This document shows positions 1-64,000 of a DNA stretch of 64,000 nt, in pieces. Source of the DNA: a virus; the IMG/VR virus record IMGVR_UViG_3300017925_000001, positions 45,725 to 109,724 of that record, one strand, 5' to 3'. The notes under the pieces were generated by a model that saw nothing but the letters and a program-made list of their open reading frames with translations, had not been told where the DNA came from and searched no databases. Numbering within the stretch: the first letter of the stretch is position 1; the number at the start of each line of letters is the position of its first letter. The position numbers and the translations under genes were made by a program.

Positions 1-62
1 GGCAAGGTTCCTCCACCCCCAAGACCACTAAGGAATCCAAGGTTTTCAAGGAGATTACCAAG

Positions 63-764
63 ATGAACAAAACTCTTCTGGCCTTGATTACCTGTCACAC
101 ACGACAGGCATACGCACAAGCACAGCGCGAGACGTGGATACCGAAGATCCCTGCAGGGTTGGACTACAAGTTTTTCCTGGGGCCTTCTGAGCGTACTCCT
201 GGGCCAGATGAAGTGTTTCTGGAGTGTGATGATTCGTATTCAGGCCTACCCTCCAAAATAAGGGCGGCATGTCGTTGGGTATATGACCAAGGCTACGAGT
301 TTTTGGCTAAAATTGACGACGATGTTCTTTTGAAAGCAAGCTCATTCTTAGGTTCTGGTTTTCAAAACTACGACTTCTCAGGGCATACCAATAATGATAA
401 CACAGCTGTGAAGGTTCCGTGGGGTTTTTTATACTTGCTCAGTCGGAAGTCCATGGAGATTATGGCGAACGCTCAGCTTCCACAAGGGTTCAATGATGAA
501 GCTTGGTGCGCGAATACATTGGCTGCACATGGTATACTTCTACACCATGAGCCACGTTATGTGTTGCATCGTGGTAGACGTTCTGATTTTATACCAACTT
601 TCAAGCGTCCCCTAAGGGCACCTACGAGGCCACACCTTATGGACGAGGAAACCCCTAGGAATGCCATAGCAACGTGCATCTTCCTTCACTGGCATGGTTA
701 CCACAATACACCAGATTCAGTGAACATCAGAGAAATGTACAAAGTGTTCAAGGAAACCCAATGA
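63..764 (+). CDS. Glycosyltransferase (GT-A fold, galactosyltransferase/Fringe-like)
   Basis: AQRETW..., D-x-Y-x-x-L-P-x-K, 'FLAKIDDDV' DxD motif, G-F-x-Y-L-L-S and 'NDEAW' resemble GT31-like enzymes; SD GGAG upstream. Confidence 0.75.
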   Translation: MNKTLLALITCHTRQAYAQAQRETWIPKIPAGLDYKFFLGPSERTPGPDEVFLECDDSYSGLPSKIRAACRWVYDQGYEFLAKIDDDVLLKASSFLGSGFQNYDFSGHTNNDNTAVKVPWGFLYLLSRKSMEIMANAQLPQGFNDEAWCANTLAAHGILLHHEPRYVLHRGRRSDFIPTFKRPLRAPTRPHLMDEETPRNAIATCIFLHWHGYHNTPDSVNIREMYKVFKETQ

Positions 765-916
765 CACGCGTAGAAATACTCAGGGCAGCTGCGAAGAAAT
801 TTGAAGACTCTCGGGCCGTTCCAAAGGTTTACCCTAAAGTAGACACAGTAGGGATCAGGAAGTTCTGGGAAGGCCGAAGTAAGCTTGTTTTGGAATGGCG
901 TAAGAAAAACAAATAG
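761..916 (+). CDS. Small basic hypothetical protein
   Basis: ATGA overlap with the upstream stop; AAGGA SD. Confidence 0.5.
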   Translation: MTRVEILRAAAKKFEDSRAVPKVYPKVDTVGIRKFWEGRSKLVLEWRKKNK

Positions 917-1017
917 GTTCTTTCTGCTACTGCAGAAGAAGATGTAAACTTAAACTGTTAAAGCATCCGATAGTTAGGACAAGAAACCTAACGAGGCGGG
1001 GAGAAAAGAGAACAAAT

Positions 1018-1392
1018 ATGTCAAGTGTAGTGAGTCAAGCGATTCTAGATCCTGCCACAACTTTGTTATTCCCAGATATTACAGGCGGCTCGATAGGCGC
1101 TTACTTCAATGTAACGTTTACCGCAGGAACTTATACTTCCGGTGGCGTACCTGTAGGCCTTATGGCTTGGGCAGACCAGCAAACAATAGATTTTCATTGT
1201 TTCTTAATCTGTGCCTTTTACAATGAAAGTTATGATGGAGCATCTCCTGTCTATACGTTCCGTTATATTCCCACAACTGACACCGTGGTTATTTATTCTA
1301 GCGGAGTTGAACTTGCCAGCGGGGCTGCAGTTGCCATTACGGATTCCGTGATTGCTCACGCAGTCTTCAACCGCACTACGACTCTTGGATAA
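1018..1392 (+). CDS. Hypothetical, probably virion-associated beta-rich protein
   Basis: Clean ORF in the late arm; T/V/G-rich composition. Confidence 0.55.
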   Translation: MSSVVSQAILDPATTLLFPDITGGSIGAYFNVTFTAGTYTSGGVPVGLMAWADQQTIDFHCFLICAFYNESYDGASPVYTFRYIPTTDTVVIYSSGVELASGAAVAITDSVIAHAVFNRTTTLG

Positions 1393-1402
1393 GGAGAAAA
1401 TC

Positions 1403-1639
1403 ATGGCAGCAACAATGGGTAAAGATATATTCGCCAAGGACTTCTCAGTAGGTACTGTAGTTTACCTGCGATGCAAAGTCCTTTCTTTCACTGGCGCGGG
1501 CCCTGTGTGGGCAGGTGCCGGGGATACTGTCACTGTGCAGGTAGAGAGTAACGGAAATACTGGGGAAATCACTCCTGGTCCAATAGTTACTGTGTCTCCT
1601 GTGCAATGTAGAGCTACAGGCGCAACATACCAAAGTTAG
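1403..1639 (+). CDS. Small hypothetical beta-rich protein
   Basis: AAGGAG SD before ATG 1403; resembles the repeat unit of 32232..32588. Confidence 0.55.
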   Translation: MAATMGKDIFAKDFSVGTVVYLRCKVLSFTGAGPVWAGAGDTVTVQVESNGNTGEITPGPIVTVSPVQCRATGATYQS

Positions 1640-1769
1640 GACCAGTAACACGAAGATGCAGCGGAGATCAGTCCGCAAGCCCCGTGGGAATCGGGGCACC
1701 TCTTAGGCTCTGTCTAGAAATGTGGAGCACTTATTTATTGTAAGGAACGGGCAAAGAAAGACTCCCTCA

Positions 1770-2819
1770 ATGAAAAAGATTCACCTTGCTTTAGTATTTA
1801 AAGACTTTGCGTATTGGATACGTTCTAGTTGTGTTGGATTGCACGTTGCTGGTTTTACTACTGCAGAAGTTCTGCGGGAGAAGGGTGTGGATGTATCAGT
1901 ATTTCCTGTGCGACACAATGTTGACTTAGTTCATGCTATAGACAAGTATAATGAAACACATGATGAGCCATTGACCCATGTGGTTATCTCTGCTCCATGG
2001 CTAAGCGCACATGATCTTAAAACCATCATAAAGAATTGGCCATGTACAAAATTTATTATTCTTTCTCATTCTAATGTAGGGTTTCTTCAAGCCGATCCAA
2101 ATGGTGTTGAGTTATTGCGCGCTTACCTTGCTCTTGCGACAAGACACACGAATCTTCAGGTGGGAGGCAATTCACATCGTTTTGTAGAATGGTTAGGATA
2201 TGCTTATGCTTCAGAAGTTATATGGTTGCCTAATTTATATCCGTTTGAGACATGTGAAACCAAAAAATGGAAAGATGGAGTAATAAAGATTGGTGCCTTC
2301 GGTGCAGTTCGGCCTGAAAAGAATTTTATGACAGCAGCAGCAGCAGCAGTTGCAATTCATAAAAATCTTGGTGTTCCAGTTGAACTTCACATGTTGTCGG
2401 GAGGCGAAGGGGACCAAGGTCGTGTCGCACCAGCAATTGAGCAGATGTGCTTTGGTATTGAAGGTATATCCTTGATTAGGCACGAATGGGAACCGTGGGA
2501 TAAATTCATAGAGACCGTTGGTGAAATGGATTTGCTATTACAGCTTTCTTATACTGAGTCATTTAACATGGTGACGGCGGACGGTATTTCACGTGGAGTT
2601 CCTTCTGTAGTGTCCTCCGCTATAACGTGGGCACCAGAATGTTGGAAAGTAGATGCAGACGATGTAATGCAGGCTGCGGAGGTGGGCATCACTTTACTAA
2701 CTGATGAAATGGTGCGACGAAAGGGTTTTGATGCATTGAGGGACCATAACGAAATGGCTATTAAAGAATGGCTTAAATGGCTTGGAATTGCTAAGAAACC
2801 TTGGTACAAGTTTTGGTAA
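1770..2819 (+). CDS. Glycosyltransferase (GT-B fold, GT4-like)
   Basis: 'IGAFGAVRPEKN' and 'LSYTESFNMVTADGISRGVPSVVS' match the GT4 E-x7-(E/D) region; start could be 1722. Confidence 0.75.
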   Translation: MKKIHLALVFKDFAYWIRSSCVGLHVAGFTTAEVLREKGVDVSVFPVRHNVDLVHAIDKYNETHDEPLTHVVISAPWLSAHDLKTIIKNWPCTKFIILSHSNVGFLQADPNGVELLRAYLALATRHTNLQVGGNSHRFVEWLGYAYASEVIWLPNLYPFETCETKKWKDGVIKIGAFGAVRPEKNFMTAAAAAVAIHKNLGVPVELHMLSGGEGDQGRVAPAIEQMCFGIEGISLIRHEWEPWDKFIETVGEMDLLLQLSYTESFNMVTADGISRGVPSVVSSAITWAPECWKVDADDVMQAAEVGITLLTDEMVRRKGFDALRDHNEMAIKEWLKWLGIAKKPWYKFW

Positions 2820-2834
2820 ACAAGGAGGACTCAG

Positions 2835-3632
2835 ATGAACAGAATTGAACTCGAAGAGGAACAGGCAAGGCTGCACGAAGCCTCGCGTTTGAAAATGGCC
2901 TTGCTCAAAGAAGCCGAAGAGAAAGCCCAAGCTAAAGCTCAGGAAGAGCAAAGGGAAGCCAAGGAACGCGCTGAGAAACGTAGGATAGACGCTCGGGAAG
3001 CCCAGGAAGCCCAACGTAGAGACGCTTTGCAGAAGCAGATGGAAGCCGAAGCCGAGATGAATCGTAAACAGAAAGAACTGGACGAAAAGCTCAGGCTGGT
3101 CAAAGAACAGGAAGCTCAACGTATCGAGCAAATGTCTTTGACCGAGAAAGCTGAGCAAGAGCGCAGGAATACCGAGGCAAGACAGAAGGCAGCGGATCTA
3201 GCCGCCCAAGCCGAGGCAGATCGAGCCAAGGCTATAGCTGCAGCCCAGGAAATCAAACGACGTGCCCTGCAAGAAGAGCGAGACAAAGTAGAGGCCATCC
3301 TTGAAAGAGAGAGACAGGCTCGACTAAAGCAATTTGTTGTAGAGCAGCAACTGAATACTGCAGCGGAAGCAGAGCGTCTTGAACAGGAAAAGTCTCGACA
3401 GGCTGAGGCTGCTCGTGTTCAAGCTGAGTTTCTAGAGGAACAGCATAGAAAACTTCTGCGAGACAGTTTGAGCACCCTTGAGATGAAGCTTAGTACGTCT
3501 GAGGTTAGTGCAGAGTATCCCCAGGGGCAAGCCGAGGGCGACAAAGCAGCAGTAGGCACTGAAGGTAGTACGCAAGACGAAAACATGTCTGGGCATATGC
3601 GCCGGATATTGAGACAGTTTAACAGAGTATAA
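2835..3632 (+). CDS. Coiled-coil protein
   Basis: E/A/Q/R/K-rich helical sequence; AGGAGG SD. Confidence 0.7.
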   Translation: MNRIELEEEQARLHEASRLKMALLKEAEEKAQAKAQEEQREAKERAEKRRIDAREAQEAQRRDALQKQMEAEAEMNRKQKELDEKLRLVKEQEAQRIEQMSLTEKAEQERRNTEARQKAADLAAQAEADRAKAIAAAQEIKRRALQEERDKVEAILERERQARLKQFVVEQQLNTAAEAERLEQEKSRQAEAARVQAEFLEEQHRKLLRDSLSTLEMKLSTSEVSAEYPQGQAEGDKAAVGTEGSTQDENMSGHMRRILRQFNRV

Positions 3633-3641
3633 GGAGTTACT

Positions 3642-5243
3642 ATGGCATATCTGCTTCCACCTTACTATATTGATGAGAACCCCATAACTCCGAACCTATT
3701 TTTGGGTTTGTGGGGCATGGATGTAGCGATAGCCAAGAATTTTGTAAAAATTGATTCAGCCTTTGGTGCCCTGAGCTTAACTTTTGATGTGAACGGCGTA
3801 CCTGTTCCTCCTCCAGCCGAATTTGTGAACAGTGGCACCGTTACATTCTCGGTTGTGGGAAGCGTTGTCACTGCTACTGCAATTGCTGCTGTGGGTTCAG
3901 CTGCATGGGCTACGCTCACAGGGGATCTCACTGAGTTGCAAGTTGTGCCGTGGGATGGCCCCACGATTGGTACGTCTGACACAGGTATTTCTCGCATTGC
4001 TGGGGGCACCCTTGCTATAGGAAACGGAACTACAGGTGATTTCTCTGGTAGCCTTAAGTTGACGGGTATTGATATTGTTGGGGCACTGACTGATGGTACA
4101 AGCTCTGTAGGTACTTCTGGAGAGGTTTTAAGCAGTACTGTTACTGGGGTAAAATGGGTTCTCCTCAATCAGGCCCCCCCGGGCGCACAAGGTACAACAG
4201 GCGCACAAGGTACAACGGGCACAACCGGCACGCAAGGAACAACTGGCTCTACGGGTGCTCAAGGTACAACAGGTTCTCAAGGAACCACAGGTACGACAGG
4301 TATTCAAGGCACAACTGGAGCAACTGGTGCTCAGGGAACGACCGGAACTACAGGCATTCAAGGTACAAGCGGGACGAATGGTTCGCAGGGTACGACCGGC
4401 GCTACTGGGGTACAAGGCACCACAGGAACAACAGGGCCTCAAGGGACAACCGGGGCTACGGGAGCACAAGGCACAACTGGTACACAAGGTGCTACCGGCA
4501 CACAAGGAACGATTGGGGCTCAAGGCACTACGGGTGATACAGGAGCCCAAGGGACTACCGGCACTACCGGCTCGCAGGGGACTACGGGCACGACGGGTTC
4601 TCAGGGCACAACGGGAACCACCGGCTCGCAGGGGACAACCGGCACTCAAGGTACTACAGGTACGACGGGAACCCAAGGAACGACCGGCACTACCGGAACT
4701 CAAGGCACAACTGGTACAACAGGCTCTCAAGGCACTACAGGCACACAAGGCACTACTGGTACGACGGGTTCTCAGGGTACTACAGGAACCACAGGTTCTC
4801 AAGGAACGACCGGCACTCAGGGAACAACAGGTTCAGGTTCCCAAGGTACTACCGGGGCACAAGGCACTACGGGTGCTCAGGGGACAACCGGAAAGGTAAT
4901 CTCGTTCCAGTTTGGTACACCAGGCGGGGCTGCGATTAGCACAGGTATTCTCGGGTATATTACAGTACCTTTTGGCTGCACGATTGTTGGGTGGAGTATT
5001 GAAGTCGATGCAGGGACGGCAACAGTCAAGACTTTGAAAGTGGCAAGCGGAACAGCGATTCCCACTATAGGTTCAAACTCTATCAGCACAAGTGGTGTGG
5101 CTATTTCTACTGGAACGGTGGTCCAAAGTGCAGTTACCTCTGACTTTACGACAACCACAGTTACCGCCAACGACATTATCGGGGCGGACTTGTTTACGGT
5201 TAGCGGGGTAGGATACATCAACTTCCAGTTGCAGGTTCAGTAG
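3642..5243 (+). CDS. Collagen-like fibre protein
   Basis: TPNL...NF..IDS anchor motif, long G-X-Y repeat, C-terminal beta domain; AAGGAG SD. Confidence 0.8.
4182..4892 (+). repeat. Collagen G-X-Y coding repeat (GAQ/GTQ/GSQ-GTT), about 78 triplets
   Basis: Degenerate 9/18-bp repeats encoding GxQGTT. Confidence 0.9.
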
Positions 5244-5250
5244 GAGGAGT

Positions 5251-5934
5251 ATGGGATTTACACATTCTCAGAGCAAGTTGGTAAATGGAACAGTTACGGT
5301 GGCTACCCCACTGGCGGTTACCTTGACCAGTAATCCCTCACTTGGGGATGTTGTATGGGTGTCAATTTTCAACGTTACAGGAGCCTCAATAGGAGACTTA
5401 ACTGTACTAGATTCCAATAGTAATAGCTATACTAAAACAGCTAACTCTCCTTATACTTTAGGAGATAATTCTATTTCCTTGTATTATTTAATAGCTCCTT
5501 CTAATGCGACTAATAGCCTTTCAGTTCACGCATCCCTTGTCACCGCTATTATCTACGTTGCAGTAGATGATTTTGCAGTAAGTGGAGGAAATGCTACTTA
5601 TGATAAAGAAGCTAAAGGTACTGGTACTGGTACTACAATAAATACCCCAAGTATAACCCCTACTTACCCTAATTCTTTATTGTACTCTACCGCTGCGATA
5701 TCCGTGGCAGGCATAACTGCTCCAAATGCTGGAGCTACTCTAGGTAGTTGGACTGGTGGAGCCGGTCAATCGCCTTCTAGTACGAAGTACAACGATGTAG
5801 AGTATATACTTAGTGCTACCGGAGCAACAGCCGTAAACTATTCATGTAGTTCTGGTAATTGGATAGCTTTGGTAGATGCGTTTTATATCCCTAGTGCCGC
5901 AGTCACAAACAAGCCACACGTTCAAATGTTTTAA
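5251..5934 (+). CDS. Putative fibre-associated/receptor-binding beta protein
   Basis: T/S/G/A-rich, AT-rich DNA, follows the fibre gene; AGGAGG SD. Confidence 0.55.
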   Translation: MGFTHSQSKLVNGTVTVATPLAVTLTSNPSLGDVVWVSIFNVTGASIGDLTVLDSNSNSYTKTANSPYTLGDNSISLYYLIAPSNATNSLSVHASLVTAIIYVAVDDFAVSGGNATYDKEAKGTGTGTTINTPSITPTYPNSLLYSTAAISVAGITAPNAGATLGSWTGGAGQSPSSTKYNDVEYILSATGATAVNYSCSSGNWIALVDAFYIPSAAVTNKPHVQMF

Positions 5935-5935
5935 C

Positions 5936-6016
5936 AATCCCAAAGCTTAGCGGCTTTGGTGTAGAGTCGGGAGGTGCCATTCCACCTCCCCGCTCGACCT
6001 GAATGGAGGAACTATG
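5936..6016 (+). promoter_or_regulatory. Structured RNA leader, copy A (two hairpins plus SD-overlapping pseudoknot)
   Basis: P1 CCAAAGC/GCTTTGG, TAGAG linker, P2 GGGAGGTG/CACCTCCC, loop CCATTC complementary to GAATGG at 6001-6006 overlapping GGAGG. Confidence 0.8.
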
Positions 6017-7009
6017 ATTAACAGAAATTTTGTGCGTTTAGTTTTGGCTGAAGGTGGAACAATCAAACCGTTGATGATTTCTTCTGTTGACTCTGGTGGG
6101 CTTGGGCTCTGTAACCCGTCAGTGTTTGTTGATCACGGTGAAATTTGGTTGATACTCAGAAATGTCAGTTACACGATATACCACTGCGAAAATGAGAAGA
6201 GATTCAATAGTCGGTATGGTCCGCTGAGTTATCTCAATCCAGAGCATGACCAGCATTTGCGGACTACGAATTTTCTTTGTAAGTTGACACCAAGTCTCGA
6301 AATAGAACGATACTGGAAAATCGACACTAGCCATCTCGACAAAGAACCGCTCTGGGAGTTTACGGGTTTGGAAGACGCTCGTCTCGTACGTTGGGATGGG
6401 CATCTGTACGGTATCGGAGTTCGGCGTGATACAACAACCAACGGTCAGGGACGGATGGAGTTTTCGGAACTCGAATTGGTCAACGACACTGTAAAGGAAA
6501 TCGGGCGATATAGAATTGAACATCCTACGGCTCCTGAATGGTATTGTGAAAAGAATTGGATGCCAGTGTTGGACATGCCTTACCATTTCATCCAGTGGAC
6601 AAATCCTGCGGTATTGGTTAAAGCTAACCTTACGACTTTGAAGTCCTATCGGGCGATTGAGGTCAATGAGTCTGGCAAGATTGAAGGCATGCCATTTCTC
6701 CGTGGGGGTTCCCAAGTAATCCCTTGGCATAACTATTACATCTGTATTGTCCACGACTGTGACCTGACCAAGAATCTCATAGGACAAAAAGATGCTACTT
6801 ACATGCATCGGTTTGTGGTCTATGACCGGAATTGGAATATAGTTAGGATTGGCGACCAGTTCTCTTTCATGGATGGGGAAATCGAATTCTGTTGTGGACT
6901 CGCAGAATATGAGAAGGACTTCTTGATGACGTTCGGTTTTCAAGATAATAGTGCTTGGATTTTGAAAATTCCATCATCTATAATTCCCAAATTGATCGGA
7001 GTAGCATGA
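6014..7009 (+). CDS. Beta-propeller glycoside hydrolase/phosphorylase-like protein (GH130/GH43-like)
   Basis: 'NPSV', 'GLEDARL', 'EKNWMP', 'LRGGS' and 'IEFCCGL' motifs. Confidence 0.65.
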   Translation: MINRNFVRLVLAEGGTIKPLMISSVDSGGLGLCNPSVFVDHGEIWLILRNVSYTIYHCENEKRFNSRYGPLSYLNPEHDQHLRTTNFLCKLTPSLEIERYWKIDTSHLDKEPLWEFTGLEDARLVRWDGHLYGIGVRRDTTTNGQGRMEFSELELVNDTVKEIGRYRIEHPTAPEWYCEKNWMPVLDMPYHFIQWTNPAVLVKANLTTLKSYRAIEVNESGKIEGMPFLRGGSQVIPWHNYYICIVHDCDLTKNLIGQKDATYMHRFVVYDRNWNIVRIGDQFSFMDGEIEFCCGLAEYEKDFLMTFGFQDNSAWILKIPSSIIPKLIGVA

Positions 7010-7743
7010 CCTTCTATACTTACACGTATCTTCGTGCAGACGGAACTCCGTATTATATCGGTAAAGGGAAAGACTATCGTGCGTTCAAGAATGGGGGTCG
7101 CCCATGCAAGAAACCGATTTACCATTCTCGTATTCTAATCCAATATTGGAAGTCTGAAGAAAAAGCGTTTGAAATGGAAGTCTGGTGGATCAATTTTTGG
7201 GGACGTAAGGATAACGGAACAGGTATTCTTAGAAATTTATCTGATGGAGGCGCAGGCAAGGCGGGATTTATACCTGACCCTGAACAGGGGCGCAAACACA
7301 GCAAATTTCTGAAAGACAAATTTGCATCAGGAGAGATGGGACCTCCCGGCGCTCAGTCTATAGAGGCGAGAAAAAAATTAAGTACATCGCTGAGGGCGGG
7401 ACATGCCTCTGGGGAAATAGTTACTTACAACAAAGGAATCCATGCTACTGATGAGCAAAAGGCAAAATGGTGGACGCCAGAACGGAGAGCCGCTCAAGCC
7501 GAACGGTGTCGTAAAATGGCAATGGAAGTTATTTTTACTCCTGAGCGTAGAGCTGCTTTAGCCGCTGCCGCTGCTAAAAGATTTAAGGGAATTCCTCAAT
7601 CCGAAGAACAGAAAACCCGAGCTAGAGAAGGTTGGAAAAAAGCTTGGACTCCAGAACGTAAAGCCGCTCGATCTGAGAGGGCAAAAGCGCAGGGATTTGG
7701 AACTATTATTCATCCATCAGTTCGGAGGAAAGATGTTTCCTGA
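7006..7743 (+). CDS. GIY-YIG-like homing endonuclease with helical DNA-binding repeats
   Basis: 'FYTY...PYYIGKG...R', 'E...E', 'LRNLSDGG' followed by NUMOD3-like repeats. Confidence 0.8.
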   Translation: MTFYTYTYLRADGTPYYIGKGKDYRAFKNGGRPCKKPIYHSRILIQYWKSEEKAFEMEVWWINFWGRKDNGTGILRNLSDGGAGKAGFIPDPEQGRKHSKFLKDKFASGEMGPPGAQSIEARKKLSTSLRAGHASGEIVTYNKGIHATDEQKAKWWTPERRAAQAERCRKMAMEVIFTPERRAALAAAAAKRFKGIPQSEEQKTRAREGWKKAWTPERKAARSERAKAQGFGTIIHPSVRRKDVS

Positions 7744-8290
7744 ATTACTGAGATATATATCTGATCCCAAGAATGCAGAATATAATTTCCAACTCGGACT
7801 TTGGTATGAGAATTGGGGTCACACTGCGGGAGCAGCGGGTTTCTATGTTCGGGCGGCAGAATACTCCTCAGATGCTTTGCTATCCTATGAAGCTTTGCTG
7901 CGAATCGCCAATATCTTTACACGGCAAGGTGGTCGTGTCTACATGGTCAAGGGTGTTTTGTTGCGGGCCATATCCTTGATACCAGAGAGACCCGAGGCAT
8001 ATTTTCTTCTTAGTCAAGTGTATGAGAAAAACAAGGATTGGCAAGAAGCATACAGCTTTGCTGTAATGGGGCAACGACTCAGCGAAGACCAGCCTAAGCT
8101 TAGGACAAACGTGGAATACCCGGGGAAGTACGCTCTGGTTTATGAGCAGGCTGTCTCCGCATGGTGGATTGGTTTGTTCAAGGAATCCATCACTCTTTTT
8201 AAGCAGCTTCAGAAAAACAAGACAATGCTGCCGATCCATAGCGTATCCGTACAGGATAATTTGCAACGTTTAGAAGGATTAGTAAGGTAG
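7733..8290 (+). CDS. TPR-repeat protein
   Basis: Helical repeats such as 'AISLIPERPEAYFLLSQVY'; GGAGG SD inside the upstream gene end. Confidence 0.7.
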   Translation: MFPELLRYISDPKNAEYNFQLGLWYENWGHTAGAAGFYVRAAEYSSDALLSYEALLRIANIFTRQGGRVYMVKGVLLRAISLIPERPEAYFLLSQVYEKNKDWQEAYSFAVMGQRLSEDQPKLRTNVEYPGKYALVYEQAVSAWWIGLFKESITLFKQLQKNKTMLPIHSVSVQDNLQRLEGLVR

Positions 8291-8311
8291 AAACAGGAAT
8301 AGGAGTTCAAT

Positions 8312-9151
8312 ATGTCAGTAACACTTTACCCAGGTGGTGACAACCCTGTCACTCCGAATCTTGGTTTGGCCTTGTGGGACATGAGCATGACCATGGCTGA
8401 GAACTTTGAACTTCTGGACTCGGCTGTGGCAGCAGGAAGCCTCAAGGTGAATGAGGCTTTGGTCACAGCCCCAAACTTTGTCAACAGCCCTACCGTCACG
8501 TTTTCTGCGGTTGGGTCAAATATTTCCTTAAACGCAGCTGATGATTTTTTATCTCTTGCTGGTAATACACCTACTACCCCAGTAACGGGCTCCATTTACT
8601 GTAATGCTTCATTCACTTTACCAGTTGTTGGAGATTTTACTGGAGGATGGACTACTGAGGATGTCACAGGAAATATTATCGCATCTGGTAACAGCTCTTT
8701 AGTAGGAGGGCCAGCAATATTTTTCACTGTACCGGGCTTTGCATACTATTTCAGTGCAGACTTGGCCGGTGTATCATTCAACTCTCTAGCGGGTGCCACA
8801 ATAGAAATTCTTAAAGGTTCTGGTGTTGATGTAGCCCACGTAGGAAACTCTACCGGTAATGCCGGAATGGAAACAGACACATTTAGCCCTGATAGTAACA
8901 GCTTTTATGGTGATCCAGTAGTTATTGGACAAAGTAACGATACTATATCTTCTAACTCAATCGTTATCTCTAGCGCAACCGGAACAATAGTCAATGGTCC
9001 GTTTATTGAGGCTACAACTAAAACTCCGGCATCATCTTCTGCCGCAGGGGTCACGGGCCAGATCGCTTGGGATCAAAGCTACATCTACGTTTGTTTGAAC
9101 GGCTCAACTCCGAAATGGGGTCGGGCAGCACTCACTTCGACAGGTTGGTAA
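8312..9151 (+). CDS. Fibre/spike-like virion protein
   Basis: TPNL anchor motif shared with 3642; C-terminal 'TPASSSAAGVTGQIAWD..YIYVC...W' module. Confidence 0.7.
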   Translation: MSVTLYPGGDNPVTPNLGLALWDMSMTMAENFELLDSAVAAGSLKVNEALVTAPNFVNSPTVTFSAVGSNISLNAADDFLSLAGNTPTTPVTGSIYCNASFTLPVVGDFTGGWTTEDVTGNIIASGNSSLVGGPAIFFTVPGFAYYFSADLAGVSFNSLAGATIEILKGSGVDVAHVGNSTGNAGMETDTFSPDSNSFYGDPVVIGQSNDTISSNSIVISSATGTIVNGPFIEATTKTPASSSAAGVTGQIAWDQSYIYVCLNGSTPKWGRAALTSTGW

Positions 9152-9185
9152 AGAAAGAAAGAAAGAGAAAACATAGGAGAATTAA

Positions 9186-9719
9186 ATGAAGAACGTATTG
9201 AAAGCGGTTTTATTCGCTGCTATGTCTATCTCTTTATTTGGGACATGCCTTGCACAAGAAGGCAGATTGCAAGTAAAGACTCAGACGCACACTTTAGCAC
9301 TAAAAGAAAAAATCAAGGTTGATCCACCTACCAAGTATGTTTTGTCTGGCACCTATTTGGTATCCGGCAACGGCAATGTAACGTACATAGAACCTTTGTC
9401 TGTTACGTATCTTGACGACCCCTTAACAGTAACGTGCGCGAGCACATGTTCAATCCTAGGCAGCTTAACAGTGCAGACCAGTGGAAGTATTTCCAGTAAT
9501 AACCTGGCTGTATGTATGCTTGTGGATGGAGAACCTGTTCCAAACGGTTGTCAATGGTCTACTGATACTCCAGGTGATGGTACTTTTGTTGAAAGTTCTG
9601 TTTCTTCTTGGGTAGTAGATTTGCCTGCTGGGGAACACACAGTACAGACGGCCATAGCTTCTGAGTATGGCTGTGATTATGAATACTGGGGCTTTCAATA
9701 TTCTGTGTACAAGCCGTAG
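9186..9719 (+). CDS. Secreted/periplasmic beta protein with signal peptide
   Basis: N-terminal basic-hydrophobic-CLA signal; AGGAG SD. Confidence 0.6.
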   Translation: MKNVLKAVLFAAMSISLFGTCLAQEGRLQVKTQTHTLALKEKIKVDPPTKYVLSGTYLVSGNGNVTYIEPLSVTYLDDPLTVTCASTCSILGSLTVQTSGSISSNNLAVCMLVDGEPVPNGCQWSTDTPGDGTFVESSVSSWVVDLPAGEHTVQTAIASEYGCDYEYWGFQYSVYKP

Positions 9720-9725
9720 GGAAAG

Positions 9726-9800
9726 CATCTCAGGTCCTCGAAACCTGGGCTAGAGCTGGAAGGAGCCTAACTCTCCTTCCTTGCTCGATCTGATTTAAGA
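9726..9800 (+). promoter_or_regulatory. Structured RNA leader, copy B (pseudoknot partner degenerate)
   Basis: CATC-P1(CTCAGGT/ACCTGGG)-CTAGAG-P2(GGAAGGAG/CTCCTTCC)-CTCGATCT. Confidence 0.7.
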
Positions 9801-9837
9801 GCTGAATATCTAGAAAAGTGGAAGGAAGGGTAGCGAT

Positions 9838-9864
9838 ATCGGACATAACCTTAAACAACTGGGT
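9838..9864 (+). CDS. Exon 1 of the tail tubular-like gene (putative ATC start; (M)GHNLKQLG)
   Basis: In frame with exon 2 after removing 9865-10106; AAGGAAGG SD at 9822-9829; no ATG/GTG/TTG in frame after the stop at 9811. Confidence 0.55.
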
Positions 9865-10106
9865 AAGTAAGTTGCCCCCTCAGTCAGTAATGATTGAGCG
9901 CAGAACCAAGAGAATTCGGTGAAACGCCCTCTGGGCCAATACCGAGCCGAGCCGCTAATGCGGAAGGTGTAACGACTATCCCGCAAGGGAGTAGGGAACA
10001 GTGTTCCCGAAGTACTTGGGGTCCTGAAAAGGATCATGATATAGTCTGGTCTTACTGGCAACAGTAAGAGTTCGAATGGAAACGATTCGAGCGTAACATA
10101 TAAACG
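9865..10106 (+). ncRNA. Group I intron (IA-like, ORF-less, 242 nt)
   Basis: P1 GGGT|AA...TTGCCC with U-G wobble; P3 CCAAG/CTTGG; P4 TTCGGT/ACCGAG; P7 GACTAT/ATAGTC; P7.1 and P7.2 hairpins; P9 with GCAA loop; terminal G10106; P10 AAGTT/AGCTT. Confidence 0.9.
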
Positions 10107-13100
10107 ACAGCTTCTTTGGATTGTTTTGGCGGTCTTATTACCATGGCTCAAGCCCGTGATTTGCCCGAAGGTGCGAGTCCGAGATGTTTCGACGTTGACT
10201 TTACAGTCGGTAGCGTAGCCACTCGTCCCGGCTTAGTATCCGTGTATACCTACGCAAATACTTGGGCCATCACCTCGTACTCCCTTGGTAGTGGTGGTCT
10301 TGCAACATTTAACTACACCGGTATCCCCGAGATCACCGAGAACGAAGGATTGATCCTCAGCGGATTCCAAGGACCTCTCAGTGTTTTGAACGGAACCACG
10401 ATATATGCCGAAGCTGTAACCATGAACACTTTCATGGCACAAGTAGTTGGACCCTTGGGCACCTTTGTCAACCTAAGCGCCAGCGCAGTTTCCCTAGTGG
10501 GCTCCTTTGTAGGGCCTAACCAAGGGGTTGCCTCTAGCACTTCTTGGAGTAGTCCGCAGAACGTGTTCAGTCCCACGGGGTACGCCTCGGCAAGCGGAGG
10601 ACAGACATACAGCCCTGCGATTGTCCCTGGATCAACGTCTAGCACTTCATCTACAGCTTGGACTAACCCAAGCTATGCTTTGTCCACAAGCCCAAGTACG
10701 TACGCTACTGTGAGTTCTCTTGGTGCAGGAGTGTCCGCACCCCTCTATGCGAGTGCTTTGGGCTTGTCTGTACCTCCCAATGCAACAATCACAGGGGTGA
10801 AGGTCGCATTCTCTGCTAGAGCTACAGAGGCCAGCGGTAATCCATACGTCATTGCTCAGCTTGTGCTGGGAGGGTCGCAAAGTTACTTGGGAAGCGCAGT
10901 AAATATTCCTATCGCAGCGAATGGCGCGAGTTTGGCTCCATACAATTATGGTTCCTCAACGTTTCAATGGGGTACCACTCTGACGCCCGCGATTGTCAAT
11001 GATCCTACTTTCGGGTTTGACCTAAGCGCTTTCACGGGAACTCTGTCGAACAACTTTCATTATTATTTGAACAGCCTCGTGGTCGCGGTTTACTACACCA
11101 CATCGGCTACAACAGAGATTCTGACGGCCAACAGTTTCGGATTCTCGATCTCGTTGTCTTCTGGAGTCTCAGGGTTCAACACCACTTTCAAAGCGTATTC
11201 CAGCGCATCTACTTCGGCAGTGTTTCAACTACTTGAGAACGGAGTTCCTCAGGGCACTCCTAAGACTCTTCCTCTCACCACTACGCCCACGGTGTATAAT
11301 CTGGGCGGGCCTGAGGACCCTTGGGGCTATGTCTGGTCAGCAGCCAACGTCAACTCTCCGCAGTTTGGAATTCAGATCACAGCCGAAGGAGTCGGCACTA
11401 CGTACGTAGGGGACTTGGATGTCACCACATTTGTCACCCCGGCGCTATCGAATTTCAACTGGATTGGGAGCTATGAGCAGACGAATGCTGCGCTTACCAC
11501 TCTGGCTCTTGATGCTGATGGCAACATGTGGGCTGAGAACGTTCTCAATAACCCTGGGGTACTATCGCTCTCATTGAGCGGTTTGCTTCCAGATTCGTAC
11601 GCGGTTGGAGCTACGATGAATGATTCCGAGTTCATCATGTTCTCGGATCTGAATATCGGCACCGACCGTCCTCGTCAGCTCTACAACGATGGAAACTGGT
11701 ATCCGGTGACCCAAGTGGGCCCTGGTAGTGCTCCGACATTCTTGGCTTCCACAGGTGGGATTACTAATACCCTGCACATCAGCGCTTACACAGCAGTCGC
11801 AGGCACACCCACTATTCCGTCATCAACGACCTTCACAATATCACCTGTGGCAGCTGTAGCTCCGGTTGTTGGATCACTTTATGTACTGAGCGGATTCACT
11901 GGGCCGGACGCAGTATTGAATGGTCAGGTGGTCACGGTTTTGACAGGTGCAACCACTGCTAGCTTTTCAGCAGATGTATCGGTTACTGCTCCAGGCAACA
12001 CCGCTGTCGTAGCTCTTGCTACGCTCACCTTCGCATATCCCATAGAGAGCATCAAACAATTGGGGTACATTACGAGCGGTCTGAGCGGTGGGGTGCTTTG
12101 GTTCCTTCTGAGTACAGGACCTAACCAGTCTGCTCAGGGCAGTGTAGTGACAGTGTACTACGCATATGCATCGCCTTCACTAGCGCCAAATTTGAACCTT
12201 CAGAATGCTTGGAATGCGTCTGTGGCTGGAACTGGTCCTCCAGTTTACGTGCAGATCAATAATGCAGCCAATGTCAATGGTTACAATTTTGATGGGATCT
12301 GGCAAGTCACAGGCATAGGGTACAACCATTTCTTGGGGTATACCTCACAGGGGTATTACTTCACTTTCCAGTACACTGAGTCTGGTTTTGCCAACGGCAC
12401 CAACAATGCCACGGCTTATCTGACACAAGCCACGTTGACCTTAGCTTCCCCTGGTGTCGTTGGGATCACGAATAATACACCCATCACTATTACAGGGGTC
12501 ACAGGAAGTTCTCCAGATCAGGTAGGGTACAACAATACGTGGGTTATCACCAACGCTGTCAATACAGGTCAGTATAACATCACTGAATCCCAGTATAATG
12601 GCGCTGGGGTTGCGACCTTCACATACAACTTCGCCTCTTTAACTAATAGTCAAGTTCCTGTTGTAGGTAATACCATTCAGATCATAGGCGTCACCAACAA
12701 TGCCGCCATGAACGGTATCTTTGCAATTTCGGCTGTGAATGCTGGCGCTTCTACATTCAGCGTGCTAGTGACTATCCCAGGCCTTGCAGCGCAGCCCTCA
12801 GCTATTGCTGAGAATAGTGCGCAGGCAACTATGGCTGGTACGCAGTTCATATTTGATCCTGGGGCTTTGCTGGCGGGCAGCGCATCTGGAAATGCTATAT
12901 TTGGAACAGCGACCGATGGAGACGTATCATTCATTGGTGTTACGCTGGTTCCGATAGGGGCAGGTACGCGCCAAGGTGTCGTGTTCTTCATTACGAAGAC
13001 TGGCTCTTGGACGCCTGCGTCTCCTCCTGTAACATTCACTATTGCAGCTGATGCAAACCAGCTCAATGTGTCGAATATCCCAATTGGACCTCCTGATGTC

Positions 13101-15134
13101 GTTGGCCGAGGCATAGCAATTACCGAGGCCGGTGCCAATGGCGTCCCAGGGGCAAACTTCTACGTGATCGAGACCGCCGTAACCACAACTGTAAACACAG
13201 TGGTGACTACGAACACGTCTACGATCATCAAGGATAACACAAGCACCACAGCTTCCTTTAGCTTTTCGGATGCTGTCCTTCTGAACTCTACAGAAGTTGA
13301 CGTGCCCAGCCTAGACATTTTCAACACGATTGAAATAGGCAGCTGCGCATGGTGCGTTCCTTATTCGAGCAGAATGTTCTATGGCCTGCAGCTGAACAAG
13401 GTGCAGAACTTTAACAACCTGACGTTCGACGGGGGATATGTAGTTCCGAATCAACCTGCAGGTTGGGGCTTGAATCTCGCCACAAGCGTTCCTACAGAAT
13501 TGGAGCTGATAATCAGCCCGGTTACTGGAGACGCAATCTACATCCTTAACTCAACGGGGAGCATTCAGCCACAGTTTGGCATGCTCTATCAGACGGCCTA
13601 TCAGGACCCCTACAACGTTGCGATCATACAGAACAACACAGCGTATTCGGTACGCGTGGCCTGTTCCTGTCCTTCGGGCGTTGCTATAGGGAATCTCGTG
13701 ATTGACCTCACGCAGTTCAATAACGGCAACTTCACGCAAGGGGCAAACGGCCTCGGCGTGTACGGCTCGTTCGTGCTACCTTTGTCTGAGATGTCACCTT
13801 CAGTACGAGTCTACACAGGGCCACTGCTTGCTGCGTCTGTGTTCACTGGGAATGTCGATCCATACCTGACGTTCCGCGTTTGGGCTCAAAACATGGGCCT
13901 AGGGGCAGACTTGCTCATCGACCGTATCGAAGTCTATCCTACGCTTTTCCCTTACCTTAAAACTGAGGTCTATGGGTCATACATAGGGCGACCAGAGATG
14001 GTGGACGCATCGGGGGACGGGGGCATTATCGACACGTCTACTGAGAATCCGCAGCCTGTCATGGGAGCGTTTGTGCTTCGTGATAGTCTATACTTGCTCA
14101 AGACGAATAGCATGTACGTGACTAAGGATAATCCAACTTCAGAGCCATCAGGCTGGTCCATAAACGAAATAGATAATAGGGCTGGTGCATGTGGTATCAA
14201 CGCATACGACACGGGTGAGGAATGGGCGATCATGGCATGCCGCAATGGCATCTATGGTTTCGATGGGGGCAAGCCTGAACTGCTCAACTTGGAAATACTT
14301 CAGGTTTGGAATTGCATCAATTGGAACGCGGGAAACTCCATATGTCTGAGGAATGATACGGAAAACCGTAGGATTCTCTGTACAGTTCCGCTGCCCACTG
14401 GGACAAGCCCTGATGGCGTTGCAACCGCAACGACTACATGGCTCCCCTACGCACCGTATAACCCTGCTCCGACTACTCCCAATGTCATACTCGTATGTAA
14501 CTATGAAGCCATAGGGTCGTTTGAAGAGTTACTAAAAGACCAAGGTGTCCATGCTACGATGTTTGGCCAGTTGGCGAACCCAGATATGCGCCGTAAGTGG
14601 ACAATCTGGAACATACCAACTCCTTATTTAGGACAGGTCACTAGAGCCAACTTACTTGAGATAACATTGATGGTTTGTAACGGAATTGACTCTTCAAAGA
14701 TTTATCAATTTGAAGATGAAGCCACCAGTGATGATGGGGCTCCGATACACTCACTTTATTGCGGCTACGGTTTTGTCAACGCGGCCAAAGCAGTGACCAT
14801 GCCCATTTTTGGGCTCCATCAGAAGCGATACACATTATTACAGTTTAATGCTAATGGTGCTGGGCAGATGAATGTCACGTTGTTCCCTAATGATTTGGGG
14901 GCAAGATACCCATTGACTGTCCCACTAGGATTGCCTTATGGCATCGCTCTGGTTGACCCCGCAAACGATGATTACTTTAGGCCAATCAACATCAAGGCAC
15001 AACGGTGCTTCACGCAATGGGAAACCAATGCTGTTGGGGCGTGGTTTGAACTTTGTCATGTTTTGCTTTCAGGAAAACAAGATCCATGGTCCTCACTCAA
15101 TCCAACGGGTGGAGGTTCGAACGGGATAGTTTAA
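10107..15134 (+). CDS. Giant tail tubular/adaptor-like protein (podovirus tubular-B/P22 gp10-like) with inserted beta domains, exon 2
   Basis: N-terminal 'FGGL...P..S..C.DVDF....V.TRPG' and C-terminal propeller-like region typical of this class; position before GNAT and ejection genes. Confidence 0.6.
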   Translation, partial: TASLDCFGGLITMAQARDLPEGASPRCFDVDFTVGSVATRPGLVSVYTYANTWAITSYSLGSGGLATFNYTGIPEITENEGLILSGFQGPLSVLNGTTIYAEAVTMNTFMAQVVGPLGTFVNLSASAVSLVGSFVGPNQGVASSTSWSSPQNVFSPTGYASASGGQTYSPAIVPGSTSSTSSTAWTNPSYALSTSPSTYATVSSLGAGVSAPLYASALGLSVPPNATITGVKVAFSARATEASGNPYVIAQLVLGGSQSYLGSAVNIPIAANGASLAPYNYGSSTFQWGTTLTPAIVNDPTFGFDLSAFTGTLSNNFHYYLNSLVVAVYYTTSATTEILTANSFGFSISLSSGVSGFNTTFKAYSSASTSAVFQLLENGVPQGTPKTLPLTTTPTVYNLGGPEDPWGYVWSAANVNSPQFGIQITAEGVGTTYVGDLDVTTFVTPALSNFNWIGSYEQTNAALTTLALDADGNMWAENVLNNPGVLSLSLSGLLPDSYAVGATMNDSEFIMFSDLNIGTDRPRQLYNDGNWYPVTQVGPGSAPTFLASTGGITNTLHISAYTAVAGTPTIPSSTTFTISPVAAVAPVVGSLYVLSGFTGPDAVLNGQVVTVLTGATTASFSADVSVTAPGNTAVVALATLTFAYPIESIKQLGYITSGLSGGVLWFLLSTGPNQSAQGSVVTVYYAYASPSLAPNLNLQNAWNASVAGTGPPVYVQINNAANVNGYNFDGIWQVTGIGYNHFLGYTSQGYYFTFQYTESGFANGTNNATAYLTQATLTLASPGVVGITNNTPITITGVTGSSPDQVGYNNTWVITNAVNTGQYNITESQYNGAGVATFTYNFASLTNSQVPVVGNTIQIIGVTNNAAMNGIFAISAVNAGASTFSVLVTIPGLAAQPSAIAENSAQATMAGTQFIFDPGALLAGSASGNAIFGTATDGDVSFIGVTLVPIGAGTRQGVVFFITKTGSWTPASPPVTFTIAADANQLNVSNIPIGPPDVVGRGIAITEAGANGVPGANFYVIETAVTTTVNTVVTTNTSTIIKDNTSTTASFSFSDAVLLNSTEVDVPSLDIFNTIEIGSCAWCVPYSSRMFYGLQLNKVQNFNNLTFDGGYVVPNQPAGWGLNLATSVPTELELIISPVTGDAIYILNSTGSIQPQFGMLYQTAYQDPYNVAIIQNNTAYSVRVACSCPSGVAIGNLVIDLTQFNNGNFTQGANGLGVYGSFVLPLSEMSPSVRVYTGPLLAASVFTGNVDPYLTFRVWAQNMGLGADLLIDRIEVYPTLFPYLKTEVYGSYIGRPEMVDASGDGGIIDTSTENPQPVMGAFVLRDSLYLLKTNSMYVTKDNPTSEPSGWSINEIDNRAGACGINAYDTGEEWAIMACRNGIYGFDGGKPELLNLEILQVWNCINWNAGNSICLRNDTENRRILCTVPLPTGTSPDGVATATTTWLPYAPYNPAPTTPNVILVCNYEAIGSFEELLKDQGVHATMFGQLANPDMRRKWTIWNIPTPYLGQVTRANLLEITLMVCNGIDSSKIYQFEDEATSDDGAPIHSLYCGYGFVNAAKAVTMPIFGLHQKRYTLLQFNANGAGQMNVTLFPNDLGARYPLTVPLGLPYGIALVDPANDDYFRPINIKAQRCFTQWETNAVGAWFELCHVLLSGKQDPWSSLNPTGGGSNGIV

Positions 15135-15218
15135 TATCTCAAGGCTTAGCGGCCTTGGGCTAGAGTTGGGAAGTGCTATGAACACTTCCCTTCTCGCCTT
15201 TTCATAGGAGGAATTATG
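15135..15218 (+). promoter_or_regulatory. Structured RNA leader, copy C
   Basis: P1 CTCAAGGC/GCCTTGGG with loop TTAGCG; P2 GGGAAGTG/CACTTCCC; loop CTATGAA complementary to TTCATAG 15201-15207 abutting GGAGG. Confidence 0.85.
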
Positions 15219-15884
15219 CCAACAGGAATTTATGAAAGAAAACCAACAATACCTAGAATGTCTAACTGTCACCCTGATAGAAAACATTTTGGAAAAGGAA
15301 TGTGCAACCAGTGTTATCATAAGGCTTACCACGTACAGCATAAGCACTCGTTTGTAGATGAGTTTGGTATTTCAATACCAGAGGGCTTCTATACCTACCT
15401 CTGGTTCAGGGCAGATAGCACCCCATATTATGTGGGAAAAGGCAACGGAAAAAGAGCCTACGTAAATCATGGACATTCGTTTCACAGACCTGTGAGTAGG
15501 GCAAGGATTTTTGTGCAATATTGGGAGTCTGAGGAAAAGGCGCTTGAGATTGAGGCTTGGTACATTGCTTTTTATGGGCGCATAGACAAAGGCACAGGTT
15601 GTCTCAGAAACCTAACAGATGGAGGAGAAAATCCTCCAGGCAATAAAGGTGTAAAGTTTTCAGAAGAGCACAAACGAAAAATAAGTGAAGCACAGAAAGG
15701 CCCTAAGGGACATTGGTTTGGAACAAAGAGGCCTTTTGTTTCTAGAGGTAAAGGTCGAGTACAAAACCCTGAATGGATTGCTAAAAGGGTAGCCAGTACA
15801 AAAGCAACTCGTGAGTGTAAGAAGAAAGGAGACCCTACGGTATGCAAGGCAGAACTAGCGCGCTCGATGGCGGGCAAGAGCTAA
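15216..15884 (+). CDS. GIY-YIG-like homing endonuclease (NUMOD3), paralog of 7006..7743
   Basis: 'FYTYLWFRADSTPYYVGKG', 'LRNLTDGG', 'FSEEHKRKISEAQKG'. Confidence 0.8.
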   Translation: MPTGIYERKPTIPRMSNCHPDRKHFGKGMCNQCYHKAYHVQHKHSFVDEFGISIPEGFYTYLWFRADSTPYYVGKGNGKRAYVNHGHSFHRPVSRARIFVQYWESEEKALEIEAWYIAFYGRIDKGTGCLRNLTDGGENPPGNKGVKFSEEHKRKISEAQKGPKGHWFGTKRPFVSRGKGRVQNPEWIAKRVASTKATRECKKKGDPTVCKAELARSMAGKS

Positions 15885-16468
15885 CCATAATTCAGCGCCA
15901 AGACTTCAACAATGGCAACCTCCTCAATCGCATCATCCAAGCTATGAACGGGCTTGCCCATAACTTGGGAGCAGCCGCTGTGGGCAAGTTGGACCCGCCT
16001 CCTCCCGTACAATCTATTCAAGTGCAAGGCGTGCAGTCGGGCAGCACACTCATTTGTCCGAGCGAGCTGCTCCATTGGACAATAAATCACACTCAGGAGA
16101 TTCAGAAGCATGTCCGCTACTTTAGCGAGATTGCGACAGAGCCAAACTTTTTGGCTCCGCATGTCATTGACCACGGCACTAGCCGTACTGGTTTTTTACA
16201 CCTGCCAACATATTTGAACGACGGCGTTACGAAGCAGACGTATTACCTACGCAGCTACGCTCAGTACCCTGGCTCTGACCCACAGAAACCTACAGTACTT
16301 GGGGGATTAGCCAGCCCCTTGAAGATTCAGATGACGGGCAGCTCAGCCACAACACTTCTCAGCTCTCCTGGGTCAGGCACAGCAGCCGCAAATGGCACCC
16401 AAGGGGGCAAGGGGTTGGGCGTTGTACTCACACGCCCTGCGCCAACGACGAAGAGGTCGATAACCTAA
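15842..16468 (+). CDS. Hypothetical virion protein
   Basis: AAGGAG SD inside the endonuclease 3' end; structural context. Confidence 0.6.
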   Translation: MQGRTSALDGGQELTIIQRQDFNNGNLLNRIIQAMNGLAHNLGAAAVGKLDPPPPVQSIQVQGVQSGSTLICPSELLHWTINHTQEIQKHVRYFSEIATEPNFLAPHVIDHGTSRTGFLHLPTYLNDGVTKQTYYLRSYAQYPGSDPQKPTVLGGLASPLKIQMTGSSATTLLSSPGSGTAAANGTQGGKGLGVVLTRPAPTTKRSIT

Positions 16469-16896
16469 TGTCAGAAGAAATTTTGGTCAGGTCATACGCC
16501 CCTTCGGACTTGGCGGCGATAAAGCGAATACATGAGCAGAACAAGCTAGACTTTCAGTTTCCCAACTTGGACTCAACGCTGTTTCCCGCGCACAAGGTTC
16601 TGCTCATGAACGGGGAAGTCAAGGCCTCCTATGCATTGCGTCTGGTAACCGAGGCCAACCTCTGGCTGTCCCGAGATGAGTGGACAGACGCCGAGGGCAA
16701 ATGGGCAGCAATCAGGTTGCTCGACAAAGAGACCACCGAGGCAGCAGCAGATGTCGGTCTGGACGCAGTGCAGTGTTTCCTGCCTCCAGGCTACGAGAGA
16801 TTCGGAAAACGAATTTGTGGTAAAGATGGCTTAGGTTTTTCTCCAGACCGCCCCGGGTGGTTGGGATACAGCAAGTTCATAGGAGTGAAGAAATGA
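16468..16896 (+). CDS. GNAT-like protein
   Basis: 'VRSYAPSDLAAIKRIHE' N-terminus and '...GLGF' C-terminus; position typical of podovirus GNAT before ejection genes. Confidence 0.5.
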   Translation: MSEEILVRSYAPSDLAAIKRIHEQNKLDFQFPNLDSTLFPAHKVLLMNGEVKASYALRLVTEANLWLSRDEWTDAEGKWAAIRLLDKETTEAAADVGLDAVQCFLPPGYERFGKRICGKDGLGFSPDRPGWLGYSKFIGVKK

Positions 16897-17567
16897 AAGT
16901 TTATACACGTTTAGAATATCAAATGTTGCCCAATGGTGGGCTGGAGTTGATCTCCGAAGATTCGTACTCCTATGAAGGCCCTGTAGCACAGTGTTTGAGA
17001 CAAGCAGCTGCACAGGCAGGACAAGCAGCTAACACTGCGGCGGCAACGGGTGCCCAGCTGGGCGGTGAGGCCCAAGGTGAGCTAGGCGTTCTGAATCCAT
17101 TCGCCACTCGTGAAATGCAGGCTGAGCATGCTTTTGATCCGAGTCAGCTCAATGAATTGCTCACAGCAGCCGGAGCAGGGGCTGGGGGAGTGACAGGGGC
17201 AGCACAGGCTGCTATGCAGCGCCAAGCGGCTTCTACAGGCAATGCGGCGGGTGCGACCAAAGGCTTGCAGGAGTTGGCGCGTGACCGTATGAAAGCGCAA
17301 GCTGGGGCATCCGAAGGTATCGCAGGTGAAGACGTACTGGGTGCGCAGAAATTGCGTCAAGAAGGCGCTGGATTAGAGTCAGGTCTTTATGGAGAAAACT
17401 TAAAAGGCATGCTTTCCGCGATGGGGCAGGTTGCTCCAGATGTACAAGCTGAGACTGCAGCATCTAAAACTGGATGGCTGCAGAATGCTGAAGGTGCCTT
17501 AGGTAGTTTAGCAAGTACTGCTGCACCTTATCTAAAAATGTATGGACCCGGTGGAACGAACACCTAG
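16893..17567 (+). CDS. Internal virion/ejection (pilot-like) protein
   Basis: N-terminal 'MKVYTR...EDSYSYEGPVAQC' leader followed by A/G/Q-rich helices. Confidence 0.6.
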   Translation: MKVYTRLEYQMLPNGGLELISEDSYSYEGPVAQCLRQAAAQAGQAANTAAATGAQLGGEAQGELGVLNPFATREMQAEHAFDPSQLNELLTAAGAGAGGVTGAAQAAMQRQAASTGNAAGATKGLQELARDRMKAQAGASEGIAGEDVLGAQKLRQEGAGLESGLYGENLKGMLSAMGQVAPDVQAETAASKTGWLQNAEGALGSLASTAAPYLKMYGPGGTNT

Positions 17568-17576
17568 GAGCATAAA

Positions 17577-19853
17577 ATGCCAGATGAAACGATGATGGGA
17601 CGCGTAGCTGAGCGAGCACGTCAGCTTTATTCTCAAGGCAAAGCCCTGGTTGCCCCTATGACAAGCGAGCAGCAAGGTTTGAAAGAGAAGCAGCATCAGA
17701 TTGATGAAGCTACGCAGACACCTGCCGAAACTCCTAAGATGAACTACACGCCTGCCCCGTCTGACTATGTACACCCAGGTATGAAGTATGGGGACAAGCC
17801 GGGGGAGCAGCGCTTGCCTGTATATGATGATGGTGGAGATGTGCCAGAGGATCAAGTTGCAAAGCTAGGGCAGGGGGAACGTGTACTCAATCCACAGGAA
17901 GCTGCAGCGTATCGTCAGGCTGAGCAGGAATATAATGTGGCCCCTGGGGAAATGAAACAAGAAGGTATGATGGTAGATGTAGGTGGAGCTAAAGCTATTC
18001 CTAATCCTAAGGGGATAAAGCCCATGATGGATACAGAGCCGCCTGAACAACATGTTGCTCCTTTGCAGGGCGCTACTATGCACATGGAGAATGCTCCTAT
18101 AGGCAAATCTGTGATGAACACTGAAAAAGCACCTTTACAAGGGGCAGACACAGTAACCCCGCGTCAAGAGACTCCGATGCAGGAGATTTCTACCATGGGC
18201 ACGCCCAGGATGCGCATAGAAACTCCCATGTCCTCGGGCACTACGGATCATCCAGAAGCTCCTCAGCAAGGTGAGGAAGCAGCTGCTCCCACGGAAGTCC
18301 CGAGGTTCTCAGTAGACAAAAGTTTTGGAGCCCTTGGCGAGAAGATGGACAAGCAGAAGCAGATTGAAGATGACCTGAAGGTTGTAGAGCAAGACAAGCT
18401 TGCTGCAATGCAATCCGGGGATCTGACAAAGCTTGGGATGGCAAATATTCATGAAAGACAACTGAAAGCAGCGTTGCCTGAGTTGCCACAACCTACACCA
18501 CCGACTGCGCGTGAGAATGTGATGAATCAGGAGAAGGATTTTCGTAACAAGATGATCAACGCCCCTAGCGAACAAGAGCGCTTCCAGGCCGAGAAGGATC
18601 TGGCTGAGATGCAACGTCGTACACCGTGGGGCACTGAAGGATCAGCACACCCCGGAGTTTTGGGCAAGATTGGTCACGTTCTTGGCGGTATTGGTCAGGC
18701 GGCTGCAATGGGGACAGTTCCTTATGCGCTTCCGATGATCCCTGGTACACAGGCGAATATTGCAAAGCATGAAGCTGTTGGCGAGCAAGGGGTTGAGCAG
18801 GCGCAGAAGAAAGAAGCTACTGCAGCTGAGACTGGCTTGAAAGAAGCACAAACGCGTATGGTTGGAATGGGTACAACCGTACCCGAAAAGGTATATAATT
18901 GGGCTATGAAAGGAAATGCTGGCCAACCAATGATCAACCCTGATACGCAGAAGCCTTATACACCCCCTGAAGCTCAAACACTGTCCACCGGGGAAGGCAA
19001 AAACGTAGCAGAGCAACTGGCACGTGCCCTTATTCATAAAGTTAACCCTGAAACAGGACAGAATTATACACCGGATGAGGCTTTAATAGAAGCAATGAAG
19101 CAGCAATCTGGGGCTAAAATGAACGAGCATCAGAAGCGCGTAGCTGATTATGTGTCTGCGCATAATATGGAAGACACACCGGCTAACCGTGAAACTGCTC
19201 GTATAGCTTTAGAGTCCGCAGATACAGCAGCGAAGCAAATTGCAGCACTTCCGTATGCAGAGCAAAAAACTAAGTTCAGCAGTGATCTTGCTACTACTCG
19301 TGCATTGTTGGTCCAGCAAAACGCTGACGCTAACGGTCGGGGCTTGGAGGCTGACAAACTTCAGAACACTGAGAATGCTCGTTATAACAAAGTGAACAGC
19401 ATGATCCAAATGGGTTTGAATGCTGTCAACACTTCAGACCACTCGGAATTTGCAGCTAGCATAGCTCCAGTTGCCACACTCTTTGCAGCAACAAATGAAG
19501 CTGGTATTAAGCGTGTGAACGCAGTCGAGTTGGCAAAATTCATGCCAGCCAACGGTAGTTTGTTGCGCTGGGCTGAAACCCATGCTGACAAATGGACGGC
19601 GGGTGATATCCCTGATGAGTACAGGAAAGAAGTGAAAGAGTTCTTGACTAATATGGGCAAACAAGAAGAAATCACTCACACAGCCAATTCTAAGAGTATT
19701 GATGATACTGTTCGTAGTGGTGGTCAAGAACCAGTACAGAAGCCTGCGGGTGGCGCAGAAGCTACACCAAAGAAGTCTGAATCTAAAGCGCCTCCAACAG
19801 CACCTCCAGTTGGCAGTGGTTTTGCAGCGTGGAAAGCACAGCAATCGAAGTAA
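17577..19853 (+). CDS. Large ejection/internal virion protein
   Basis: Low-complexity helical protein; 'GG.VP....A.L..GERVL' motif; GxxxG hydrophobic segment. Confidence 0.55.
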   Translation: MPDETMMGRVAERARQLYSQGKALVAPMTSEQQGLKEKQHQIDEATQTPAETPKMNYTPAPSDYVHPGMKYGDKPGEQRLPVYDDGGDVPEDQVAKLGQGERVLNPQEAAAYRQAEQEYNVAPGEMKQEGMMVDVGGAKAIPNPKGIKPMMDTEPPEQHVAPLQGATMHMENAPIGKSVMNTEKAPLQGADTVTPRQETPMQEISTMGTPRMRIETPMSSGTTDHPEAPQQGEEAAAPTEVPRFSVDKSFGALGEKMDKQKQIEDDLKVVEQDKLAAMQSGDLTKLGMANIHERQLKAALPELPQPTPPTARENVMNQEKDFRNKMINAPSEQERFQAEKDLAEMQRRTPWGTEGSAHPGVLGKIGHVLGGIGQAAAMGTVPYALPMIPGTQANIAKHEAVGEQGVEQAQKKEATAAETGLKEAQTRMVGMGTTVPEKVYNWAMKGNAGQPMINPDTQKPYTPPEAQTLSTGEGKNVAEQLARALIHKVNPETGQNYTPDEALIEAMKQQSGAKMNEHQKRVADYVSAHNMEDTPANRETARIALESADTAAKQIAALPYAEQKTKFSSDLATTRALLVQQNADANGRGLEADKLQNTENARYNKVNSMIQMGLNAVNTSDHSEFAASIAPVATLFAATNEAGIKRVNAVELAKFMPANGSLLRWAETHADKWTAGDIPDEYRKEVKEFLTNMGKQEEITHTANSKSIDDTVRSGGQEPVQKPAGGAEATPKKSESKAPPTAPPVGSGFAAWKAQQSK

Positions 19854-19870
19854 TCGTATAGGAGTCAAGT

Positions 19871-22800
19871 ATGCCTACAGTAGAAGAGCTTCAGGGAGAC
19901 AAGGATTTCATGGCGGCTACACCCGCTGATCAGCAACGATATTTATCCTCTGTTGACCCTGAATTTAAGGCCGCACACCCTGAGGATCAATCTGCATACT
20001 TGGCTCATGTTACCAATGCACCAACAGGTGAGCAACCAAAGCAAGGTGCGCTTGACACAGCTAATCAGCAGTATGAAGGTCCTGGGGTAGTCAATGCTTT
20101 GGGGCGCGTAGCTACTATGCTACCAAACATGGCTAAACAGGCGTACCATGCTTTCACAGACCCGCGTACGGAAGAGGAAAATAAACTAGATAAAACACCT
20201 GTGGTTGGTAATGCTGCATTGGCCGCGAAGCGCATGCTGTTGGACCCAAGTCAACAGGCGTATGAGAAGACAGAGAAAATGGCGAGAGACCGTGAACAGT
20301 ATTTTGCTGAGCATGGTCAAGAAGATCCCCATCCGATACAGGCCAAGATGGCTGAGGCTGGCGGTAAAGCCATGTCAATGATCCCGATGGTCGGGCCTTG
20401 GGGTATGAGTTTAGGAGAGCGTGCCGGTAAGGGAGATGTCTCTGGCGCGTTGACCGAGGCGGGAAGTCTGGCTCTTGCTCCTGAGATCGCGCATGAAGCA
20501 ATGCCGGGTGGAGCATTACCGGGCGCGGCTGAAGCTGGCGCTCGTCCATTACCTACAGCTGATGCGGCTGTTCGCATGGGAGCACGCGGAGCTACTAAAG
20601 TACAACCTATGCTACCCACAGCAATTGGTGCAGTAGCAGGTGAAACCGTTGGTCACCCTTATTGGGGCGCTATCGCTGGGCGTATTATGCTTCCACAAGC
20701 GTGGCTTGGTCCTCTTCTGGAGAAAGGCCGAACTTTTGGTCTTGATGCTAATGAGGCAGGTATTGTACATCTAGGTGAACGATTACAACAAGCGGAAGCT
20801 GCTGCTGCTGAAGCTAAGACTGCGTATGATGCGCACAAACCTGGACGAGAGCAAGGTATTCCTGCTCCTAAGGAAGTGCTTGATGCATATGAGAAAACAC
20901 AGACTGCTCTGCAGACAGCGCAAGCACACTTCCAAGCTGCACAAGAAGACTACCTAGCTAAGAGAGGTAGACCTCCAGTATCTATGGAACTTTCCCCTGA
21001 GCAACAAGCTGCCCAGGCTGAGCGTATGACGCCCCCTCCGACTAATGAAAAGCTGGGAGCACGCCAAGAAAAGCTGATGGCAGACATAGAGGCCAAGGCT
21101 CCCCCGTATGCAGAAGGGACTGAGCCACTTCCTCGGATGGGAGAAAAACAACCTGGGATGACCGAAGGTAAACCGGAGGTCCCTGCCGAGGTAAAGCCCG
21201 AGGTTGCCCCTATCATGACCGCAGGTAAACCTGAGCGTGCCCCAAGTATGGCTGGGCTAAAAGTGACGCCCGAAGGCAAAGTAGAGGATACCACCGCTAT
21301 ACAAACGGCAACCAAGGAAGCCCTAGGGGCAGAGAAACCAGCTAGGATGGTCCCAGCTACCGAAGGTACGGCAGTGAGACCTGGGGAAGTGCCACCGATG
21401 CGTGGTGAATATACTCCAGCACCTGCACCAGCACCAGAAGTTAAGGCAGCTCCAGTTCCAGAAGCTAAGATTCCTGCAAAGGAACCCGGTCTGATGGGCC
21501 CTGAGAAGGAATTGGCGCACGAAGGACGCTCACCTGAGGATCTAGCGAAGGTAGACCGTGCCGTCGCTGAACTGCCCAATCAAGACCTCCAAAGGCTGGG
21601 CACACGTTTTGGTCTAGATGAGTCAAAGTATGACTTCTCAAAGCGCGAAGCTACCCGTGAGGGTGGCAGCAAGCACCCAATAGAGCGTGAGAAATTCTCC
21701 AAGGACACCCAGGAAAAACTACCTGAAGCCCTGAAGAACCATATCGTAGATGCGGCGAAAGCCTTTGATGAGAAGAATCCCGATGTCTTTAGTCCGCAGG
21801 ACTTGAGTTCTTCTGGGAATGCTGCGCGTGCCAGAGCCATCCTGACTGAGGCAATGAAGCGCTATACGGACGAACTTGCTGCCAAGGGGCAAGCAGGGGG
21901 CGCACCTGCTGACATACGTACGCAGGTCGGAGCACACAACGCTAATGGAGGCTCTACATTTCACCCAGAAAAAGGTGATCTAAAAGGCCAACCCTACTTT
22001 GCTGTGGGCGGTGAGCCTGAGTTCAAGAACCCAGACCTGAAGATGACAGTCAAGGGCGGGGAATTGACTGCTGAGCAACTCAAAGAATTCTCTGAGCGTC
22101 CTGCGGTTAAGGAAGCACTTGCTAAGCATCCCGATGCCAGCATAGGTACATGGCATGATACTGGGGAAGACAACACAGTTGTGGAATTGGTTAAAACTCC
22201 AGCAGCTCGTGACGAGGCTATCGCCATGGGTGTCAAGAATGGCGAGAAAGCCATCTATGATCTGAAGGAAGGCAAGGAAATCCCTACTGGGGGCGACCAA
22301 AGCAAGATGAGCGCAGAGGATCGCGCCAAGGTTCAAGAAGAGCTTGCCAAGGAAGGCCAAAGTGGTGGTGCTCCTGGTGTAGTTACCAAAGAGGCCAAAC
22401 TACCCACAGGTGATGACTTGATCAAGAAGTATGGGGAATCCAGTGGGGACCCTGCGCAGACTACATTCATCCTGAAGGATGGACGTGGTGTAGCCAACAC
22501 TGGTGTTGACCATGATGTGATGCTGGGTGGCAAAGCTACCGATGTAAATCCTCGGCGCGAGCAGTTCATACAGGATGGAAACATTCGCGTACGTCCTCGC
22601 TCGGGAGGCAAGGCCGGTAGAGAAGTAGCCATCTCCATACCAGATGATGGAATCACTGCAGAGCAGATGAAGTACCTTCAGAAGATGAGTCCGCAGTTAC
22701 GAAGCGGAGTCGTCATGATGGAGGGTAGCAAAGCTGGTTCCAAGTACAAGGTTCTGGAGTATGGCGCTGCTACAAATGAAGCTCTGGAAGATGCAGTCAA

Positions 22801-23956
22801 TCACATTACCAATGATGCAGGTAAGCATCTTCCCCCAGTCAGTGGTGGGTCTGGTGCAGCAGACAAAGCTGCTAAGGTAGCCAAAGAGCTGCCCCCTCTT
22901 CCTGAATTAGCTGAGAAACATTTGACTCCCGAGGAGAAGTTGGGAGTGAGCAAGTCGGAAGCTCAGCAAACCAAGTTTATTGAGCGTATGGAGCAGATCC
23001 CAGAAGTTCATGAATACAGGGATATAGCTTTGGTTGGTGAAGGTGCTAGAAAATGGTACCAGAGAAGTTCCCAAGCTTTCGACGCTATGGCTGAAGAAGC
23101 TCCTGAATACTTCAAAGATGGTGATAAGGAAAAATTCATCAATCTATTAGCTGCCAGTTCACCTCGGCAGTCTGTAGCGATGAATCTACGTGAGACATTA
23201 CGTACATGGACAGCCTATGTTGATGCAAATCGACCCACAGGGCAACCTTTGGAAGATTTGTTGAAGGAGAATTTGACTTCTGCAACATCCAAGGTACCCA
23301 ATGCACTGAAAGCCATCAATGGCGAAGACATGTGGCCGGACATCACGAAGAATAAAGCGTTCAAGGTACCAAGTTTTGCAAGAAACTTGAGAGGATATCT
23401 CGATTCTGTTACCAACGATGGGTGGATGTCTCTGTTTGCTGGGCTTGATCCCAGGGAGATCTCCAGTGCTCACTCATATCACCCTCTGTCTGTTGCTACG
23501 CGTGCTGCCGCTGAAGAACTTGGCTGGAGCCCTGCGGAAGCGCAAGCGTCAATTTGGAGTTTCACACAAGCTTTAACTGAGCGTGGTGAAGAATTACCTG
23601 AAGAAGTTCGTAAGCATTCTGAGGACTTTGTTGACCTCTTAGCTCACGACCCACAAGTACGTGGTTTACTAGCAGATCTAGGAGTCTCACATGCCAACCT
23701 CGACGCAAAGCTCGCAGCCATCGGAGAAAAGCCAGAAGTCTCCGGTAGAACTACGCCAACTACTTCTCGCAGTATTGAGCGGCTTAAAGAACGCATCGAA
23801 ACAGCAAGAGGTAAAGGAACCATCCCACCTCCAAAGTCAGCCCAAGGAGAATTTGGGTTCCGAGAAGCTCCAGCAGGAGAATCTCGGTCCAGACTCAAGG
23901 ATGAGGATGTCGAATTCAACACTGCAAAGATGAACGCTGTTCGAATGAAACGATAG
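19871..23956 (+). CDS. Large multidomain (polyvalent) ejection protein
   Basis: 1361 aa; disordered middle and three C-terminal globular modules, the last with WY...SP...N...K...F..NL...VT.D motifs. Confidence 0.6.
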   Translation: MPTVEELQGDKDFMAATPADQQRYLSSVDPEFKAAHPEDQSAYLAHVTNAPTGEQPKQGALDTANQQYEGPGVVNALGRVATMLPNMAKQAYHAFTDPRTEEENKLDKTPVVGNAALAAKRMLLDPSQQAYEKTEKMARDREQYFAEHGQEDPHPIQAKMAEAGGKAMSMIPMVGPWGMSLGERAGKGDVSGALTEAGSLALAPEIAHEAMPGGALPGAAEAGARPLPTADAAVRMGARGATKVQPMLPTAIGAVAGETVGHPYWGAIAGRIMLPQAWLGPLLEKGRTFGLDANEAGIVHLGERLQQAEAAAAEAKTAYDAHKPGREQGIPAPKEVLDAYEKTQTALQTAQAHFQAAQEDYLAKRGRPPVSMELSPEQQAAQAERMTPPPTNEKLGARQEKLMADIEAKAPPYAEGTEPLPRMGEKQPGMTEGKPEVPAEVKPEVAPIMTAGKPERAPSMAGLKVTPEGKVEDTTAIQTATKEALGAEKPARMVPATEGTAVRPGEVPPMRGEYTPAPAPAPEVKAAPVPEAKIPAKEPGLMGPEKELAHEGRSPEDLAKVDRAVAELPNQDLQRLGTRFGLDESKYDFSKREATREGGSKHPIEREKFSKDTQEKLPEALKNHIVDAAKAFDEKNPDVFSPQDLSSSGNAARARAILTEAMKRYTDELAAKGQAGGAPADIRTQVGAHNANGGSTFHPEKGDLKGQPYFAVGGEPEFKNPDLKMTVKGGELTAEQLKEFSERPAVKEALAKHPDASIGTWHDTGEDNTVVELVKTPAARDEAIAMGVKNGEKAIYDLKEGKEIPTGGDQSKMSAEDRAKVQEELAKEGQSGGAPGVVTKEAKLPTGDDLIKKYGESSGDPAQTTFILKDGRGVANTGVDHDVMLGGKATDVNPRREQFIQDGNIRVRPRSGGKAGREVAISIPDDGITAEQMKYLQKMSPQLRSGVVMMEGSKAGSKYKVLEYGAATNEALEDAVNHITNDAGKHLPPVSGGSGAADKAAKVAKELPPLPELAEKHLTPEEKLGVSKSEAQQTKFIERMEQIPEVHEYRDIALVGEGARKWYQRSSQAFDAMAEEAPEYFKDGDKEKFINLLAASSPRQSVAMNLRETLRTWTAYVDANRPTGQPLEDLLKENLTSATSKVPNALKAINGEDMWPDITKNKAFKVPSFARNLRGYLDSVTNDGWMSLFAGLDPREISSAHSYHPLSVATRAAAEELGWSPAEAQASIWSFTQALTERGEELPEEVRKHSEDFVDLLAHDPQVRGLLADLGVSHANLDAKLAAIGEKPEVSGRTTPTTSRSIERLKERIETARGKGTIPPPKSAQGEFGFREAPAGESRSRLKDEDVEFNTAKMNAVRMKR

Positions 23957-24041
23957 TATCCCTCGGGGTTGCTCCCGAGGATAGAGTGGGGAGGTGCTCA
24001 TTCCACCTCCCTGCTCGACCTGAATGAGAGGAAAACATATG
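23957..24041 (+). promoter_or_regulatory. Structured RNA leader, copy D
   Basis: P1 CCTCGGG/CCCGAGG; P2 GAGTGGGGAGGTG/CACCTCCCTGCTC; loop CTCATTC complementary to GAATGAG 24022-24028 overlapping GAGAGG. Confidence 0.85.
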
Positions 24042-24539
24042 CCAGCAAAAGGACAGTTTCAAACACACTGTAAACGTGGCCACAAAATATCAGGAGACAA
24101 TCTGCATATTGTAAAAAGTACAGGTCAAAGAATATGCAGACGATGCCGAAGAGAAAGAGTCAGCGTCTATAGGAGTTCTGAAAAAGGAAAAAAAGCATCA
24201 CGTAGTACAGCTAACAACAATAGAGAAAAGATAAAGGTAGAAGTTCTCACGCACTATGGAAAAGGTGGGAAGCTTATGTGTTGTTGGTCTGGTTGCAAAA
24301 TTTGTGACTTAGACATGCTAAGCTTAGACCATGTGAAAAATGATGGTCAAGAACACGTTAGTGAAACAGGTATAAGGTATCTAGGCATACGTCTATATAG
24401 ATGGGCAAGGAGAAATAATTTTCCAAAAACTTTGCAAACCCTATGCTTTAACCATCAGCACAAAAAAGAAATTGTCAGGCGCAAAAAGAATAGGATCGAC
24501 AATCGTGAAAGAGATGCCAAGCGCATCGGAAGGAATTAA
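24039..24539 (+). CDS. HNH/endonuclease VII-like homing endonuclease
   Basis: 'THCKRGH...CRRC' Zn module; 'CC..C...LSLDH......G' and 'QTLCFNH'. Confidence 0.7.
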   Translation: MPAKGQFQTHCKRGHKISGDNLHIVKSTGQRICRRCRRERVSVYRSSEKGKKASRSTANNNREKIKVEVLTHYGKGGKLMCCWSGCKICDLDMLSLDHVKNDGQEHVSETGIRYLGIRLYRWARRNNFPKTLQTLCFNHQHKKEIVRRKKNRIDNRERDAKRIGRN

Positions 24540-24541
24540 CA

Positions 24542-25243
24542 ATGCCAGCTTATCAGACTACACCTTTCAAGCCAACCCCAAAGGTCATGACTCCCGGTAT
24601 ACCCGCGTATTTTTGGGGAACGTGGAACGACAAAACCGGAAATACTACGGGCAAAGTTATTAGCAATTCTGCTGCTAGTACAACTGCTACAGTGACATTG
24701 CAGATTCAATCTGGAAATATCCCAGTAATAGGGGCTCTTATTAGTATTGTAGGTTCAACTAACTCTGCTGGCATTTTCAATGTTACTAACGCAGTTCTCT
24801 TATCAGTTTCATCGCCTGCAAACCCTGACGAGGGCATTTACACAGTAACATTTGCAATTTCTTCTACAACTCAGTCTACTATGACTGATTCTGGTATATT
24901 CCAAATACCACAGTCAGAAATAGGTGAACCTCTGGCAGCAGGTGCATCTGCACCGCTCGTTCAGATGTACAATATCATGTCCGCTAACCTGAGTCAGGCT
25001 GTGACTGTCGTGGCATCGTTCCCAAGTTTGCCAACGTCCGTGATTCTCTATCTGCAGCAAGCTCTGCAGGACCTGGATTCCGAGTATCAGACTGTTGCGA
25101 CTATAGCAACGGTCAGTACTGGGGCAGTGCAAGGGTCTCCCCAGATTTCAGTAGACCCCACGCTTGGGCGCTTTTTCAGAGTACTCAACGGAACCGTGGT
25201 GGGCGGAACACTACCTACCGTCATTTGTAAAATAATGATCTAA
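24542..25243 (+). CDS. Hypothetical virion protein
   Basis: T/S-rich beta protein in the structural arm. Confidence 0.6.
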   Translation: MPAYQTTPFKPTPKVMTPGIPAYFWGTWNDKTGNTTGKVISNSAASTTATVTLQIQSGNIPVIGALISIVGSTNSAGIFNVTNAVLLSVSSPANPDEGIYTVTFAISSTTQSTMTDSGIFQIPQSEIGEPLAAGASAPLVQMYNIMSANLSQAVTVVASFPSLPTSVILYLQQALQDLDSEYQTVATIATVSTGAVQGSPQISVDPTLGRFFRVLNGTVVGGTLPTVICKIMI

Positions 25244-25302
25244 AGCTAGGAATGGCCGGTGCTTTCCCCCGGCCTCATCTTTGCATTTCGAAGGGCACCC
25301 CT

Positions 25303-25518
25303 ATGGGATATAGCAATGAATTAGAAGTAACGAATCTCTTGCTTACCACCAATCTGCTACAGCAGACCAATGAACTTCAGGTTGCTAATGCTCTTTGGGC
25401 TGGAGGGGGGCAACCAATCCCCCCTAGTCCTCCGGTTTCTGCAAGCGGTTTCGAATTGGAAGATGGATCAGGAGTAATTTTGTTAGAGAGCGGGGATATC
25501 CTGCTTTTGGAGAATTAA
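25303..25518 (+). CDS. Small fibre-associated protein
   Basis: C-terminal 'FELEDGSGVILLESGDILLLE' motif, which commonly precedes 'KISAL' fibre genes. Confidence 0.55.
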   Translation: MGYSNELEVTNLLLTTNLLQQTNELQVANALWAGGGQPIPPSPPVSASGFELEDGSGVILLESGDILLLEN

Positions 25519-25522
25519 TAAT

Positions 25523-26497
25523 ATGGCAAATACTAAAATCAGCGCTCTCACTTCTGGCAACCCTGCACAGGCTGGAGATGTAATTCCCATCGACCGTACA
25601 GGCGCAAACTTTTCAATTACAGCAGGTAGTATAGCTGCTCTAAACACTCTGCCTCAAACTGCTGCTGCTGTCGGATCAAAGTGGCTAAACAGTTACACAG
25701 CGTCCACAGGTGTATTCACAGAAACCCAGCCTACATTCACCGATTTATCGGCACACCCTACTACTCTTTCTGGGTATGGCATTACTGATGCTCTTCCTAT
25801 CGCTGGAGGAACTCTTACAGGTGCTCTATTATTCTCTGCTGATAACACATACGCTATAGGAGCAGCGGGTGCCACACGTCCAAGTACAGTGTATGCGGGC
25901 ACTTCAGTTGTTTCGCCCCTTGTGTCTATACCGTCTACTGGTGTAGTGGAATGGAGTATAGGGAGTAGTCCTGCTGGTATTAGTTATACAGGAGCTGCAT
26001 CACTTTCTATAGGTAATGGAACTTCTGGTGATTATTCTGGAGAGCTAAAGTTATCTACGCTGGACATTGGAGCGTACGCGGTTACCACACACATTCAGAT
26101 TAGCGCAGCTAATAGCAATATCACATTTCAAGATTCTTCGGGTGATCCAAAAATTGATTTAACGAGTACTGCTGGTCTTTTACTGTCAGATGATCTATAT
26201 ATAGGGTGGGGAGCCGATAGTGTACACTATTTTCCTCCTAGCACAAGTATTTCAAATCCTTCGGCTGGTACTGTTTCAATAGATACTACATCTGTTGGCA
26301 ATGGCCTTGGCTCTCTCACAGCAGCTAAATTAATCGAGAATGCTACGCTTACCCCTGCTTCCGCTACGACAGCAGGAGTAACAGGACAAATCGCTTGGCA
26401 AGGCACGAATGGCACAACTGGACAAATCTTCATTTGTACTTCTGGTGGTACCGCAAGCAACGCAATCTGGATGGCTGCAGCGTTGACCAAGGTGTAA
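25523..26497 (+). CDS. Tail fibre-like protein
   Basis: 'ANTKISAL' N-terminus, 'PTTLSGYGITDA' fibre motif, shared C-terminal module. Confidence 0.75.
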   Translation: MANTKISALTSGNPAQAGDVIPIDRTGANFSITAGSIAALNTLPQTAAAVGSKWLNSYTASTGVFTETQPTFTDLSAHPTTLSGYGITDALPIAGGTLTGALLFSADNTYAIGAAGATRPSTVYAGTSVVSPLVSIPSTGVVEWSIGSSPAGISYTGAASLSIGNGTSGDYSGELKLSTLDIGAYAVTTHIQISAANSNITFQDSSGDPKIDLTSTAGLLLSDDLYIGWGADSVHYFPPSTSISNPSAGTVSIDTTSVGNGLGSLTAAKLIENATLTPASATTAGVTGQIAWQGTNGTTGQIFICTSGGTASNAIWMAAALTKV

Positions 26498-26506
26498 AGG
26501 AGATTT

Positions 26507-27823
26507 ATGGCTGATCAATACCCTGCAAGTGGACTTACACCCAATTTAAAGATGACTCTGGAAGGAATAGCAGTTGGAATAGCTACTAACTTTCTTGAGC
26601 TTGACTCATTGTTTCCTAACGGGCCAACCCCATCAGGCTATCTTCTTCTTACTGGGGGTACCATAGCAGGTAAATTGGGAATTGTTCCCGCTGGTACTGT
26701 TGGTACAAGCCCTGTAGATGCTATTGACATTCTGCTTCCTCCTATAGGAGCAGATTCTTATTTAAAAATAACAGCTCCGGGTTTGACATATTCTCTAAGA
26801 GCTGGATCAGCATCTCTTAATCAATATGATATTATGGCCAATATGATTAGAGACGCAGTGGGAAATACCTATGCTGATGACCCAACGCATGTTGGCCTAC
26901 AATTCGCTATTTCCCCAGAAGGTAATCTTCATAATAGCGAATTTTGGTTTGCTGTTAATCCTGTCGGCGGAAATGGATCTGATATAGTTTTTCTTGTAAC
27001 TGGAGATGGTGTTGTAGGTATACCTGGCACATCCAGTGGACCTAGCACTCCTAATGGAGGAGTATTTGGTTGGTCAAACATTTATCCCGTTGATTATGAC
27101 CAATTAGACACCTATTTATGCCGTCTTTCACCCGGTGTTATAGGTATCGGGGCCAGTATAGGGTCTTACAACGGTTTTGATGGCTCTCTTAAACTTACTA
27201 ATTTGACTGTTGCTGGATCATTTACTGATAATTTATCCTCAACCGGATCGCTTGGGCAAGTTTTGAGCAGCACCGTAACAGGTATAAAATGGGTAGCTGC
27301 TCCTAGCCTTATATCTGCTGCATGGGCTACCTTGTATGGTGACCTGACTGAGAACCAAGTTATTCCTTGGGATGGGCCTACTTTAGGCATACCAGACACA
27401 GGTATTTCCCGTATTTCCGCGCACACTCTTGCATTCGGAAACGGGTCTGCCGGGGATTATTCTGGTCATCTACAAGCTGCTGTGTTTACGGATGGAGCGG
27501 GAACGTATTTATCCGGTGGAACTATACGTTTGGGAAATGGTGCAGGACAGATCAATATTAGTGGCTCTCAGATTTTATATGGTGGAGGAAATGGTTATGG
27601 TAATACCGGACACCTATTTTATATTGATGGGGTTGGAGAAGTTTTTTCGGTTCTATCCACCGGCATAGTACTATTGCCTTTGACTCCGCCTACTTCTGCC
27701 CATACAGCTGGGACACAAGGTCAGTTGACCTCAGGTACAGACGGTAATTTATACTTCTGTTCGATATCGGGACCGGGGGGTGGTGCAACAACTTGGAACA
27801 AACTCAGCATGACCGCAGTATAA
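26507..27823 (+). CDS. Tail fibre-like protein
   Basis: TPNL anchor motif; modules shared with 3642 and 25523. Confidence 0.75.
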   Translation: MADQYPASGLTPNLKMTLEGIAVGIATNFLELDSLFPNGPTPSGYLLLTGGTIAGKLGIVPAGTVGTSPVDAIDILLPPIGADSYLKITAPGLTYSLRAGSASLNQYDIMANMIRDAVGNTYADDPTHVGLQFAISPEGNLHNSEFWFAVNPVGGNGSDIVFLVTGDGVVGIPGTSSGPSTPNGGVFGWSNIYPVDYDQLDTYLCRLSPGVIGIGASIGSYNGFDGSLKLTNLTVAGSFTDNLSSTGSLGQVLSSTVTGIKWVAAPSLISAAWATLYGDLTENQVIPWDGPTLGIPDTGISRISAHTLAFGNGSAGDYSGHLQAAVFTDGAGTYLSGGTIRLGNGAGQINISGSQILYGGGNGYGNTGHLFYIDGVGEVFSVLSTGIVLLPLTPPTSAHTAGTQGQLTSGTDGNLYFCSISGPGGGATTWNKLSMTAV

Positions 27824-27833
27824 AGGAGGCCCC

Positions 27834-28313
27834 ATGCAATTCTATGTCCGCTCCATCAGTAATCGCTTTCTTAGGTTCCTGTACAGCTTTTTCGTGCAGA
27901 TGCCCCTGGAGATCTACTGGCGGTTCATCACTGCGTACGTGCCAACGAGTGCCGTGTTCTTAAATTATACCAGCGCCACTGACCTAGAGCTTCACGCTCA
28001 GTGGTCATTGGCCCAGCAAGGCCTAGTGTCCGCTTCGTTTCCTTTGACTTGTTCAGAGAACGGGCCGATGCATGCGGCAGTGCCCGCAGCATTGACAGTG
28101 GTACCCAAGCACGTCACAGTTGTCTCGGTTCCCGACATCACGCCGGGTGCCATCGTGACGCCTGATATGACACAGGAACCATGCCATAGCTTTGCCTGCT
28201 GTTGGCGTAAAGGCAGAGTCTATGCGGCAGCGTCCAAGGTGCCGGTGACTTTAGCCTATGAGTTTCAGAACCTGATTTTAAGCGACCTCGGAATTGACGT
28301 ATCCCAGAGGTAG
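27834..28313 (+). CDS. Hypothetical protein
   Basis: AGGAGG SD; clean ORF. Confidence 0.55.
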   Translation: MQFYVRSISNRFLRFLYSFFVQMPLEIYWRFITAYVPTSAVFLNYTSATDLELHAQWSLAQQGLVSASFPLTCSENGPMHAAVPAALTVVPKHVTVVSVPDITPGAIVTPDMTQEPCHSFACCWRKGRVYAAASKVPVTLAYEFQNLILSDLGIDVSQR

Positions 28314-28322
28314 GAGAAAGAA

Positions 28323-28658
28323 ATGCAAGTTCAAACAATAGTGCCGCTTATGACACTGCTTTACAAGGTGTTCATGGGCCTGCTGGTCGCGGGAGGAATA
28401 GGTATTATTATGTGGCCTTTTAGATCCATACGAAAAGAGTGGAGAACCTTGAAAGACAGCGTAGCCGAGACGCATGCGGAGCTTGTCACCCAAAGGACGA
28501 ACTGTCTTACCACACTTCAAAATCAGGGGGATCGCCAAATCGAACTTTTAGGCAAAGCTGTGGAAACCCTTGGAAATATCCACACTTCTCAGGCTGCAAT
28601 GTCTGGTTTTATGCAGGCAACGCAGATCATAGCGGCTCCAACCCGTCGCAAACGGTAG
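28323..28658 (+). CDS. Holin-like membrane protein
   Basis: Single N-terminal TM helix, coiled coil and basic tail at the end of the structural block. Confidence 0.4.
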   Translation: MQVQTIVPLMTLLYKVFMGLLVAGGIGIIMWPFRSIRKEWRTLKDSVAETHAELVTQRTNCLTTLQNQGDRQIELLGKAVETLGNIHTSQAAMSGFMQATQIIAAPTRRKR

Positions 28659-28688
28659 TTGACAAGCAGCTTCAGTTTGTGGTATAAT
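28659..28688 (+). promoter_or_regulatory. Sigma70-type promoter TTGACA-N18-TATAAT (extended -10)
   Basis: Perfect hexamers at 28659-64 and 28683-88 with TGn before the -10. Confidence 0.85.
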
Positions 28689-28728
28689 GTTTATGAAGTA
28701 AATCAGTGACTCAGAAAGGTCAAATTTA

Positions 28729-29496
28729 ATGCCAGAGCCAAAGATTTTGTTTTTGGATATAGAGACGTTTCCCAACCTTGGGTACGTCTGGGGCAAATAC
28801 GACCAGAATGTCATTCGTTACACGCAGCAAAGTTGTATCGCTACCTTCGTAGCAAAGTGGGCAGGGAAGAAAGAGATCATCACTAAAGCTTTGCCAGATT
28901 ATGCTGGGTACAAGCCCGGTTCATACAGTGACAAGGCAATTGTTTTGGATCTCTGGAAACTGTTTGATGAGGCAGACATAATCGTCGCACATAATGGGGA
29001 TCAGTTTGATGTGAAAGTGGTGGTGGGCCGCTTTATCCTCCATAATATGCGCCCTCCAAGCCCGTTTAAAACAATTGATACCAAGAAACTCACCAAAGAA
29101 GTTGCTCGTTATAATTCGAACGCTTTGGACGATCTCTGCGGCCAGCTTTTCGAAACGCACAAGATCAAGACGGACTTCGATTTGTGGGAAGGTTGCATCA
29201 ATGGTGATCCGAAGTGTTGGGCAAACATGGTCAAGTACAACAAGGTAGATGTTCTTTTGTTGGAAAAACTGTATTATCGTTTAGCTCCTTTTGCAAAGAC
29301 ACATCCGAACCTGACCTTCTGGACTCGTGGAGAATGCCCCAAGTGTGGCGGTCATAACGTTCAGTACCGAGGGGTTGCCCGGTGTATCACTCGGCAATAC
29401 CAGAGATTCCAGTGCAACGACTGTGGCAGCTGGGGTCGGGTTGCGAAGAGCGATAAAGGTGCTGGCACCAAAACGGTTAACGTTCCAATTTGTTAA
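28729..29496 (+). CDS. RNase H-like/DnaQ-type 3'-5' exonuclease with Zn ribbon
   Basis: 'LFLDIET', 'AHNGDQFD', 'YNKVDV', CPKCG...CNDCG. Confidence 0.85.
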   Translation: MPEPKILFLDIETFPNLGYVWGKYDQNVIRYTQQSCIATFVAKWAGKKEIITKALPDYAGYKPGSYSDKAIVLDLWKLFDEADIIVAHNGDQFDVKVVVGRFILHNMRPPSPFKTIDTKKLTKEVARYNSNALDDLCGQLFETHKIKTDFDLWEGCINGDPKCWANMVKYNKVDVLLLEKLYYRLAPFAKTHPNLTFWTRGECPKCGGHNVQYRGVARCITRQYQRFQCNDCGSWGRVAKSDKGAGTKTVNVPIC

Positions 29497-29514
29497 CAAA
29501 AGGAGACTCAGTAA

Positions 29515-29688
29515 ATGTCACAAGTGGAGTACATAGTACGTGTAGAGGGAATGCACAATTCATTTGGTCTTGGAGAAAAGATCGGTGATGGCATTACCCT
29601 CTTTAGGGCCGGTATGTATAACCTCACAGCAGAAGAAATCGACGCGAAGGTGAAGCAGACTCGGGCTCGGAAAGTCGAGAAGCTTTGA
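29515..29688 (+). CDS. Small hypothetical protein (57 aa)
   Basis: AGGAG SD; MSQVEYIVRV...; below the ORF-track cutoff. Confidence 0.45.
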   Translation: MSQVEYIVRVEGMHNSFGLGEKIGDGITLFRAGMYNLTAEEIDAKVKQTRARKVEKL

Positions 29689-29812
29689 TGGAATATATTG
29701 AAGCAGCTTTTTCCCTCCTCATCGTCCTTGCAGTTGTGGGGACAATCATCCTCAGTCTCTATGGTGCGATCTCGGCGCTCGTCTGGCTTACGCGCTACAT
29801 TTGGTGGAAGCG

Positions 29813-30523
29813 ATGATTATTGGGCCAGTGATTCACTCGGTGATCCTAGGCTACGGACATCGCGCTCGTTCTGGAAAAGACACCGCAGCCTCGATTATTA
29901 TCAAAGAACGCGGAGCAGAGTTTGACATACGCCGATATAGTTTTGCAAGTGAATTGAAGGCTGAGGTCAACCACAACGCTATGAAGGCTGGCGGCATGAA
30001 GAATTTGTTCGCTGACGGTCTACGCTTGGAAGGTTGCGGGTATATGCAGGAGAATGAAGAACTCCTGCGACTACCAGAATGGGTACAAATGGACCCCAGT
30101 CCCGATATGAGCGATCCCGAATGCCCATATGGCAAGCAACGCTCGCTCTTGCAATTTTGGGGAACAAACCTTAGACGATCAGTGAACGAAAACTACTGGC
30201 TCAACAAAGTGAAGCAGCGTATTGCCGATGAAAAACCACAGATCGCCCTGATCACAGACTTGCGTTTTTTAAACGAAGTGAATTTTATACTCACATACGG
30301 GGAAGTGATTCGCATCGACCGTCCTGGTCTCCCGCCTCTCAGTGAGGCGCACGAATCAGAGCTAGCTTTGGCCAATTATGATGGTTGGTCCGACATTATC
30401 AAGAACAATGGCACGCTGAACGAGTTCAAGGAAAAGGTTCTCTTCAGCTTTGACATGTTGCTTTCAGCAGTTCCGCAAGAGCACCGAACAGAGGAACCGA
30501 AAGGTACGGTGGTGAAGGTGTAA
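29813..30523 (+). CDS. Deoxynucleoside monophosphate kinase
   Basis: 'GHRARSGKDT' P-loop, 'RSLLQFWGT', 'ITDLRFLNE', 'HESE'. Confidence 0.85.
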   Translation: MIIGPVIHSVILGYGHRARSGKDTAASIIIKERGAEFDIRRYSFASELKAEVNHNAMKAGGMKNLFADGLRLEGCGYMQENEELLRLPEWVQMDPSPDMSDPECPYGKQRSLLQFWGTNLRRSVNENYWLNKVKQRIADEKPQIALITDLRFLNEVNFILTYGEVIRIDRPGLPPLSEAHESELALANYDGWSDIIKNNGTLNEFKEKVLFSFDMLLSAVPQEHRTEEPKGTVVKV

Positions 30524-30555
30524 TGCTCTGAACTGAGCACCTTCAAGGACTCACT

Positions 30556-31470
30556 ATGAAAAAGTATTTGCTACCGATCCTGCTGTGGGCCCTCCTCGGA
30601 TTGGCCTCGGCAACCGTCACACCAGCACAGAAAACATTGCAGCACAAGGCTACGCACACGATTGTCATGTCGAATGAGAAGGCACATGATGGAGCTGGTT
30701 GCTCCGCAACGGCAATCTCTGAACATGTCCTGCTCACTGCTGAGCACTGCAATGTCCCAGGCAGTGTGCTTTACCTTGATCAGAACAACAGACCTTACCA
30801 GCACCCGCTGGAGATCTCAGAGCGGTACCTGGATCATCAGGATCATATGCTCCTAGTTCTCCCAGGCGTCTCGTTCAAGAACTTCGTGGATTATGGCTCC
30901 GCTGCTCCTTTGAAGCAGGGTGACCATTACTATCTGTGGGGCAACCCAGGCTTGATTCGAGACCAGTACCGCGAGGGCTACGTCACCGGGTCAATTGTTG
31001 ATCCGATCTATGAGATGGAGATTGATGCAGTCAGTTCCTTTCTCATGTTGAATGGACCTGTGATTGGTGGAGATTCAGGCAGCGCAATATTCAGCGCCGA
31101 AGATGGCCACCTTGCAGGAGTCCTGACGTACGGGATGGAGTACGGTATGTTCGCAGGCGTCTATCCGCTCGCGTTCACAGCTGATCAGATCGCGCAGGCC
31201 GAGGGCGTAGGTTCATTCGTCTACTTGCCCGACACTCGCCCGGTCGTCAATGTCAATGCTACTGCAGCTCACTCTGTAGTCGATCATAGCGAAGCTCCTC
31301 TGTGGGCTCTGGTGTGGTTGTTCGCAGTCTGCATCTTGTGGTACACGCTGGGTGGCGTGTTCAAGACACTAGCCAAGGGCATACGCGGGGCAGCAGGGCC
31401 GGTCTGGAAGGCAATGAAGTACGTGGGGCGGCTGTTCAAAACTGCATACCAAACTTTAAAGAAAATATAA
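30556..31470 (+). CDS. Trypsin-like serine protease, secreted and membrane-anchored
   Basis: Signal peptide, 'TAEHC', 'D', 'GDSGS' triad; C-terminal TM helix. Confidence 0.85.
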   Translation: MKKYLLPILLWALLGLASATVTPAQKTLQHKATHTIVMSNEKAHDGAGCSATAISEHVLLTAEHCNVPGSVLYLDQNNRPYQHPLEISERYLDHQDHMLLVLPGVSFKNFVDYGSAAPLKQGDHYYLWGNPGLIRDQYREGYVTGSIVDPIYEMEIDAVSSFLMLNGPVIGGDSGSAIFSAEDGHLAGVLTYGMEYGMFAGVYPLAFTADQIAQAEGVGSFVYLPDTRPVVNVNATAAHSVVDHSEAPLWALVWLFAVCILWYTLGGVFKTLAKGIRGAAGPVWKAMKYVGRLFKTAYQTLKKI

Positions 31471-31473
31471 TTA

Positions 31474-31554
31474 CATCTCCCGGGGTTGCTCCTGGGGGCT
31501 AGGGCCCTAGCGTGACTCCATCGCGTTGGGGCCTGTCCTATGGAGGGACACATG
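31474..31554 (+). promoter_or_regulatory. Structured RNA leader, copy E
   Basis: P1 CTCCCGGGG/TCCTGGGGG with loop TTGC; CTAGGG linker; P2 GGCCCTAGCGTGA/TCGCGTTGGGGCC; loop CTCCA complementary to TGGAG (the SD). Confidence 0.75.
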
Positions 31555-32265
31555 ATTCACATCAATGTAATGACTGCAGCTTTGCGAAATGTTCTCAACG
31601 CTCGAAATTGGCGCAGAAAATACCCTGAGAAATCTCGTTCTAGTGCTCTTGCATACTACTACGCAAACCGTGCTGTGGCCCTTGAACGCAGGCACGTTTA
31701 TTGCAAAGAGAATCCTGAGAAGGTCCGTGCATGTAGTCGTGCATCAGCTCGGATATGGCGCAAGGAACACCCTGAGAAAGTAAGAGAGAACACTCGTGCT
31801 TGGGCCAAGGCACATCCTGATAAAGTGCGTGAGAAATCCCGTGTATGGTATCAGGCCCACCCCGAAACACGGCAAGCATGGGAGAAAGCGCATCCTGAGA
31901 AAAGAAAAGAAATTGAGCATAAATACAGGAGACTGCACCCAGAAAAAGTACGTGAGAAACAACGTGTACGACGCGCTCGCAAATTAAATGCAGGTGGCTC
32001 TTTTACAAACTTGCAATTTAAGCAACTCTGCGCTTCATTCGGAAACACATGTCTCTGCTGCAAGAGAAGTGAAGTAGAACTTGCATCTTTGGGTTTCACA
32101 CTTGTACCTGATCATGTAGTTGCACTGTCACGTGGCGGTAGCAACGATATCATCAATATTCAACCGCTCTGCGGACCTTGCAACGCTCGTAAACAGACCA
32201 AACACATTGATTATCGAAAGGAAACAGAAATATGTCAGGCACAAGCTATGAAGGCAAACCAATAA
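31552..32265 (+). CDS. HNH homing endonuclease
   Basis: Repeated 'W..HPEKVR' helices; 'CLCC...DHVVALSRGGSN...NIQPLCGPCN..K'. Confidence 0.9.
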   Translation: MIHINVMTAALRNVLNARNWRRKYPEKSRSSALAYYYANRAVALERRHVYCKENPEKVRACSRASARIWRKEHPEKVRENTRAWAKAHPDKVREKSRVWYQAHPETRQAWEKAHPEKRKEIEHKYRRLHPEKVREKQRVRRARKLNAGGSFTNLQFKQLCASFGNTCLCCKRSEVELASLGFTLVPDHVVALSRGGSNDIINIQPLCGPCNARKQTKHIDYRKETEICQAQAMKANQ

Positions 32266-32588
32266 ATGTAGCAGATCAGGTCTCTATCCTTGGCGGAGTT
32301 CAGTCCATCACAGGTAGTGCGCCTAGCACAGCCTCAGTTGTTCTCCAGGGAATTTATGGGGAAACCTTCACTGTGCAAGCGAGGGACTGCACTTCGGTCC
32401 AGCACACTTCAGGCGCTGCTATGTCCAAGAATGGTAAATTATTCACAACGGCGGATCGCGTTACGGCCAACGGAATCGTCACTGCGGTCACAGGGTCTGG
32501 TGTCACTGCTCAGGTCACTGTGCTTTTAGACGAATCTCAGCTTTCCGTGACAGTTTACGCGGGATCTGTACATTCGAACGCGGCGTAG
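32232..32588 (+). CDS. Hypothetical two-repeat beta protein
   Basis: Internal duplication GK...AD.V...G.V..(I/V)TGS. Confidence 0.6.
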   Translation: MSGTSYEGKPINVADQVSILGGVQSITGSAPSTASVVLQGIYGETFTVQARDCTSVQHTSGAAMSKNGKLFTTADRVTANGIVTAVTGSGVTAQVTVLLDESQLSVTVYAGSVHSNAA

Positions 32589-32605
32589 GAAAAGGAAACT
32601 CAGAT

Positions 32606-33340
32606 ATGAGCAGCACACCCACAGTCACACCTGTAGTCACCCAAAGCTGGTTCAAGGTCCATGAAAGGCTTTTAATAGTCCTCATGGTCCTTTTAGCCGG
32701 GTCTTGGGGTTATTCCAAGTACGCAGATGCGTCAGCTTCTAAGGCAGAAACAAGAGCAACCGTAGCTGAGCAGGCCTTGGAGTCTCAAAAAGAGAATAAT
32801 GCCGCTATGGCCCTTCAGACCGCGCAGGTAATCGCGCAGTATCAAACCATGTGTCAGTCTCTAGCCGCCCAGACTAGCGCCCTGCAGGCCTCCCTGACGC
32901 AGCGGCAGGCTACCCTGGCCAAGCAGGTAACTGTAGATGCTAATCTGCCCCTGTCAGGCCTAGCACAGCGCTGGCAGACCTTGCTTCCCACGGTTACCCC
33001 CACGGTTACCCCGGTAGGCATAGGGCTTACTTCCCAAGAGGCCCATGATACAGTCGCAGCCTTGGAACAAATCTCTGTTCTCCAATCGAATCTAAAGGAT
33101 ACGCAGTCTGACCTAGGGGCAACCCAAGGCGCGCTGGGGCAAGCCAACACTGTGATTTCCGACCAAACCAAACAAATCACAGGACTTAACCTAGAAATAA
33201 GCGATCAAACTAAGACTTGCACTGCACAGGTTGCTGCTGCCAAGGCCGAAGGCCGCAAAGGGAAAATACGATGGTTTAAAATAGGCTTCGTCAGCGGCTT
33301 TGTAGCGGGCCTCTGGGGAGGACATTCAGCGGGTTTGTAA
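32606..33340 (+). CDS. Spanin-like membrane coiled-coil protein
   Basis: N-terminal TM, long coiled coil, C-terminal hydrophobic segment. Confidence 0.45.
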   Translation: MSSTPTVTPVVTQSWFKVHERLLIVLMVLLAGSWGYSKYADASASKAETRATVAEQALESQKENNAAMALQTAQVIAQYQTMCQSLAAQTSALQASLTQRQATLAKQVTVDANLPLSGLAQRWQTLLPTVTPTVTPVGIGLTSQEAHDTVAALEQISVLQSNLKDTQSDLGATQGALGQANTVISDQTKQITGLNLEISDQTKTCTAQVAAAKAEGRKGKIRWFKIGFVSGFVAGLWGGHSAGL

Positions 33341-33350
33341 AGGAGGCCCC

Positions 33351-33497
33351 ATGCTCACCAAAGCAGAGAAGCAGGAGATTATAGAACGCGCTCACACAGA
33401 CAAAACATTCTGCAAGGCTCTGCTCAAAGAGCTTGTGAGGCTGGCAGTAGCAAATGATTCAGATGTATTAGAGAAAGCCTTGAAGAGAATCAAGTAG
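33351..33497 (+). CDS. Small hypothetical protein (48 aa)
   Basis: AGGAGG SD; MLTKAEKQEI... Confidence 0.45.
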   Translation: MLTKAEKQEIIERAHTDKTFCKALLKELVRLAVANDSDVLEKALKRIK

Positions 33498-33513
33498 TTT
33501 AGAAACAAGAATA

Positions 33514-33566
33514 GCCCCTCAAGGGCATCCTAAGACAACTAGGGTGCTCTTGAGGGGCCTTTTTTT
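33514..33566 (+). terminator. Intrinsic terminator at the convergence of the two arms
   Basis: GCCCCTCAAGGGCATCCTA / TAGGGTGCTCTTGAGGGGC stem followed by T7. Confidence 0.85.
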
Positions 33567-33705
33567 GTGCCCAAATTAACATCTGGGCTTTGCTCTGTTC
33601 TCCTCTTCACTGTCAGGTGTGTACTTTGATCCTCCAGCGAGTATGCTCGCTTCTAAAAGATCGAGGGCTTCCCTGAGGTTTTTGATCTGTTGCAGCAATT
33701 TGTTC

Positions 33706-34806
33706 CTAGCTTCGATCATTGATTGTTGGTCCTCCTTGGGAAATGAATTCGAACCCCGTGCCGTCCTTGTAGTCGATGATGATTTTGTCGTCCTTGTTAA
33801 TTTGCTCGCTGAGTACGAGCTTGGCCAGTGGTTTCTGGATGTACTTCTCTATGGTGCGCTTGATAGGGCGCGCTCCATAGGCTTTATCGAAGCCTTCTTT
33901 GAGCAAGAAGCGTCTAGCTGATGGAGAAACAAAAAATTCAAAGCGAGGTACAGGGGGCCTTACCTTTAGGCTTGTAGTGGTTAGATCCGAAGCAAGCACT
34001 ATAGAGCAGGGAGTACCCAGCACCCACAGGCGATATGCTAAGTCCCGCAGCTCGAAGTCTAAGACCTGATCTGTTTGCTCTTTGGTAAGAGCGGTAAAGG
34101 TAACAATATGCTGAATACGGTTTAAGAATTCTGGGCTGAATTTACTCTTAGCTGCACTCAGAGCAATTTGCTCAAGGCGTGCTTGGTCTTTTTCATCAGA
34201 CAGCTCAGCGAATCCTATGCCTCTGTTTGCCATTTCTCTTGCGCCTAGATTGGAGGTTAGTACTATTATTGTTTTGGAGAAATCTACAGTCCGATTATCT
34301 CCTAGAGTCAGAGAGGCGCTGTCAAGAATTCCTAATAAAAGTTTCCACAAAGAATCTGAAGCTTTCTCCACCTCATCTATGAGAAGAATAGAAAGTTTCA
34401 TTTCCTCTGTATGGTACTTATCTAATCTTTCTTGTTCTAGCATAGGATGGCATTCTCTGAATCCTAAATATCCGGGGGGACTTCCTACTAACTTTGCGAT
34501 TTCGTGATCGTGTTGAAACTCAGCACAATCAATTCTTATGCATGCCTTTTTATTTCCTAGTAACGCTTCAGCAAGTGTTTCACATACAAAAGTTTTACCG
34601 CAGCCAGTTGGGCCTAAGAACAAAGCTATTCCTGCAGGTTTGCTTGGATCACTAAAACCAGATTGATGTGCTTCGAAAATGTCAATCAATACCTGCACAG
34701 CTTTTTCCTGCCCTACAATCTTGTTGGAGAATTGTTGTTGGAGAAGTTTAGAACGCTTGCTAGTCTGCGTAATATCTAAAGCTCGTTGTGCTCCTGCTGC
34801 GGACAT
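33706..34806 (-). CDS. Clp-type single-module AAA+ ATPase (ClpA/B NBD2-like)
   Basis: 'GPTGCGKT', pore loop 'GSPPGYLG', 'LLIDEVEKA', 'TSN', 'IGF', 'PEFLNR', 'GARP'; start ATG 34806 with AGGAG SD. Confidence 0.9.
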   Translation of the reverse strand: MSAAGAQRALDITQTSKRSKLLQQQFSNKIVGQEKAVQVLIDIFEAHQSGFSDPSKPAGIALFLGPTGCGKTFVCETLAEALLGNKKACIRIDCAEFQHDHEIAKLVGSPPGYLGFRECHPMLEQERLDKYHTEEMKLSILLIDEVEKASDSLWKLLLGILDSASLTLGDNRTVDFSKTIIVLTSNLGAREMANRGIGFAELSDEKDQARLEQIALSAAKSKFSPEFLNRIQHIVTFTALTKEQTDQVLDFELRDLAYRLWVLGTPCSIVLASDLTTTSLKVRPPVPRFEFFVSPSARRFLLKEGFDKAYGARPIKRTIEKYIQKPLAKLVLSEQINKDDKIIIDYKDGTGFEFISQGGPTINDRS

Positions 34807-34816
34807 AAAACTCTCC

Positions 34817-35323
34817 TTAAAGGCTCCTAATTTTAGCTGCTCGTGCGGCATGGGCTTCTTCGAAGGTATCAAAGACCCCAATGTGTTCTCGGATATTTGG
34901 TGCCGGATTCCAACGGGCTCGATAACGGCCTGTGCTTTTTATGAACGTTATGCCTTCTCCAGGGGTGCGCCCCGTTTTAACTGCATGTACCGTGTTGCTT
35001 CTCTTGGTTGCCCATTCCAGCTTGATAGCCCGACAGTCTGATTTTGGACCAAGGTGGTTTACTTCTGGCAGATCCATAGGATTTGGGATAAATGCCTTCG
35101 CAACCAAACGGTGGATAGCTAAACTGTGAGACTTGCCGTTCATGTAAAACTGGACTGTCATGTAGCCTCCAGTTCCCGGCCAAGTTTTTAGAAGCGTCTT
35201 TCCTGGGTGATGCTTGGTGGCTTCTTTTCGACGTACTTTTCCAAGGTCGCTCACTTCGTACGCTTCGAAGCCCTCTACAGTCTTCCAATTTTCTAATGCG
35301 CGCTGCGTACCTGCGTTGGCCAT
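34817..35323 (-). CDS. NUMOD4-HNH homing endonuclease with AP2-like C-terminus
   Basis: 'WKTVEGFEAYEVSDLGKVR', 'IHRLVAKAFIPNP..LPEVNH'. Confidence 0.9.
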   Translation of the reverse strand: MANAGTQRALENWKTVEGFEAYEVSDLGKVRRKEATKHHPGKTLLKTWPGTGGYMTVQFYMNGKSHSLAIHRLVAKAFIPNPMDLPEVNHLGPKSDCRAIKLEWATKRSNTVHAVKTGRTPGEGITFIKSTGRYRARWNPAPNIREHIGVFDTFEEAHAARAAKIRSL

Positions 35324-35332
35324 GGGGCCTCC

Positions 35333-35566
35333 TTAGATTTCTTCTCTGGTTTCGTAGTCGAGCACAGGTTTATCCAAGGCTCGTAGCATGCGTTCCAAAA
35401 CTTCCCTCAGCTCTTCCGGGGTTTCCCCATGAGGGTGATCAGGTTCAACAATGATTAAAGGCTTATCCTCTATACCATAGTACGCCTCGTGAATTTGGTA
35501 CGCTATTTCTCCATCAAGTGCTCCTGGGTATACCCGGCGTACGACTCTGTGATTCCAATGGCTCAT
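35333..35566 (-). CDS. Conserved phage hypothetical protein
   Basis: 'WNHRVV...IHEAYY...GET.EEL...L..M..ALDKPVL'. Confidence 0.6.
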   Translation of the reverse strand: MSHWNHRVVRRVYPGALDGEIAYQIHEAYYGIEDKPLIIVEPDHPHGETPEELREVLERMLRALDKPVLDYETREEI

Positions 35567-36017
35567 ATAGGTACTCCTTCAAAGTTGTGCTCTGGGGAAC
35601 CCCCAGGCTGTGTGACAGGTTCTTGGCAAACACTCTCCAGTTACCCGCGTACTTCTTGGCCAACTGCTGCAGCGTCATATCCGTGGAGTAATGCTTGGAA
35701 TGCCCTTGGATGATGAGATTGATTTGTCGATACAAGGCCATCCACCCATCGGTGTCTGTAGCGAAGATGACATGGCGTCCCTTGCCTATTCCGCTCTGGC
35801 CTGCGTATTTGAAGCCTTTCACAGCCTTGATATCTCCCACATTGTGGTATCTGTTAGGAATTGATCCCTTCACATAGAAGCCTTCAGCTTTCGCAATAGC
35901 ATGTGCAAGACGTTCAACCTTCGTGAGGGGTTGTTCCGGCATTCGTACTGGGTATACTCCCGCCCATAGCAAGGGGGTCATCAGCAACCAAAGTAACAAC
36001 ATGAAAATCTTTCGCAT
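35514..36017 (-). CDS. Lysozyme-like fold protein with signal peptide
   Basis: 'AIAKAEG...RYHNVGDI...F.....G...L...I......TL.....KYA' pattern. Confidence 0.55.
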   Translation of the reverse strand: MRKIFMLLLWLLMTPLLWAGVYPVRMPEQPLTKVERLAHAIAKAEGFYVKGSIPNRYHNVGDIKAVKGFKYAGQSGIGKGRHVIFATDTDGWMALYRQINLIIQGHSKHYSTDMTLQQLAKKYAGNWRVFAKNLSHSLGVPQSTTLKEYLYEPLESQSRTPGIPRST

Positions 36018-36030
36018 GAGGATTAACTCC

Positions 36031-36243
36031 TTATGTGGATTTTGGTTCCTCGTAATCTTGGCTCATATAGAAGTAGAGGAGCTTTATAGCAGCTTCCAGC
36101 TCTGCTTTCCGTTCTGTGTAAAAAGCAGTGCTTTTATCGTACGTTTCAAGGATGTTTAGTCCAGTCATCCATACGTCGTAAAGCTCCATCAGATGCTTTT
36201 GTCGAGGTCCTACCTCATCCATGAAACCTGTGTAGTCCGGCAT
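36031..36243 (-). CDS. Hypothetical protein
   Basis: GAGG SD; fits minus-arm gene packing. Confidence 0.5.
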   Translation of the reverse strand: MPDYTGFMDEVGPRQKHLMELYDVWMTGLNILETYDKSTAFYTERKAELEAAIKLLYFYMSQDYEEPKST

Positions 36244-36389
36244 GGTTCCTCACTTCCATATTACAACGATGGTTATAGCAACGCAACAGAGGTAATAGAG
36301 GCAGAGACGTATGTCACCTGCTACGAAGTATCCGATGGATGCTAGGGATGCCAGGGCTACTCCAGACCAAGCGAAGAACGAACCGAAGT

Positions 36390-36587
36390 TCATACTCTTA
36401 CTTTCAGCTGCTTCTTTAACTGTCTACGCAAACGTAGAACTTCATTGGCCAAATCTATCATACATTGGCGTATCTCTTCACGTACAAACATGTTCATCCA
36501 ACTCCAAGTGAAAAAACCCGTTTTTCTTTGTACCAACTTTTCAGCTGGAGTCATCAGAGACCAAATCTCATGTTGGTTCATTGCCAT
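36390..36587 (-). CDS. Hypothetical protein
   Basis: AGGAG SD; overlaps the lysozyme end. Confidence 0.45.
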   Translation of the reverse strand: MAMNQHEIWSLMTPAEKLVQRKTGFFTWSWMNMFVREEIRQCMIDLANEVLRLRRQLKKQLKVRV

Positions 36588-37015
36588 TCTCCTGTGAGTA
36601 TCTGTTGCACAAGACGCTCAGCTCGCTCCCCAACCTCTGTGTACCACGCAGAAGCCTTCATATCTGCAGCCGCCTTCTCAAAGTTCCCGGCTTGAGTATC
36701 TGCAAGGTCATGGTGGAAAGACAAGAGCCCTGGAACTCCGAGATTGAAGCTCATATTTTGTAGAACTCCTAGGCGGGCGTCATCAAGGTTGACTATCCAA
36801 GGCAACTTGCTCTGTAGGAATGTGGAGATGCGTTCCACATCCTTGCCGAGGATTTGCAACGCTTGTGCTTGGGTAATAGGATAAACTACGTCCGGTAAAG
36901 GGTTGGCATCCAGGTTATGCCCGACCCCAACGGTATCAAAGCCTCGGGTATCGTGATAGACGGTTAGACGCATGCCTTCATCGCGCACCAGTTGGTCTAT
37001 GATGTTGTTGATCAT
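36578..37015 (-). CDS. Endolysin, T4-type lysozyme (GH24)
   Basis: 'DEG.RL.VY.DTRG..TVGVGH' (E-x8-D-x5-T), 'NMSFNLG', 'S.WY..VG.RA.RL'. Confidence 0.9.
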   Translation of the reverse strand: MINNIIDQLVRDEGMRLTVYHDTRGFDTVGVGHNLDANPLPDVVYPITQAQALQILGKDVERISTFLQSKLPWIVNLDDARLGVLQNMSFNLGVPGLLSFHHDLADTQAGNFEKAAADMKASAWYTEVGERAERLVQQILTGEWQ

Positions 37016-37141
37016 AAATACCTCCACAAAATTTTTGTACCACACGGACGGGCTCAGTGTGGGTGGTACTTAAGGATGACATGCAGCGCCACAAGCTGTA
37101 CTATGAAGGACAGTATGGCGAACACAGTACGCAGAGTACTT

Positions 37142-37540
37142 TTAGTGGATTCCTTCATCTTTGTCTAACCCCGTGATTGAGATGGCACCTACCAGTTTGT
37201 GGCAAGCAATGCCTTGGTACATGCTGTGTGCCTGCTTCTCATACGTGAGGATAATGGGTTCACGAGAGAAGTAGTCTGACTGGTCCCCACAAAAAAGAAC
37301 CGTCTCTTCATAGAGCGCAGGTGTGGCATAGGGCCAGAAGCGTACGTTGGTGTACTTGCTACCGTCTAGCAGTGTCACTTCTATTGGCTCCGCAAGTAGG
37401 TAAGCGTAGGGGTTCTGGTAAACCTCGCTAACCCCTAGGGAATTAGGGCGGTTGTTTGTAGTCGTGCAGTGCCCGAAGGTCAGCATTGAAAGTACGAAGA
37501 GGAACACGATTAGACACGTCAGCAATTCATTGTGTTTCAT
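37142..37540 (-). CDS. Membrane/secreted hypothetical protein
   Basis: N-terminal hydrophobic helix. Confidence 0.55.
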   Translation of the reverse strand: MKHNELLTCLIVFLFVLSMLTFGHCTTTNNRPNSLGVSEVYQNPYAYLLAEPIEVTLLDGSKYTNVRFWPYATPALYEETVLFCGDQSDYFSREPIILTYEKQAHSMYQGIACHKLVGAISITGLDKDEGIH

Positions 37541-37964
37541 GATTCCCCTCTCGTATAATTCCCATTTCTGGATACCAAAAATGCTGATGAAGTGCAGCAG
37601 GTATAAGCCACTGCAAGTTTGGGATGGTGGATAATTTGGGCAGATCTTTTACACTATACACATTCAGCTTCTCATCAGTCATATCCTTAGCATAAGTAAT
37701 CTCATTGGAGAACAAAGAGAAGCAATGTAATTCATAGTCTTTTCCTGAGAGTATAGCAAACTTTTTCCAGTTGGATTCATATGTTTCTATACCTGTCTCT
37801 TCCTTGAATTCTCTAGTTTGTGCTGCGTGCTCGCTTTCATTTTCAATGTGCCCACCTACACCGTTCAGTAATCCTCGCTGCCAAGCAGGACGATTCTTAC
37901 GAATTAGTAGAAGATGTTTACCTTGTTCATCAAAAGCAAACCCCACAACATATTTTGTAGTCAT
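37527..37964 (-). CDS. NUDIX hydrolase
   Basis: 'GGHIENESEHAAQTREFKEETG' Nudix box; start at MTTK. Confidence 0.85.
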   Translation of the reverse strand: MTTKYVVGFAFDEQGKHLLLIRKNRPAWQRGLLNGVGGHIENESEHAAQTREFKEETGIETYESNWKKFAILSGKDYELHCFSLFSNEITYAKDMTDEKLNVYSVKDLPKLSTIPNLQWLIPAALHQHFWYPEMGIIREGNHETQ

Positions 37965-38127
37965 AGTTTCTCCCGTGCAACTTCGATGAGGATAGGCATG
38001 GCAATGGACGCGGCCAGGATGCCAAAGAACGCGTACACAGCGTGATGCCTGTGTTCCCAACAGTAGAGATTGAATCCAGAGGCTGCAGCTAGGAAGCCAC
38101 CAATAAGGTAGCGTTGCAAATTCAGAC

Positions 38128-38358
38128 TCATTGTACGACCTCCTCATACCAGAGCTTCACCCTGATTTTTGAAATGAACTCATTGTTCTTCAAACGGAAG
38201 TACCGTACGTCTGTGCTAGAGACCACGAGGTCTTCATTTTGCACAGGGAAAGTATTCTTGTGAATAGGCACTGCCCATAACTGTGGGATATAGTGGATAC
38301 GTAATAAGAACTTCTTATGGCATCCACAGGCTGTTTCCAAATGAATCTTAGCCAGCAC
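38128..38358 (-). CDS. Hypothetical protein
   Basis: GGAGG SD before GTG; 'LETACGC'. Confidence 0.45.
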   Translation of the reverse strand: MLAKIHLETACGCHKKFLLRIHYIPQLWAVPIHKNTFPVQNEDLVVSSTDVRYFRLKNNEFISKIRVKLWYEEVVQ

Positions 38359-38854
38359 TCGGCACCTCCGTGATCACTACCGTGGGTGTAGCAGGGGGCA
38401 TCCCGGCCAGCACCTTCATGGACTCAGCGGAGTACCCACCTGAGGGAGCTTCCAGTGCCTTCACAGCTTCAACCAAAGCCGCAGCCACATTGCTGACCGT
38501 GACCTTGCAGGGCTTGCCACAGCCTGTGCAGCGCCAATGACCCAGGCCGGTCTTGTCCTTACTCCCCGCAATGGGGGTAAAGGCCTTGGGCTTCCTCGCG
38601 GGCAGACTGCAGCACGCGCTGGTGTACGCGTTGACGGGCCCTTGCTGTTTGGGTGCGGCGGAGGGCTTGCGATTCTTCTTGCCGTGCTTCTTGCCTTTGT
38701 ACTTCGGGTTTTGAGAGCGGGAGTGCTTTCCAGTACTCGCTGAATGCCTTCCCGTTTTCCCAGATGTTGATAAAGATTTGGTAGATTTCCCGGTCGATGG
38801 GGTTGCTACCGTCGTAGCAGGCGAAGGTAAATTCTGGTTCGTCGTATTCGGCAT
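38348..38854 (-). CDS. Basic Zn-finger-like protein
   Basis: K-rich N-terminal half; 'SACC...WRCTGCGKPC'. Confidence 0.55.
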   Translation of the reverse strand: MPNTTNQNLPSPATTVATPSTGKSTKSLSTSGKTGRHSASTGKHSRSQNPKYKGKKHGKKNRKPSAAPKQQGPVNAYTSACCSLPARKPKAFTPIAGSKDKTGLGHWRCTGCGKPCKVTVSNVAAALVEAVKALEAPSGGYSAESMKVLAGMPPATPTVVITEVPSAG

Positions 38855-38889
38855 ACATGAGATCTCCTGGTGGTGCAGATTTGTAAAAG

Positions 38890-39258
38890 CTACAGCTTGG
38901 ACCCTCGTGAAAGCGGAGCCCCAGCTTCCTCCATCTCTTTCTGAAGGATTGCCAGTGCGCGCCATGCCATCTTGGCTGAGTGGCGTGCGCCATCTGTGTC
39001 GAACTTCCCACGTTCCATCCCGTGGCGAATCACCGTATCCCATTCGTCACTTGACTTACTGCGATTCCAATGCAGCGGCTGACCAGGGTTGTGCTGCTCG
39101 TTTCCCAGGTAGGACACCTTGGCAACTTCGAGCAATGCAGCTGAAAAATAATCGAGCACTCCTGTGCCAACAGGGATCTTCTTGCGCTCAGCTGCATCCG
39201 ATGGGAACAGGTCTTTGACTACCTTCAGACTGGGATCAGCTGGATTTGAACTACTCAT
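38890..39258 (-). CDS. dATP/dGTP diphosphohydrolase-like protein (DUF5664-type)
   Basis: 'AL.EVAKVS..G...H....W......D...RH......D.DG..H....AWRALA'. Confidence 0.75.
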   Translation of the reverse strand: MSSSNPADPSLKVVKDLFPSDAAERKKIPVGTGVLDYFSAALLEVAKVSYLGNEQHNPGQPLHWNRSKSSDEWDTVIRHGMERGKFDTDGARHSAKMAWRALAILQKEMEEAGAPLSRGSKL

Positions 39259-39677
39259 TTCAAACCTCCTTTTTTGATGTAGGCCAGGAGGGCGTCTACA
39301 TCTTTCACATGCACACGCTGGGGGAAACGGTCGAACAGACTTTGTATCCCACCAACAATGATGATCTGCTTTCCCCAAGCATGGGCCATGCCGGTCTCCT
39401 CCATGCGTGCAGCCGTACACCACCCGCTAGGCACAGTAGGTGTCGAGAGATCATCGGAGAAACGGATCAACGTATGCGCCCTCTTCACGTCAGCGGCATC
39501 CATGTCTGCTGTATCCAGCAGGAACCTTTTCAACTTTATGGGTCCCGCTGGGGCAGGTTCTTCATCGAGCCAACGTGATGTAATCTCCACGCCCAAGGCG
39601 GCAATCTTGAGCGAGATATCTTTCATTTCTTCCTTACGATGAAACGCTGCCGCTAGGTACACCGACTTCGACTTCAT
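39255..39677 (-). CDS. Nucleoside 2-deoxyribosyltransferase-like protein
   Basis: 'VYLAA', 'D..DV..A', 'ETGMAHAWGK.IIIVG'. Confidence 0.7.
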   Translation of the reverse strand: MKSKSVYLAAAFHRKEEMKDISLKIAALGVEITSRWLDEEPAPAGPIKLKRFLLDTADMDAADVKRAHTLIRFSDDLSTPTVPSGWCTAARMEETGMAHAWGKQIIIVGGIQSLFDRFPQRVHVKDVDALLAYIKKGGLK

Positions 39678-40107
39678 GCTTTTCCTCCTTCTTGTCCGAA
39701 AGCCTGTGATCCATGCTTTCTTTGGGCTCAGGGCGAAGGTGCATTGCCCACACGATCTGGTTGTACACTGCGTTGAATGTCTCGCGTGTCTTCTGGTCAG
39801 GGTGTTTGTACCCCAAAATCTCACAGGCATGCGCCATGTGCAGAACGAAGTGTAAGGGGTACTTGTCCAGGTCAGCAATGAACTTGGTAGCGGATTCAAG
39901 AAGCTCCGCGAACAAATCATGCTTCATGTATGTTGTCGTAGTGTCAGCATTCTTCAGTGACGCCATACGAATTGAGCGAGAGATGTGCTTGCTTGGATCG
40001 TATTTCGAAAGGCCATCGCAGCCGCGTAGACCAGTGATGATGACGGTCTGCTGCTTCCACGAAATGGTCTCAAGCCACTCCTGAAACACACTTGCCGGGT
40101 TGTCCAT
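39634..40107 (-). CDS. Conserved phage hypothetical protein
   Basis: 'SVFQEW...QQ.V....RGCDG...PLHF..H..HA.EI.GYKHP'. Confidence 0.6.
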   Translation of the reverse strand: MDNPASVFQEWLETISWKQQTVIITGLRGCDGLSKYDPSKHISRSIRMASLKNADTTTTYMKHDLFAELLESATKFIADLDKYPLHFVLHMAHACEILGYKHPDQKTRETFNAVYNQIVWAMHLRPEPKESMDHRLSDKKEEKHEVEVGVPSGSVSS

Positions 40108-41234
40108 CAGATTTTCACCTCATGATCTGCCTTGACTAGGTTCGTCACCATCTGACGAACTTTGGCAATTGCTTTCTCGTCATCGTGCAGACGAGCTTTC
40201 AACTTTGGTAGGCCATAGGCAATTTGCTCAACACCGATGGGCTTCTTGGTTTCGGGATCGACGTTTCCTAAATCCATCATGTACCACAGTCCATCCATTT
40301 TGAACAAGCCACGCTTAGTAGCATACGTGATGAGATCGCTGATGGTGTCAAAGCCAGGATCTCGGCCTGAATCCGGGTAGTAGAGATCCACTACAGTTTC
40401 CAGCAGCGGAGTGCCCACCTTGTTCTTCACGGCTTTGAGTCTGACATGATGCCCGAGGATTCGGTCACCGTCCTTGATCACTTCCTGTCGGCGCACATCA
40501 AGACGTACGCTCGCGTAGTGCTTGAGGGCGCGGCCCCCTGGGGTGGTCTCCGGGTTGCCAAACATGACCCCGATCTTCTCGCGGATCTGATTGATGAAGA
40601 TGATCGTGACCTTATACTTGGCAGCATCAGCTGTGAGGATACGCATCGCTTGAGACATCATGCGGGCCTGGAGGCCTACGTGATTGTCACCCATCTCTCC
40701 AAGCAGTTCAGCTTCAGGGGTGAGGGACGCAACGTCATCCACCACAATCAAGCTCACGCACTGCGACTTCACCAGCTCACGTACGATGTCCAAGGCCTGA
40801 TCACCATGGTCCGGCTGACTGATCAACAGATTGTCAATGTTGACCCCGAGGTTCCTGGCGTAAGCTGTGTCAAGCGCATGGGCTGCGTCAATGAAAGCGC
40901 ATATACCACCGGCCTTTTGCTCCTGGCCTATGAGCCACAATGTGAAAGTTGTCTTCCCGGCAGACTCAGGGCCGAAGATCTCGACTATGCGTCCACGCGG
41001 GATACCTCCACACCCCAATACGTACTGATCGAACGTGGGGAGATTGGCCGGTATGCTGGGGAGAGCCACGATGTTCTTGGCTCCAAGGCGTATGATCGAG
41101 TTAGTTGTCTCGTACTTCTTGTCGATCTCCTTGGAGAGTGAGAACAGCTGTGCGAACTTCTGTAAGTCGGTAGTCGGAGCGGCGACCACCACTTTCGGTT
41201 CCTTCTGCTCTTCTTTCTTCTTACCGAAGGCCAC
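40107..41234 (-). CDS. recA: RecA recombinase (atypical catalytic residues)
   Basis: 'GGIPRGRIVEIFGPESAGKTT', 'GLQARMMSQAMR', 'FINQIREKIGVMFGNPETTPGGRALK'. Confidence 0.97.
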   Translation of the reverse strand: MAFGKKKEEQKEPKVVVAAPTTDLQKFAQLFSLSKEIDKKYETTNSIIRLGAKNIVALPSIPANLPTFDQYVLGCGGIPRGRIVEIFGPESAGKTTFTLWLIGQEQKAGGICAFIDAAHALDTAYARNLGVNIDNLLISQPDHGDQALDIVRELVKSQCVSLIVVDDVASLTPEAELLGEMGDNHVGLQARMMSQAMRILTADAAKYKVTIIFINQIREKIGVMFGNPETTPGGRALKHYASVRLDVRRQEVIKDGDRILGHHVRLKAVKNKVGTPLLETVVDLYYPDSGRDPGFDTISDLITYATKRGLFKMDGLWYMMDLGNVDPETKKPIGVEQIAYGLPKLKARLHDDEKAIAKVRQMVTNLVKADHEVKI

Positions 41235-41670
41235 TGATCACCTCCTGCTCAGCTTTGATGTCAAGCGTTCCACCTTCTATGGTCTGCACAGGCTCAAGGC
41301 CGGATGCAGCTTGCGTCTCAGGGCTTGCTTGTCGTAACAGCTTCTCCTTCAACCATGCGCCGAAGGCTTGTAGGAACTTCTTGCCATAGAGCTTCACTAC
41401 GAATTTCGATCCTGCATTCATGAGAAGATTGTGCAGACGTTCCATCTCCTGCGCGTTGAAGCCCACCTCGAAGAGCGCTTGCCAGCAGTGCTTGCAGTTG
41501 GCATGTCGAGGTGCATGACGTAGATCAATGCGGTGACCACAGGCTTTGACGATGGGGTGCTTCACTGTGAAGTTGGCCGCACGCCATGCGCGGACTTCTC
41601 GCTCAGTAGGTTTGTGCTCGGTCTGCACAGGTTTGCCTGCGCCTAAATCTGCGCTGTCTAGGTCACTCAT
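41221..41670 (-). CDS. Hypothetical Zn-binding protein
   Basis: CGH...CKHC. Confidence 0.55.
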   Translation of the reverse strand: MSDLDSADLGAGKPVQTEHKPTEREVRAWRAANFTVKHPIVKACGHRIDLRHAPRHANCKHCWQALFEVGFNAQEMERLHNLLMNAGSKFVVKLYGKKFLQAFGAWLKEKLLRQASPETQAASGLEPVQTIEGGTLDIKAEQEVISGLR

Positions 41671-42059
41671 GAAAGTATATCCTCCGCGTTTATTTCCTCA
41701 GGAAATGATGGGCGATCTTGTACAATAGATTCATGAAGCCGTTGGTTCTTGGCTTTGAAATAGAGAACGCGGTAATGCCCTCCCACTCCAAGATTGTTCT
41801 TCAGGAAAACCTTTCCAAGCTCTTGCTTGAAGTTGGTAGGTAGAGCGTCATAGCTTCCATCTTCAGCCATACGTAGGAACATTTGGTATTGCAAAGGAGT
41901 CAACGTACGCCGTGCTTTGATTTCTACATCGCACAAGAAGTCTGTAGCGTCAACATTTTTAAGACTAAGAGAAGGATTACTTTTTAAGCTATAATAAAGC
42001 GCTAAAACGTTGGCGAAAACCTCTTCCGAGCGCAATAGCTCAAGTCTGATGTCATTCAT
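41667..42059 (-). CDS. Hypothetical protein
   Basis: Overlapping start/stop packing. Confidence 0.55.
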   Translation of the reverse strand: MNDIRLELLRSEEVFANVLALYYSLKSNPSLSLKNVDATDFLCDVEIKARRTLTPLQYQMFLRMAEDGSYDALPTNFKQELGKVFLKNNLGVGGHYRVLYFKAKNQRLHESIVQDRPSFPEEINAEDILS

Positions 42060-42418
42060 CGTACCTCTTTCTGATTCACAAGGAGTTTCATGAAGTCTTC
42101 AAATTTCAGTGTAACCATTGGTTCAGTTCTGTTTCGGCCATGTATCAACAGCTTTAACCCAGGTTTGTCCGCGTATTTTGCAAAATGTTCGTAGAAAACC
42201 CCTACCACGTTCAGCTTTTCTACCTGCTTGCATTCTATCAACAGATTAAACACCTTCTGTGCAGCAGGGGAGAGGATCACATCAACTCCGTTTTGCCCCA
42301 TCCCCCGGGATTCAATGTCACCATCTACAAGCCCATGGGATGCCCCTGCTATGCGTAGGGCATCCCGCACCTTCTGTTGGAGAAGGCGTCCCTTGGCCTT
42401 TGCTGAGGAAGTTCTCGT
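42056..42418 (-). CDS. Holliday junction resolvase-like PD-(D/E)XK nuclease (putative ACG start)
   Basis: 'RTSSAKAKGRLLQQ', 'MGQNGVDV', 'IECK'. Confidence 0.75.
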   Translation of the reverse strand, partial: TRTSSAKAKGRLLQQKVRDALRIAGASHGLVDGDIESRGMGQNGVDVILSPAAQKVFNLLIECKQVEKLNVVGVFYEHFAKYADKPGLKLLIHGRNRTEPMVTLKFEDFMKLLVNQKEVR

Positions 42419-42419
42419 G

Positions 42420-42830
42420 CTACTTCCTCACCGCCCGATAGACTATGGGTTCGCTGCCATACATTTCTATGGCTTTGTTGGCTTTTTCTTCAGATGGAAA
42501 CACTACACCATGCAAGCCTCGATTTCCGCTGGGTATCCAGACCCAACCTTGGCTTAGGTCCTTAATCTGTACCTCTACAACCCATTGCTCAACTGCTGTT
42601 ACCTTGTACAAGCTCTTGCCCCTATTTAAAACAACATATTCTACCTGTCCCTTGATGCGGAGGTTGCGCAATACACGATCCGCAGTGCTCGGGGATACTG
42701 TGCCTGTGATGTGTTCAGCCACATATAAGCGAAGCTCGTCCGCAGTGAATGTATTGTTTAAGTGCTGTTTACAGAAAGCAAGCACAGCATCCCCTGCGGT
42801 TGCTTCGTTGTGCTGCAGGTGTTCATTCAT
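42420..42830 (-). CDS. Winged-helix-like hypothetical protein
   Basis: 'F...ELR.YV......PSTADRVLRNLR..G'. Confidence 0.5.
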   Translation of the reverse strand: MNEHLQHNEATAGDAVLAFCKQHLNNTFTADELRLYVAEHITGTVSPSTADRVLRNLRIKGQVEYVVLNRGKSLYKVTAVEQWVVEVQIKDLSQGWVWIPSGNRGLHGVVFPSEEKANKAIEMYGSEPIVYRAVRK

Positions 42831-42969
42831 CGTTTGCTCCTCTTCTGCTTTAGTTTTGCTGCGGCTTGCGCGATCTTAGAAAAGTTCCTAGCGTATTCTG
42901 GGTCTTGTGCAGCAACCTTAGCCATGCATATTTGACAGTTGGCCAAGGGGCCTCGATGGATTTTTGTCT

Positions 42970-43161
42970 TCATTGCTTAATTAGCCTTTCTATATTCATG
43001 GCTTGTTCTTGGTAATACTCGGCCCGCTCAGGATGACCAGCAGCTTCGTGGCGCGCACCTGTGTTCAGGTACTGATTTTGTACCCGCTTCAAAGGTGCGA
43101 GGATATCACCGTCCTCGCCAACGTCAATGGTGGTTCGTACAGGTGCCCAGACCTTTGTCAT
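42970..43161 (-). CDS. Hypothetical protein
   Basis: GGAGG SD; overlaps the primase stop. Confidence 0.45.
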   Translation of the reverse strand: MTKVWAPVRTTIDVGEDGDILAPLKRVQNQYLNTGARHEAAGHPERAEYYQEQAMNIERLIKQ

Positions 43162-45197
43162 ATTGTGATTGCCTCCTCCGTTGTGATTTTGGGTGCAGCC
43201 ACATCTTCTGTGGGGATAACCTTGACACTGCCTCCTCCTTCAAGGGGTATCACCTTGTTATATTCTACGTTCTGCTTCATGCCAGCCTTCTGCTCGTTGG
43301 GGATCGAGCGTACTTGACTACGTGCGCCGTCAAACAATAACTTAGTAGTGCCCCCAGCTGAATACCGAGAAAGACCCACAGTTATTTTAGTGATAGGGTC
43401 GAATGACTCTAAGGATTCTGTAAAACCTTCCTGCTCAGTTTCCCATTCACTCTTTTTTAGTTCCCCAACAACTCTACGCCACATAGTGATCATACCATCA
43501 CAATCCTTAGCCACTTGTGATGATCCATCAACATCATTCGTAGATATGGTTGCCCCCTTTTCAATGCGTTTGGGCTGCAGAATGCGAATCATTTTTATGT
43601 TGTAGTCTTTGGTCAACTTAGCAAGCCCTTTACTGATCTGAGACAGCTGCACCGTACGATGACCTTGGTTCTTCAAAGTGTCGTCACAAAGGCGTTGTAG
43701 ATTGTCAAACATGATCCACTCAACACCATAGCGTCGAATGCAATCTCGCATCAGTTTGAAAATATCCTCAGGTTCACTTACGAGCTGAGGGTATGCGAAG
43801 TACAAATCTGCTGCACGCTCTTGTTGAATAGAACGTGCAGTTACGCACGCCGCTTTCAATTCTGCTAATTTTTGTTTGGCCGGTTCAGTACCGGGCTCAG
43901 TCATGACATCTTCAAATCCCGTTACCAATGAAACCCACTTCTTAGCAAGGCGGGCCTGAGTCATTTCCAAGCAGACCAGAAGTCCATTCTCACCATACTG
44001 AGACACCATATGGTCAAGAATGTTAAGGCCAAAGGTTGTCTTCCCCACTTTTTCTGGGGCAACAATATCTAGCACATCTCCTTTCTCCATACCAATCAGC
44101 TTGTTCAACTCTGGCCAGGGAAAAACGTACGTAGGTGCAAGATCTGTCTTCCCGTTGAGTTCGTTCTCCAACTGCGTGAGCGCATCTACGGAGGATGTGA
44201 CGCCTGTGATATCGAACAAGCTTGCCTGTTTCTTTAGCTCTTCAAACTTCTCTAACGTCCCTTCCCCATAGCGGAACCAGTCGTTGATGTCTTTTCCAGG
44301 CCGCGTTACGCTGTCCACAGTTACGTTGAATAGAGGCAGAGTAATCTTGTAGCATTTCTCAATACCAATGCGTGATGCTAATTCCTGTGCTCCCTTCCTT
44401 CCTGCTTTGTCCGCATCGTACAAGATGTAGATCTTCTTAGGCGCAACCTTATCAAGAGCGTCTATCCACAAAGCTTTCTTGACATTTGCTCCGGGTACCC
44501 CAACTACGTATGAGACACCGTGTGAGAGACAGCTGAGGGCGTCCGCTTCCCCTTCAACAAAGAGTACTTCGTTGATTCCTTCAACAAGGATTTCACCGTT
44601 GTAGAGAGGGGCTTCCCAACCAGATGGTGTAATAAAATCCTTTGGCTTTGGAGGGAGTGTGCGGTACTTTGCAAACACGATATTACCACCGACGAGATAG
44701 GGAATGACGAGCGCCTTGCTTTCTCCTGCTTCATGAAACCAAATTTTCTCCTTTAGACCAAGTTTTTGTTGGTCTATAATCTCTCTCGTGAAGCCTCTCA
44801 CGTTCAAAAGGTAGTCCATGGCCTCGGGGTCACCCAACAGAGCCTGATGACAAGCTTCAGTATCCGGTAATGCGTCTGGTTTATGCTCTCCGTTACCTGC
44901 CCACTCTTTTCTACTATCTACTCCCGGTATCCGTAGACCTAAATGCTCGGCTAAGGTCCTTAAATTCCCTTGTCGATCACAAGAGCTGTGGAAACACTTA
45001 TGTAAACCATCGCGTGTATTGCGTGGGTCGTTAGGGTCCCCTGTGCCCATGAAGAATTTGAAGTCCGATTTTTTACAGTAGGGACAAATTTCAATTTGTA
45101 TTTGATCTCCAGAACCAGTACGCCAATTCCATCCCTGTGCAGTTACAAATTGAACAGCTCGGCTGTGTTGCAAGTTCTCGGGTATAGTTTGAGTCAT
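43158..45197 (-). CDS. DNA primase-helicase (Zn finger, TOPRIM, DnaB-like)
   Basis: CPYC...C..C; 'EGEAD'; 'YDAD'; 'APEKVGKT'; 'FDNLQ'; 'DGSSQV..DCD'. Confidence 0.92.
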   Translation of the reverse strand: MTQTIPENLQHSRAVQFVTAQGWNWRTGSGDQIQIEICPYCKKSDFKFFMGTGDPNDPRNTRDGLHKCFHSSCDRQGNLRTLAEHLGLRIPGVDSRKEWAGNGEHKPDALPDTEACHQALLGDPEAMDYLLNVRGFTREIIDQQKLGLKEKIWFHEAGESKALVIPYLVGGNIVFAKYRTLPPKPKDFITPSGWEAPLYNGEILVEGINEVLFVEGEADALSCLSHGVSYVVGVPGANVKKALWIDALDKVAPKKIYILYDADKAGRKGAQELASRIGIEKCYKITLPLFNVTVDSVTRPGKDINDWFRYGEGTLEKFEELKKQASLFDITGVTSSVDALTQLENELNGKTDLAPTYVFPWPELNKLIGMEKGDVLDIVAPEKVGKTTFGLNILDHMVSQYGENGLLVCLEMTQARLAKKWVSLVTGFEDVMTEPGTEPAKQKLAELKAACVTARSIQQERAADLYFAYPQLVSEPEDIFKLMRDCIRRYGVEWIMFDNLQRLCDDTLKNQGHRTVQLSQISKGLAKLTKDYNIKMIRILQPKRIEKGATISTNDVDGSSQVAKDCDGMITMWRRVVGELKKSEWETEQEGFTESLESFDPITKITVGLSRYSAGGTTKLLFDGARSQVRSIPNEQKAGMKQNVEYNKVIPLEGGGSVKVIPTEDVAAPKITTEEAITI

Positions 45198-45204
45198 GCT
45201 CCTC

Positions 45205-45516
45205 CTACTGAACTGCTGGGCTGCACTGGGCTTGAAAGAGTGCCCTACCCAACGGGGTCACCGTATACACTCGCCAGATGCGCCCTGTCTGAATATTCTG
45301 CTCTTCGACTTTTTCCTTGTTCTCCTCAGTGATCTCTTTGACCAACTTGAGTACGATCAAGGCTTCAACATCAGCTGCAGCCTCGATGGTCTTGCAAGCT
45401 ATGCCGAAGTCATCCGTTGGGAGTACGTTGCATTGGCAGAACACATTCATCTCAATATCTTGGCAGGCCCCCACGATGAGATTCAGTTGTCGCTCGGTGA
45501 GCTCTGGGATCTCCAC
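45205..45516 (-). CDS. Hypothetical protein
   Basis: GAGGAGG SD. Confidence 0.55.
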   Translation of the reverse strand: MEIPELTERQLNLIVGACQDIEMNVFCQCNVLPTDDFGIACKTIEAAADVEALIVLKLVKEITEENKEKVEEQNIQTGRIWRVYTVTPLGRALFQAQCSPAVQ

Positions 45517-45636
45517 GTTTCCTCCTCGTCTTTTAATCTGTATACAGGAAACACTTCATTACCTCCATTTGCAGCCAGAATAGCGTCAGCTTCTTTGGTG
45601 TAGAGCACTTCATTGAATACATCCCACCACCCAAAT

Positions 45637-46239
45637 CTAGTAATTTCCATAATCTCCTTTCACAAATACGTGCAGGCATGCCTTCTCTTCTATGACAAGG
45701 ACGCGTCCGATTGCTCGGTAATACATCAGCTTGATCACTAACCAACGGTACTGTGCTTTGGTCAAATGCTTGGAGAAATCTACTGTCGTGCCACGAAGGT
45801 GACTACTAGCCCTAGGCCCATCCCAAGGTGCGGCAGAGTGGTTCCAACGTATGAGCCTACGCTGTACGTTAGCAGGACGTATCGCGCTGTCGATCAGTAG
45901 ATACATTCTAAACTGGGCATAGAATTCTTGAGACAATTGCTCCACAAAGCTTACTGTGGCAGGCAGGGCGTACCTGCGTTCCACAGGCAACTTCGGGGAT
46001 ACTCGATAGTAATTGTGATCATACAAAGCTGAGAGTTTTCCTGCATATACAGCCTCGTCTACCTGCTCTTGCGTAAAATACCTAGGGGCACCCATGGCAT
46101 CCCCAGCTTGATTCTCCAAAAGCACAGAATCTTGGGTGGCCGGAAAATTTTTGCACCACACGGACGGTCCCCTATGGGCCCTAGCGCTGGCCTGAGTACA
46201 AAGGAGGGCAATGCTCAGCGCTAGGGTCCTTATCCACAT
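45637..46239 (-). CDS. Secreted M15/Hedgehog-like Zn peptidase (DUF5715-like)
   Basis: Signal peptide; 'SAIR', 'SSHLRGTTVD', 'CLHVFV'. Confidence 0.7.
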   Translation of the reverse strand: MWIRTLALSIALLCTQASARAHRGPSVWCKNFPATQDSVLLENQAGDAMGAPRYFTQEQVDEAVYAGKLSALYDHNYYRVSPKLPVERRYALPATVSFVEQLSQEFYAQFRMYLLIDSAIRPANVQRRLIRWNHSAAPWDGPRASSHLRGTTVDFSKHLTKAQYRWLVIKLMYYRAIGRVLVIEEKACLHVFVKGDYGNY

Positions 46240-46240
46240 G

Positions 46241-46456
46241 TCAATCTCCTTTCACGGATTCAATATCGAATGAATTGATTGTATCTGCAGTGCCGTCTGC
46301 CCATTTTCCAGTAAGTTTGCGAGACCACTCGGGAGCGGGATTACAACCGGAACCCCCTGTGATGCGGAAAGTGCGTTCCTTGACACTGTATTTCTTTCCA
46401 CTCAGGGGGTTCCTAACGATCACAGTCTTGCCTTTCAAGTCTATCCCTAGGTCATT
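46241..46456 (-). CDS. Hypothetical protein
   Basis: MNDLGIDLKG...; couples to the upstream HNH stop. Confidence 0.45.
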   Translation of the reverse strand, partial: NDLGIDLKGKTVIVRNPLSGKKYSVKERTFRITGGSGCNPAPEWSRKLTGKWADGTADTINSFDIESVKGD

Positions 46457-46742
46457 CATACGTGAACACCAACTTGCCATCAGCACCACCCCCGGTACCT
46501 ACGAAATTCCCGGGGGCGCACGCAATGTAAAGTTTGTAGTTATGTACTGCTGAGTGACAGTCTACGCATAGGGCACAGAGGTTGTAAGAAGCGTCTTCAC
46601 CAAGTTCAGAGCGGTAAATAATATGGTGAACGGAAAGGTTGTTTCTGAGACGGCATCGTGGATTGCGACATTTATAACCATCTCTTTCCAACACTTGTTT
46701 ACAGAGTTTCTTGTACTCTTCCTGTTCTATACGGAGGCTCAT
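46452..46742 (-). CDS. Small HNH endonuclease
   Basis: 'VLERDGYKC...C...VHHI..RS..G.....NL..LC..CH'. Confidence 0.85.
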   Translation of the reverse strand: MSLRIEQEEYKKLCKQVLERDGYKCRNPRCRLRNNLSVHHIIYRSELGEDASYNLCALCVDCHSAVHNYKLYIACAPGNFVGTGGGADGKLVFTYE

Positions 46743-46745
46743 AGG

Positions 46746-47489
46746 CTACTTCTCATATTTACAGAATGTAACTTCCCAATTTTGAGTTACACAAGTTTTC
46801 TTGATAACTACTTTCTTCTTAGGCGCTGCTTTGTGTATTTTTACTGCTGTCTTTTCAGGTGGTGAGATGATTGTGACAGGAACCACAACACTAATAGGAG
46901 TAGCCAATGTAGGTGCCGGGGTATCTTCGATTGCAGGGGCAGCTATGGGTTCTGGTTTAGGTCCCATGCAGTCCTCCATTGTAACACCGGCCTTCTTCGC
47001 CTTTTTGGTAGCGATCAGGATCTTACATGAGGCAATTGTCTGTGGGCCAGAGAAAGCCCGTGCTAATTCTCTATCATCGCAGCCTGAATCGACCTTGCCG
47101 CCACCGAATGCGCCTCCAACCATTCCCATCTGCAGCGCCCCACCAGCACCCTTAAAACAAGGCACCGTAGGCAATACGGGAGGAGCCACAGCTGTGGACA
47201 CTGGAATCTTAGGGGCTGCTACATACGTACTGTTGCTCACCGAAGAGTTTCCTGATCCTTTAACAGAACTGTTTCCACCAGTAGCATTAGATGTGGAGGA
47301 TGCGGAGCCTCCATTTGCGGTCTGCGTTTGCCCTTGCTTCTGGTTTTGTGCTTGATTCTGAGACTGCGTGTTAGTAACCGTCGTGGGCGGATCTACTGGT
47401 GGGGATGGCTTAGGAGGTGTGGGCGGATCACAGGCCCAAATCAGTGTGGAAGTGAGCAGGATAGCTACCATTGTGCGAAGCAAGTTCAT
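46746..47489 (-). CDS. Putative lipoprotein/secreted low-complexity protein
   Basis: Signal peptide ending 'IWAC'; P/Q/S-rich linker. Confidence 0.55.
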   Translation of the reverse strand: MNLLRTMVAILLTSTLIWACDPPTPPKPSPPVDPPTTVTNTQSQNQAQNQKQGQTQTANGGSASSTSNATGGNSSVKGSGNSSVSNSTYVAAPKIPVSTAVAPPVLPTVPCFKGAGGALQMGMVGGAFGGGKVDSGCDDRELARAFSGPQTIASCKILIATKKAKKAGVTMEDCMGPKPEPIAAPAIEDTPAPTLATPISVVVPVTIISPPEKTAVKIHKAAPKKKVVIKKTCVTQNWEVTFCKYEK

Positions 47490-47713
47490 TGATTCTCCTT
47501 TGTTATGTGCTCTGCTGAAACATGTGCTCGTAGACCTGTATTTGTAACTTCATGGAGCTTAGGTAAAAGAGCGTCATTCTTCTCTACAGACGCTTTTAAC
47601 TCTTCTTCCCGTTCTGCATTTGCTGCGGTATTCGTAGCAGGACCGTACTTGTTGTGATTCTTGTAGCGTCCGAAGTGCGTACTATGCTTTTTTTGGAATA
47701 TCCATTCCAGAGG
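47486..47713 (-). CDS. Hypothetical protein
   Basis: Minus-arm packing; start position uncertain (ORF track gives 47731). Confidence 0.35.
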   Translation of the reverse strand, partial: PLEWIFQKKHSTHFGRYKNHNKYGPATNTAANAEREEELKASVEKNDALLPKLHEVTNTGLRAHVSAEHITKENQ

Positions 47714-47884
47714 TTTCTTCTCCTCGAACATTACCTTCCTCCTTTAATCTCATACCAGCCTTGAGGGCTGTCTCCGTTAAAAGCTCAGCCCGCGCAAGAA
47801 TGTGAGGCCCATACATGTGATTAGAAAAGAATTGCTGCCTCAAGTCCAAGGTCATGTCTTCTATGCGCTCCTCAATACTCTTCA

Positions 47885-48856
47885 TCAAAAGATCCTATCA
47901 ATGATTTCTACGAGATAGGCAGCATCAACCTTCTCAGGATCTTTCTCCTTCAAACGATCCAGAAGTTGAATAAAATAAGCTGTGTCCACGCCAGTCAATT
48001 GATCTTCCAGCACAGAAATGTTTGTTAGATCAAGTTTGCTGATCTGCATAGCCATCTTCAGGATCTGTCCTGCATTGACTCGCCATCCACGCTCAATGAA
48101 TTTTCTCAAACGTACGACTGAGCATATGGGGTATTTGCTGCCTATATAACGTAGTTCTTTGGAGAGTAAGGCCTCCAAGGCTCTAGGCCGTAGAACAAGG
48201 TTGTTATCCCAGCTCGACCAAAAGTTGGTGCAGTGTACGAAGTCGTAATTGCCATGGATCTCATCAGGCTCTCCATAGAAGCGAAGGATGATTTGAATTT
48301 TTCCACTCAGCGTAATGGCATTGCTTGTTAAAAACCTCGGAATATACTTCTCATTTTTTTCTTCTTGGCTAAGTACTGTCTGCTCAATTTCTTGATAAGT
48401 GTCTTCTATTTGAGCAGGATCATTAAGCACTTCACCAACATATACAGCAGCGCTTTCATCGGGTTGTCCTTCGAAATACTGATAAGGCTTTTCTGTGCCC
48501 TCTTTACTTGCTATGCCTGCTGATTTAACTACAATTTTCACACGCACGCCATCGTCATACACCTTCATTGGTGTAGGTATTCCTTTGCTCTTGTGGTGTT
48601 GCTCAAATTTACTCAGGTAATACTCGGCTACAGACTTGGCTAGGTCATGATTGCGAAGATAGACATCGAAATCATTGACCTCTTCACCAAGTAGCATGGA
48701 AGCAATGGAACCTCCAGTGACAATCACCCCTGTCTTGAGCTTTTCTCGTAGCGTTAGGTCTTCAACACTGTCCAACCAGAGATTGATCTTACGATGGATG
48801 CGACCTTTGATACTCTTCGCTTTCATCCCGTGCTTTACTGCTGGCACTTCATTCAT
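47885..48856 (-). CDS. Pol-beta superfamily nucleotidyltransferase-like protein
   Basis: 'IVTGGSIASML...NDFDVY' (GG/GS + DxD), 'YDF', 'RLRKF..RGW'. Confidence 0.7.
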   Translation of the reverse strand: MNEVPAVKHGMKAKSIKGRIHRKINLWLDSVEDLTLREKLKTGVIVTGGSIASMLLGEEVNDFDVYLRNHDLAKSVAEYYLSKFEQHHKSKGIPTPMKVYDDGVRVKIVVKSAGIASKEGTEKPYQYFEGQPDESAAVYVGEVLNDPAQIEDTYQEIEQTVLSQEEKNEKYIPRFLTSNAITLSGKIQIILRFYGEPDEIHGNYDFVHCTNFWSSWDNNLVLRPRALEALLSKELRYIGSKYPICSVVRLRKFIERGWRVNAGQILKMAMQISKLDLTNISVLEDQLTGVDTAYFIQLLDRLKEKDPEKVDAAYLVEIIDRIF

Positions 48857-49080
48857 TTGCTCTCCTCCTTGGGTGTAACTAGGATCTTCTCTGTGGCCGC
48901 GACTAATGCAGCGCTGCCCATCGCTTTGTCAAGGTCGGTAGTCTTCGCCAAGGCTGCTCTGACTTCCTTGGCAGTACCTAGCTTTCCCAGGCGTAGGGCA
49001 TGCGGGTAATTGATCCTGAAACCTATGGACGAGAAACAACCTGCAATCTCATCCAGCTCTTCCGGTGTTGGTGTTCTCAT
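48853..49080 (-). CDS. Hypothetical protein
   Basis: GGAGG SD; overlapping packing. Confidence 0.45.
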   Translation of the reverse strand: MRTPTPEELDEIAGCFSSIGFRINYPHALRLGKLGTAKEVRAALAKTTDLDKAMGSAALVAATEKILVTPKEESK

Positions 49081-49802
49081 ATCTTGTCCTCCGTGGGGAT
49101 CTCGATTTGTGCGTGGCTTTCATCCGTTTCTTCCAAGAAGTTCCTGGGGTCTGCATTCCACTCAGCGCAGAGTGTTTCGATGACTTTGCCATCGGAGTAA
49201 TCGACTGCTGCGCCTGTTCCATCCCGGCCTGCACTGCCCAGCTTCATGCGCACAGATTCATAGCAACGCGTGATGACGTTCTCCCAGGCTGATAGGGTCA
49301 CTTTGTAGTTGCGCAGAACCATGGCGTTCTCGCCGGTTTGTCCTTTGAGTCTCGCAACTTCAGCTTCTACTTCCAAGGCAGAAAGTTCAGGGGCTTCTGC
49401 CACAAGGTTTGTGATGAGTTCTACCATGGGTGTGTGCGTTTTCTCTATGGCATTGAAGAAATTTTCCTCGGGATTCAGGGTAGTGATTTGGCGCAACTTA
49501 GTGACCCCCGCAGGCTCGTAATCAGAGCGTTTGATACCACAAGTGTTCATCACTCGAACAATTCGGCTCAAATACTCGGCTTTTCTGACTTTCAACCCAA
49601 GCTCTTGTTCTGCGTAGTCTGCAAATTTCTCAAAGTTCCACTTGAGGTAAAGTCTGCTCTCATGGACGTGGAACAAGAGTTCAGCGACATCAAAGGTGTG
49701 GACATTGATGTCCGTGGTCAAGCGCAGCAAATCCCGGCGTATTGAGGCTTCTTGGCCTGCTACTTGCTCCCCATGGATTGCTGGTACGTTCAGTGGGTCC
49801 AT
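49077..49802 (-). CDS. Hypothetical DNA-binding protein
   Basis: 'LY....F..F..YAE.ELGL..R.A.YL' helical motif. Confidence 0.55.
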   Translation of the reverse strand: MDPLNVPAIHGEQVAGQEASIRRDLLRLTTDINVHTFDVAELLFHVHESRLYLKWNFEKFADYAEQELGLKVRKAEYLSRIVRVMNTCGIKRSDYEPAGVTKLRQITTLNPEENFFNAIEKTHTPMVELITNLVAEAPELSALEVEAEVARLKGQTGENAMVLRNYKVTLSAWENVITRCYESVRMKLGSAGRDGTGAAVDYSDGKVIETLCAEWNADPRNFLEETDESHAQIEIPTEDKI

Positions 49803-49811
49803 ACATCTCCT

Positions 49812-50312
49812 TTAGAGGCGAGCGAAGTTGCAATGAGCGAACTCACCGAAATGCTGCACAGCAGCCATATCATATGCACAAGCCGCTTCGAGCGGATCTG
49901 TGAAGTATCCAAGATGAAACCTTCCGTTGTTTACGTGGATATATGCACGCCACTTTTCTCTATCTTTATTCCATGAAACACCTTTGAAACCGGAAGTGTT
50001 GGCCCGCGTTAAAAGCGCGTTACTTGCATTTTGCTGAGGCGTAGATACTCGCAAGTTGTACTTTTGACAATTCAGACCATCGTGATCCTCATGGTCAACT
50101 TGTATCGCAGGATCAGTGACATTCATAATGAAGCGGTGTAAGGATTGGCTTTTAGTTTTACCTTCCACACGCCAACCTCGTTGAGCGTATACACCTACGA
50201 TAACTTCATTGCGAAATTTTTCTTTTGCACACCACTCACGGCGGGCTACACGCTCGTAATCTGAGTCGTCTACTAAAGCTATGTAGCCCTTAGTAAGTTG
50301 GATCTCCTTCAT
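49812..50312 (-). CDS. HNH-AP2 homing endonuclease
   Basis: 'LTKGY.ALVDDSD', 'LHRFIM...VDH...DGLN....NLR', 'NTSGFKGV...W.AYI...HLGYF...EAA.AYD'. Confidence 0.9.
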   Translation of the reverse strand: MKEIQLTKGYIALVDDSDYERVARREWCAKEKFRNEVIVGVYAQRGWRVEGKTKSQSLHRFIMNVTDPAIQVDHEDHDGLNCQKYNLRVSTPQQNASNALLTRANTSGFKGVSWNKDREKWRAYIHVNNGRFHLGYFTDPLEAACAYDMAAVQHFGEFAHCNFARL

Positions 50313-50680
50313 TTCTTCTCCTCCTTGATTGTGATGCCCATGCCGTGGGCGCGCAGCTCATCCTCAGCAGTCCACTGCGCCTGCTGTGGATGATTGAGAC
50401 TGTCTCCTGGCCTATTCGACTTCCAGAGGTGCTTTGGGCAGAAGTAAAGACCTCCCATGTCCATAACGAAAGGTCCCGGGTTGATGCAATGCGGGATCGC
50501 ACATCTAGGGGGTGGAGTGCAGGCAGCGCAACCATCGCACCCCTTCTCGCACTCCGGTTCCTCCAGCAACTTCTCCTTCCAATGATCCTCACAGAACTTG
50601 TTGCCGCGCCCGTCTGTGTGGCTCGCTAGAAAGTGGCATCCGTAGATGCAGCACATATTCTGTTCATCGAAGAGACTCAT
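50309..50680 (-). CDS. Cys-rich hypothetical protein
   Basis: Repeated C-x4-C...FC..H modules. Confidence 0.5.
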   Translation of the reverse strand: MSLFDEQNMCCIYGCHFLASHTDGRGNKFCEDHWKEKLLEEPECEKGCDGCAACTPPPRCAIPHCINPGPFVMDMGGLYFCPKHLWKSNRPGDSLNHPQQAQWTAEDELRAHGMGITIKEEKK

Positions 50681-50981
50681 GGAGGATACCCAGCATCTTC
50701 CTTTCGCGGTCGGTGAGTGGTTCAAGGGGCTTGAATAGCACAGCCTCGGCGCGCTTGCTCAGTTCAGCGAACCAAGCAAGCATGCGCGTAGACAGGGCTT
50801 GTTCCTCGGGGTCAGCTTTGACCATTTCTTCCTCCAAAATGAAATGAAGCGGGGGACGCAAGCCTTATAATCGGCCCTCCCCCGCTGCTGTGCCTGTCTG
50901 AGTCAACGCCGGTGATCAAGTCACCCTGTTCAGTCTCAGTAGTATCGTCGTGTGAGCACGGCACTGTATCTGCCCAACCTC

Positions 50982-51337
50982 TAGAAATCGGTAGGAGAGC
51001 CCTTGCGGGCTCCCCATCCTATGGCTAGCGCCCGCAGGCAGCTGCCATGACCATCGGCTTTTCAGTCGCGGTTGTTTGTTACGTGTCTAGAGTACGTGTG
51101 CCACGTCAGCACGACGCGCAAGTTGCAACAGCATACATGCCGTTCGAAGCCTGTTCATCCCCCAACACGGCTCACTATTCGGAAGCCGTCTTGGTGGAGA
51201 TGCCCGGAATCGAACCGGGGTGACGCCATGTTGATGCCAACCTTCTACGCGTGTTTCTCCGTATTGCTACGGAATACCTAGGGGCGCACGGCATTCGCTA
51301 TGCACCCTCCACCACCTAGCCAAATGTGCGACTAGGG
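50982..51337 (-). ncRNA. ssrA: Circularly permuted (two-piece) tmRNA
   Basis: T-arm CCCGGTTCGATTCCGGG and CATCTCCACCA (ends 51192) lie upstream of GGGGATG (starts 51162), forming an acceptor stem with G3-U; pk1-like segment; tag ORF 51069-51025. Outer ends are approximate. Confidence 0.88.
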
Positions 51338-51341
51338 ACAT

Positions 51342-51533
51342 TTATTCGTCCACCTCCACGATGTTTCCATCTACGTCTGTGGAAATTATGTCGTCATCTA
51401 TCCCACCGTTACGAGCGAATACGAGTTTGTCGTCTTCAATACGGAAAGTGATGAGTTGCCATTCGTCTTTGCCTTTGATATCCACGCTGACTATGACCTG
51501 CTCATCGTCATTTCCTGCTACGCGTAGCCTCAT
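51342..51533 (-). CDS. Small acidic hypothetical protein
   Basis: AGGAG SD. Confidence 0.5.
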   Translation of the reverse strand: MRLRVAGNDDEQVIVSVDIKGKDEWQLITFRIEDDKLVFARNGGIDDDIISTDVDGNIVEVDE

Positions 51534-51553
51534 GCTTTTTCTCCTTTGGGTTG

Positions 51554-52501
51554 TTAAATCGAGATTGGTGTAGTCGGTGGCAAAATCTCTGACTTGACAG
51601 TTGCTGGTGTTTCCGCAACAGCTTCCTCAGACTCAGCCGCTTCAGCTGCAGCAACAGCTGCGCTGGAGTCGATGGCCACCTTGTTTTCGATGATGTCGAG
51701 GTACAGCTGGCCAAACTCGGCTTTGTTCTCAGGACTCATCATTGCGAACTTGTTGAAGCTCATCACGAATGAGGAGCCAGCAGTCGAGTTCACATTGTTG
51801 GATGTTATATCGAAACTGATGTCGAAAATATTCGGCAGCGGTTCCGGCGCGAGCTTCACAGTCCCCTCGGGCAATACGAAGCCTGGGATGTCAACGAAGC
51901 GGTTCTGCACCTTGTTGTAAGTGTAGCCACGCGTCTTGTTGATCTGGCGCACATTGGCGAAGATGTCCTGCATCAGGCCATACATCTGCTGTTCCATCGC
52001 ATCCTTGAACGGCTTGTAGCTCTTACCTTTGCAGTTCAAGTAATATGGGCGCTGCGTCTGACGGTCGGCCACCAGCAGGTTCCAATACGCTCCGCATGGC
52101 GGCAGATCATTCGGGTTCTTCGTCTTGCGCCACGTCTCCCAGTTGATATCTCCCTTTGGGCACGTCTTGCAGAACGGCACCGGGGGCTCCAGAGCACGCG
52201 GGTGCGGTTGAATGCCATCGAGCGAGAAGCACTTCTTGTTGTCCTTGCAGAACACGTTCTTGTCTTTGAACCACTCGCGCTGCTCCTGCGGAACAGCGAG
52301 CAGGACCACGCGGATCACGCGTCCCAGGTGCTGGTTAGTCGAAACGATACGGAAGTCTCCGTACACCACGTTCTCAGCTCGTGAAGACTTCTGCACCAGC
52401 TCGATCATCATGGGGCGGGCTCTGAAGATGCCTGCTCCGAATCCAACACCACCTTGCGCCAGCGCTTGATTGCCGCTGATTTGTACCAATTCCTCACTCA
52501 T
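51554..52501 (-). CDS. Putative ssDNA-binding/recombination protein
   Basis: C.S.DG..P...C..CP...W...C pattern, acidic tail; near the exonuclease gene. Confidence 0.5.
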   Translation of the reverse strand: MSEELVQISGNQALAQGGVGFGAGIFRARPMMIELVQKSSRAENVVYGDFRIVSTNQHLGRVIRVVLLAVPQEQREWFKDKNVFCKDNKKCFSLDGIQPHPRALEPPVPFCKTCPKGDINWETWRKTKNPNDLPPCGAYWNLLVADRQTQRPYYLNCKGKSYKPFKDAMEQQMYGLMQDIFANVRQINKTRGYTYNKVQNRFVDIPGFVLPEGTVKLAPEPLPNIFDISFDITSNNVNSTAGSSFVMSFNKFAMMSPENKAEFGQLYLDIIENKVAIDSSAAVAAAEAAESEEAVAETPATVKSEILPPTTPISI

Positions 52502-52672
52502 CTTTGTCAGCTCCTTGTGATTTGTCAACTCCGGTTGGCATCTCCGCGAGCACGCCCTGCCCATCAGGCAGTTTGGCACTCACATAGATGTAGGGTGAAT
52601 TCTTGATCTTTACGAACAGGATATCGGACTTCTGATCCAACTCCAAGAGGGTGTGGATGACCTCAGCTACCA

Positions 52673-53152
52673 TCATGCAAAAGCCTCCTTGCGTGCAGCC
52701 AAGGCAGCTTTCTTAGAGGTGAAGTATCCTAAATAAATTTTGTGTTGGGGCCGTGCTGGATCAGGCACAGTAGCACGGTAAAGTTTTCTCTGTTTATCAA
52801 AGAATACACCATCTCCACGTTGACCTCTTCGAGCAATGTCTGCTGCATGCTCTTTGGTTGATACGCGTACAAGACGACATGCTCGATTATCACTCTTGAT
52901 GCCTTTGTGATTAACCTCGCGTAAACCTAAAGGATTGGGAATAAATGCTGTGGCTACTAACAAGTGTATTTTTTTTGTGTACTTTTTTGTGTGCCTCACT
53001 AGTGTGACTTTAGCATATCCCCAACCATCCAGAGAAGAGCGTAATATTCTTCCAACTAGTGCTCCTGCACTTTTCTTGATACGCTTCACTCTACCAAGAT
53101 TGCTTACAGCATAAGCATCGAAGTCTTCAATGACTTTCCAGACTTCTTTCAT
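52673..53152 (-). CDS. NUMOD4-HNH homing endonuclease
   Basis: 'EVWKVI...YAVSNLGRVK', 'IHLLVATAFIPNP....VNH'; paralog of 34817..35323. Confidence 0.88.
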   Translation of the reverse strand: MKEVWKVIEDFDAYAVSNLGRVKRIKKSAGALVGRILRSSLDGWGYAKVTLVRHTKKYTKKIHLLVATAFIPNPLGLREVNHKGIKSDNRACRLVRVSTKEHAADIARRGQRGDGVFFDKQRKLYRATVPDPARPQHKIYLGYFTSKKAALAARKEAFA

Positions 53153-54351
53153 GTTTCCTCCATCGGAATTTTTCTTAGCTTCAAAGCTTCTCTGTTGGCT
53201 TTGGCTTCCATTTTAATTCTCTCCTTCTCGGCAGCGCGCTCCAGCTTCAGCTTGGCTTTCTCAGCTTCGCGCTCCACCTTCGCACGCATCTTCTCGATCT
53301 CTTTCTGCTCGGCCCGTTGTTTCTTCTTGGACTCGCGTATGAGTGCCTTCCATTCCTTCATGCGCTCATCCACAGATTTCACCAACTTGGTGAGCCTGAG
53401 GCATGCGAGGAATCCGGCGAAGTCTTCAGCATAGGTCTCGGGGCCCAGGTACCAGGGCTCGAATTTCCCAGCTTCCTCTTCGTTCTTACCCAGACGCAGA
53501 ATCCAACGATCATCTATTGGAATCGAAAATTCCTCAACTTCAGCACCTTGATACGCGGCGGTCTGGAAGAGGTACTCGATGTACAAATAGTTGCTGGATT
53601 TCCAGTCGATCAACGACCTGTGATTCTTGAAAGGCTTCGCGCAGCAGCTAGGATCTGAGCAAGAATCGCAAATTGCAAGTCCGTCCAAGGTGCCTGCGTA
53701 TTCGTATTCCTTGCTATAGATCTTCGTTTCAGTCTTGATCCAGCGCACGTTGTGACGACTCATCCAGTCGAATGCCGCAACAGCGCAAGCACAAGCTTTC
53801 ACGTCCTCGGGCATGTTCTTCAGCACACGTACAATATGTTCAGGGTCATGATCCAGCGCGTGTTGAATCGACTCTTCGAGGCACTTATGGGCAAGATGGC
53901 CAATGTCCCCAGCTTCTACTAGGATCTCTTTATGCGCGTTTTTGGCTTCCATCACCAGCTTGGTAAACTCAGCCAAACTGATTGTAGCGAGCATCAGTGG
54001 ATCAGTAGTTGATAGAGGAATCGTGCGTATGATTTTCTCCGCGCACTTCTTTGCTGCCCACGGGGTAAGCGCCACTGAGCGATCAATGATGTGGACTGTG
54101 TTGGTGACCCCTAGTTGCTCGACAAGATTGCCAAGCTCCATGACTCGGTAGTACTTGTGATCCGAGACATTGAATCTCAGCTCGACTGTCTTGTTGTAGA
54201 ACCAATATGACTCTGTGAGCGTGGAGAACTTCTCCATGAACGCTCCGAATGCGTTTGGCGCATTCGACATGAGCAGGTTGGCCTGGGGAGTGTCACCATC
54301 ACACTCGGGACAGCCGCCAAACCTGCCCAGGAAATCTTGCATCGTTCCCAC
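53149..54351 (-). CDS. PD-(D/E)XK exonuclease (Cas4/RecB-like)
   Basis: 'G...H..LE', 'E..IYS....YAGTLD', 'IDWKSS', 'Q.AAY'. Confidence 0.8.
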   Translation of the reverse strand: MGTMQDFLGRFGGCPECDGDTPQANLLMSNAPNAFGAFMEKFSTLTESYWFYNKTVELRFNVSDHKYYRVMELGNLVEQLGVTNTVHIIDRSVALTPWAAKKCAEKIIRTIPLSTTDPLMLATISLAEFTKLVMEAKNAHKEILVEAGDIGHLAHKCLEESIQHALDHDPEHIVRVLKNMPEDVKACACAVAAFDWMSRHNVRWIKTETKIYSKEYEYAGTLDGLAICDSCSDPSCCAKPFKNHRSLIDWKSSNYLYIEYLFQTAAYQGAEVEEFSIPIDDRWILRLGKNEEEAGKFEPWYLGPETYAEDFAGFLACLRLTKLVKSVDERMKEWKALIRESKKKQRAEQKEIEKMRAKVEREAEKAKLKLERAAEKERIKMEAKANREALKLRKIPMEET

Positions 54352-54569
54352 TATAAACCCCGCTCCTTCCAGACGTTCAACCAGTATTGATTGTCCATCG
54401 TTCCATGCGTGTCCACCTGCTGCTTGGCTGCAACGTCAGCAGGTTCGTAGTCGGGTGATAGGCTGTAACGCTGCGTGGCCAAGAAGGGCTTATCATCCTC
54501 AGCGAACATTGTCTGAGGCAAGCGTTCAAGTGAGGCAGCTTCCTGCTCGTTTCGATGTGGATAGTTCAC
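54351..54569 (-). CDS. Hypothetical protein
   Basis: GGAGG SD; overlapping packing. Confidence 0.45.
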   Translation of the reverse strand: MNYPHRNEQEAASLERLPQTMFAEDDKPFLATQRYSLSPDYEPADVAAKQQVDTHGTMDNQYWLNVWKERGL

Positions 54570-54835
54570 AGGGCCTCCCTGGCTTCTACAGTGGTTTCTC
54601 GCCGGATGATGTTGTTACCTAGCTTACTGCCTCGGGTGAGCGTTTCGCCAGGGAGAAGTTCGATGGGTATGTCCACACCACCCATCTTTGTATTCATGAA
54701 GACACGTTCTCGGGCGTCAAGTATTGCGCGCAGCTCCACTGCATCATGATCCAATGAGTGAATAGCTGTGCCGAAGAATTCTCCGACACGTTCCCCGACA
54801 TCAGCATTGTCTACGGCCTTTGGGTCCATTCTCAT
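54566..54835 (-). CDS. Hypothetical protein
   Basis: AGGAG SD; ATGA overlap. Confidence 0.5.
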   Translation of the reverse strand: MRMDPKAVDNADVGERVGEFFGTAIHSLDHDAVELRAILDARERVFMNTKMGGVDIPIELLPGETLTRGSKLGNNIIRRETTVEAREAL

Positions 54836-56151
54836 AGCTTTTTCTCCTTGGCTTTTTCAGCGGCTTCGGCTTTGCGCTTTGCAACTTCACGCTTGGCCAT
54901 GGTCTTGAACTCGGCTTTCGCCGTGGGCAATGGAGCGAATTGTGGGGCAACCCAGTCATTATAGTGATCAGCCACAGCGACTGAAGCTTTGCGTAGACGT
55001 AAGCGATCTGTAGGCGTCAAAGCTTTTAGCTTTGCCAGGGCCTTGACTTGTTCACGCTCATCGTCACGCTCGCTAACTCTCCGTGTCCATTTGGAGAGCA
55101 ATGCTTCCACATCCCGGCGTATGGGGAGGTAAGCGTCGATTACTCGTTGCTCAGCTTCCCAAGCTTTCTTGCGCGCAATCGTCTCGTCCAGTTCCTTCAT
55201 ACGCTTCTTATTGAGCGCTTCTTTATCTTTTGCGCGTTGATCGTTCTCCTTGAGCTTTGCAGCCAAGGCATCAGCCCGGTCTTCTTGTTCCTTGCGCTTG
55301 GCGTCAGCAAGCTTCTGCAGTGTAGCCTTGCGCTGTGCCTCAGCAGCCTCTTCATCAGCCTTGGCTTTCGCCTTCAGAGCGCGCTGTTCTTCGTTGTAAG
55401 CTGTGATCTCTGCCGCAGTCTTGTCCCGGCGCGCTTGTACTTTCTCCACACGCTCTTTGATCTCCGAGATCATGGGGATGATCGCACGAATGGGAAGATC
55501 CTTAACGTTGATTGGAATACGCTTCTCTTCAAGCTCGAAGATCCCGAGTGCAGCCACCACGGAATTCTGTGCTCGACCCTGCTCACTATCTTTTCTCCCT
55601 TTGATGTAAATACCACCAAGAAATCGAGCTAAAGTATCAGCGGTATATTCTACTTGTCCCTCGGAGGGACAAGTCGGCTTTTTCCCCGGTACAAAGCTGG
55701 GAGCATAGCGAATGTTGTTTGGATTTGTCCTTTCCGGCGCAGGGATTTCTATCTTTCCCTCGGCCAATGCTCGGACTGCAGCGCTGACCGCTTCCTTGAC
55801 TACGGGGAGATCCCCGCGCAAGTTCTCACGCGTCATGCGCATGAGCATCTCACCATCTGTGAAGTCTTCCAGGGCTACAGGGATCGCTTTCAGCCCTGCA
55901 GACTTCGCAGCTGCCAGGGCATCCCCTGTATCAATGGACTTCGCAGCGTCTGCTCTGTGATGTCCGAAAGCCAGTTGCACGGTGCCATCCGGCATTTTGC
56001 GACCATACACACCGATCCAGAATTCCTTGGTGGCAACGATGGACTCGGCCAGGGCTTCAACGCGCTCCGGGTCGATAGGGTTTAACTTCCTATCGCGCCA
56101 CGGATTGTCCCTGAGCTTGCTCAGCGGAATCATCTCAATGGTAGGTATCAA
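54832..56151 (-). CDS. ParB/Srx-like N-terminal domain protein with coiled coil
   Basis: 'IPLSKL..NP.R...LAESI...GHHR..A......EN' motif. Confidence 0.75.
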   Translation of the reverse strand: MIPTIEMIPLSKLRDNPWRDRKLNPIDPERVEALAESIVATKEFWIGVYGRKMPDGTVQLAFGHHRADAAKSIDTGDALAAAKSAGLKAIPVALEDFTDGEMLMRMTRENLRGDLPVVKEAVSAAVRALAEGKIEIPAPERTNPNNIRYAPSFVPGKKPTCPSEGQVEYTADTLARFLGGIYIKGRKDSEQGRAQNSVVAALGIFELEEKRIPINVKDLPIRAIIPMISEIKERVEKVQARRDKTAAEITAYNEEQRALKAKAKADEEAAEAQRKATLQKLADAKRKEQEDRADALAAKLKENDQRAKDKEALNKKRMKELDETIARKKAWEAEQRVIDAYLPIRRDVEALLSKWTRRVSERDDEREQVKALAKLKALTPTDRLRLRKASVAVADHYNDWVAPQFAPLPTAKAEFKTMAKREVAKRKAEAAEKAKEKKL

Positions 56152-56438
56152 GCGTTCTCCTTCTTGTCCAGACGCATGACTCTGTGTCGGACGATAGTCT
56201 TGGCTTGCTCAACGAGGAAGGCAAGGGGTTGCCCTTCGGCCCATGCGGGTCTCACATTTGGGGGTGTAAGGCATCCCTTCTCAACGATTTGCGCCCACGT
56301 ATTGCCTACGCCAATCTTGGCCGTCTGCACCTTGAACTCTATGCCGTCCGAGGTGATGGTCATGACAACCGGCAGCTCGACTCCGTACACTTTGATGAGT
56401 CTGCGGATCTTCTGGCCCTCGCGTAAGGTTGCGCTCAT
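56148..56438 (-). CDS. Hypothetical protein
   Basis: First gene after the promoter at 56459-56488; GGAG SD. Confidence 0.55.
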   Translation of the reverse strand: MSATLREGQKIRRLIKVYGVELPVVMTITSDGIEFKVQTAKIGVGNTWAQIVEKGCLTPPNVRPAWAEGQPLAFLVEQAKTIVRHRVMRLDKKENA

Positions 56439-56458
56439 GTCGATTCTCCATTCTATAC

Positions 56459-56488
56459 ATTATACAGCAGTTGTGGGCACTTTGTCAA
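56459..56488 (-). promoter_or_regulatory. Sigma70-type promoter TTGACA-N18-TATAAT
   Basis: Perfect hexamers on the minus strand (56488-83 and 56464-59). Confidence 0.85.
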
Positions 56489-56825
56489 GAGGGCTTGGCG
56501 GGAGTGCCGTCTCTCCGTAGAAGCGGAAGGGCCCACCAATACGATTTTGGATGCGCGCCCGCCAGTGTTCCACTGTCTTGTTGCCTTTGAAATTGTTGCA
56601 AGTTCTGCAAGCAGGTATCATATTGACAGTACTGCTTGGCGGGAAGCCAGGAAATATTCCGCATTCTTTCAGGTACTCGCGCAATTCAGTTGGAGGATTG
56701 AGCGGAATGAAATGATCCACGTTGTCAGCGGGCTCTCCACAATACCAGCAGAGTCCATCTGTCTTCGCAAAAACCCGCGCCTTTTTGCTCGCAGTTATGT
56801 GATAGCACTTCCGTGGTTTACTCAT
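56460..56825 (-). CDS. HNH endonuclease
   Basis: 'CWYCG....VDHFIP...NMIPACRTCNNFKG'. Confidence 0.85.
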   Translation of the reverse strand: MSKPRKCYHITASKKARVFAKTDGLCWYCGEPADNVDHFIPLNPPTELREYLKECGIFPGFPPSSTVNMIPACRTCNNFKGNKTVEHWRARIQNRIGGPFRFYGETALPPSPLDKVPTTAV

Positions 56826-57188
56826 CGTCTTCGTCCTTTTCCTCATCGGGCGTGTCGTCCGTGGCATCTATAGCACCACAGTTGTCACATTCCCAGACGT
56901 ACCCATAACCTTCGGGATCAGGTATGCCAATCATCGAGGTAGAATTGCAACTGGGGCAAAAACGTCGTTCTTCTTTTCCCCAATCCTCGGCGGTCTTGTC
57001 AGCTTCATTCATCGAAACCCTCCAAATCTTCAATTCTCTGATAATCGCTTCTGCGATCAGTCAGGTCCACCACGGGTTCCTCCTGGGGCTCAGGGCTCTT
57101 CGTGGGGATCGCTTGGGCCGCACGGCGTACCCAGCGCTCTGTTTCAGGGGTGCGCAGAACAAGCTGCCCATCGACCAAGACGTAGCGG

Positions 57189-57482
57189 CTACTCATTGGG
57201 GATCTCCACTTGCACTACATTTGATGGTTGACTCATGACCTTCTCCTCATCGGTCATAGTGACGTAGTAACAATAGGTCTTCCCATTCTTCACGGTCGTG
57301 TCCACCCACTCAACAGTAGTGTTGGATACTTGAGCGCGCTTTACATACGCACCTGTGCATCCAATCTGCCGGTAGATGCTTTGCCACTTCGCTTGCGTGG
57401 GACTCAGCTGCCAAGTGAGAGTGACTGTGTGAGCGTAGGCAAATGAACAGAGAAGCAGAAGCGCAATTAAATGTTTTCGCAT
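57189..57482 (-). CDS. Secreted fibronectin type III-like protein
   Basis: Signal peptide; 'VTLTW...IYR...WVDTTV..G.TYCYYVT.......S.PSN'. Confidence 0.75.
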   Translation of the reverse strand: MRKHLIALLLLCSFAYAHTVTLTWQLSPTQAKWQSIYRQIGCTGAYVKRAQVSNTTVEWVDTTVKNGKTYCYYVTMTDEEKVMSQPSNVVQVEIPNE

Positions 57483-57800
57483 TGTTCACCTTTCTGACTT
57501 CAACAGGTTTGGTCCTAGATCAAGAAGTGTGTTGTGATATCGTCTGTACTCATCACGCAAAGCACTGTATTTGTAGGCAATGTCTTCGCAGTAATTGAGC
57601 GCTAGTGTCCGATCACCATCAAAGCGGGCTAGAATCGCCAACAATGTTGGGCTAAGGTTAGGCATCGTCTTCCTCCTTTTCAGGGGGAGGCTCTTCACAG
57701 TGAGGACAGTTATCCCCGCTATCAGTGTAGAACCTCCCATGGACTGGGCAGGTGCGCGACATGTAACCGTGTTGCTCTGCCCATTCTTCTCGGGATATGC

Positions 57801-57992
57801 TCACCGGACTTTCTCCCAGTGCCCAATACCCGGCACTTCTTCACCGCCCATAGTGCTAGGTTCTAGTGTCCAGACCCACTTCTGTTTCTTGCGCCCTAGC
57901 TTCTTTGCAATCATCCATTCCTTGTGGGCTTGATAGTTCTTGTCATTGTTCTCCTTGCGACCACGACCACGCTTGACTTGTTCAGTTGCCAT
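57801..57992 (-). CDS. Small basic hypothetical protein
   Basis: Coupled to the rtcB stop; AGGAG SD. Confidence 0.45.
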   Translation of the reverse strand: MATEQVKRGRGRKENNDKNYQAHKEWMIAKKLGRKKQKWVWTLEPSTMGGEEVPGIGHWEKVR

Positions 57993-59218
57993 TATGAAGC
58001 TCCTTTCACACAGAGAAATTGCTTCAGTGTAGCTACAGGCGTCACGAGATCCGACTGCGCAGCCATCACATCTTCTATGGGCTTGTACGCAGCTGGTGTC
58101 TCGTCTAATACTGAGGCGTCCTTGCGACATTCCACGCCTTCAGTTGCGGCAACGTGATCTGCAATCGTGAATCGCCGCTCCGCTTCCTTGCGACCCATAG
58201 CACGTCCAGCGCCGTGAGAGCAGGAGCAAAAGCTATCGCGGTTTCCAAGGCCGCGCACGATGTACGTTCTCGCACCCATGGAACCTGGGATGATACCCCA
58301 GTCACCATCTTGGGCGCGCACCGCACCCTTGCGCGTTACCATGACATTCTTGCCAAAGTGCTTTTCCCAGTTCACGTAATTGTGATGGCAGTTAATCACG
58401 TTGCCAGGAGTCACACTTTCAACATGCAGTGCATCAGCTACAGCTTTCAACACTGCTTGCAGCATCAGTTCGCGGTTCTTCAGAGCAAACCTCTGCGCAA
58501 AGCGTACGGCCTGAGTGTATTCGACAAACGCGTTGGTACCTTCAGGCAGATAGGCGAGGTCTTTGTTGGGCAGTGGCACATAATACTGCTCACACTTCTT
58601 TTGCGCCACCTCGGTGAAGTAGCTGCCAATCTTGTTGCCAAGGCCGCGTGACCCCGAGTGCAATACGATCCATACCCAACCATGCTCATCCTCGGACAGC
58701 TCGATGAAGTGATTGCCGGTGCCGAGGGTTCCCAGCTGCCGGAAAGTATTCTTAGATTGCGCGCCGGGATTCTTGGTGCAGATCTCCTCATACTCAGTAG
58801 CGAAGTCTGCATCCCAGACAGCTTGAATGCGCTCGGGCACATTACCCCAAGCTCCGATGTCCCGAGGGCCACCATTGTCTGAGCGACCATTGGGCACAGC
58901 GCGCTCGATGAACTCGCGGAGGGCCTTCAGGTCTACAAACTCAGAGCGCTTGAAAGGAAGTGGGGCCGCAAGCATTCCGCAACCGATGTCCACACCTACA
59001 GCGGCGGGAACGATAGCTCCAAGCGTAGGCAACACTGTGCCAATCGCTGAGCCATTACCCCAGTGCGCATCAGGCATCGAGGCTACCCACTGCCATACAA
59101 AGGGCAGCTGGGCTACAGCCTTTAACTGCTCGATCACTTTGTCCTCGAAGTACACACCTTTCTTCCAGGCCTTGATGATCTTTCCGTTGCCAGCGTCAAT
59201 CACTTCGTAGTTGCTCAT
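57992..59218 (-). CDS. rtcB: RNA ligase RtcB
   Basis: 'MPDAH.G', 'VGVDIGCG', 'GTLGTGNHFIE', 'HSGSRG', 'HHNY', 'RKGA', 'PGSMG', 'SHGAGR', 'DE.P.AYK'. Confidence 0.96.
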   Translation of the reverse strand: MSNYEVIDAGNGKIIKAWKKGVYFEDKVIEQLKAVAQLPFVWQWVASMPDAHWGNGSAIGTVLPTLGAIVPAAVGVDIGCGMLAAPLPFKRSEFVDLKALREFIERAVPNGRSDNGGPRDIGAWGNVPERIQAVWDADFATEYEEICTKNPGAQSKNTFRQLGTLGTGNHFIELSEDEHGWVWIVLHSGSRGLGNKIGSYFTEVAQKKCEQYYVPLPNKDLAYLPEGTNAFVEYTQAVRFAQRFALKNRELMLQAVLKAVADALHVESVTPGNVINCHHNYVNWEKHFGKNVMVTRKGAVRAQDGDWGIIPGSMGARTYIVRGLGNRDSFCSCSHGAGRAMGRKEAERRFTIADHVAATEGVECRKDASVLDETPAAYKPIEDVMAAQSDLVTPVATLKQFLCVKGAS

Positions 59219-59351
59219 TACCACCCCCATTTATCGAACTCTTTTTGGATTTTTGGTACAGGTGTGCGTTTGATACCAATGAAGACGGCGAGGGCCAGCA
59301 GCATAACACCGGCCCATGCCATGAAACCAAAGATGATAAGCAAGGTCCAGT

Positions 59352-59612
59352 TCACTCGGTCACCTCCAGAATGTACTGGATGCGCGAGGTATGAACCCAG
59401 CTCGGATGCTCAGGCGTGCTGAATATGAAGTGCTCGCCCTGCACCAGATCACTGACCTCAGTGTGCATCGTATACGGACAGTACTTTTCGTGACCCGAGA
59501 TGTAAAGCTTGCCAAGCTCCTTATTGATCACATAGGTAGTGTTGCGGGTGCGAACATGAAACACTTGCCCATCGCTGATGTCCTGCAGTGCTACGGTCTG
59601 CTTGACTTTCAT
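59352..59612 (-). CDS. Hypothetical protein
   Basis: GGAGG SD. Confidence 0.5.
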   Translation of the reverse strand: MKVKQTVALQDISDGQVFHVRTRNTTYVINKELGKLYISGHEKYCPYTMHTEVSDLVQGEHFIFSTPEHPSWVHTSRIQYILEVTE

Positions 59613-59973
59613 TTCACCTCCAGAAATTGTTCGAAGCTGCTGAAGCCTTCGTTGGGTTGATTGAAGAAGTAGTCAAAGGTGATGCTGGTATCAGCCACCT
59701 TCAAAGACTTCAGTGCTTGCCTATATATCTTGTCCTGCTGACTCTTAAGTTGGTTTATTGCGCGACGAAAACCTTGAGCCATCACTACACGGGATTTAGA
59801 TTTCATGCGCAATTCATTGAAATTCTTCACAGGTCCTCCCACTTTCACAAGCCATGTCTCCTCCAGCATTGCAGAATTCTCTTTCCCCAAGACAGCCATA
59901 GACGCCACCCCGAGAGAGTTAGGGTGACGCCTGTGACTGCCGCTTCGACACACAGACCACACATGTCTTCCTC

Positions 59974-60312
59974 CTAGAGAGCGTTGATCTCCTCTGCCGT
60001 GAAGAGTGGATCACATTCGAACTTTACTACCTTCTTGCATACCTTGTCCCGAGAGATGCTAACTGAGACAGGGCCAACGGAGGACTTGAGGGTAAATTCC
60101 GCGTACTCTCCCTCGGTGACTTTCTTCACAGCTGTGCCGAAAATCTTGCTGATAGCTATGAACTTCTCTTTTTCGTAGAAGTACAACCTGGCTTCTTGAA
60201 AGTGCTCACTGTTTGTGACGTAGACACTTCCATCCAAATCGAATGTAGGGCGCGAGTCTAGGAAGCTCGCTACCCTTCTAAGTCCTTCTGCCAGTTCCAA
60301 TGTATTCATCAC
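59974..60312 (-). CDS. Hypothetical protein
   Basis: AGGAG SD; overlap with the helicase stop. Confidence 0.55.
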   Translation of the reverse strand: MMNTLELAEGLRRVASFLDSRPTFDLDGSVYVTNSEHFQEARLYFYEKEKFIAISKIFGTAVKKVTEGEYAEFTLKSSVGPVSVSISRDKVCKKVVKFECDPLFTAEEINAL

Positions 60313-62150
60313 TTCTCCTTTTTGGCTTTGAGTTGATTGATTGCTATGGTGACTTGCCCTGAGTTGATCTGCATATTCTTACAGTCCTGGCAAAGCTCGC
60401 CAGGGGTCCCAGAGCACTTTACCCCGTATGGACACAGACAATAAAGGAAAGGCTTCTTGCCTACCAGCTGCTTCAGATACTTCTTGGCAGCGTTGGACGC
60501 GGGCCCATCCTTCCATGGCGTATTGCGTGCGAGTAGCTTGACTTGACCGGGACGGCAACGATTGACCACCTCATCAGCAGTGGCGAATGCTTCTTGGAGA
60601 GTGTTGAAGATCCCCAGCTCGCGCTCGCGCTCCACTTCAGAATGTGTCAATACATATTCATCCAGGTCGTTCTGATTGATGTGTAACTTCTCGTGACGGT
60701 ACTTGTAGAACTGCCGCGCATCCACGATCTTGCGATCCTCGGGGATGGACAGCACGTAGCCGCCATCTGCTGTGCTCATCCACATCAGCTTGGAGAACTC
60801 TTTAACTTCTTCACTATAAGGTTCAGCGAAGAGATCCAAGGACTCGATGTAGACTTTGACTTTGCTAAGATCATCCAATTGAGACAGATCAATGCTTGGA
60901 TACTTCTCTTGCAGGGCTTCTACCTTCTCAATAGCTGCAGTGACGCTCTCCCCATGTAAGTTAAAATCAGGGTTGAGCCCAACCAAAGAGGGAAGAGTGA
61001 CAAGAGCGCAACGCTTGTTGTTGTCACAAACGTCTATAATGAAGCAATCTCGTTTCTTCAGAGGCATGCCCAATTTAAGCGCTTCGAGCAAGTTGCCTGT
61101 GCTTTCCTCTAGCCGCGTGCCTCGACCAATCTTCTGAGTGTATCGAGAACTGCTCTTCGTTGGAGCAGCATCCAACACACACATGACTTGCCAAACATCG
61201 AAGCCTTCGGTGAGCAGAGCGCAATTGCAAAGTACAGTGATGTCTCCCGCTTTGAACCGCATTAGTTTTGCTGTGCGCTCTGGGTCCGTTCCCCAAATTG
61301 ACTCCGCTTTGATACTCGCTTTGCGGAATGTGTCAGCAAGGTCTTTGGTGTGCTGCACATCTACAGTGAAGGCAATGGTTTGACGGTTCTCAGCTACATC
61401 CTGCCAACACTTTACGATCTGCTGATTGCGTGTTACAGTATTGACCACTTCGGACAATGCGTCTTGCTGATAGTCTCCCGCAGTTGTTTTGACTTCGCTT
61501 AGGTCTGTCTCGGTCTTCAGGCGAAAACCCCGAATAGGAACTAGCCAACCATCTCGAATAGCTTGGCGTATAGTGTATTTGTGTACAATTTTCTTGAAGA
61601 TGCTCTTCAAAGACAACAAGTCCGCATCATCCAGTACTTCAAAATGTTTCTGCTTCCGCAAATTTTTCCGTTTGGGCGTAGCTGTCACACCCAACAACAA
61701 CTTTTTGGTGCCTGCTTTGAGAACTCCAGAAGCTTCCAGCACATTCATGTAGGTGGAGGCTATACCATGATGGCATTCATCAATGACAACCTTGTCAATG
61801 TTGTCCCATCCGAAGCGCTCCATGCGGGTTGCTCCGGTACGCCCGATGCTCGCCACGCATGATACAATTACATCGCAGTCTGTGTCTGCATAATGCTCTG
61901 CCATCTCTTTGCCGATCTTCAGTTTTGGGTTCCAAAAGCGCATGGCAGCAATGGCTTGATCTACCAGCTCTTCACGATGCACGGTCACTAGCATCTTGCC
62001 GGGAAGCACATGCTTCAGCTTTTGCGGAAGATTGGAAAATAGAACAGTCTTTCCAGTACCCGTAGCAGCCATCACGAGTTGTTGTGTGGTCCCTTCAGTG
62101 TAATTTTGGAGAACAGCATTGAGTTGCTCTTCTTGATATGGGCGTAGCAA
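60309..62150 (-). CDS. SF2 DEAD/DEAH helicase
   Basis: 'LRPYQ', 'ATGTGKT', 'DECHH', 'TATP', 'LTEGFD', 'Q.IGRGTR'; TTG start with AGGAGG SD. Confidence 0.92.
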   Translation of the reverse strand: MLRPYQEEQLNAVLQNYTEGTTQQLVMAATGTGKTVLFSNLPQKLKHVLPGKMLVTVHREELVDQAIAAMRFWNPKLKIGKEMAEHYADTDCDVIVSCVASIGRTGATRMERFGWDNIDKVVIDECHHGIASTYMNVLEASGVLKAGTKKLLLGVTATPKRKNLRKQKHFEVLDDADLLSLKSIFKKIVHKYTIRQAIRDGWLVPIRGFRLKTETDLSEVKTTAGDYQQDALSEVVNTVTRNQQIVKCWQDVAENRQTIAFTVDVQHTKDLADTFRKASIKAESIWGTDPERTAKLMRFKAGDITVLCNCALLTEGFDVWQVMCVLDAAPTKSSSRYTQKIGRGTRLEESTGNLLEALKLGMPLKKRDCFIIDVCDNNKRCALVTLPSLVGLNPDFNLHGESVTAAIEKVEALQEKYPSIDLSQLDDLSKVKVYIESLDLFAEPYSEEVKEFSKLMWMSTADGGYVLSIPEDRKIVDARQFYKYRHEKLHINQNDLDEYVLTHSEVERERELGIFNTLQEAFATADEVVNRCRPGQVKLLARNTPWKDGPASNAAKKYLKQLVGKKPFLYCLCPYGVKCSGTPGELCQDCKNMQINSGQVTIAINQLKAKKEK

Positions 62151-62161
62151 GTATGTCCTCC

Positions 62162-62446
62162 TTATAGAATGTCTGGCAGCGCTTCTATCGCTGTTTTGCG
62201 CGCTGCTTGTGCTTGTCTCTTCGTTGGGAAGTAGCCAAGGAACTTCGGCTTGTTTGGCTCTGGGCTGTAGATCGCCCGCCATTTGCCTTGGTGCTTGTCT
62301 ACTCCACCTGTGTACAGTCCCATCTTCACAGCATGCCGGTGATTGCCCAGCACACTGCGCCATTCAAGATTGTCAGCTTGGCAATGTGTCTTGCATCCGT
62401 CCTTGTGATTCACCTCTGGCAAGCCTAGAGGATTAGGGATGGCCAT
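62162..62446 (-). pseudogene. N-terminally truncated HNH-AP2 endonuclease
   Basis: Begins at 'IPNPLGLPEVNHKDG' and lacks the NUMOD4 part seen in paralogs at 34817 and 52673. Confidence 0.55.
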
Positions 62447-62714
62447 CTCCTTCCCAGCACAGGACTGATTTCGGCGCGTTCTTGTGCTCTGCTCGATACT
62501 GCCGTGTTACTGTGCCTAATGGTACTTGGTCGGCAGGAGAGGGAAAGTTGGAGGTACGCTCTCCCTGCGCTGCGTATGCACTGCCCTCTGATGCCGTAGC
62601 ACGTACATCGGCGTGCTGTGGATGCTCGTTGAAGTACACAGGGCGATCCCCGATATTCTGAGCGAAGGCACTGATGGTGAACAACATCAAAATGAAACCA
62701 AGAATGTCAGTCAT
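62433..62714 (-). CDS. Small secreted hypothetical protein
   Basis: Signal peptide; C-terminal 'PLG.V.RQYR..H' motif. Confidence 0.55.
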   Translation of the reverse strand: MTDILGFILMLFTISAFAQNIGDRPVYFNEHPQHADVRATASEGSAYAAQGERTSNFPSPADQVPLGTVTRQYRAEHKNAPKSVLCWEGDGHP

Positions 62715-63094
62715 AGTTTTCCAATGAGTTTCCTCATTCTCCTTAACTCGTAAAGTTGAGCTTGCTCTCCCCGTGGGATGCGATACTTTCCCTCATCAGC
62801 CTCTGGTTCTTCTCGGGGTGCCTCGCCATGCCAGTGCCAAGGTGTCATTTCTACTTTGTCTAGTTCACGCAAACGTTGTACTACACTGAAGGTACGCTCT
62901 GTATCCTCCTCTATTTGTGGATGTTCCTTCGTAAACTGAGCAGCATCGTGTAAGCGTTCAATGGCTAGGGCTGTGCGTAGCGAATCAATAGGCTTGAAAG
63001 CTTGTTGCACACGCTCTAGGCGGCACACAGGGCAACCAGCGGGCGAATTCAGCGCAAACCAATGACCACACACTTTACATTGTCCGCAAATCAT
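62711..63094 (-). CDS. Hypothetical Zn-finger protein
   Basis: MICGQCKVCGH...CPVC; GGAGG SD. Confidence 0.5.
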   Translation of the reverse strand: MICGQCKVCGHWFALNSPAGCPVCRLERVQQAFKPIDSLRTALAIERLHDAAQFTKEHPQIEEDTERTFSVVQRLRELDKVEMTPWHWHGEAPREEPEADEGKYRIPRGEQAQLYELRRMRKLIGKL

Positions 63095-63275
63095 TTGTCT
63101 TCCTCCGTTCCTTGTTCTTCTCCAGCACAAGGTGGTAGAACGTAGCGTGCGCATGCCACCCCACAGCTGTGCCTAGCACGAACCGTCGTACGCGGGTGTT
63201 GCAGTTGAATAACTCAACCATTCCCAGTACAGCAAGGAAGCCATGCACTAAGCCCTTCATATGCTTTTCTTTCAT
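63075..63275 (-). CDS. Small membrane protein
   Basis: Hydrophobic segments; AGGAG SD. Confidence 0.4.
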   Translation of the reverse strand: MKEKHMKGLVHGFLAVLGMVELFNCNTRVRRFVLGTAVGWHAHATFYHLVLEKNKERRKTNDLRTM

Positions 63276-63485
63276 GGCTACTCCTTGGGCAAGCGATTGT
63301 AATCCTCAGATGTAAAGGGACGCGTGCTATGAGGCAGTTTCTTGAACAGTTTTTTGGCCTGTTTGCGAGCTTTGTTTGTCATAATGCCCTCCGTAGGCCA
63401 TACGTCTGCACCCGTCCCTTCCCAGTTGCGTCTGGTGGTTACGTTGCATTGAATGGCCTACGCAGGGCATCACCCCGCGCCGTGC

Positions 63486-64000
63486 TTAGTATCGCTCAGC
63501 TTCTATGCGTGTGAGGAAGAAGTGTATTCCTCCACCGCACTCTGTCCAGCGATCCTCATTCCATTTGTCACAGCGTACAATTTGTCCTACACGATATTGC
63601 ACGTTGGGATCATGTTGGCTGATACCAACTTCAGCACCAACCACTTCTAGTACTTTGACATGCTCAGCACGGCACTTGCGTCCTGTGGCATGGCTACGCT
63701 TTGCTGTGTTTCCCACAACAAGGCGCACAAGTACGTCATTTCTACATTTCTTCCAGCCCCAAATAGGGCCAGTCTCAGGCAGGATAGACGACTTTGCTAA
63801 AACAAGTTGAATGTCTTGGGCATCTTTGAGGTTCGCGCTCCTGAGGTTCGCGCCACTGAGGTCCGCGCCACTGAGGTCCGCGCCTCTGAGGTTCGCGTCC
63901 CTGAGGTTCGCGCTCCTGAGGTTCGCGCCACTGAGGTCCGCGCCACTGAGGTCCGCGCCTCTGAGGTTCGCGTCCCTGAGGTTCGCGCTCCTGAGGTTCG
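63486..64000 (-). CDS. Pentapeptide-repeat protein with DUF5758-like C-terminus (5'-partial)
   Basis: A(N/D)L(R/S)x repeats read continuously into 'GWKKC...KCRA...Y..G..V..D...[10 protein letters not shown]'. Confidence 0.85.
63826..64000. repeat. 15-bp tandem repeat with 75-bp higher-order unit
   Basis: CTGAGGT(T/C)CGCGnnn units; 63827-63900 is repeated exactly 75 bp downstream. Confidence 0.9.

Follow-up and report, generated by a model that had tools for sequence, protein, structure and literature searches.

A structured RNA leader with a covarying loop–loop helix at the ribosome-binding region of phage homing-endonuclease genes

In an uncultured phage from peat and in its relatives, the ribosome-binding region next to unrelated homing-endonuclease genes is masked by a structured RNA leader of ∼85 bases, a member of an RNA family that is not yet catalogued. 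The four helices of the leader all covary, the Shine-Dalgarno (SD) sequence lies inside them, the family is linked to nuclease genes, and in relatives of the phage the leader is absent from junctions that lack an endonuclease gene. We consider it probable, with moderate confidence, that the leader is a cis-acting translational attenuator of free-standing homing-endonuclease genes within long late transcripts. The window analyzed here is a stretch of 64,000 nucleotides, the right-hand 64 kb of a 109.7-kb genome with terminal repeats; it contains five of the ten copies found in the whole genome.

Leader copies, neighbouring genes and spread

From 5′ to 3′, the leader consists of the trinucleotide ATC, a hairpin (P1), a short junction, a second hairpin (P2), a linker, a third hairpin (P3) that carries the SD sequence, and the start codon. 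The copies in the window and the genes and elements next to them are as follows.

5937..6016, plus strand: leader copy 1 (75.7 bits; ATC 5937–5939, ATG 6014)
5940–5959 (P1) and 5964–5995 (P2), plus strand: copy 1 helices, P2 loop CCATTC at 5977–5982
5998–6000/6007–6009, plus strand: copy 1 P3, CCT/AGG, loop GAATGG at 6001–6006
6014..7009, plus strand: 331-aa ORF, first gene after copy 1, not nuclease-like
7006..7743, plus strand: GIY-YIG-like homing endonuclease (phrog_314 homing endonuclease, phrog_15526; N-terminus MTFYTYTYLRADGTPYYIGKG)
9727..9791, plus strand: leader copy 2, an orphan (64.3 bits; P1 and P2 intact, loop CCTAACT)
9855..10106, plus strand: group I intron (Rfam match 9855–10068)
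15136..15218, plus strand: leader copy 3 (77.2 bits; ATG 15216)
15138–15159 (P1) and 15163–15195 (P2), plus strand: copy 3 helices, P2 loop CTATGAA at 15176–15182
15197–15200/15208–15211, plus strand: copy 3 P3, CCTT/GAGG, loop TTCATAG at 15201–15207
15216..15884, plus strand: 222-aa endonuclease-like ORF (NUMOD3; phrog_15526, phrog_314 homing endonuclease)
23958..24041, plus strand: leader copy 4 (74.9 bits; ATG 24039)
23961–23980 (P1) and 23984–24016 (P2), plus strand: copy 4 helices, P2 loop CTCATTC at 23997–24003
24019–24021/24029–24031, plus strand: copy 4 P3, CCT/AGG, loop GAATGAG at 24022–24028
24039..24539, plus strand: 166-aa HNH-type endonuclease ORF (phrog_1492, phrog_826 HNH endonuclease)
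31475..31554, plus strand: leader copy 5 (70.9 bits; ATG 31552)
31477–31498 (P1) and 31502–31534 (P2), plus strand: copy 5 helices, P2 loop CTCCA at 31516–31520
31535–31539/31545–31549, plus strand: copy 5 P3, GTCCT/GGGAC, loop partner TGGAG at 31541–31545
31552..32265, plus strand: 237-aa HNH endonuclease ORF (Pfam PF01844, PF14279)

A covariance model (R1) built from the five window copies scored these at 64–77 bits; the next best match in the window reached 17 bits. Searching the same genome with R1 yielded two further copies, and three diverged copies are also present. Among viral and peat metagenome contigs, the five-copy model detected 110 distinct copies. An initial annotation had pointed out the five window copies, and they lie where it placed them, with ATC at 5937, 9727, 15136, 23958 and 31475, each 1–7 nt past the upstream ORF's stop codon. 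The observation is confirmed, and the evidence for it goes well beyond what that annotation could see. It had also considered the architecture undescribed; Rfam gave no match even at E 10, blastn gave none among GenBank phages, and we found no paper describing the family.

Copies 3, 4 and 5 directly precede endonuclease genes, as had been proposed: the ORF behind copy 3 is of the same family as the GIY-YIG-like genes, and those behind copies 4 and 5 are of the HNH type. Copy 1 was correctly seen to head a cassette with a GIY-YIG-like gene. The start codon of this gene (ATG 7006) and the stop codon of the preceding 331-aa ORF overlap (ATGA), which accounts for the gene having no leader of its own. 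The 331-aa ORF has no Pfam or PHROG match; a near-identical ORF, likewise preceded by a leader, is found at metagenome locus L156. Copy 2 possesses neither a loop complement, as the annotation had implied, nor P3 nor an endonuclease gene. The group I intron lies ∼60 nt 3′ of it; the 5′ splice site follows U9864, and exon 2 starts near 10107, within the 5′ end of a 1672-aa tail gene. The next tail gene after copy 3 has its SD sequence and start codon (ATG 15842) inside the 3′ end of the 222-aa ORF behind that copy.

Fold and covariation of the leader

P1 is a hairpin of 6–9 bp, and the short junction behind it ends in an invariant AG. P2 forms a hairpin of ∼13 rungs with a 6–7-nt loop and a 5′ arm that is G-rich in most cases, and its length is near-constant among copies. 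A linker of 1–3 nt leads to P3, a hairpin of 3–4 bp whose 6–7-nt loop is exactly complementary to the P2 loop and whose 3′ arm is the SD sequence. The latter (GGAG or GGAGG) is split: its first two bases are part of the loop–loop helix, and the rest forms the P3 3′ arm. The stop codon of the upstream structural gene lies 0–8 nt before the ATC, and in 82 of 98 copies the start codon follows 7–9 nt beyond the end of the loop partner. Conserved unpaired bases comprise an A before P1, the AG before P2 and GAYCU after P2. RNAfold predicted P1 and P2 in all five window copies, four of which have z-scores of −3.0 to −3.6.

All four structural parts, P1, P2, P3 and the P2–P3 loop complement, covary. 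In P1 and P2, 86% of the cells are paired compared to 72% in shuffles (none of 500 shuffles reached the observed values), and merely 43–50% are paired in a control with slid registers. Both sides are altered in 17 of the 21 P1/P2 pairs, consistent with the original remark that the stems vary while their pairing is kept. Covariation extends to the lower P2 stem (GAG/CUC, CUC/GAG, CGC/GCG); in copy 5 the P2 stem sequence is wholly different, and its register is the same. The loop complement is full over 6–7 nt in 98 of the 110 distinct copies, which use 54 different strings, and within the window it is exact in the four copies for which this had been reported (CCATTC/GAATGG, CTATGAA/TTCATAG, CTCATTC/GAATGAG and CTCCA/TGGAG). 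Of the 45 distinct copies in an initial set, 40 had a complement in cis that was 6 nt or longer, compared to 1.7% of the trans pairings between different loops; the proposed co-change of the loop and the SD-side sequence thus exceeds chance. The three flanking pairs of P3 are all formed in 83 of 99 copies (shuffled mean 48, maximum 59), with arm combinations that include ACCU/AGGU, AUCU/AGAU, AACU/AGUU, GUCC/GGAC and CUU/AAG. The numerous G–U pairs on the plus strand and the absence of full-length model matches on the opposite strand point to an RNA of the plus strand.

These data bear out the earlier idea of SD sequestration in that the ribosome-binding region is masked; the partner of the P2 loop, however, is not a free strand but the covarying loop of P3, and a kissing lock on the ribosome site is the better model. 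The position directly 3′ of stop codons, the two stable, GC-rich hairpins lacking a U tract and the invariant AG between P1 and P2 could also suit a processing or stability element that is cut by an RNase, cleaves itself or protects a 3′ end, and that separates the structural from the nuclease message; intergenic regions of phages often contain self-cleaving ribozymes and RNase III sites. We regard such a function as very improbable: the strongest covariation involves the SD sequence of the gene behind the leader, a feature that a processing site would not require, and no Rfam ribozyme family matched at E 10. Moreover, one copy (G000 13226), which has its own sigma-70-type promoter upstream and precedes a MUG113 (GIY-YIG clan) gene, has no P1 and no upstream gene and still keeps P2 and P3.

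Proposed mechanism and geometry of the lock

Loop–loop pairing would stabilize the otherwise weak P3; the SD sequence would then seldom be free for the 30S subunit, and an abundant mRNA would yield little nuclease. For P1, a spacer role is most likely: ribosomes terminating on the upstream gene would melt P1 and not the lock. Translational repression would probably be constitutive rather than switched, and its most likely purpose is to keep these selfish DNA-cutting enzymes scarce. Hairpins that sequester the ribosome-binding site (RBS) and control I-TevI, I-TevII, I-TevIII, segB and Aeh1 mobE in T-even phages provide a precedent (PMC2988022). Like the leader, they are cis RNAs that hide the SD sequence of a mobile nuclease gene within long polycistronic transcripts of the phage, presumably to limit nuclease translation. 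The T-even phages have single hairpins without sequence relationship to one another, and a late promoter inside each frees the RBS late in infection, whereas our leaders form a single conserved family, present in multiple copies, that combines three hairpins with a covarying loop–loop helix, is shared among unrelated nuclease genes across many phages, and revealed no internal promoter motif. The initial annotation had the leader taming toxic nucleases; such taming was conjecture on its part, and removal of the I-TevI hairpin did not harm the viability of T4 (PMC2988022).

The same annotation had favoured a riboswitch or protein-responsive switch, and nothing in our analysis supports either a ligand or a protein switch; its interpretation overall is partly supported. 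In a conditional switch, temperature, a small ligand or a protein of phage or host would shift the leader between an open form, with full P2 and an accessible SD sequence, and a locked one. Lower P2 and cis loop pairing may indeed be mutually exclusive, and the conserved unpaired bases listed above might serve such a function. In the cobalamin riboswitch, a loop kisses a hairpin at the RBS, and two kissing hairpins make up guanidine-II (mini-ykkC). As proposed for the leader, initiation is controlled through pairing between an upstream hairpin loop and the loop of a second hairpin, which contains the SD sequence or lies next to it; the riboswitch loops, however, are conserved, their pairing is ligand-dependent and an aptamer is attached, whereas the leader loops are hypervariable and fully Watson–Crick over 6–7 nt, with no aptamer and no Rfam match. 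The E. coli rpsO operator alternates between two forms, a double hairpin and a pseudoknot (PMC3985624); here, too, a hairpin loop pairs beside the SD sequence and start codon, and the two forms may compete in both RNAs, but the operator is single-copy, autoregulatory and bound by S15 (PMC3985624), whereas the leader has many copies per genome and no common protein product. A switch appears quite improbable to us. The loops differ in almost every copy and therefore offer no common pocket, protein or sRNA site; few junction bases are conserved, a conserved core of aptamer size is absent, and Rfam gave no match at E 10. Since the served nucleases are from unrelated families, autoregulation by the encoded protein is also unlikely.

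The geometry of a constitutive lock was estimated from A-form dimensions. The ∼13 rungs of P2, 6–7 bp of loop–loop helix and 3–4 bp of P3 add up to ∼65 Å, a distance that a 1–3-nt linker cannot close, so that a single molecule cannot form the kissing contact with P2 and P3 both fully folded. According to this model, cis kissing would require a melted lower P2 stem or a sharply bent helix. In addition, 12 of 21 distinct P1 loops contain a 6-nt palindrome (TGATCA, TAATTA, TTATAA or TCATGA), compared to an expectation of 2.0 and a maximum of 7 in 2000 shuffles. The steric block in cis and the palindromic loops may hint at RNA dimers, in which P2–P3 loop pairing would occur reciprocally between two RNA molecules, aided by self-complementary P1 loops; the result would be a closed symmetric dimer with an SD lock dependent on mRNA concentration. 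Covariation of all helices, as if they formed simultaneously, and full loop complementarity over 6–7 nt, as in known kissing complexes, are consistent with this arrangement. In phi29 pRNA, pairing of the two loops was initially interpreted as a pseudoknot in cis but proved to be intermolecular. Two complementary loops of one RNA that are sterically hindered in cis, and self-complementary hairpin loops, are features that link the leader to phi29-family pRNA and the retroviral DIS kissing dimer; the former is a packaging-motor RNA and the latter a genome-dimerization signal, neither is an mRNA leader, and our family shows no sequence or Rfam similarity to them. Dimers nevertheless seem unlikely. 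mRNAs are covered by ribosomes, and to our knowledge dimerization is not an established means of control for bacterial or phage mRNA. Tetraloop-type P1 loops (TAGC, TTGC, GACG) without a palindrome occur in about half of the copies, and a cis H-type pseudoknot with a melted lower P2 stem is a possible alternative.

As further observations, the covarying lower P2 stem sits awkwardly with its melting in the cis kissing model, and masking alone leaves the invariant A before P1, the AG before P2, the constancy of P2 length and the palindromic P1 loops unexplained.

Genes served, loss and shuffling of the leader

Nuclease-like clusters (GIY-YIG-like, HNH and endonuclease VII) account for 88 of the 96 distinct proteins encoded downstream of the copies found with the five-copy model. 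The earlier view that the leader travels with endonucleases holds insofar as it is tied to their genes; however, the same P2/P3 module (loop CCTATCA) precedes nucleases of at least four different types, and shuffling of P1 modules is independent of P2/P3, with P1 types recombining at the CTAG junction, which is conserved. In orphan leaders, which have no endonuclease gene behind them, the loop partner is lost (window copy 2; L030 3753 and 4165; L022 2990), and in one relative (G001) a junction without an endonuclease is a plain 14-nt spacer. Several endonuclease genes in these phages have no leader and depend instead on ATGA coupling with the gene upstream or on a sigma-70-type promoter of their own; the leader is therefore not indispensable. 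As first noted, the minus-arm HNH-domain ORFs of the window (46452–46742 and 56460–56867) have none.

Such shuffling would also fit a DNA element with an incidental RNA fold. The element could be a promoter or terminator, or a site at which endonuclease cassettes recombine or land. In contigs of other family members, divergence from the window sets in exactly at 15136 (the ATC boundary) and 15176 (the P2 loop), and the CTAG/GCTAGC junction is palindromic, as are many P1 loops. PeSL cassettes of T4-type phages, like the leader, are short conserved intergenic modules that are repeated along the genome, flank variable or mobile genes and apparently mediate modular shuffling (PMC2839356, PMC4122927). 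They consist of an early promoter and a terminator-like stem-loop and act at the DNA or transcription level, whereas the leader has an SD-linked fold, no U tract behind its hairpins or other terminator features, and no promoter in nine of the ten copies of this genome. Its conserved blocks do not recur elsewhere in the genome as a promoter-like motif would. Compensatory changes preserve pairing via G–U intermediates on one strand only, and the loop complement follows the SD sequence at a fixed distance from the start codon, which makes a purely DNA-level function highly improbable. A role of the DNA in shuffling is compatible with the role of the RNA, and the two can coexist.

Structure and size of the leader family

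The five window copies of the leader, a folded 5′ RNA of ~85 nt, were found exactly as the initial annotation had described them, the ATC start lying 1–7 nt past the stop of the upstream ORF in each case. The P1 and P2 hairpins fold in all five copies, with z-scores of −3.0 to −3.6 in four of them. A covariance model of the P1–P2 core, R1, which was built from these copies as that annotation had proposed, scored them at 64–77 bits; everything else in the window stayed at or below 17 bits. In the full genome of this phage (G000), R1 detected two further copies, which lie upstream of the window behind the terminase and portal genes and are each followed by a GIY-YIG-type gene. Together with three diverged copies that are real, this brings the genome to ten leaders. 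The family was collected by pattern scans of viral and metagenome contigs, R1 being applied to what the patterns found. A short pattern followed by R1 yielded 59 matches in viral contigs, with more from later searches, and a stricter pattern yielded 87 matches in metagenome contigs (67 loci, all true members). Removal of duplicates left 110 distinct leaders. Other family members were also present in contigs of four peat and wetland runs that were aligned to the window.

In an alignment of 46 sequences, P1 and P2 are paired in 86% of cells compared with 72% in shuffles, and 17 of 21 P1/P2 pairs show both-sided changes; none of 500 shuffles reached the observed values. When the P1/P2 registers were slid by 1–3 columns, pairing was only 43–50%. 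The lowest three pairs of P2 alternate between GAG/CUC, CUC/GAG and CGC/GCG, and in copy 5 the P2 sequence is wholly different with its register unchanged. Nearly invariant unpaired bases are an A two bases before P1, AG before P2 and GAYCU after P2. G–U pairs are frequent on the plus strand and full matches on the opposite strand are absent, which points to a plus-strand RNA. No U tract follows P1 or P2 in the five window copies. Two additional elements were considered and rejected: a closing stem of the 5′ AUC with GAY after P2, which would create a three-way junction, showed no consistent covariation in the leader alignment A6, and the frame of a uORF running from AUC to the conserved UAG differs between copies.

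The initial annotation had pointed out a complement between the P2 loop and the Shine-Dalgarno (SD) region, and in copies 1, 3, 4 and 5 the entire loop is indeed complementary to the bases running into the SD. An exact loop complement of at least 6 nt is present in 98 of the 110 leaders, in 54 different strings and at a fixed place after P2. A cis/trans control on the first set revealed pairing in cis for 40 of 45 copies, compared with 1.7% of trans pairings. The complementary strand is bordered by arms of 3–4 nt that pair together (for example ACCU/AGGU, AUCU/AGAU, AACU/AGUU, GUCC/GGAC, CUU/AAG and CCUU/GAGG). Because these self-pairing arms surround it, the partner of the P2 loop constitutes the loop of a third hairpin, P3, of which the SD is the 3′ arm. 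All three inner pairs of P3 are formed in 83 of 99 leaders (shuffled mean 48, maximum 59 in 1000 shuffles). The SD is thereby split, its first GG or AG lying in the loop–loop helix and the remainder in the P3 stem, and in most copies the start codon follows 7–9 nt past the loop partner. The calculated mean duplex energy of the loop–loop helix is about −6.6 kcal/mol. MAFFT left the loop-partner region unaligned in the full set, and the region was tested by scripts and in a fixed-length subset, in which the loop–loop helix is paired by selection and hence provides no independent evidence. Strict orthogonality of the loops within a genome was ruled out, since two contig loci, L039 and L018, each carry two same-loop leaders.

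Genes behind the leaders and their exchange

Few selfish genes are as common in phages as those of homing endonucleases. When the downstream genes were tabulated, as the initial annotation had suggested, 88 of 96 distinct proteins were nuclease-like, comprising three clusters and two single HNH_3 proteins. The clusters were named by Pfam (GIY-YIG, SegE_GIY-YIG, Endonuclease_7, HNH, HNH_3 and NUMOD3) and by PHROG (‘HNH endonuclease’, ‘endonuclease VII’ and ‘homing endonuclease’). The exceptions are remnants of 2–46 codons, one 154-aa ORF of no known kind and the 331-aa ORF behind copy 1. The latter belongs to the cassette in which a GIY-YIG gene had been noted, and the start of this GIY-YIG-like gene overlaps the stop of the 331-aa ORF (ATGA, 7006–7009). 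One leader of the genome, at G000 13226, has a full sigma-70-type promoter in front, lacks P1, retains P2 and P3, and precedes a MUG113 gene (GIY-YIG clan). The endonuclease ORF behind leader 3 includes in its 3′ end (15826–15884) the SD (AGGAG) and ATG (15842) of the next tail gene; thus, it is from the inserted cassette that the gene behind it receives its translation signals.

G001 (85 kb) and G002 (104 kb), the genomes of two related phages, have a gene order in common with this phage, protein identities of ~40–65% and several leaders each. The proposal that the leader travels with the nucleases survives in part. On the one hand, the leader is missing where the endonuclease is missing, and orphan leaders have decayed. 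In G001, where homologues of the trypsin-like gene and of the tail gene after it adjoin, endonuclease and leader are both absent, and a plain spacer of 14 nt carrying an SD is all that separates the two genes. Orphan leaders, which have no nuclease gene behind them (window copy 2, L030 3753 and 4165, and L022 2990, the L numbers being contig loci) have lost P3 and the loop partner, and look like footprints of gene loss. At locus L116 of G002 (20400–20560, minus strand), the leader is intact (loop CCTAACA, partner TGTTAGG) and the ORF behind it has just 11 codons, as if an endonuclease gene had been truncated too recently for its leader to decay.

On the other hand, the modules are separable and several endonucleases are leaderless. 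Similar leaders precede a NUMOD3-type gene in G000 and a GIY-YIG gene in G002 at the tail-gene junction, and a GIY-YIG gene in G000 and an HNH-like gene in G002 at the portal-gene junction. A single P2/P3 module (loop CCTATCA) stands ahead of four or more types of nuclease, and recombination between P1 and P2 types takes place at a conserved CTAG junction; leader and ORF are therefore separable modules. The leaderless endonuclease genes, which include those of the minus arm as initially annotated, are the following:

7006 of the window: gene coupled by ATGA overlap
27551 and 11398 of G001: genes coupled by ATGA overlap
3320–4335 (3358) of G000, outside the window: gene right behind a full sigma-70-type promoter (TTGACA/TTGACT, 17 nt, TATAAT)
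26225–26915 (26274) of G001: gene right behind a promoter of the same type
46452–46742 and 56460–56867 of the window, minus arm: HNH ORFs

The promoter-driven endonuclease of G001 occupies the tail-gene junction, at which G000 and G002 have the leader. Peat-sample contigs join 15213, the end of leader 3, to 15890, the base just past the endonuclease stop; the 676 nt skipped are exactly the endonuclease ORF, and the depths of these contigs are far above that of this phage. One low-depth contig joins 6003 in leader 1 to 9807 past leader 2 through 36 other letters. These joints may represent alleles that lack the endonuclease or carry another in its place.

Known systems and mode of action

Searches for a described counterpart were negative throughout. 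No Rfam 15 family, which the initial annotation had named as a check, matched the leaders: at gathering thresholds the window gave only tmRNA_permuted and Intron_gpI, and at E up to 10 nothing was found at the leaders in five loci centred on them, including hammerhead, twister, pistol, hatchet and HDV-like self-cleaving ribozymes. Similarly, blastn of the leader against 50,697 GenBank phage records at E up to 10 returned one 18-nt chance match only, with no sequence relatedness to the T4 and Aeh1 structures. A full-text literature search found no description of such a structured RNA tied to homing endonuclease genes. To our knowledge, the only described means of keeping these enzymes harmless within essential late operons are a few unrelated hairpins of T-even phages. 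In function, the leader groups with those that mask the SD; the family it forms is new and well supported, and merits a place in RNA catalogues. Nucleases of unrelated families here share one conserved RNA design, present at up to ten places in a genome and in at least 110 natural variants with compensating loop pairs of their own, and the family offers a direct handle on mobile cassettes that bring their own expression control. The loops also amount to a natural library of orthogonal 6–7 nt kissing pairs of use in RNA engineering.

A close likeness is that to the T-even hairpins at the ribosome-binding sites of homing-endonuclease genes, in which the SD likewise lies inside an RNA helix upstream of the gene (98 of the 110 copies here). 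The principle is matched (PMC2988022), whereas the architecture of the leader differs, is conserved and is common to unrelated genes. The T-even structures also contain a late promoter, such that late transcripts are without the inhibitory arm. No late promoter or general motif was found in the leader, which contains no site resembling the sigma-70 consensus (possibly not that of the late promoters of this phage) and whose conserved blocks do not recur in the genome. PeSL cassettes combine a sigma-70 early promoter with a terminator-like stem-loop, whereas here only the G000 13226 copy lies behind a sigma-70-type promoter and the U tract is lacking. The guanidine-II (mini-ykkC) riboswitch has two hairpins with conserved ACGR tetraloops; the leader loops, in contrast, are 6–7 nt long, variable and mutually complementary, and have no Rfam match.

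From its sequence, the leader is best read as a cis translational attenuator, in which the loop–loop helix would stabilise the short P3 such that the SD would seldom be free. This agrees with the initial view of an SD-masking leader of mobile nucleases. The riboswitch-like switch proposed alongside it found no evidence: riboswitches have a conserved aptamer core with invariant unpaired nucleotides, whereas the leader has only ~5 such positions and 54 loop sequences. Since almost every copy has interacting loops of its own and an aptamer-like core is lacking, a ligand or a common protein partner is unlikely. P1 starts about 3–10 nt past the upstream stop codon, so that a terminating ribosome would melt P1 and not P2; P1 may thus shield the lock from translation of the upstream gene. 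A single case that fits this role is the copy at G000 13226, which lacks P1 and lies behind its own promoter.

P2 almost always has about 13 rungs (10–13 pairs over 31–33 nt), P3 has 3–4 bp and the linker 1–3 nt. Under A-form geometry, a coaxial stack of P2, the loop–loop helix and P3 would measure ~65 Å, too long for the linker to close. One solution would be an opening of the lower P2 stem, perhaps together with P3, to give an H-type pseudoknot and thereby an RNA with two alternative states; the other would be loop pairing between two molecules. In a dimer, which we regard as rather improbable, P2 of one mRNA would kiss P3 of a second copy and vice versa, with palindromic P1 loops as a third contact; the resulting closed, symmetric RNA would lock the SD only if the transcript is abundant. 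The P1 loops fall into two classes, tetraloop-like (TAGC, TTGC, GACG) and 7–11 nt long with a central palindrome (TGATCA, TAATTA, TTATAA, TCATGA, TCGA). Examples from contig loci are:

L022, 5821–5886: P1-loop example
L018, 3526–3590: P1-loop example
L007, 1501–1564: P1-loop example

A 6-nt palindrome is present in 12 of 21 distinct P1 loops, compared with 2.0 expected and a maximum of 7 in 2000 shuffles, from which the dimer gains some weight. If the dimer model holds, mobile nuclease cassettes would carry a translational lock that senses transcript concentration, with hypervariable loops as ‘addresses’.

The phage and its relatives

The virus record is 109,724 bp long with direct terminal repeats, the window covering bases 45725–109724. 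In the first ~33 kb of the window, the plus strand carries structural or late genes (a collagen-like fibre, the 1672-aa tail protein and large tail proteins), and the minus-strand half carries replication and repair genes (primase/helicase, RecA and RtcB). A collagen-repeat protein among the virion genes and, in the minus arm, a ClpX/ClpB-like AAA ATPase, RecA and RtcB RNA ligase were located at 3642–5243, 33706–34881, 40107–41234 and 57992–59230. The phage also encodes a permuted tmRNA at 51034–51252 on the minus strand (Rfam RF04321, 59.3 bits compared with a gathering score of 47), for which there was no ARAGORN call.

A megablast search with 20 kb of the window found nothing useful among GenBank phages, where this phage has no close relative; several peat and wetland metagenomes contain near-identical DNA. 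Among cultured phages, those closest are Tunturi_3 and Tunturi_4 of Tunturiibacter (Acidobacteriota), which show 44–49% identity in primase/helicase; neither has an R1 match. In a scan of prokaryotes with one genome per species, the pattern matched only in small contigs (1.3 and 1.8 kb) of one Terracidiphilus MAG, and R1 found no match in 150 other sampled genomes of the Terracidiphilus family. These contigs are probably binned phage fragments, which leaves Terracidiphilus as a candidate host only. With leaders in G001 and G002, none in the two Tunturi phages and almost none in prokaryotes, the leader belongs to a clade of uncultured peat and soil phages, which are probably lytic.

A side observation concerns the gene of the 1672-aa tail protein, which is split by a group I intron downstream of orphan copy 2:

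9814–9864, plus strand: exon 1, with only 17 open codons after TAG
9820–9830, plus strand: strong SD-like run, GGAAGGAAGGG
9838, plus strand: in-frame AUC, 7 nt past this run
10107–10150, plus strand: exon 2 side

Exon 1 has no in-frame ATG, GTG or TTG, and the homology of the tail protein to a G001 protein begins exactly at exon 2 (TASLD). The SD-like run nearly duplicates the P2 5′ arm of the orphan leader and is complementary to its P2 3′ arm (CCUUCCUU).
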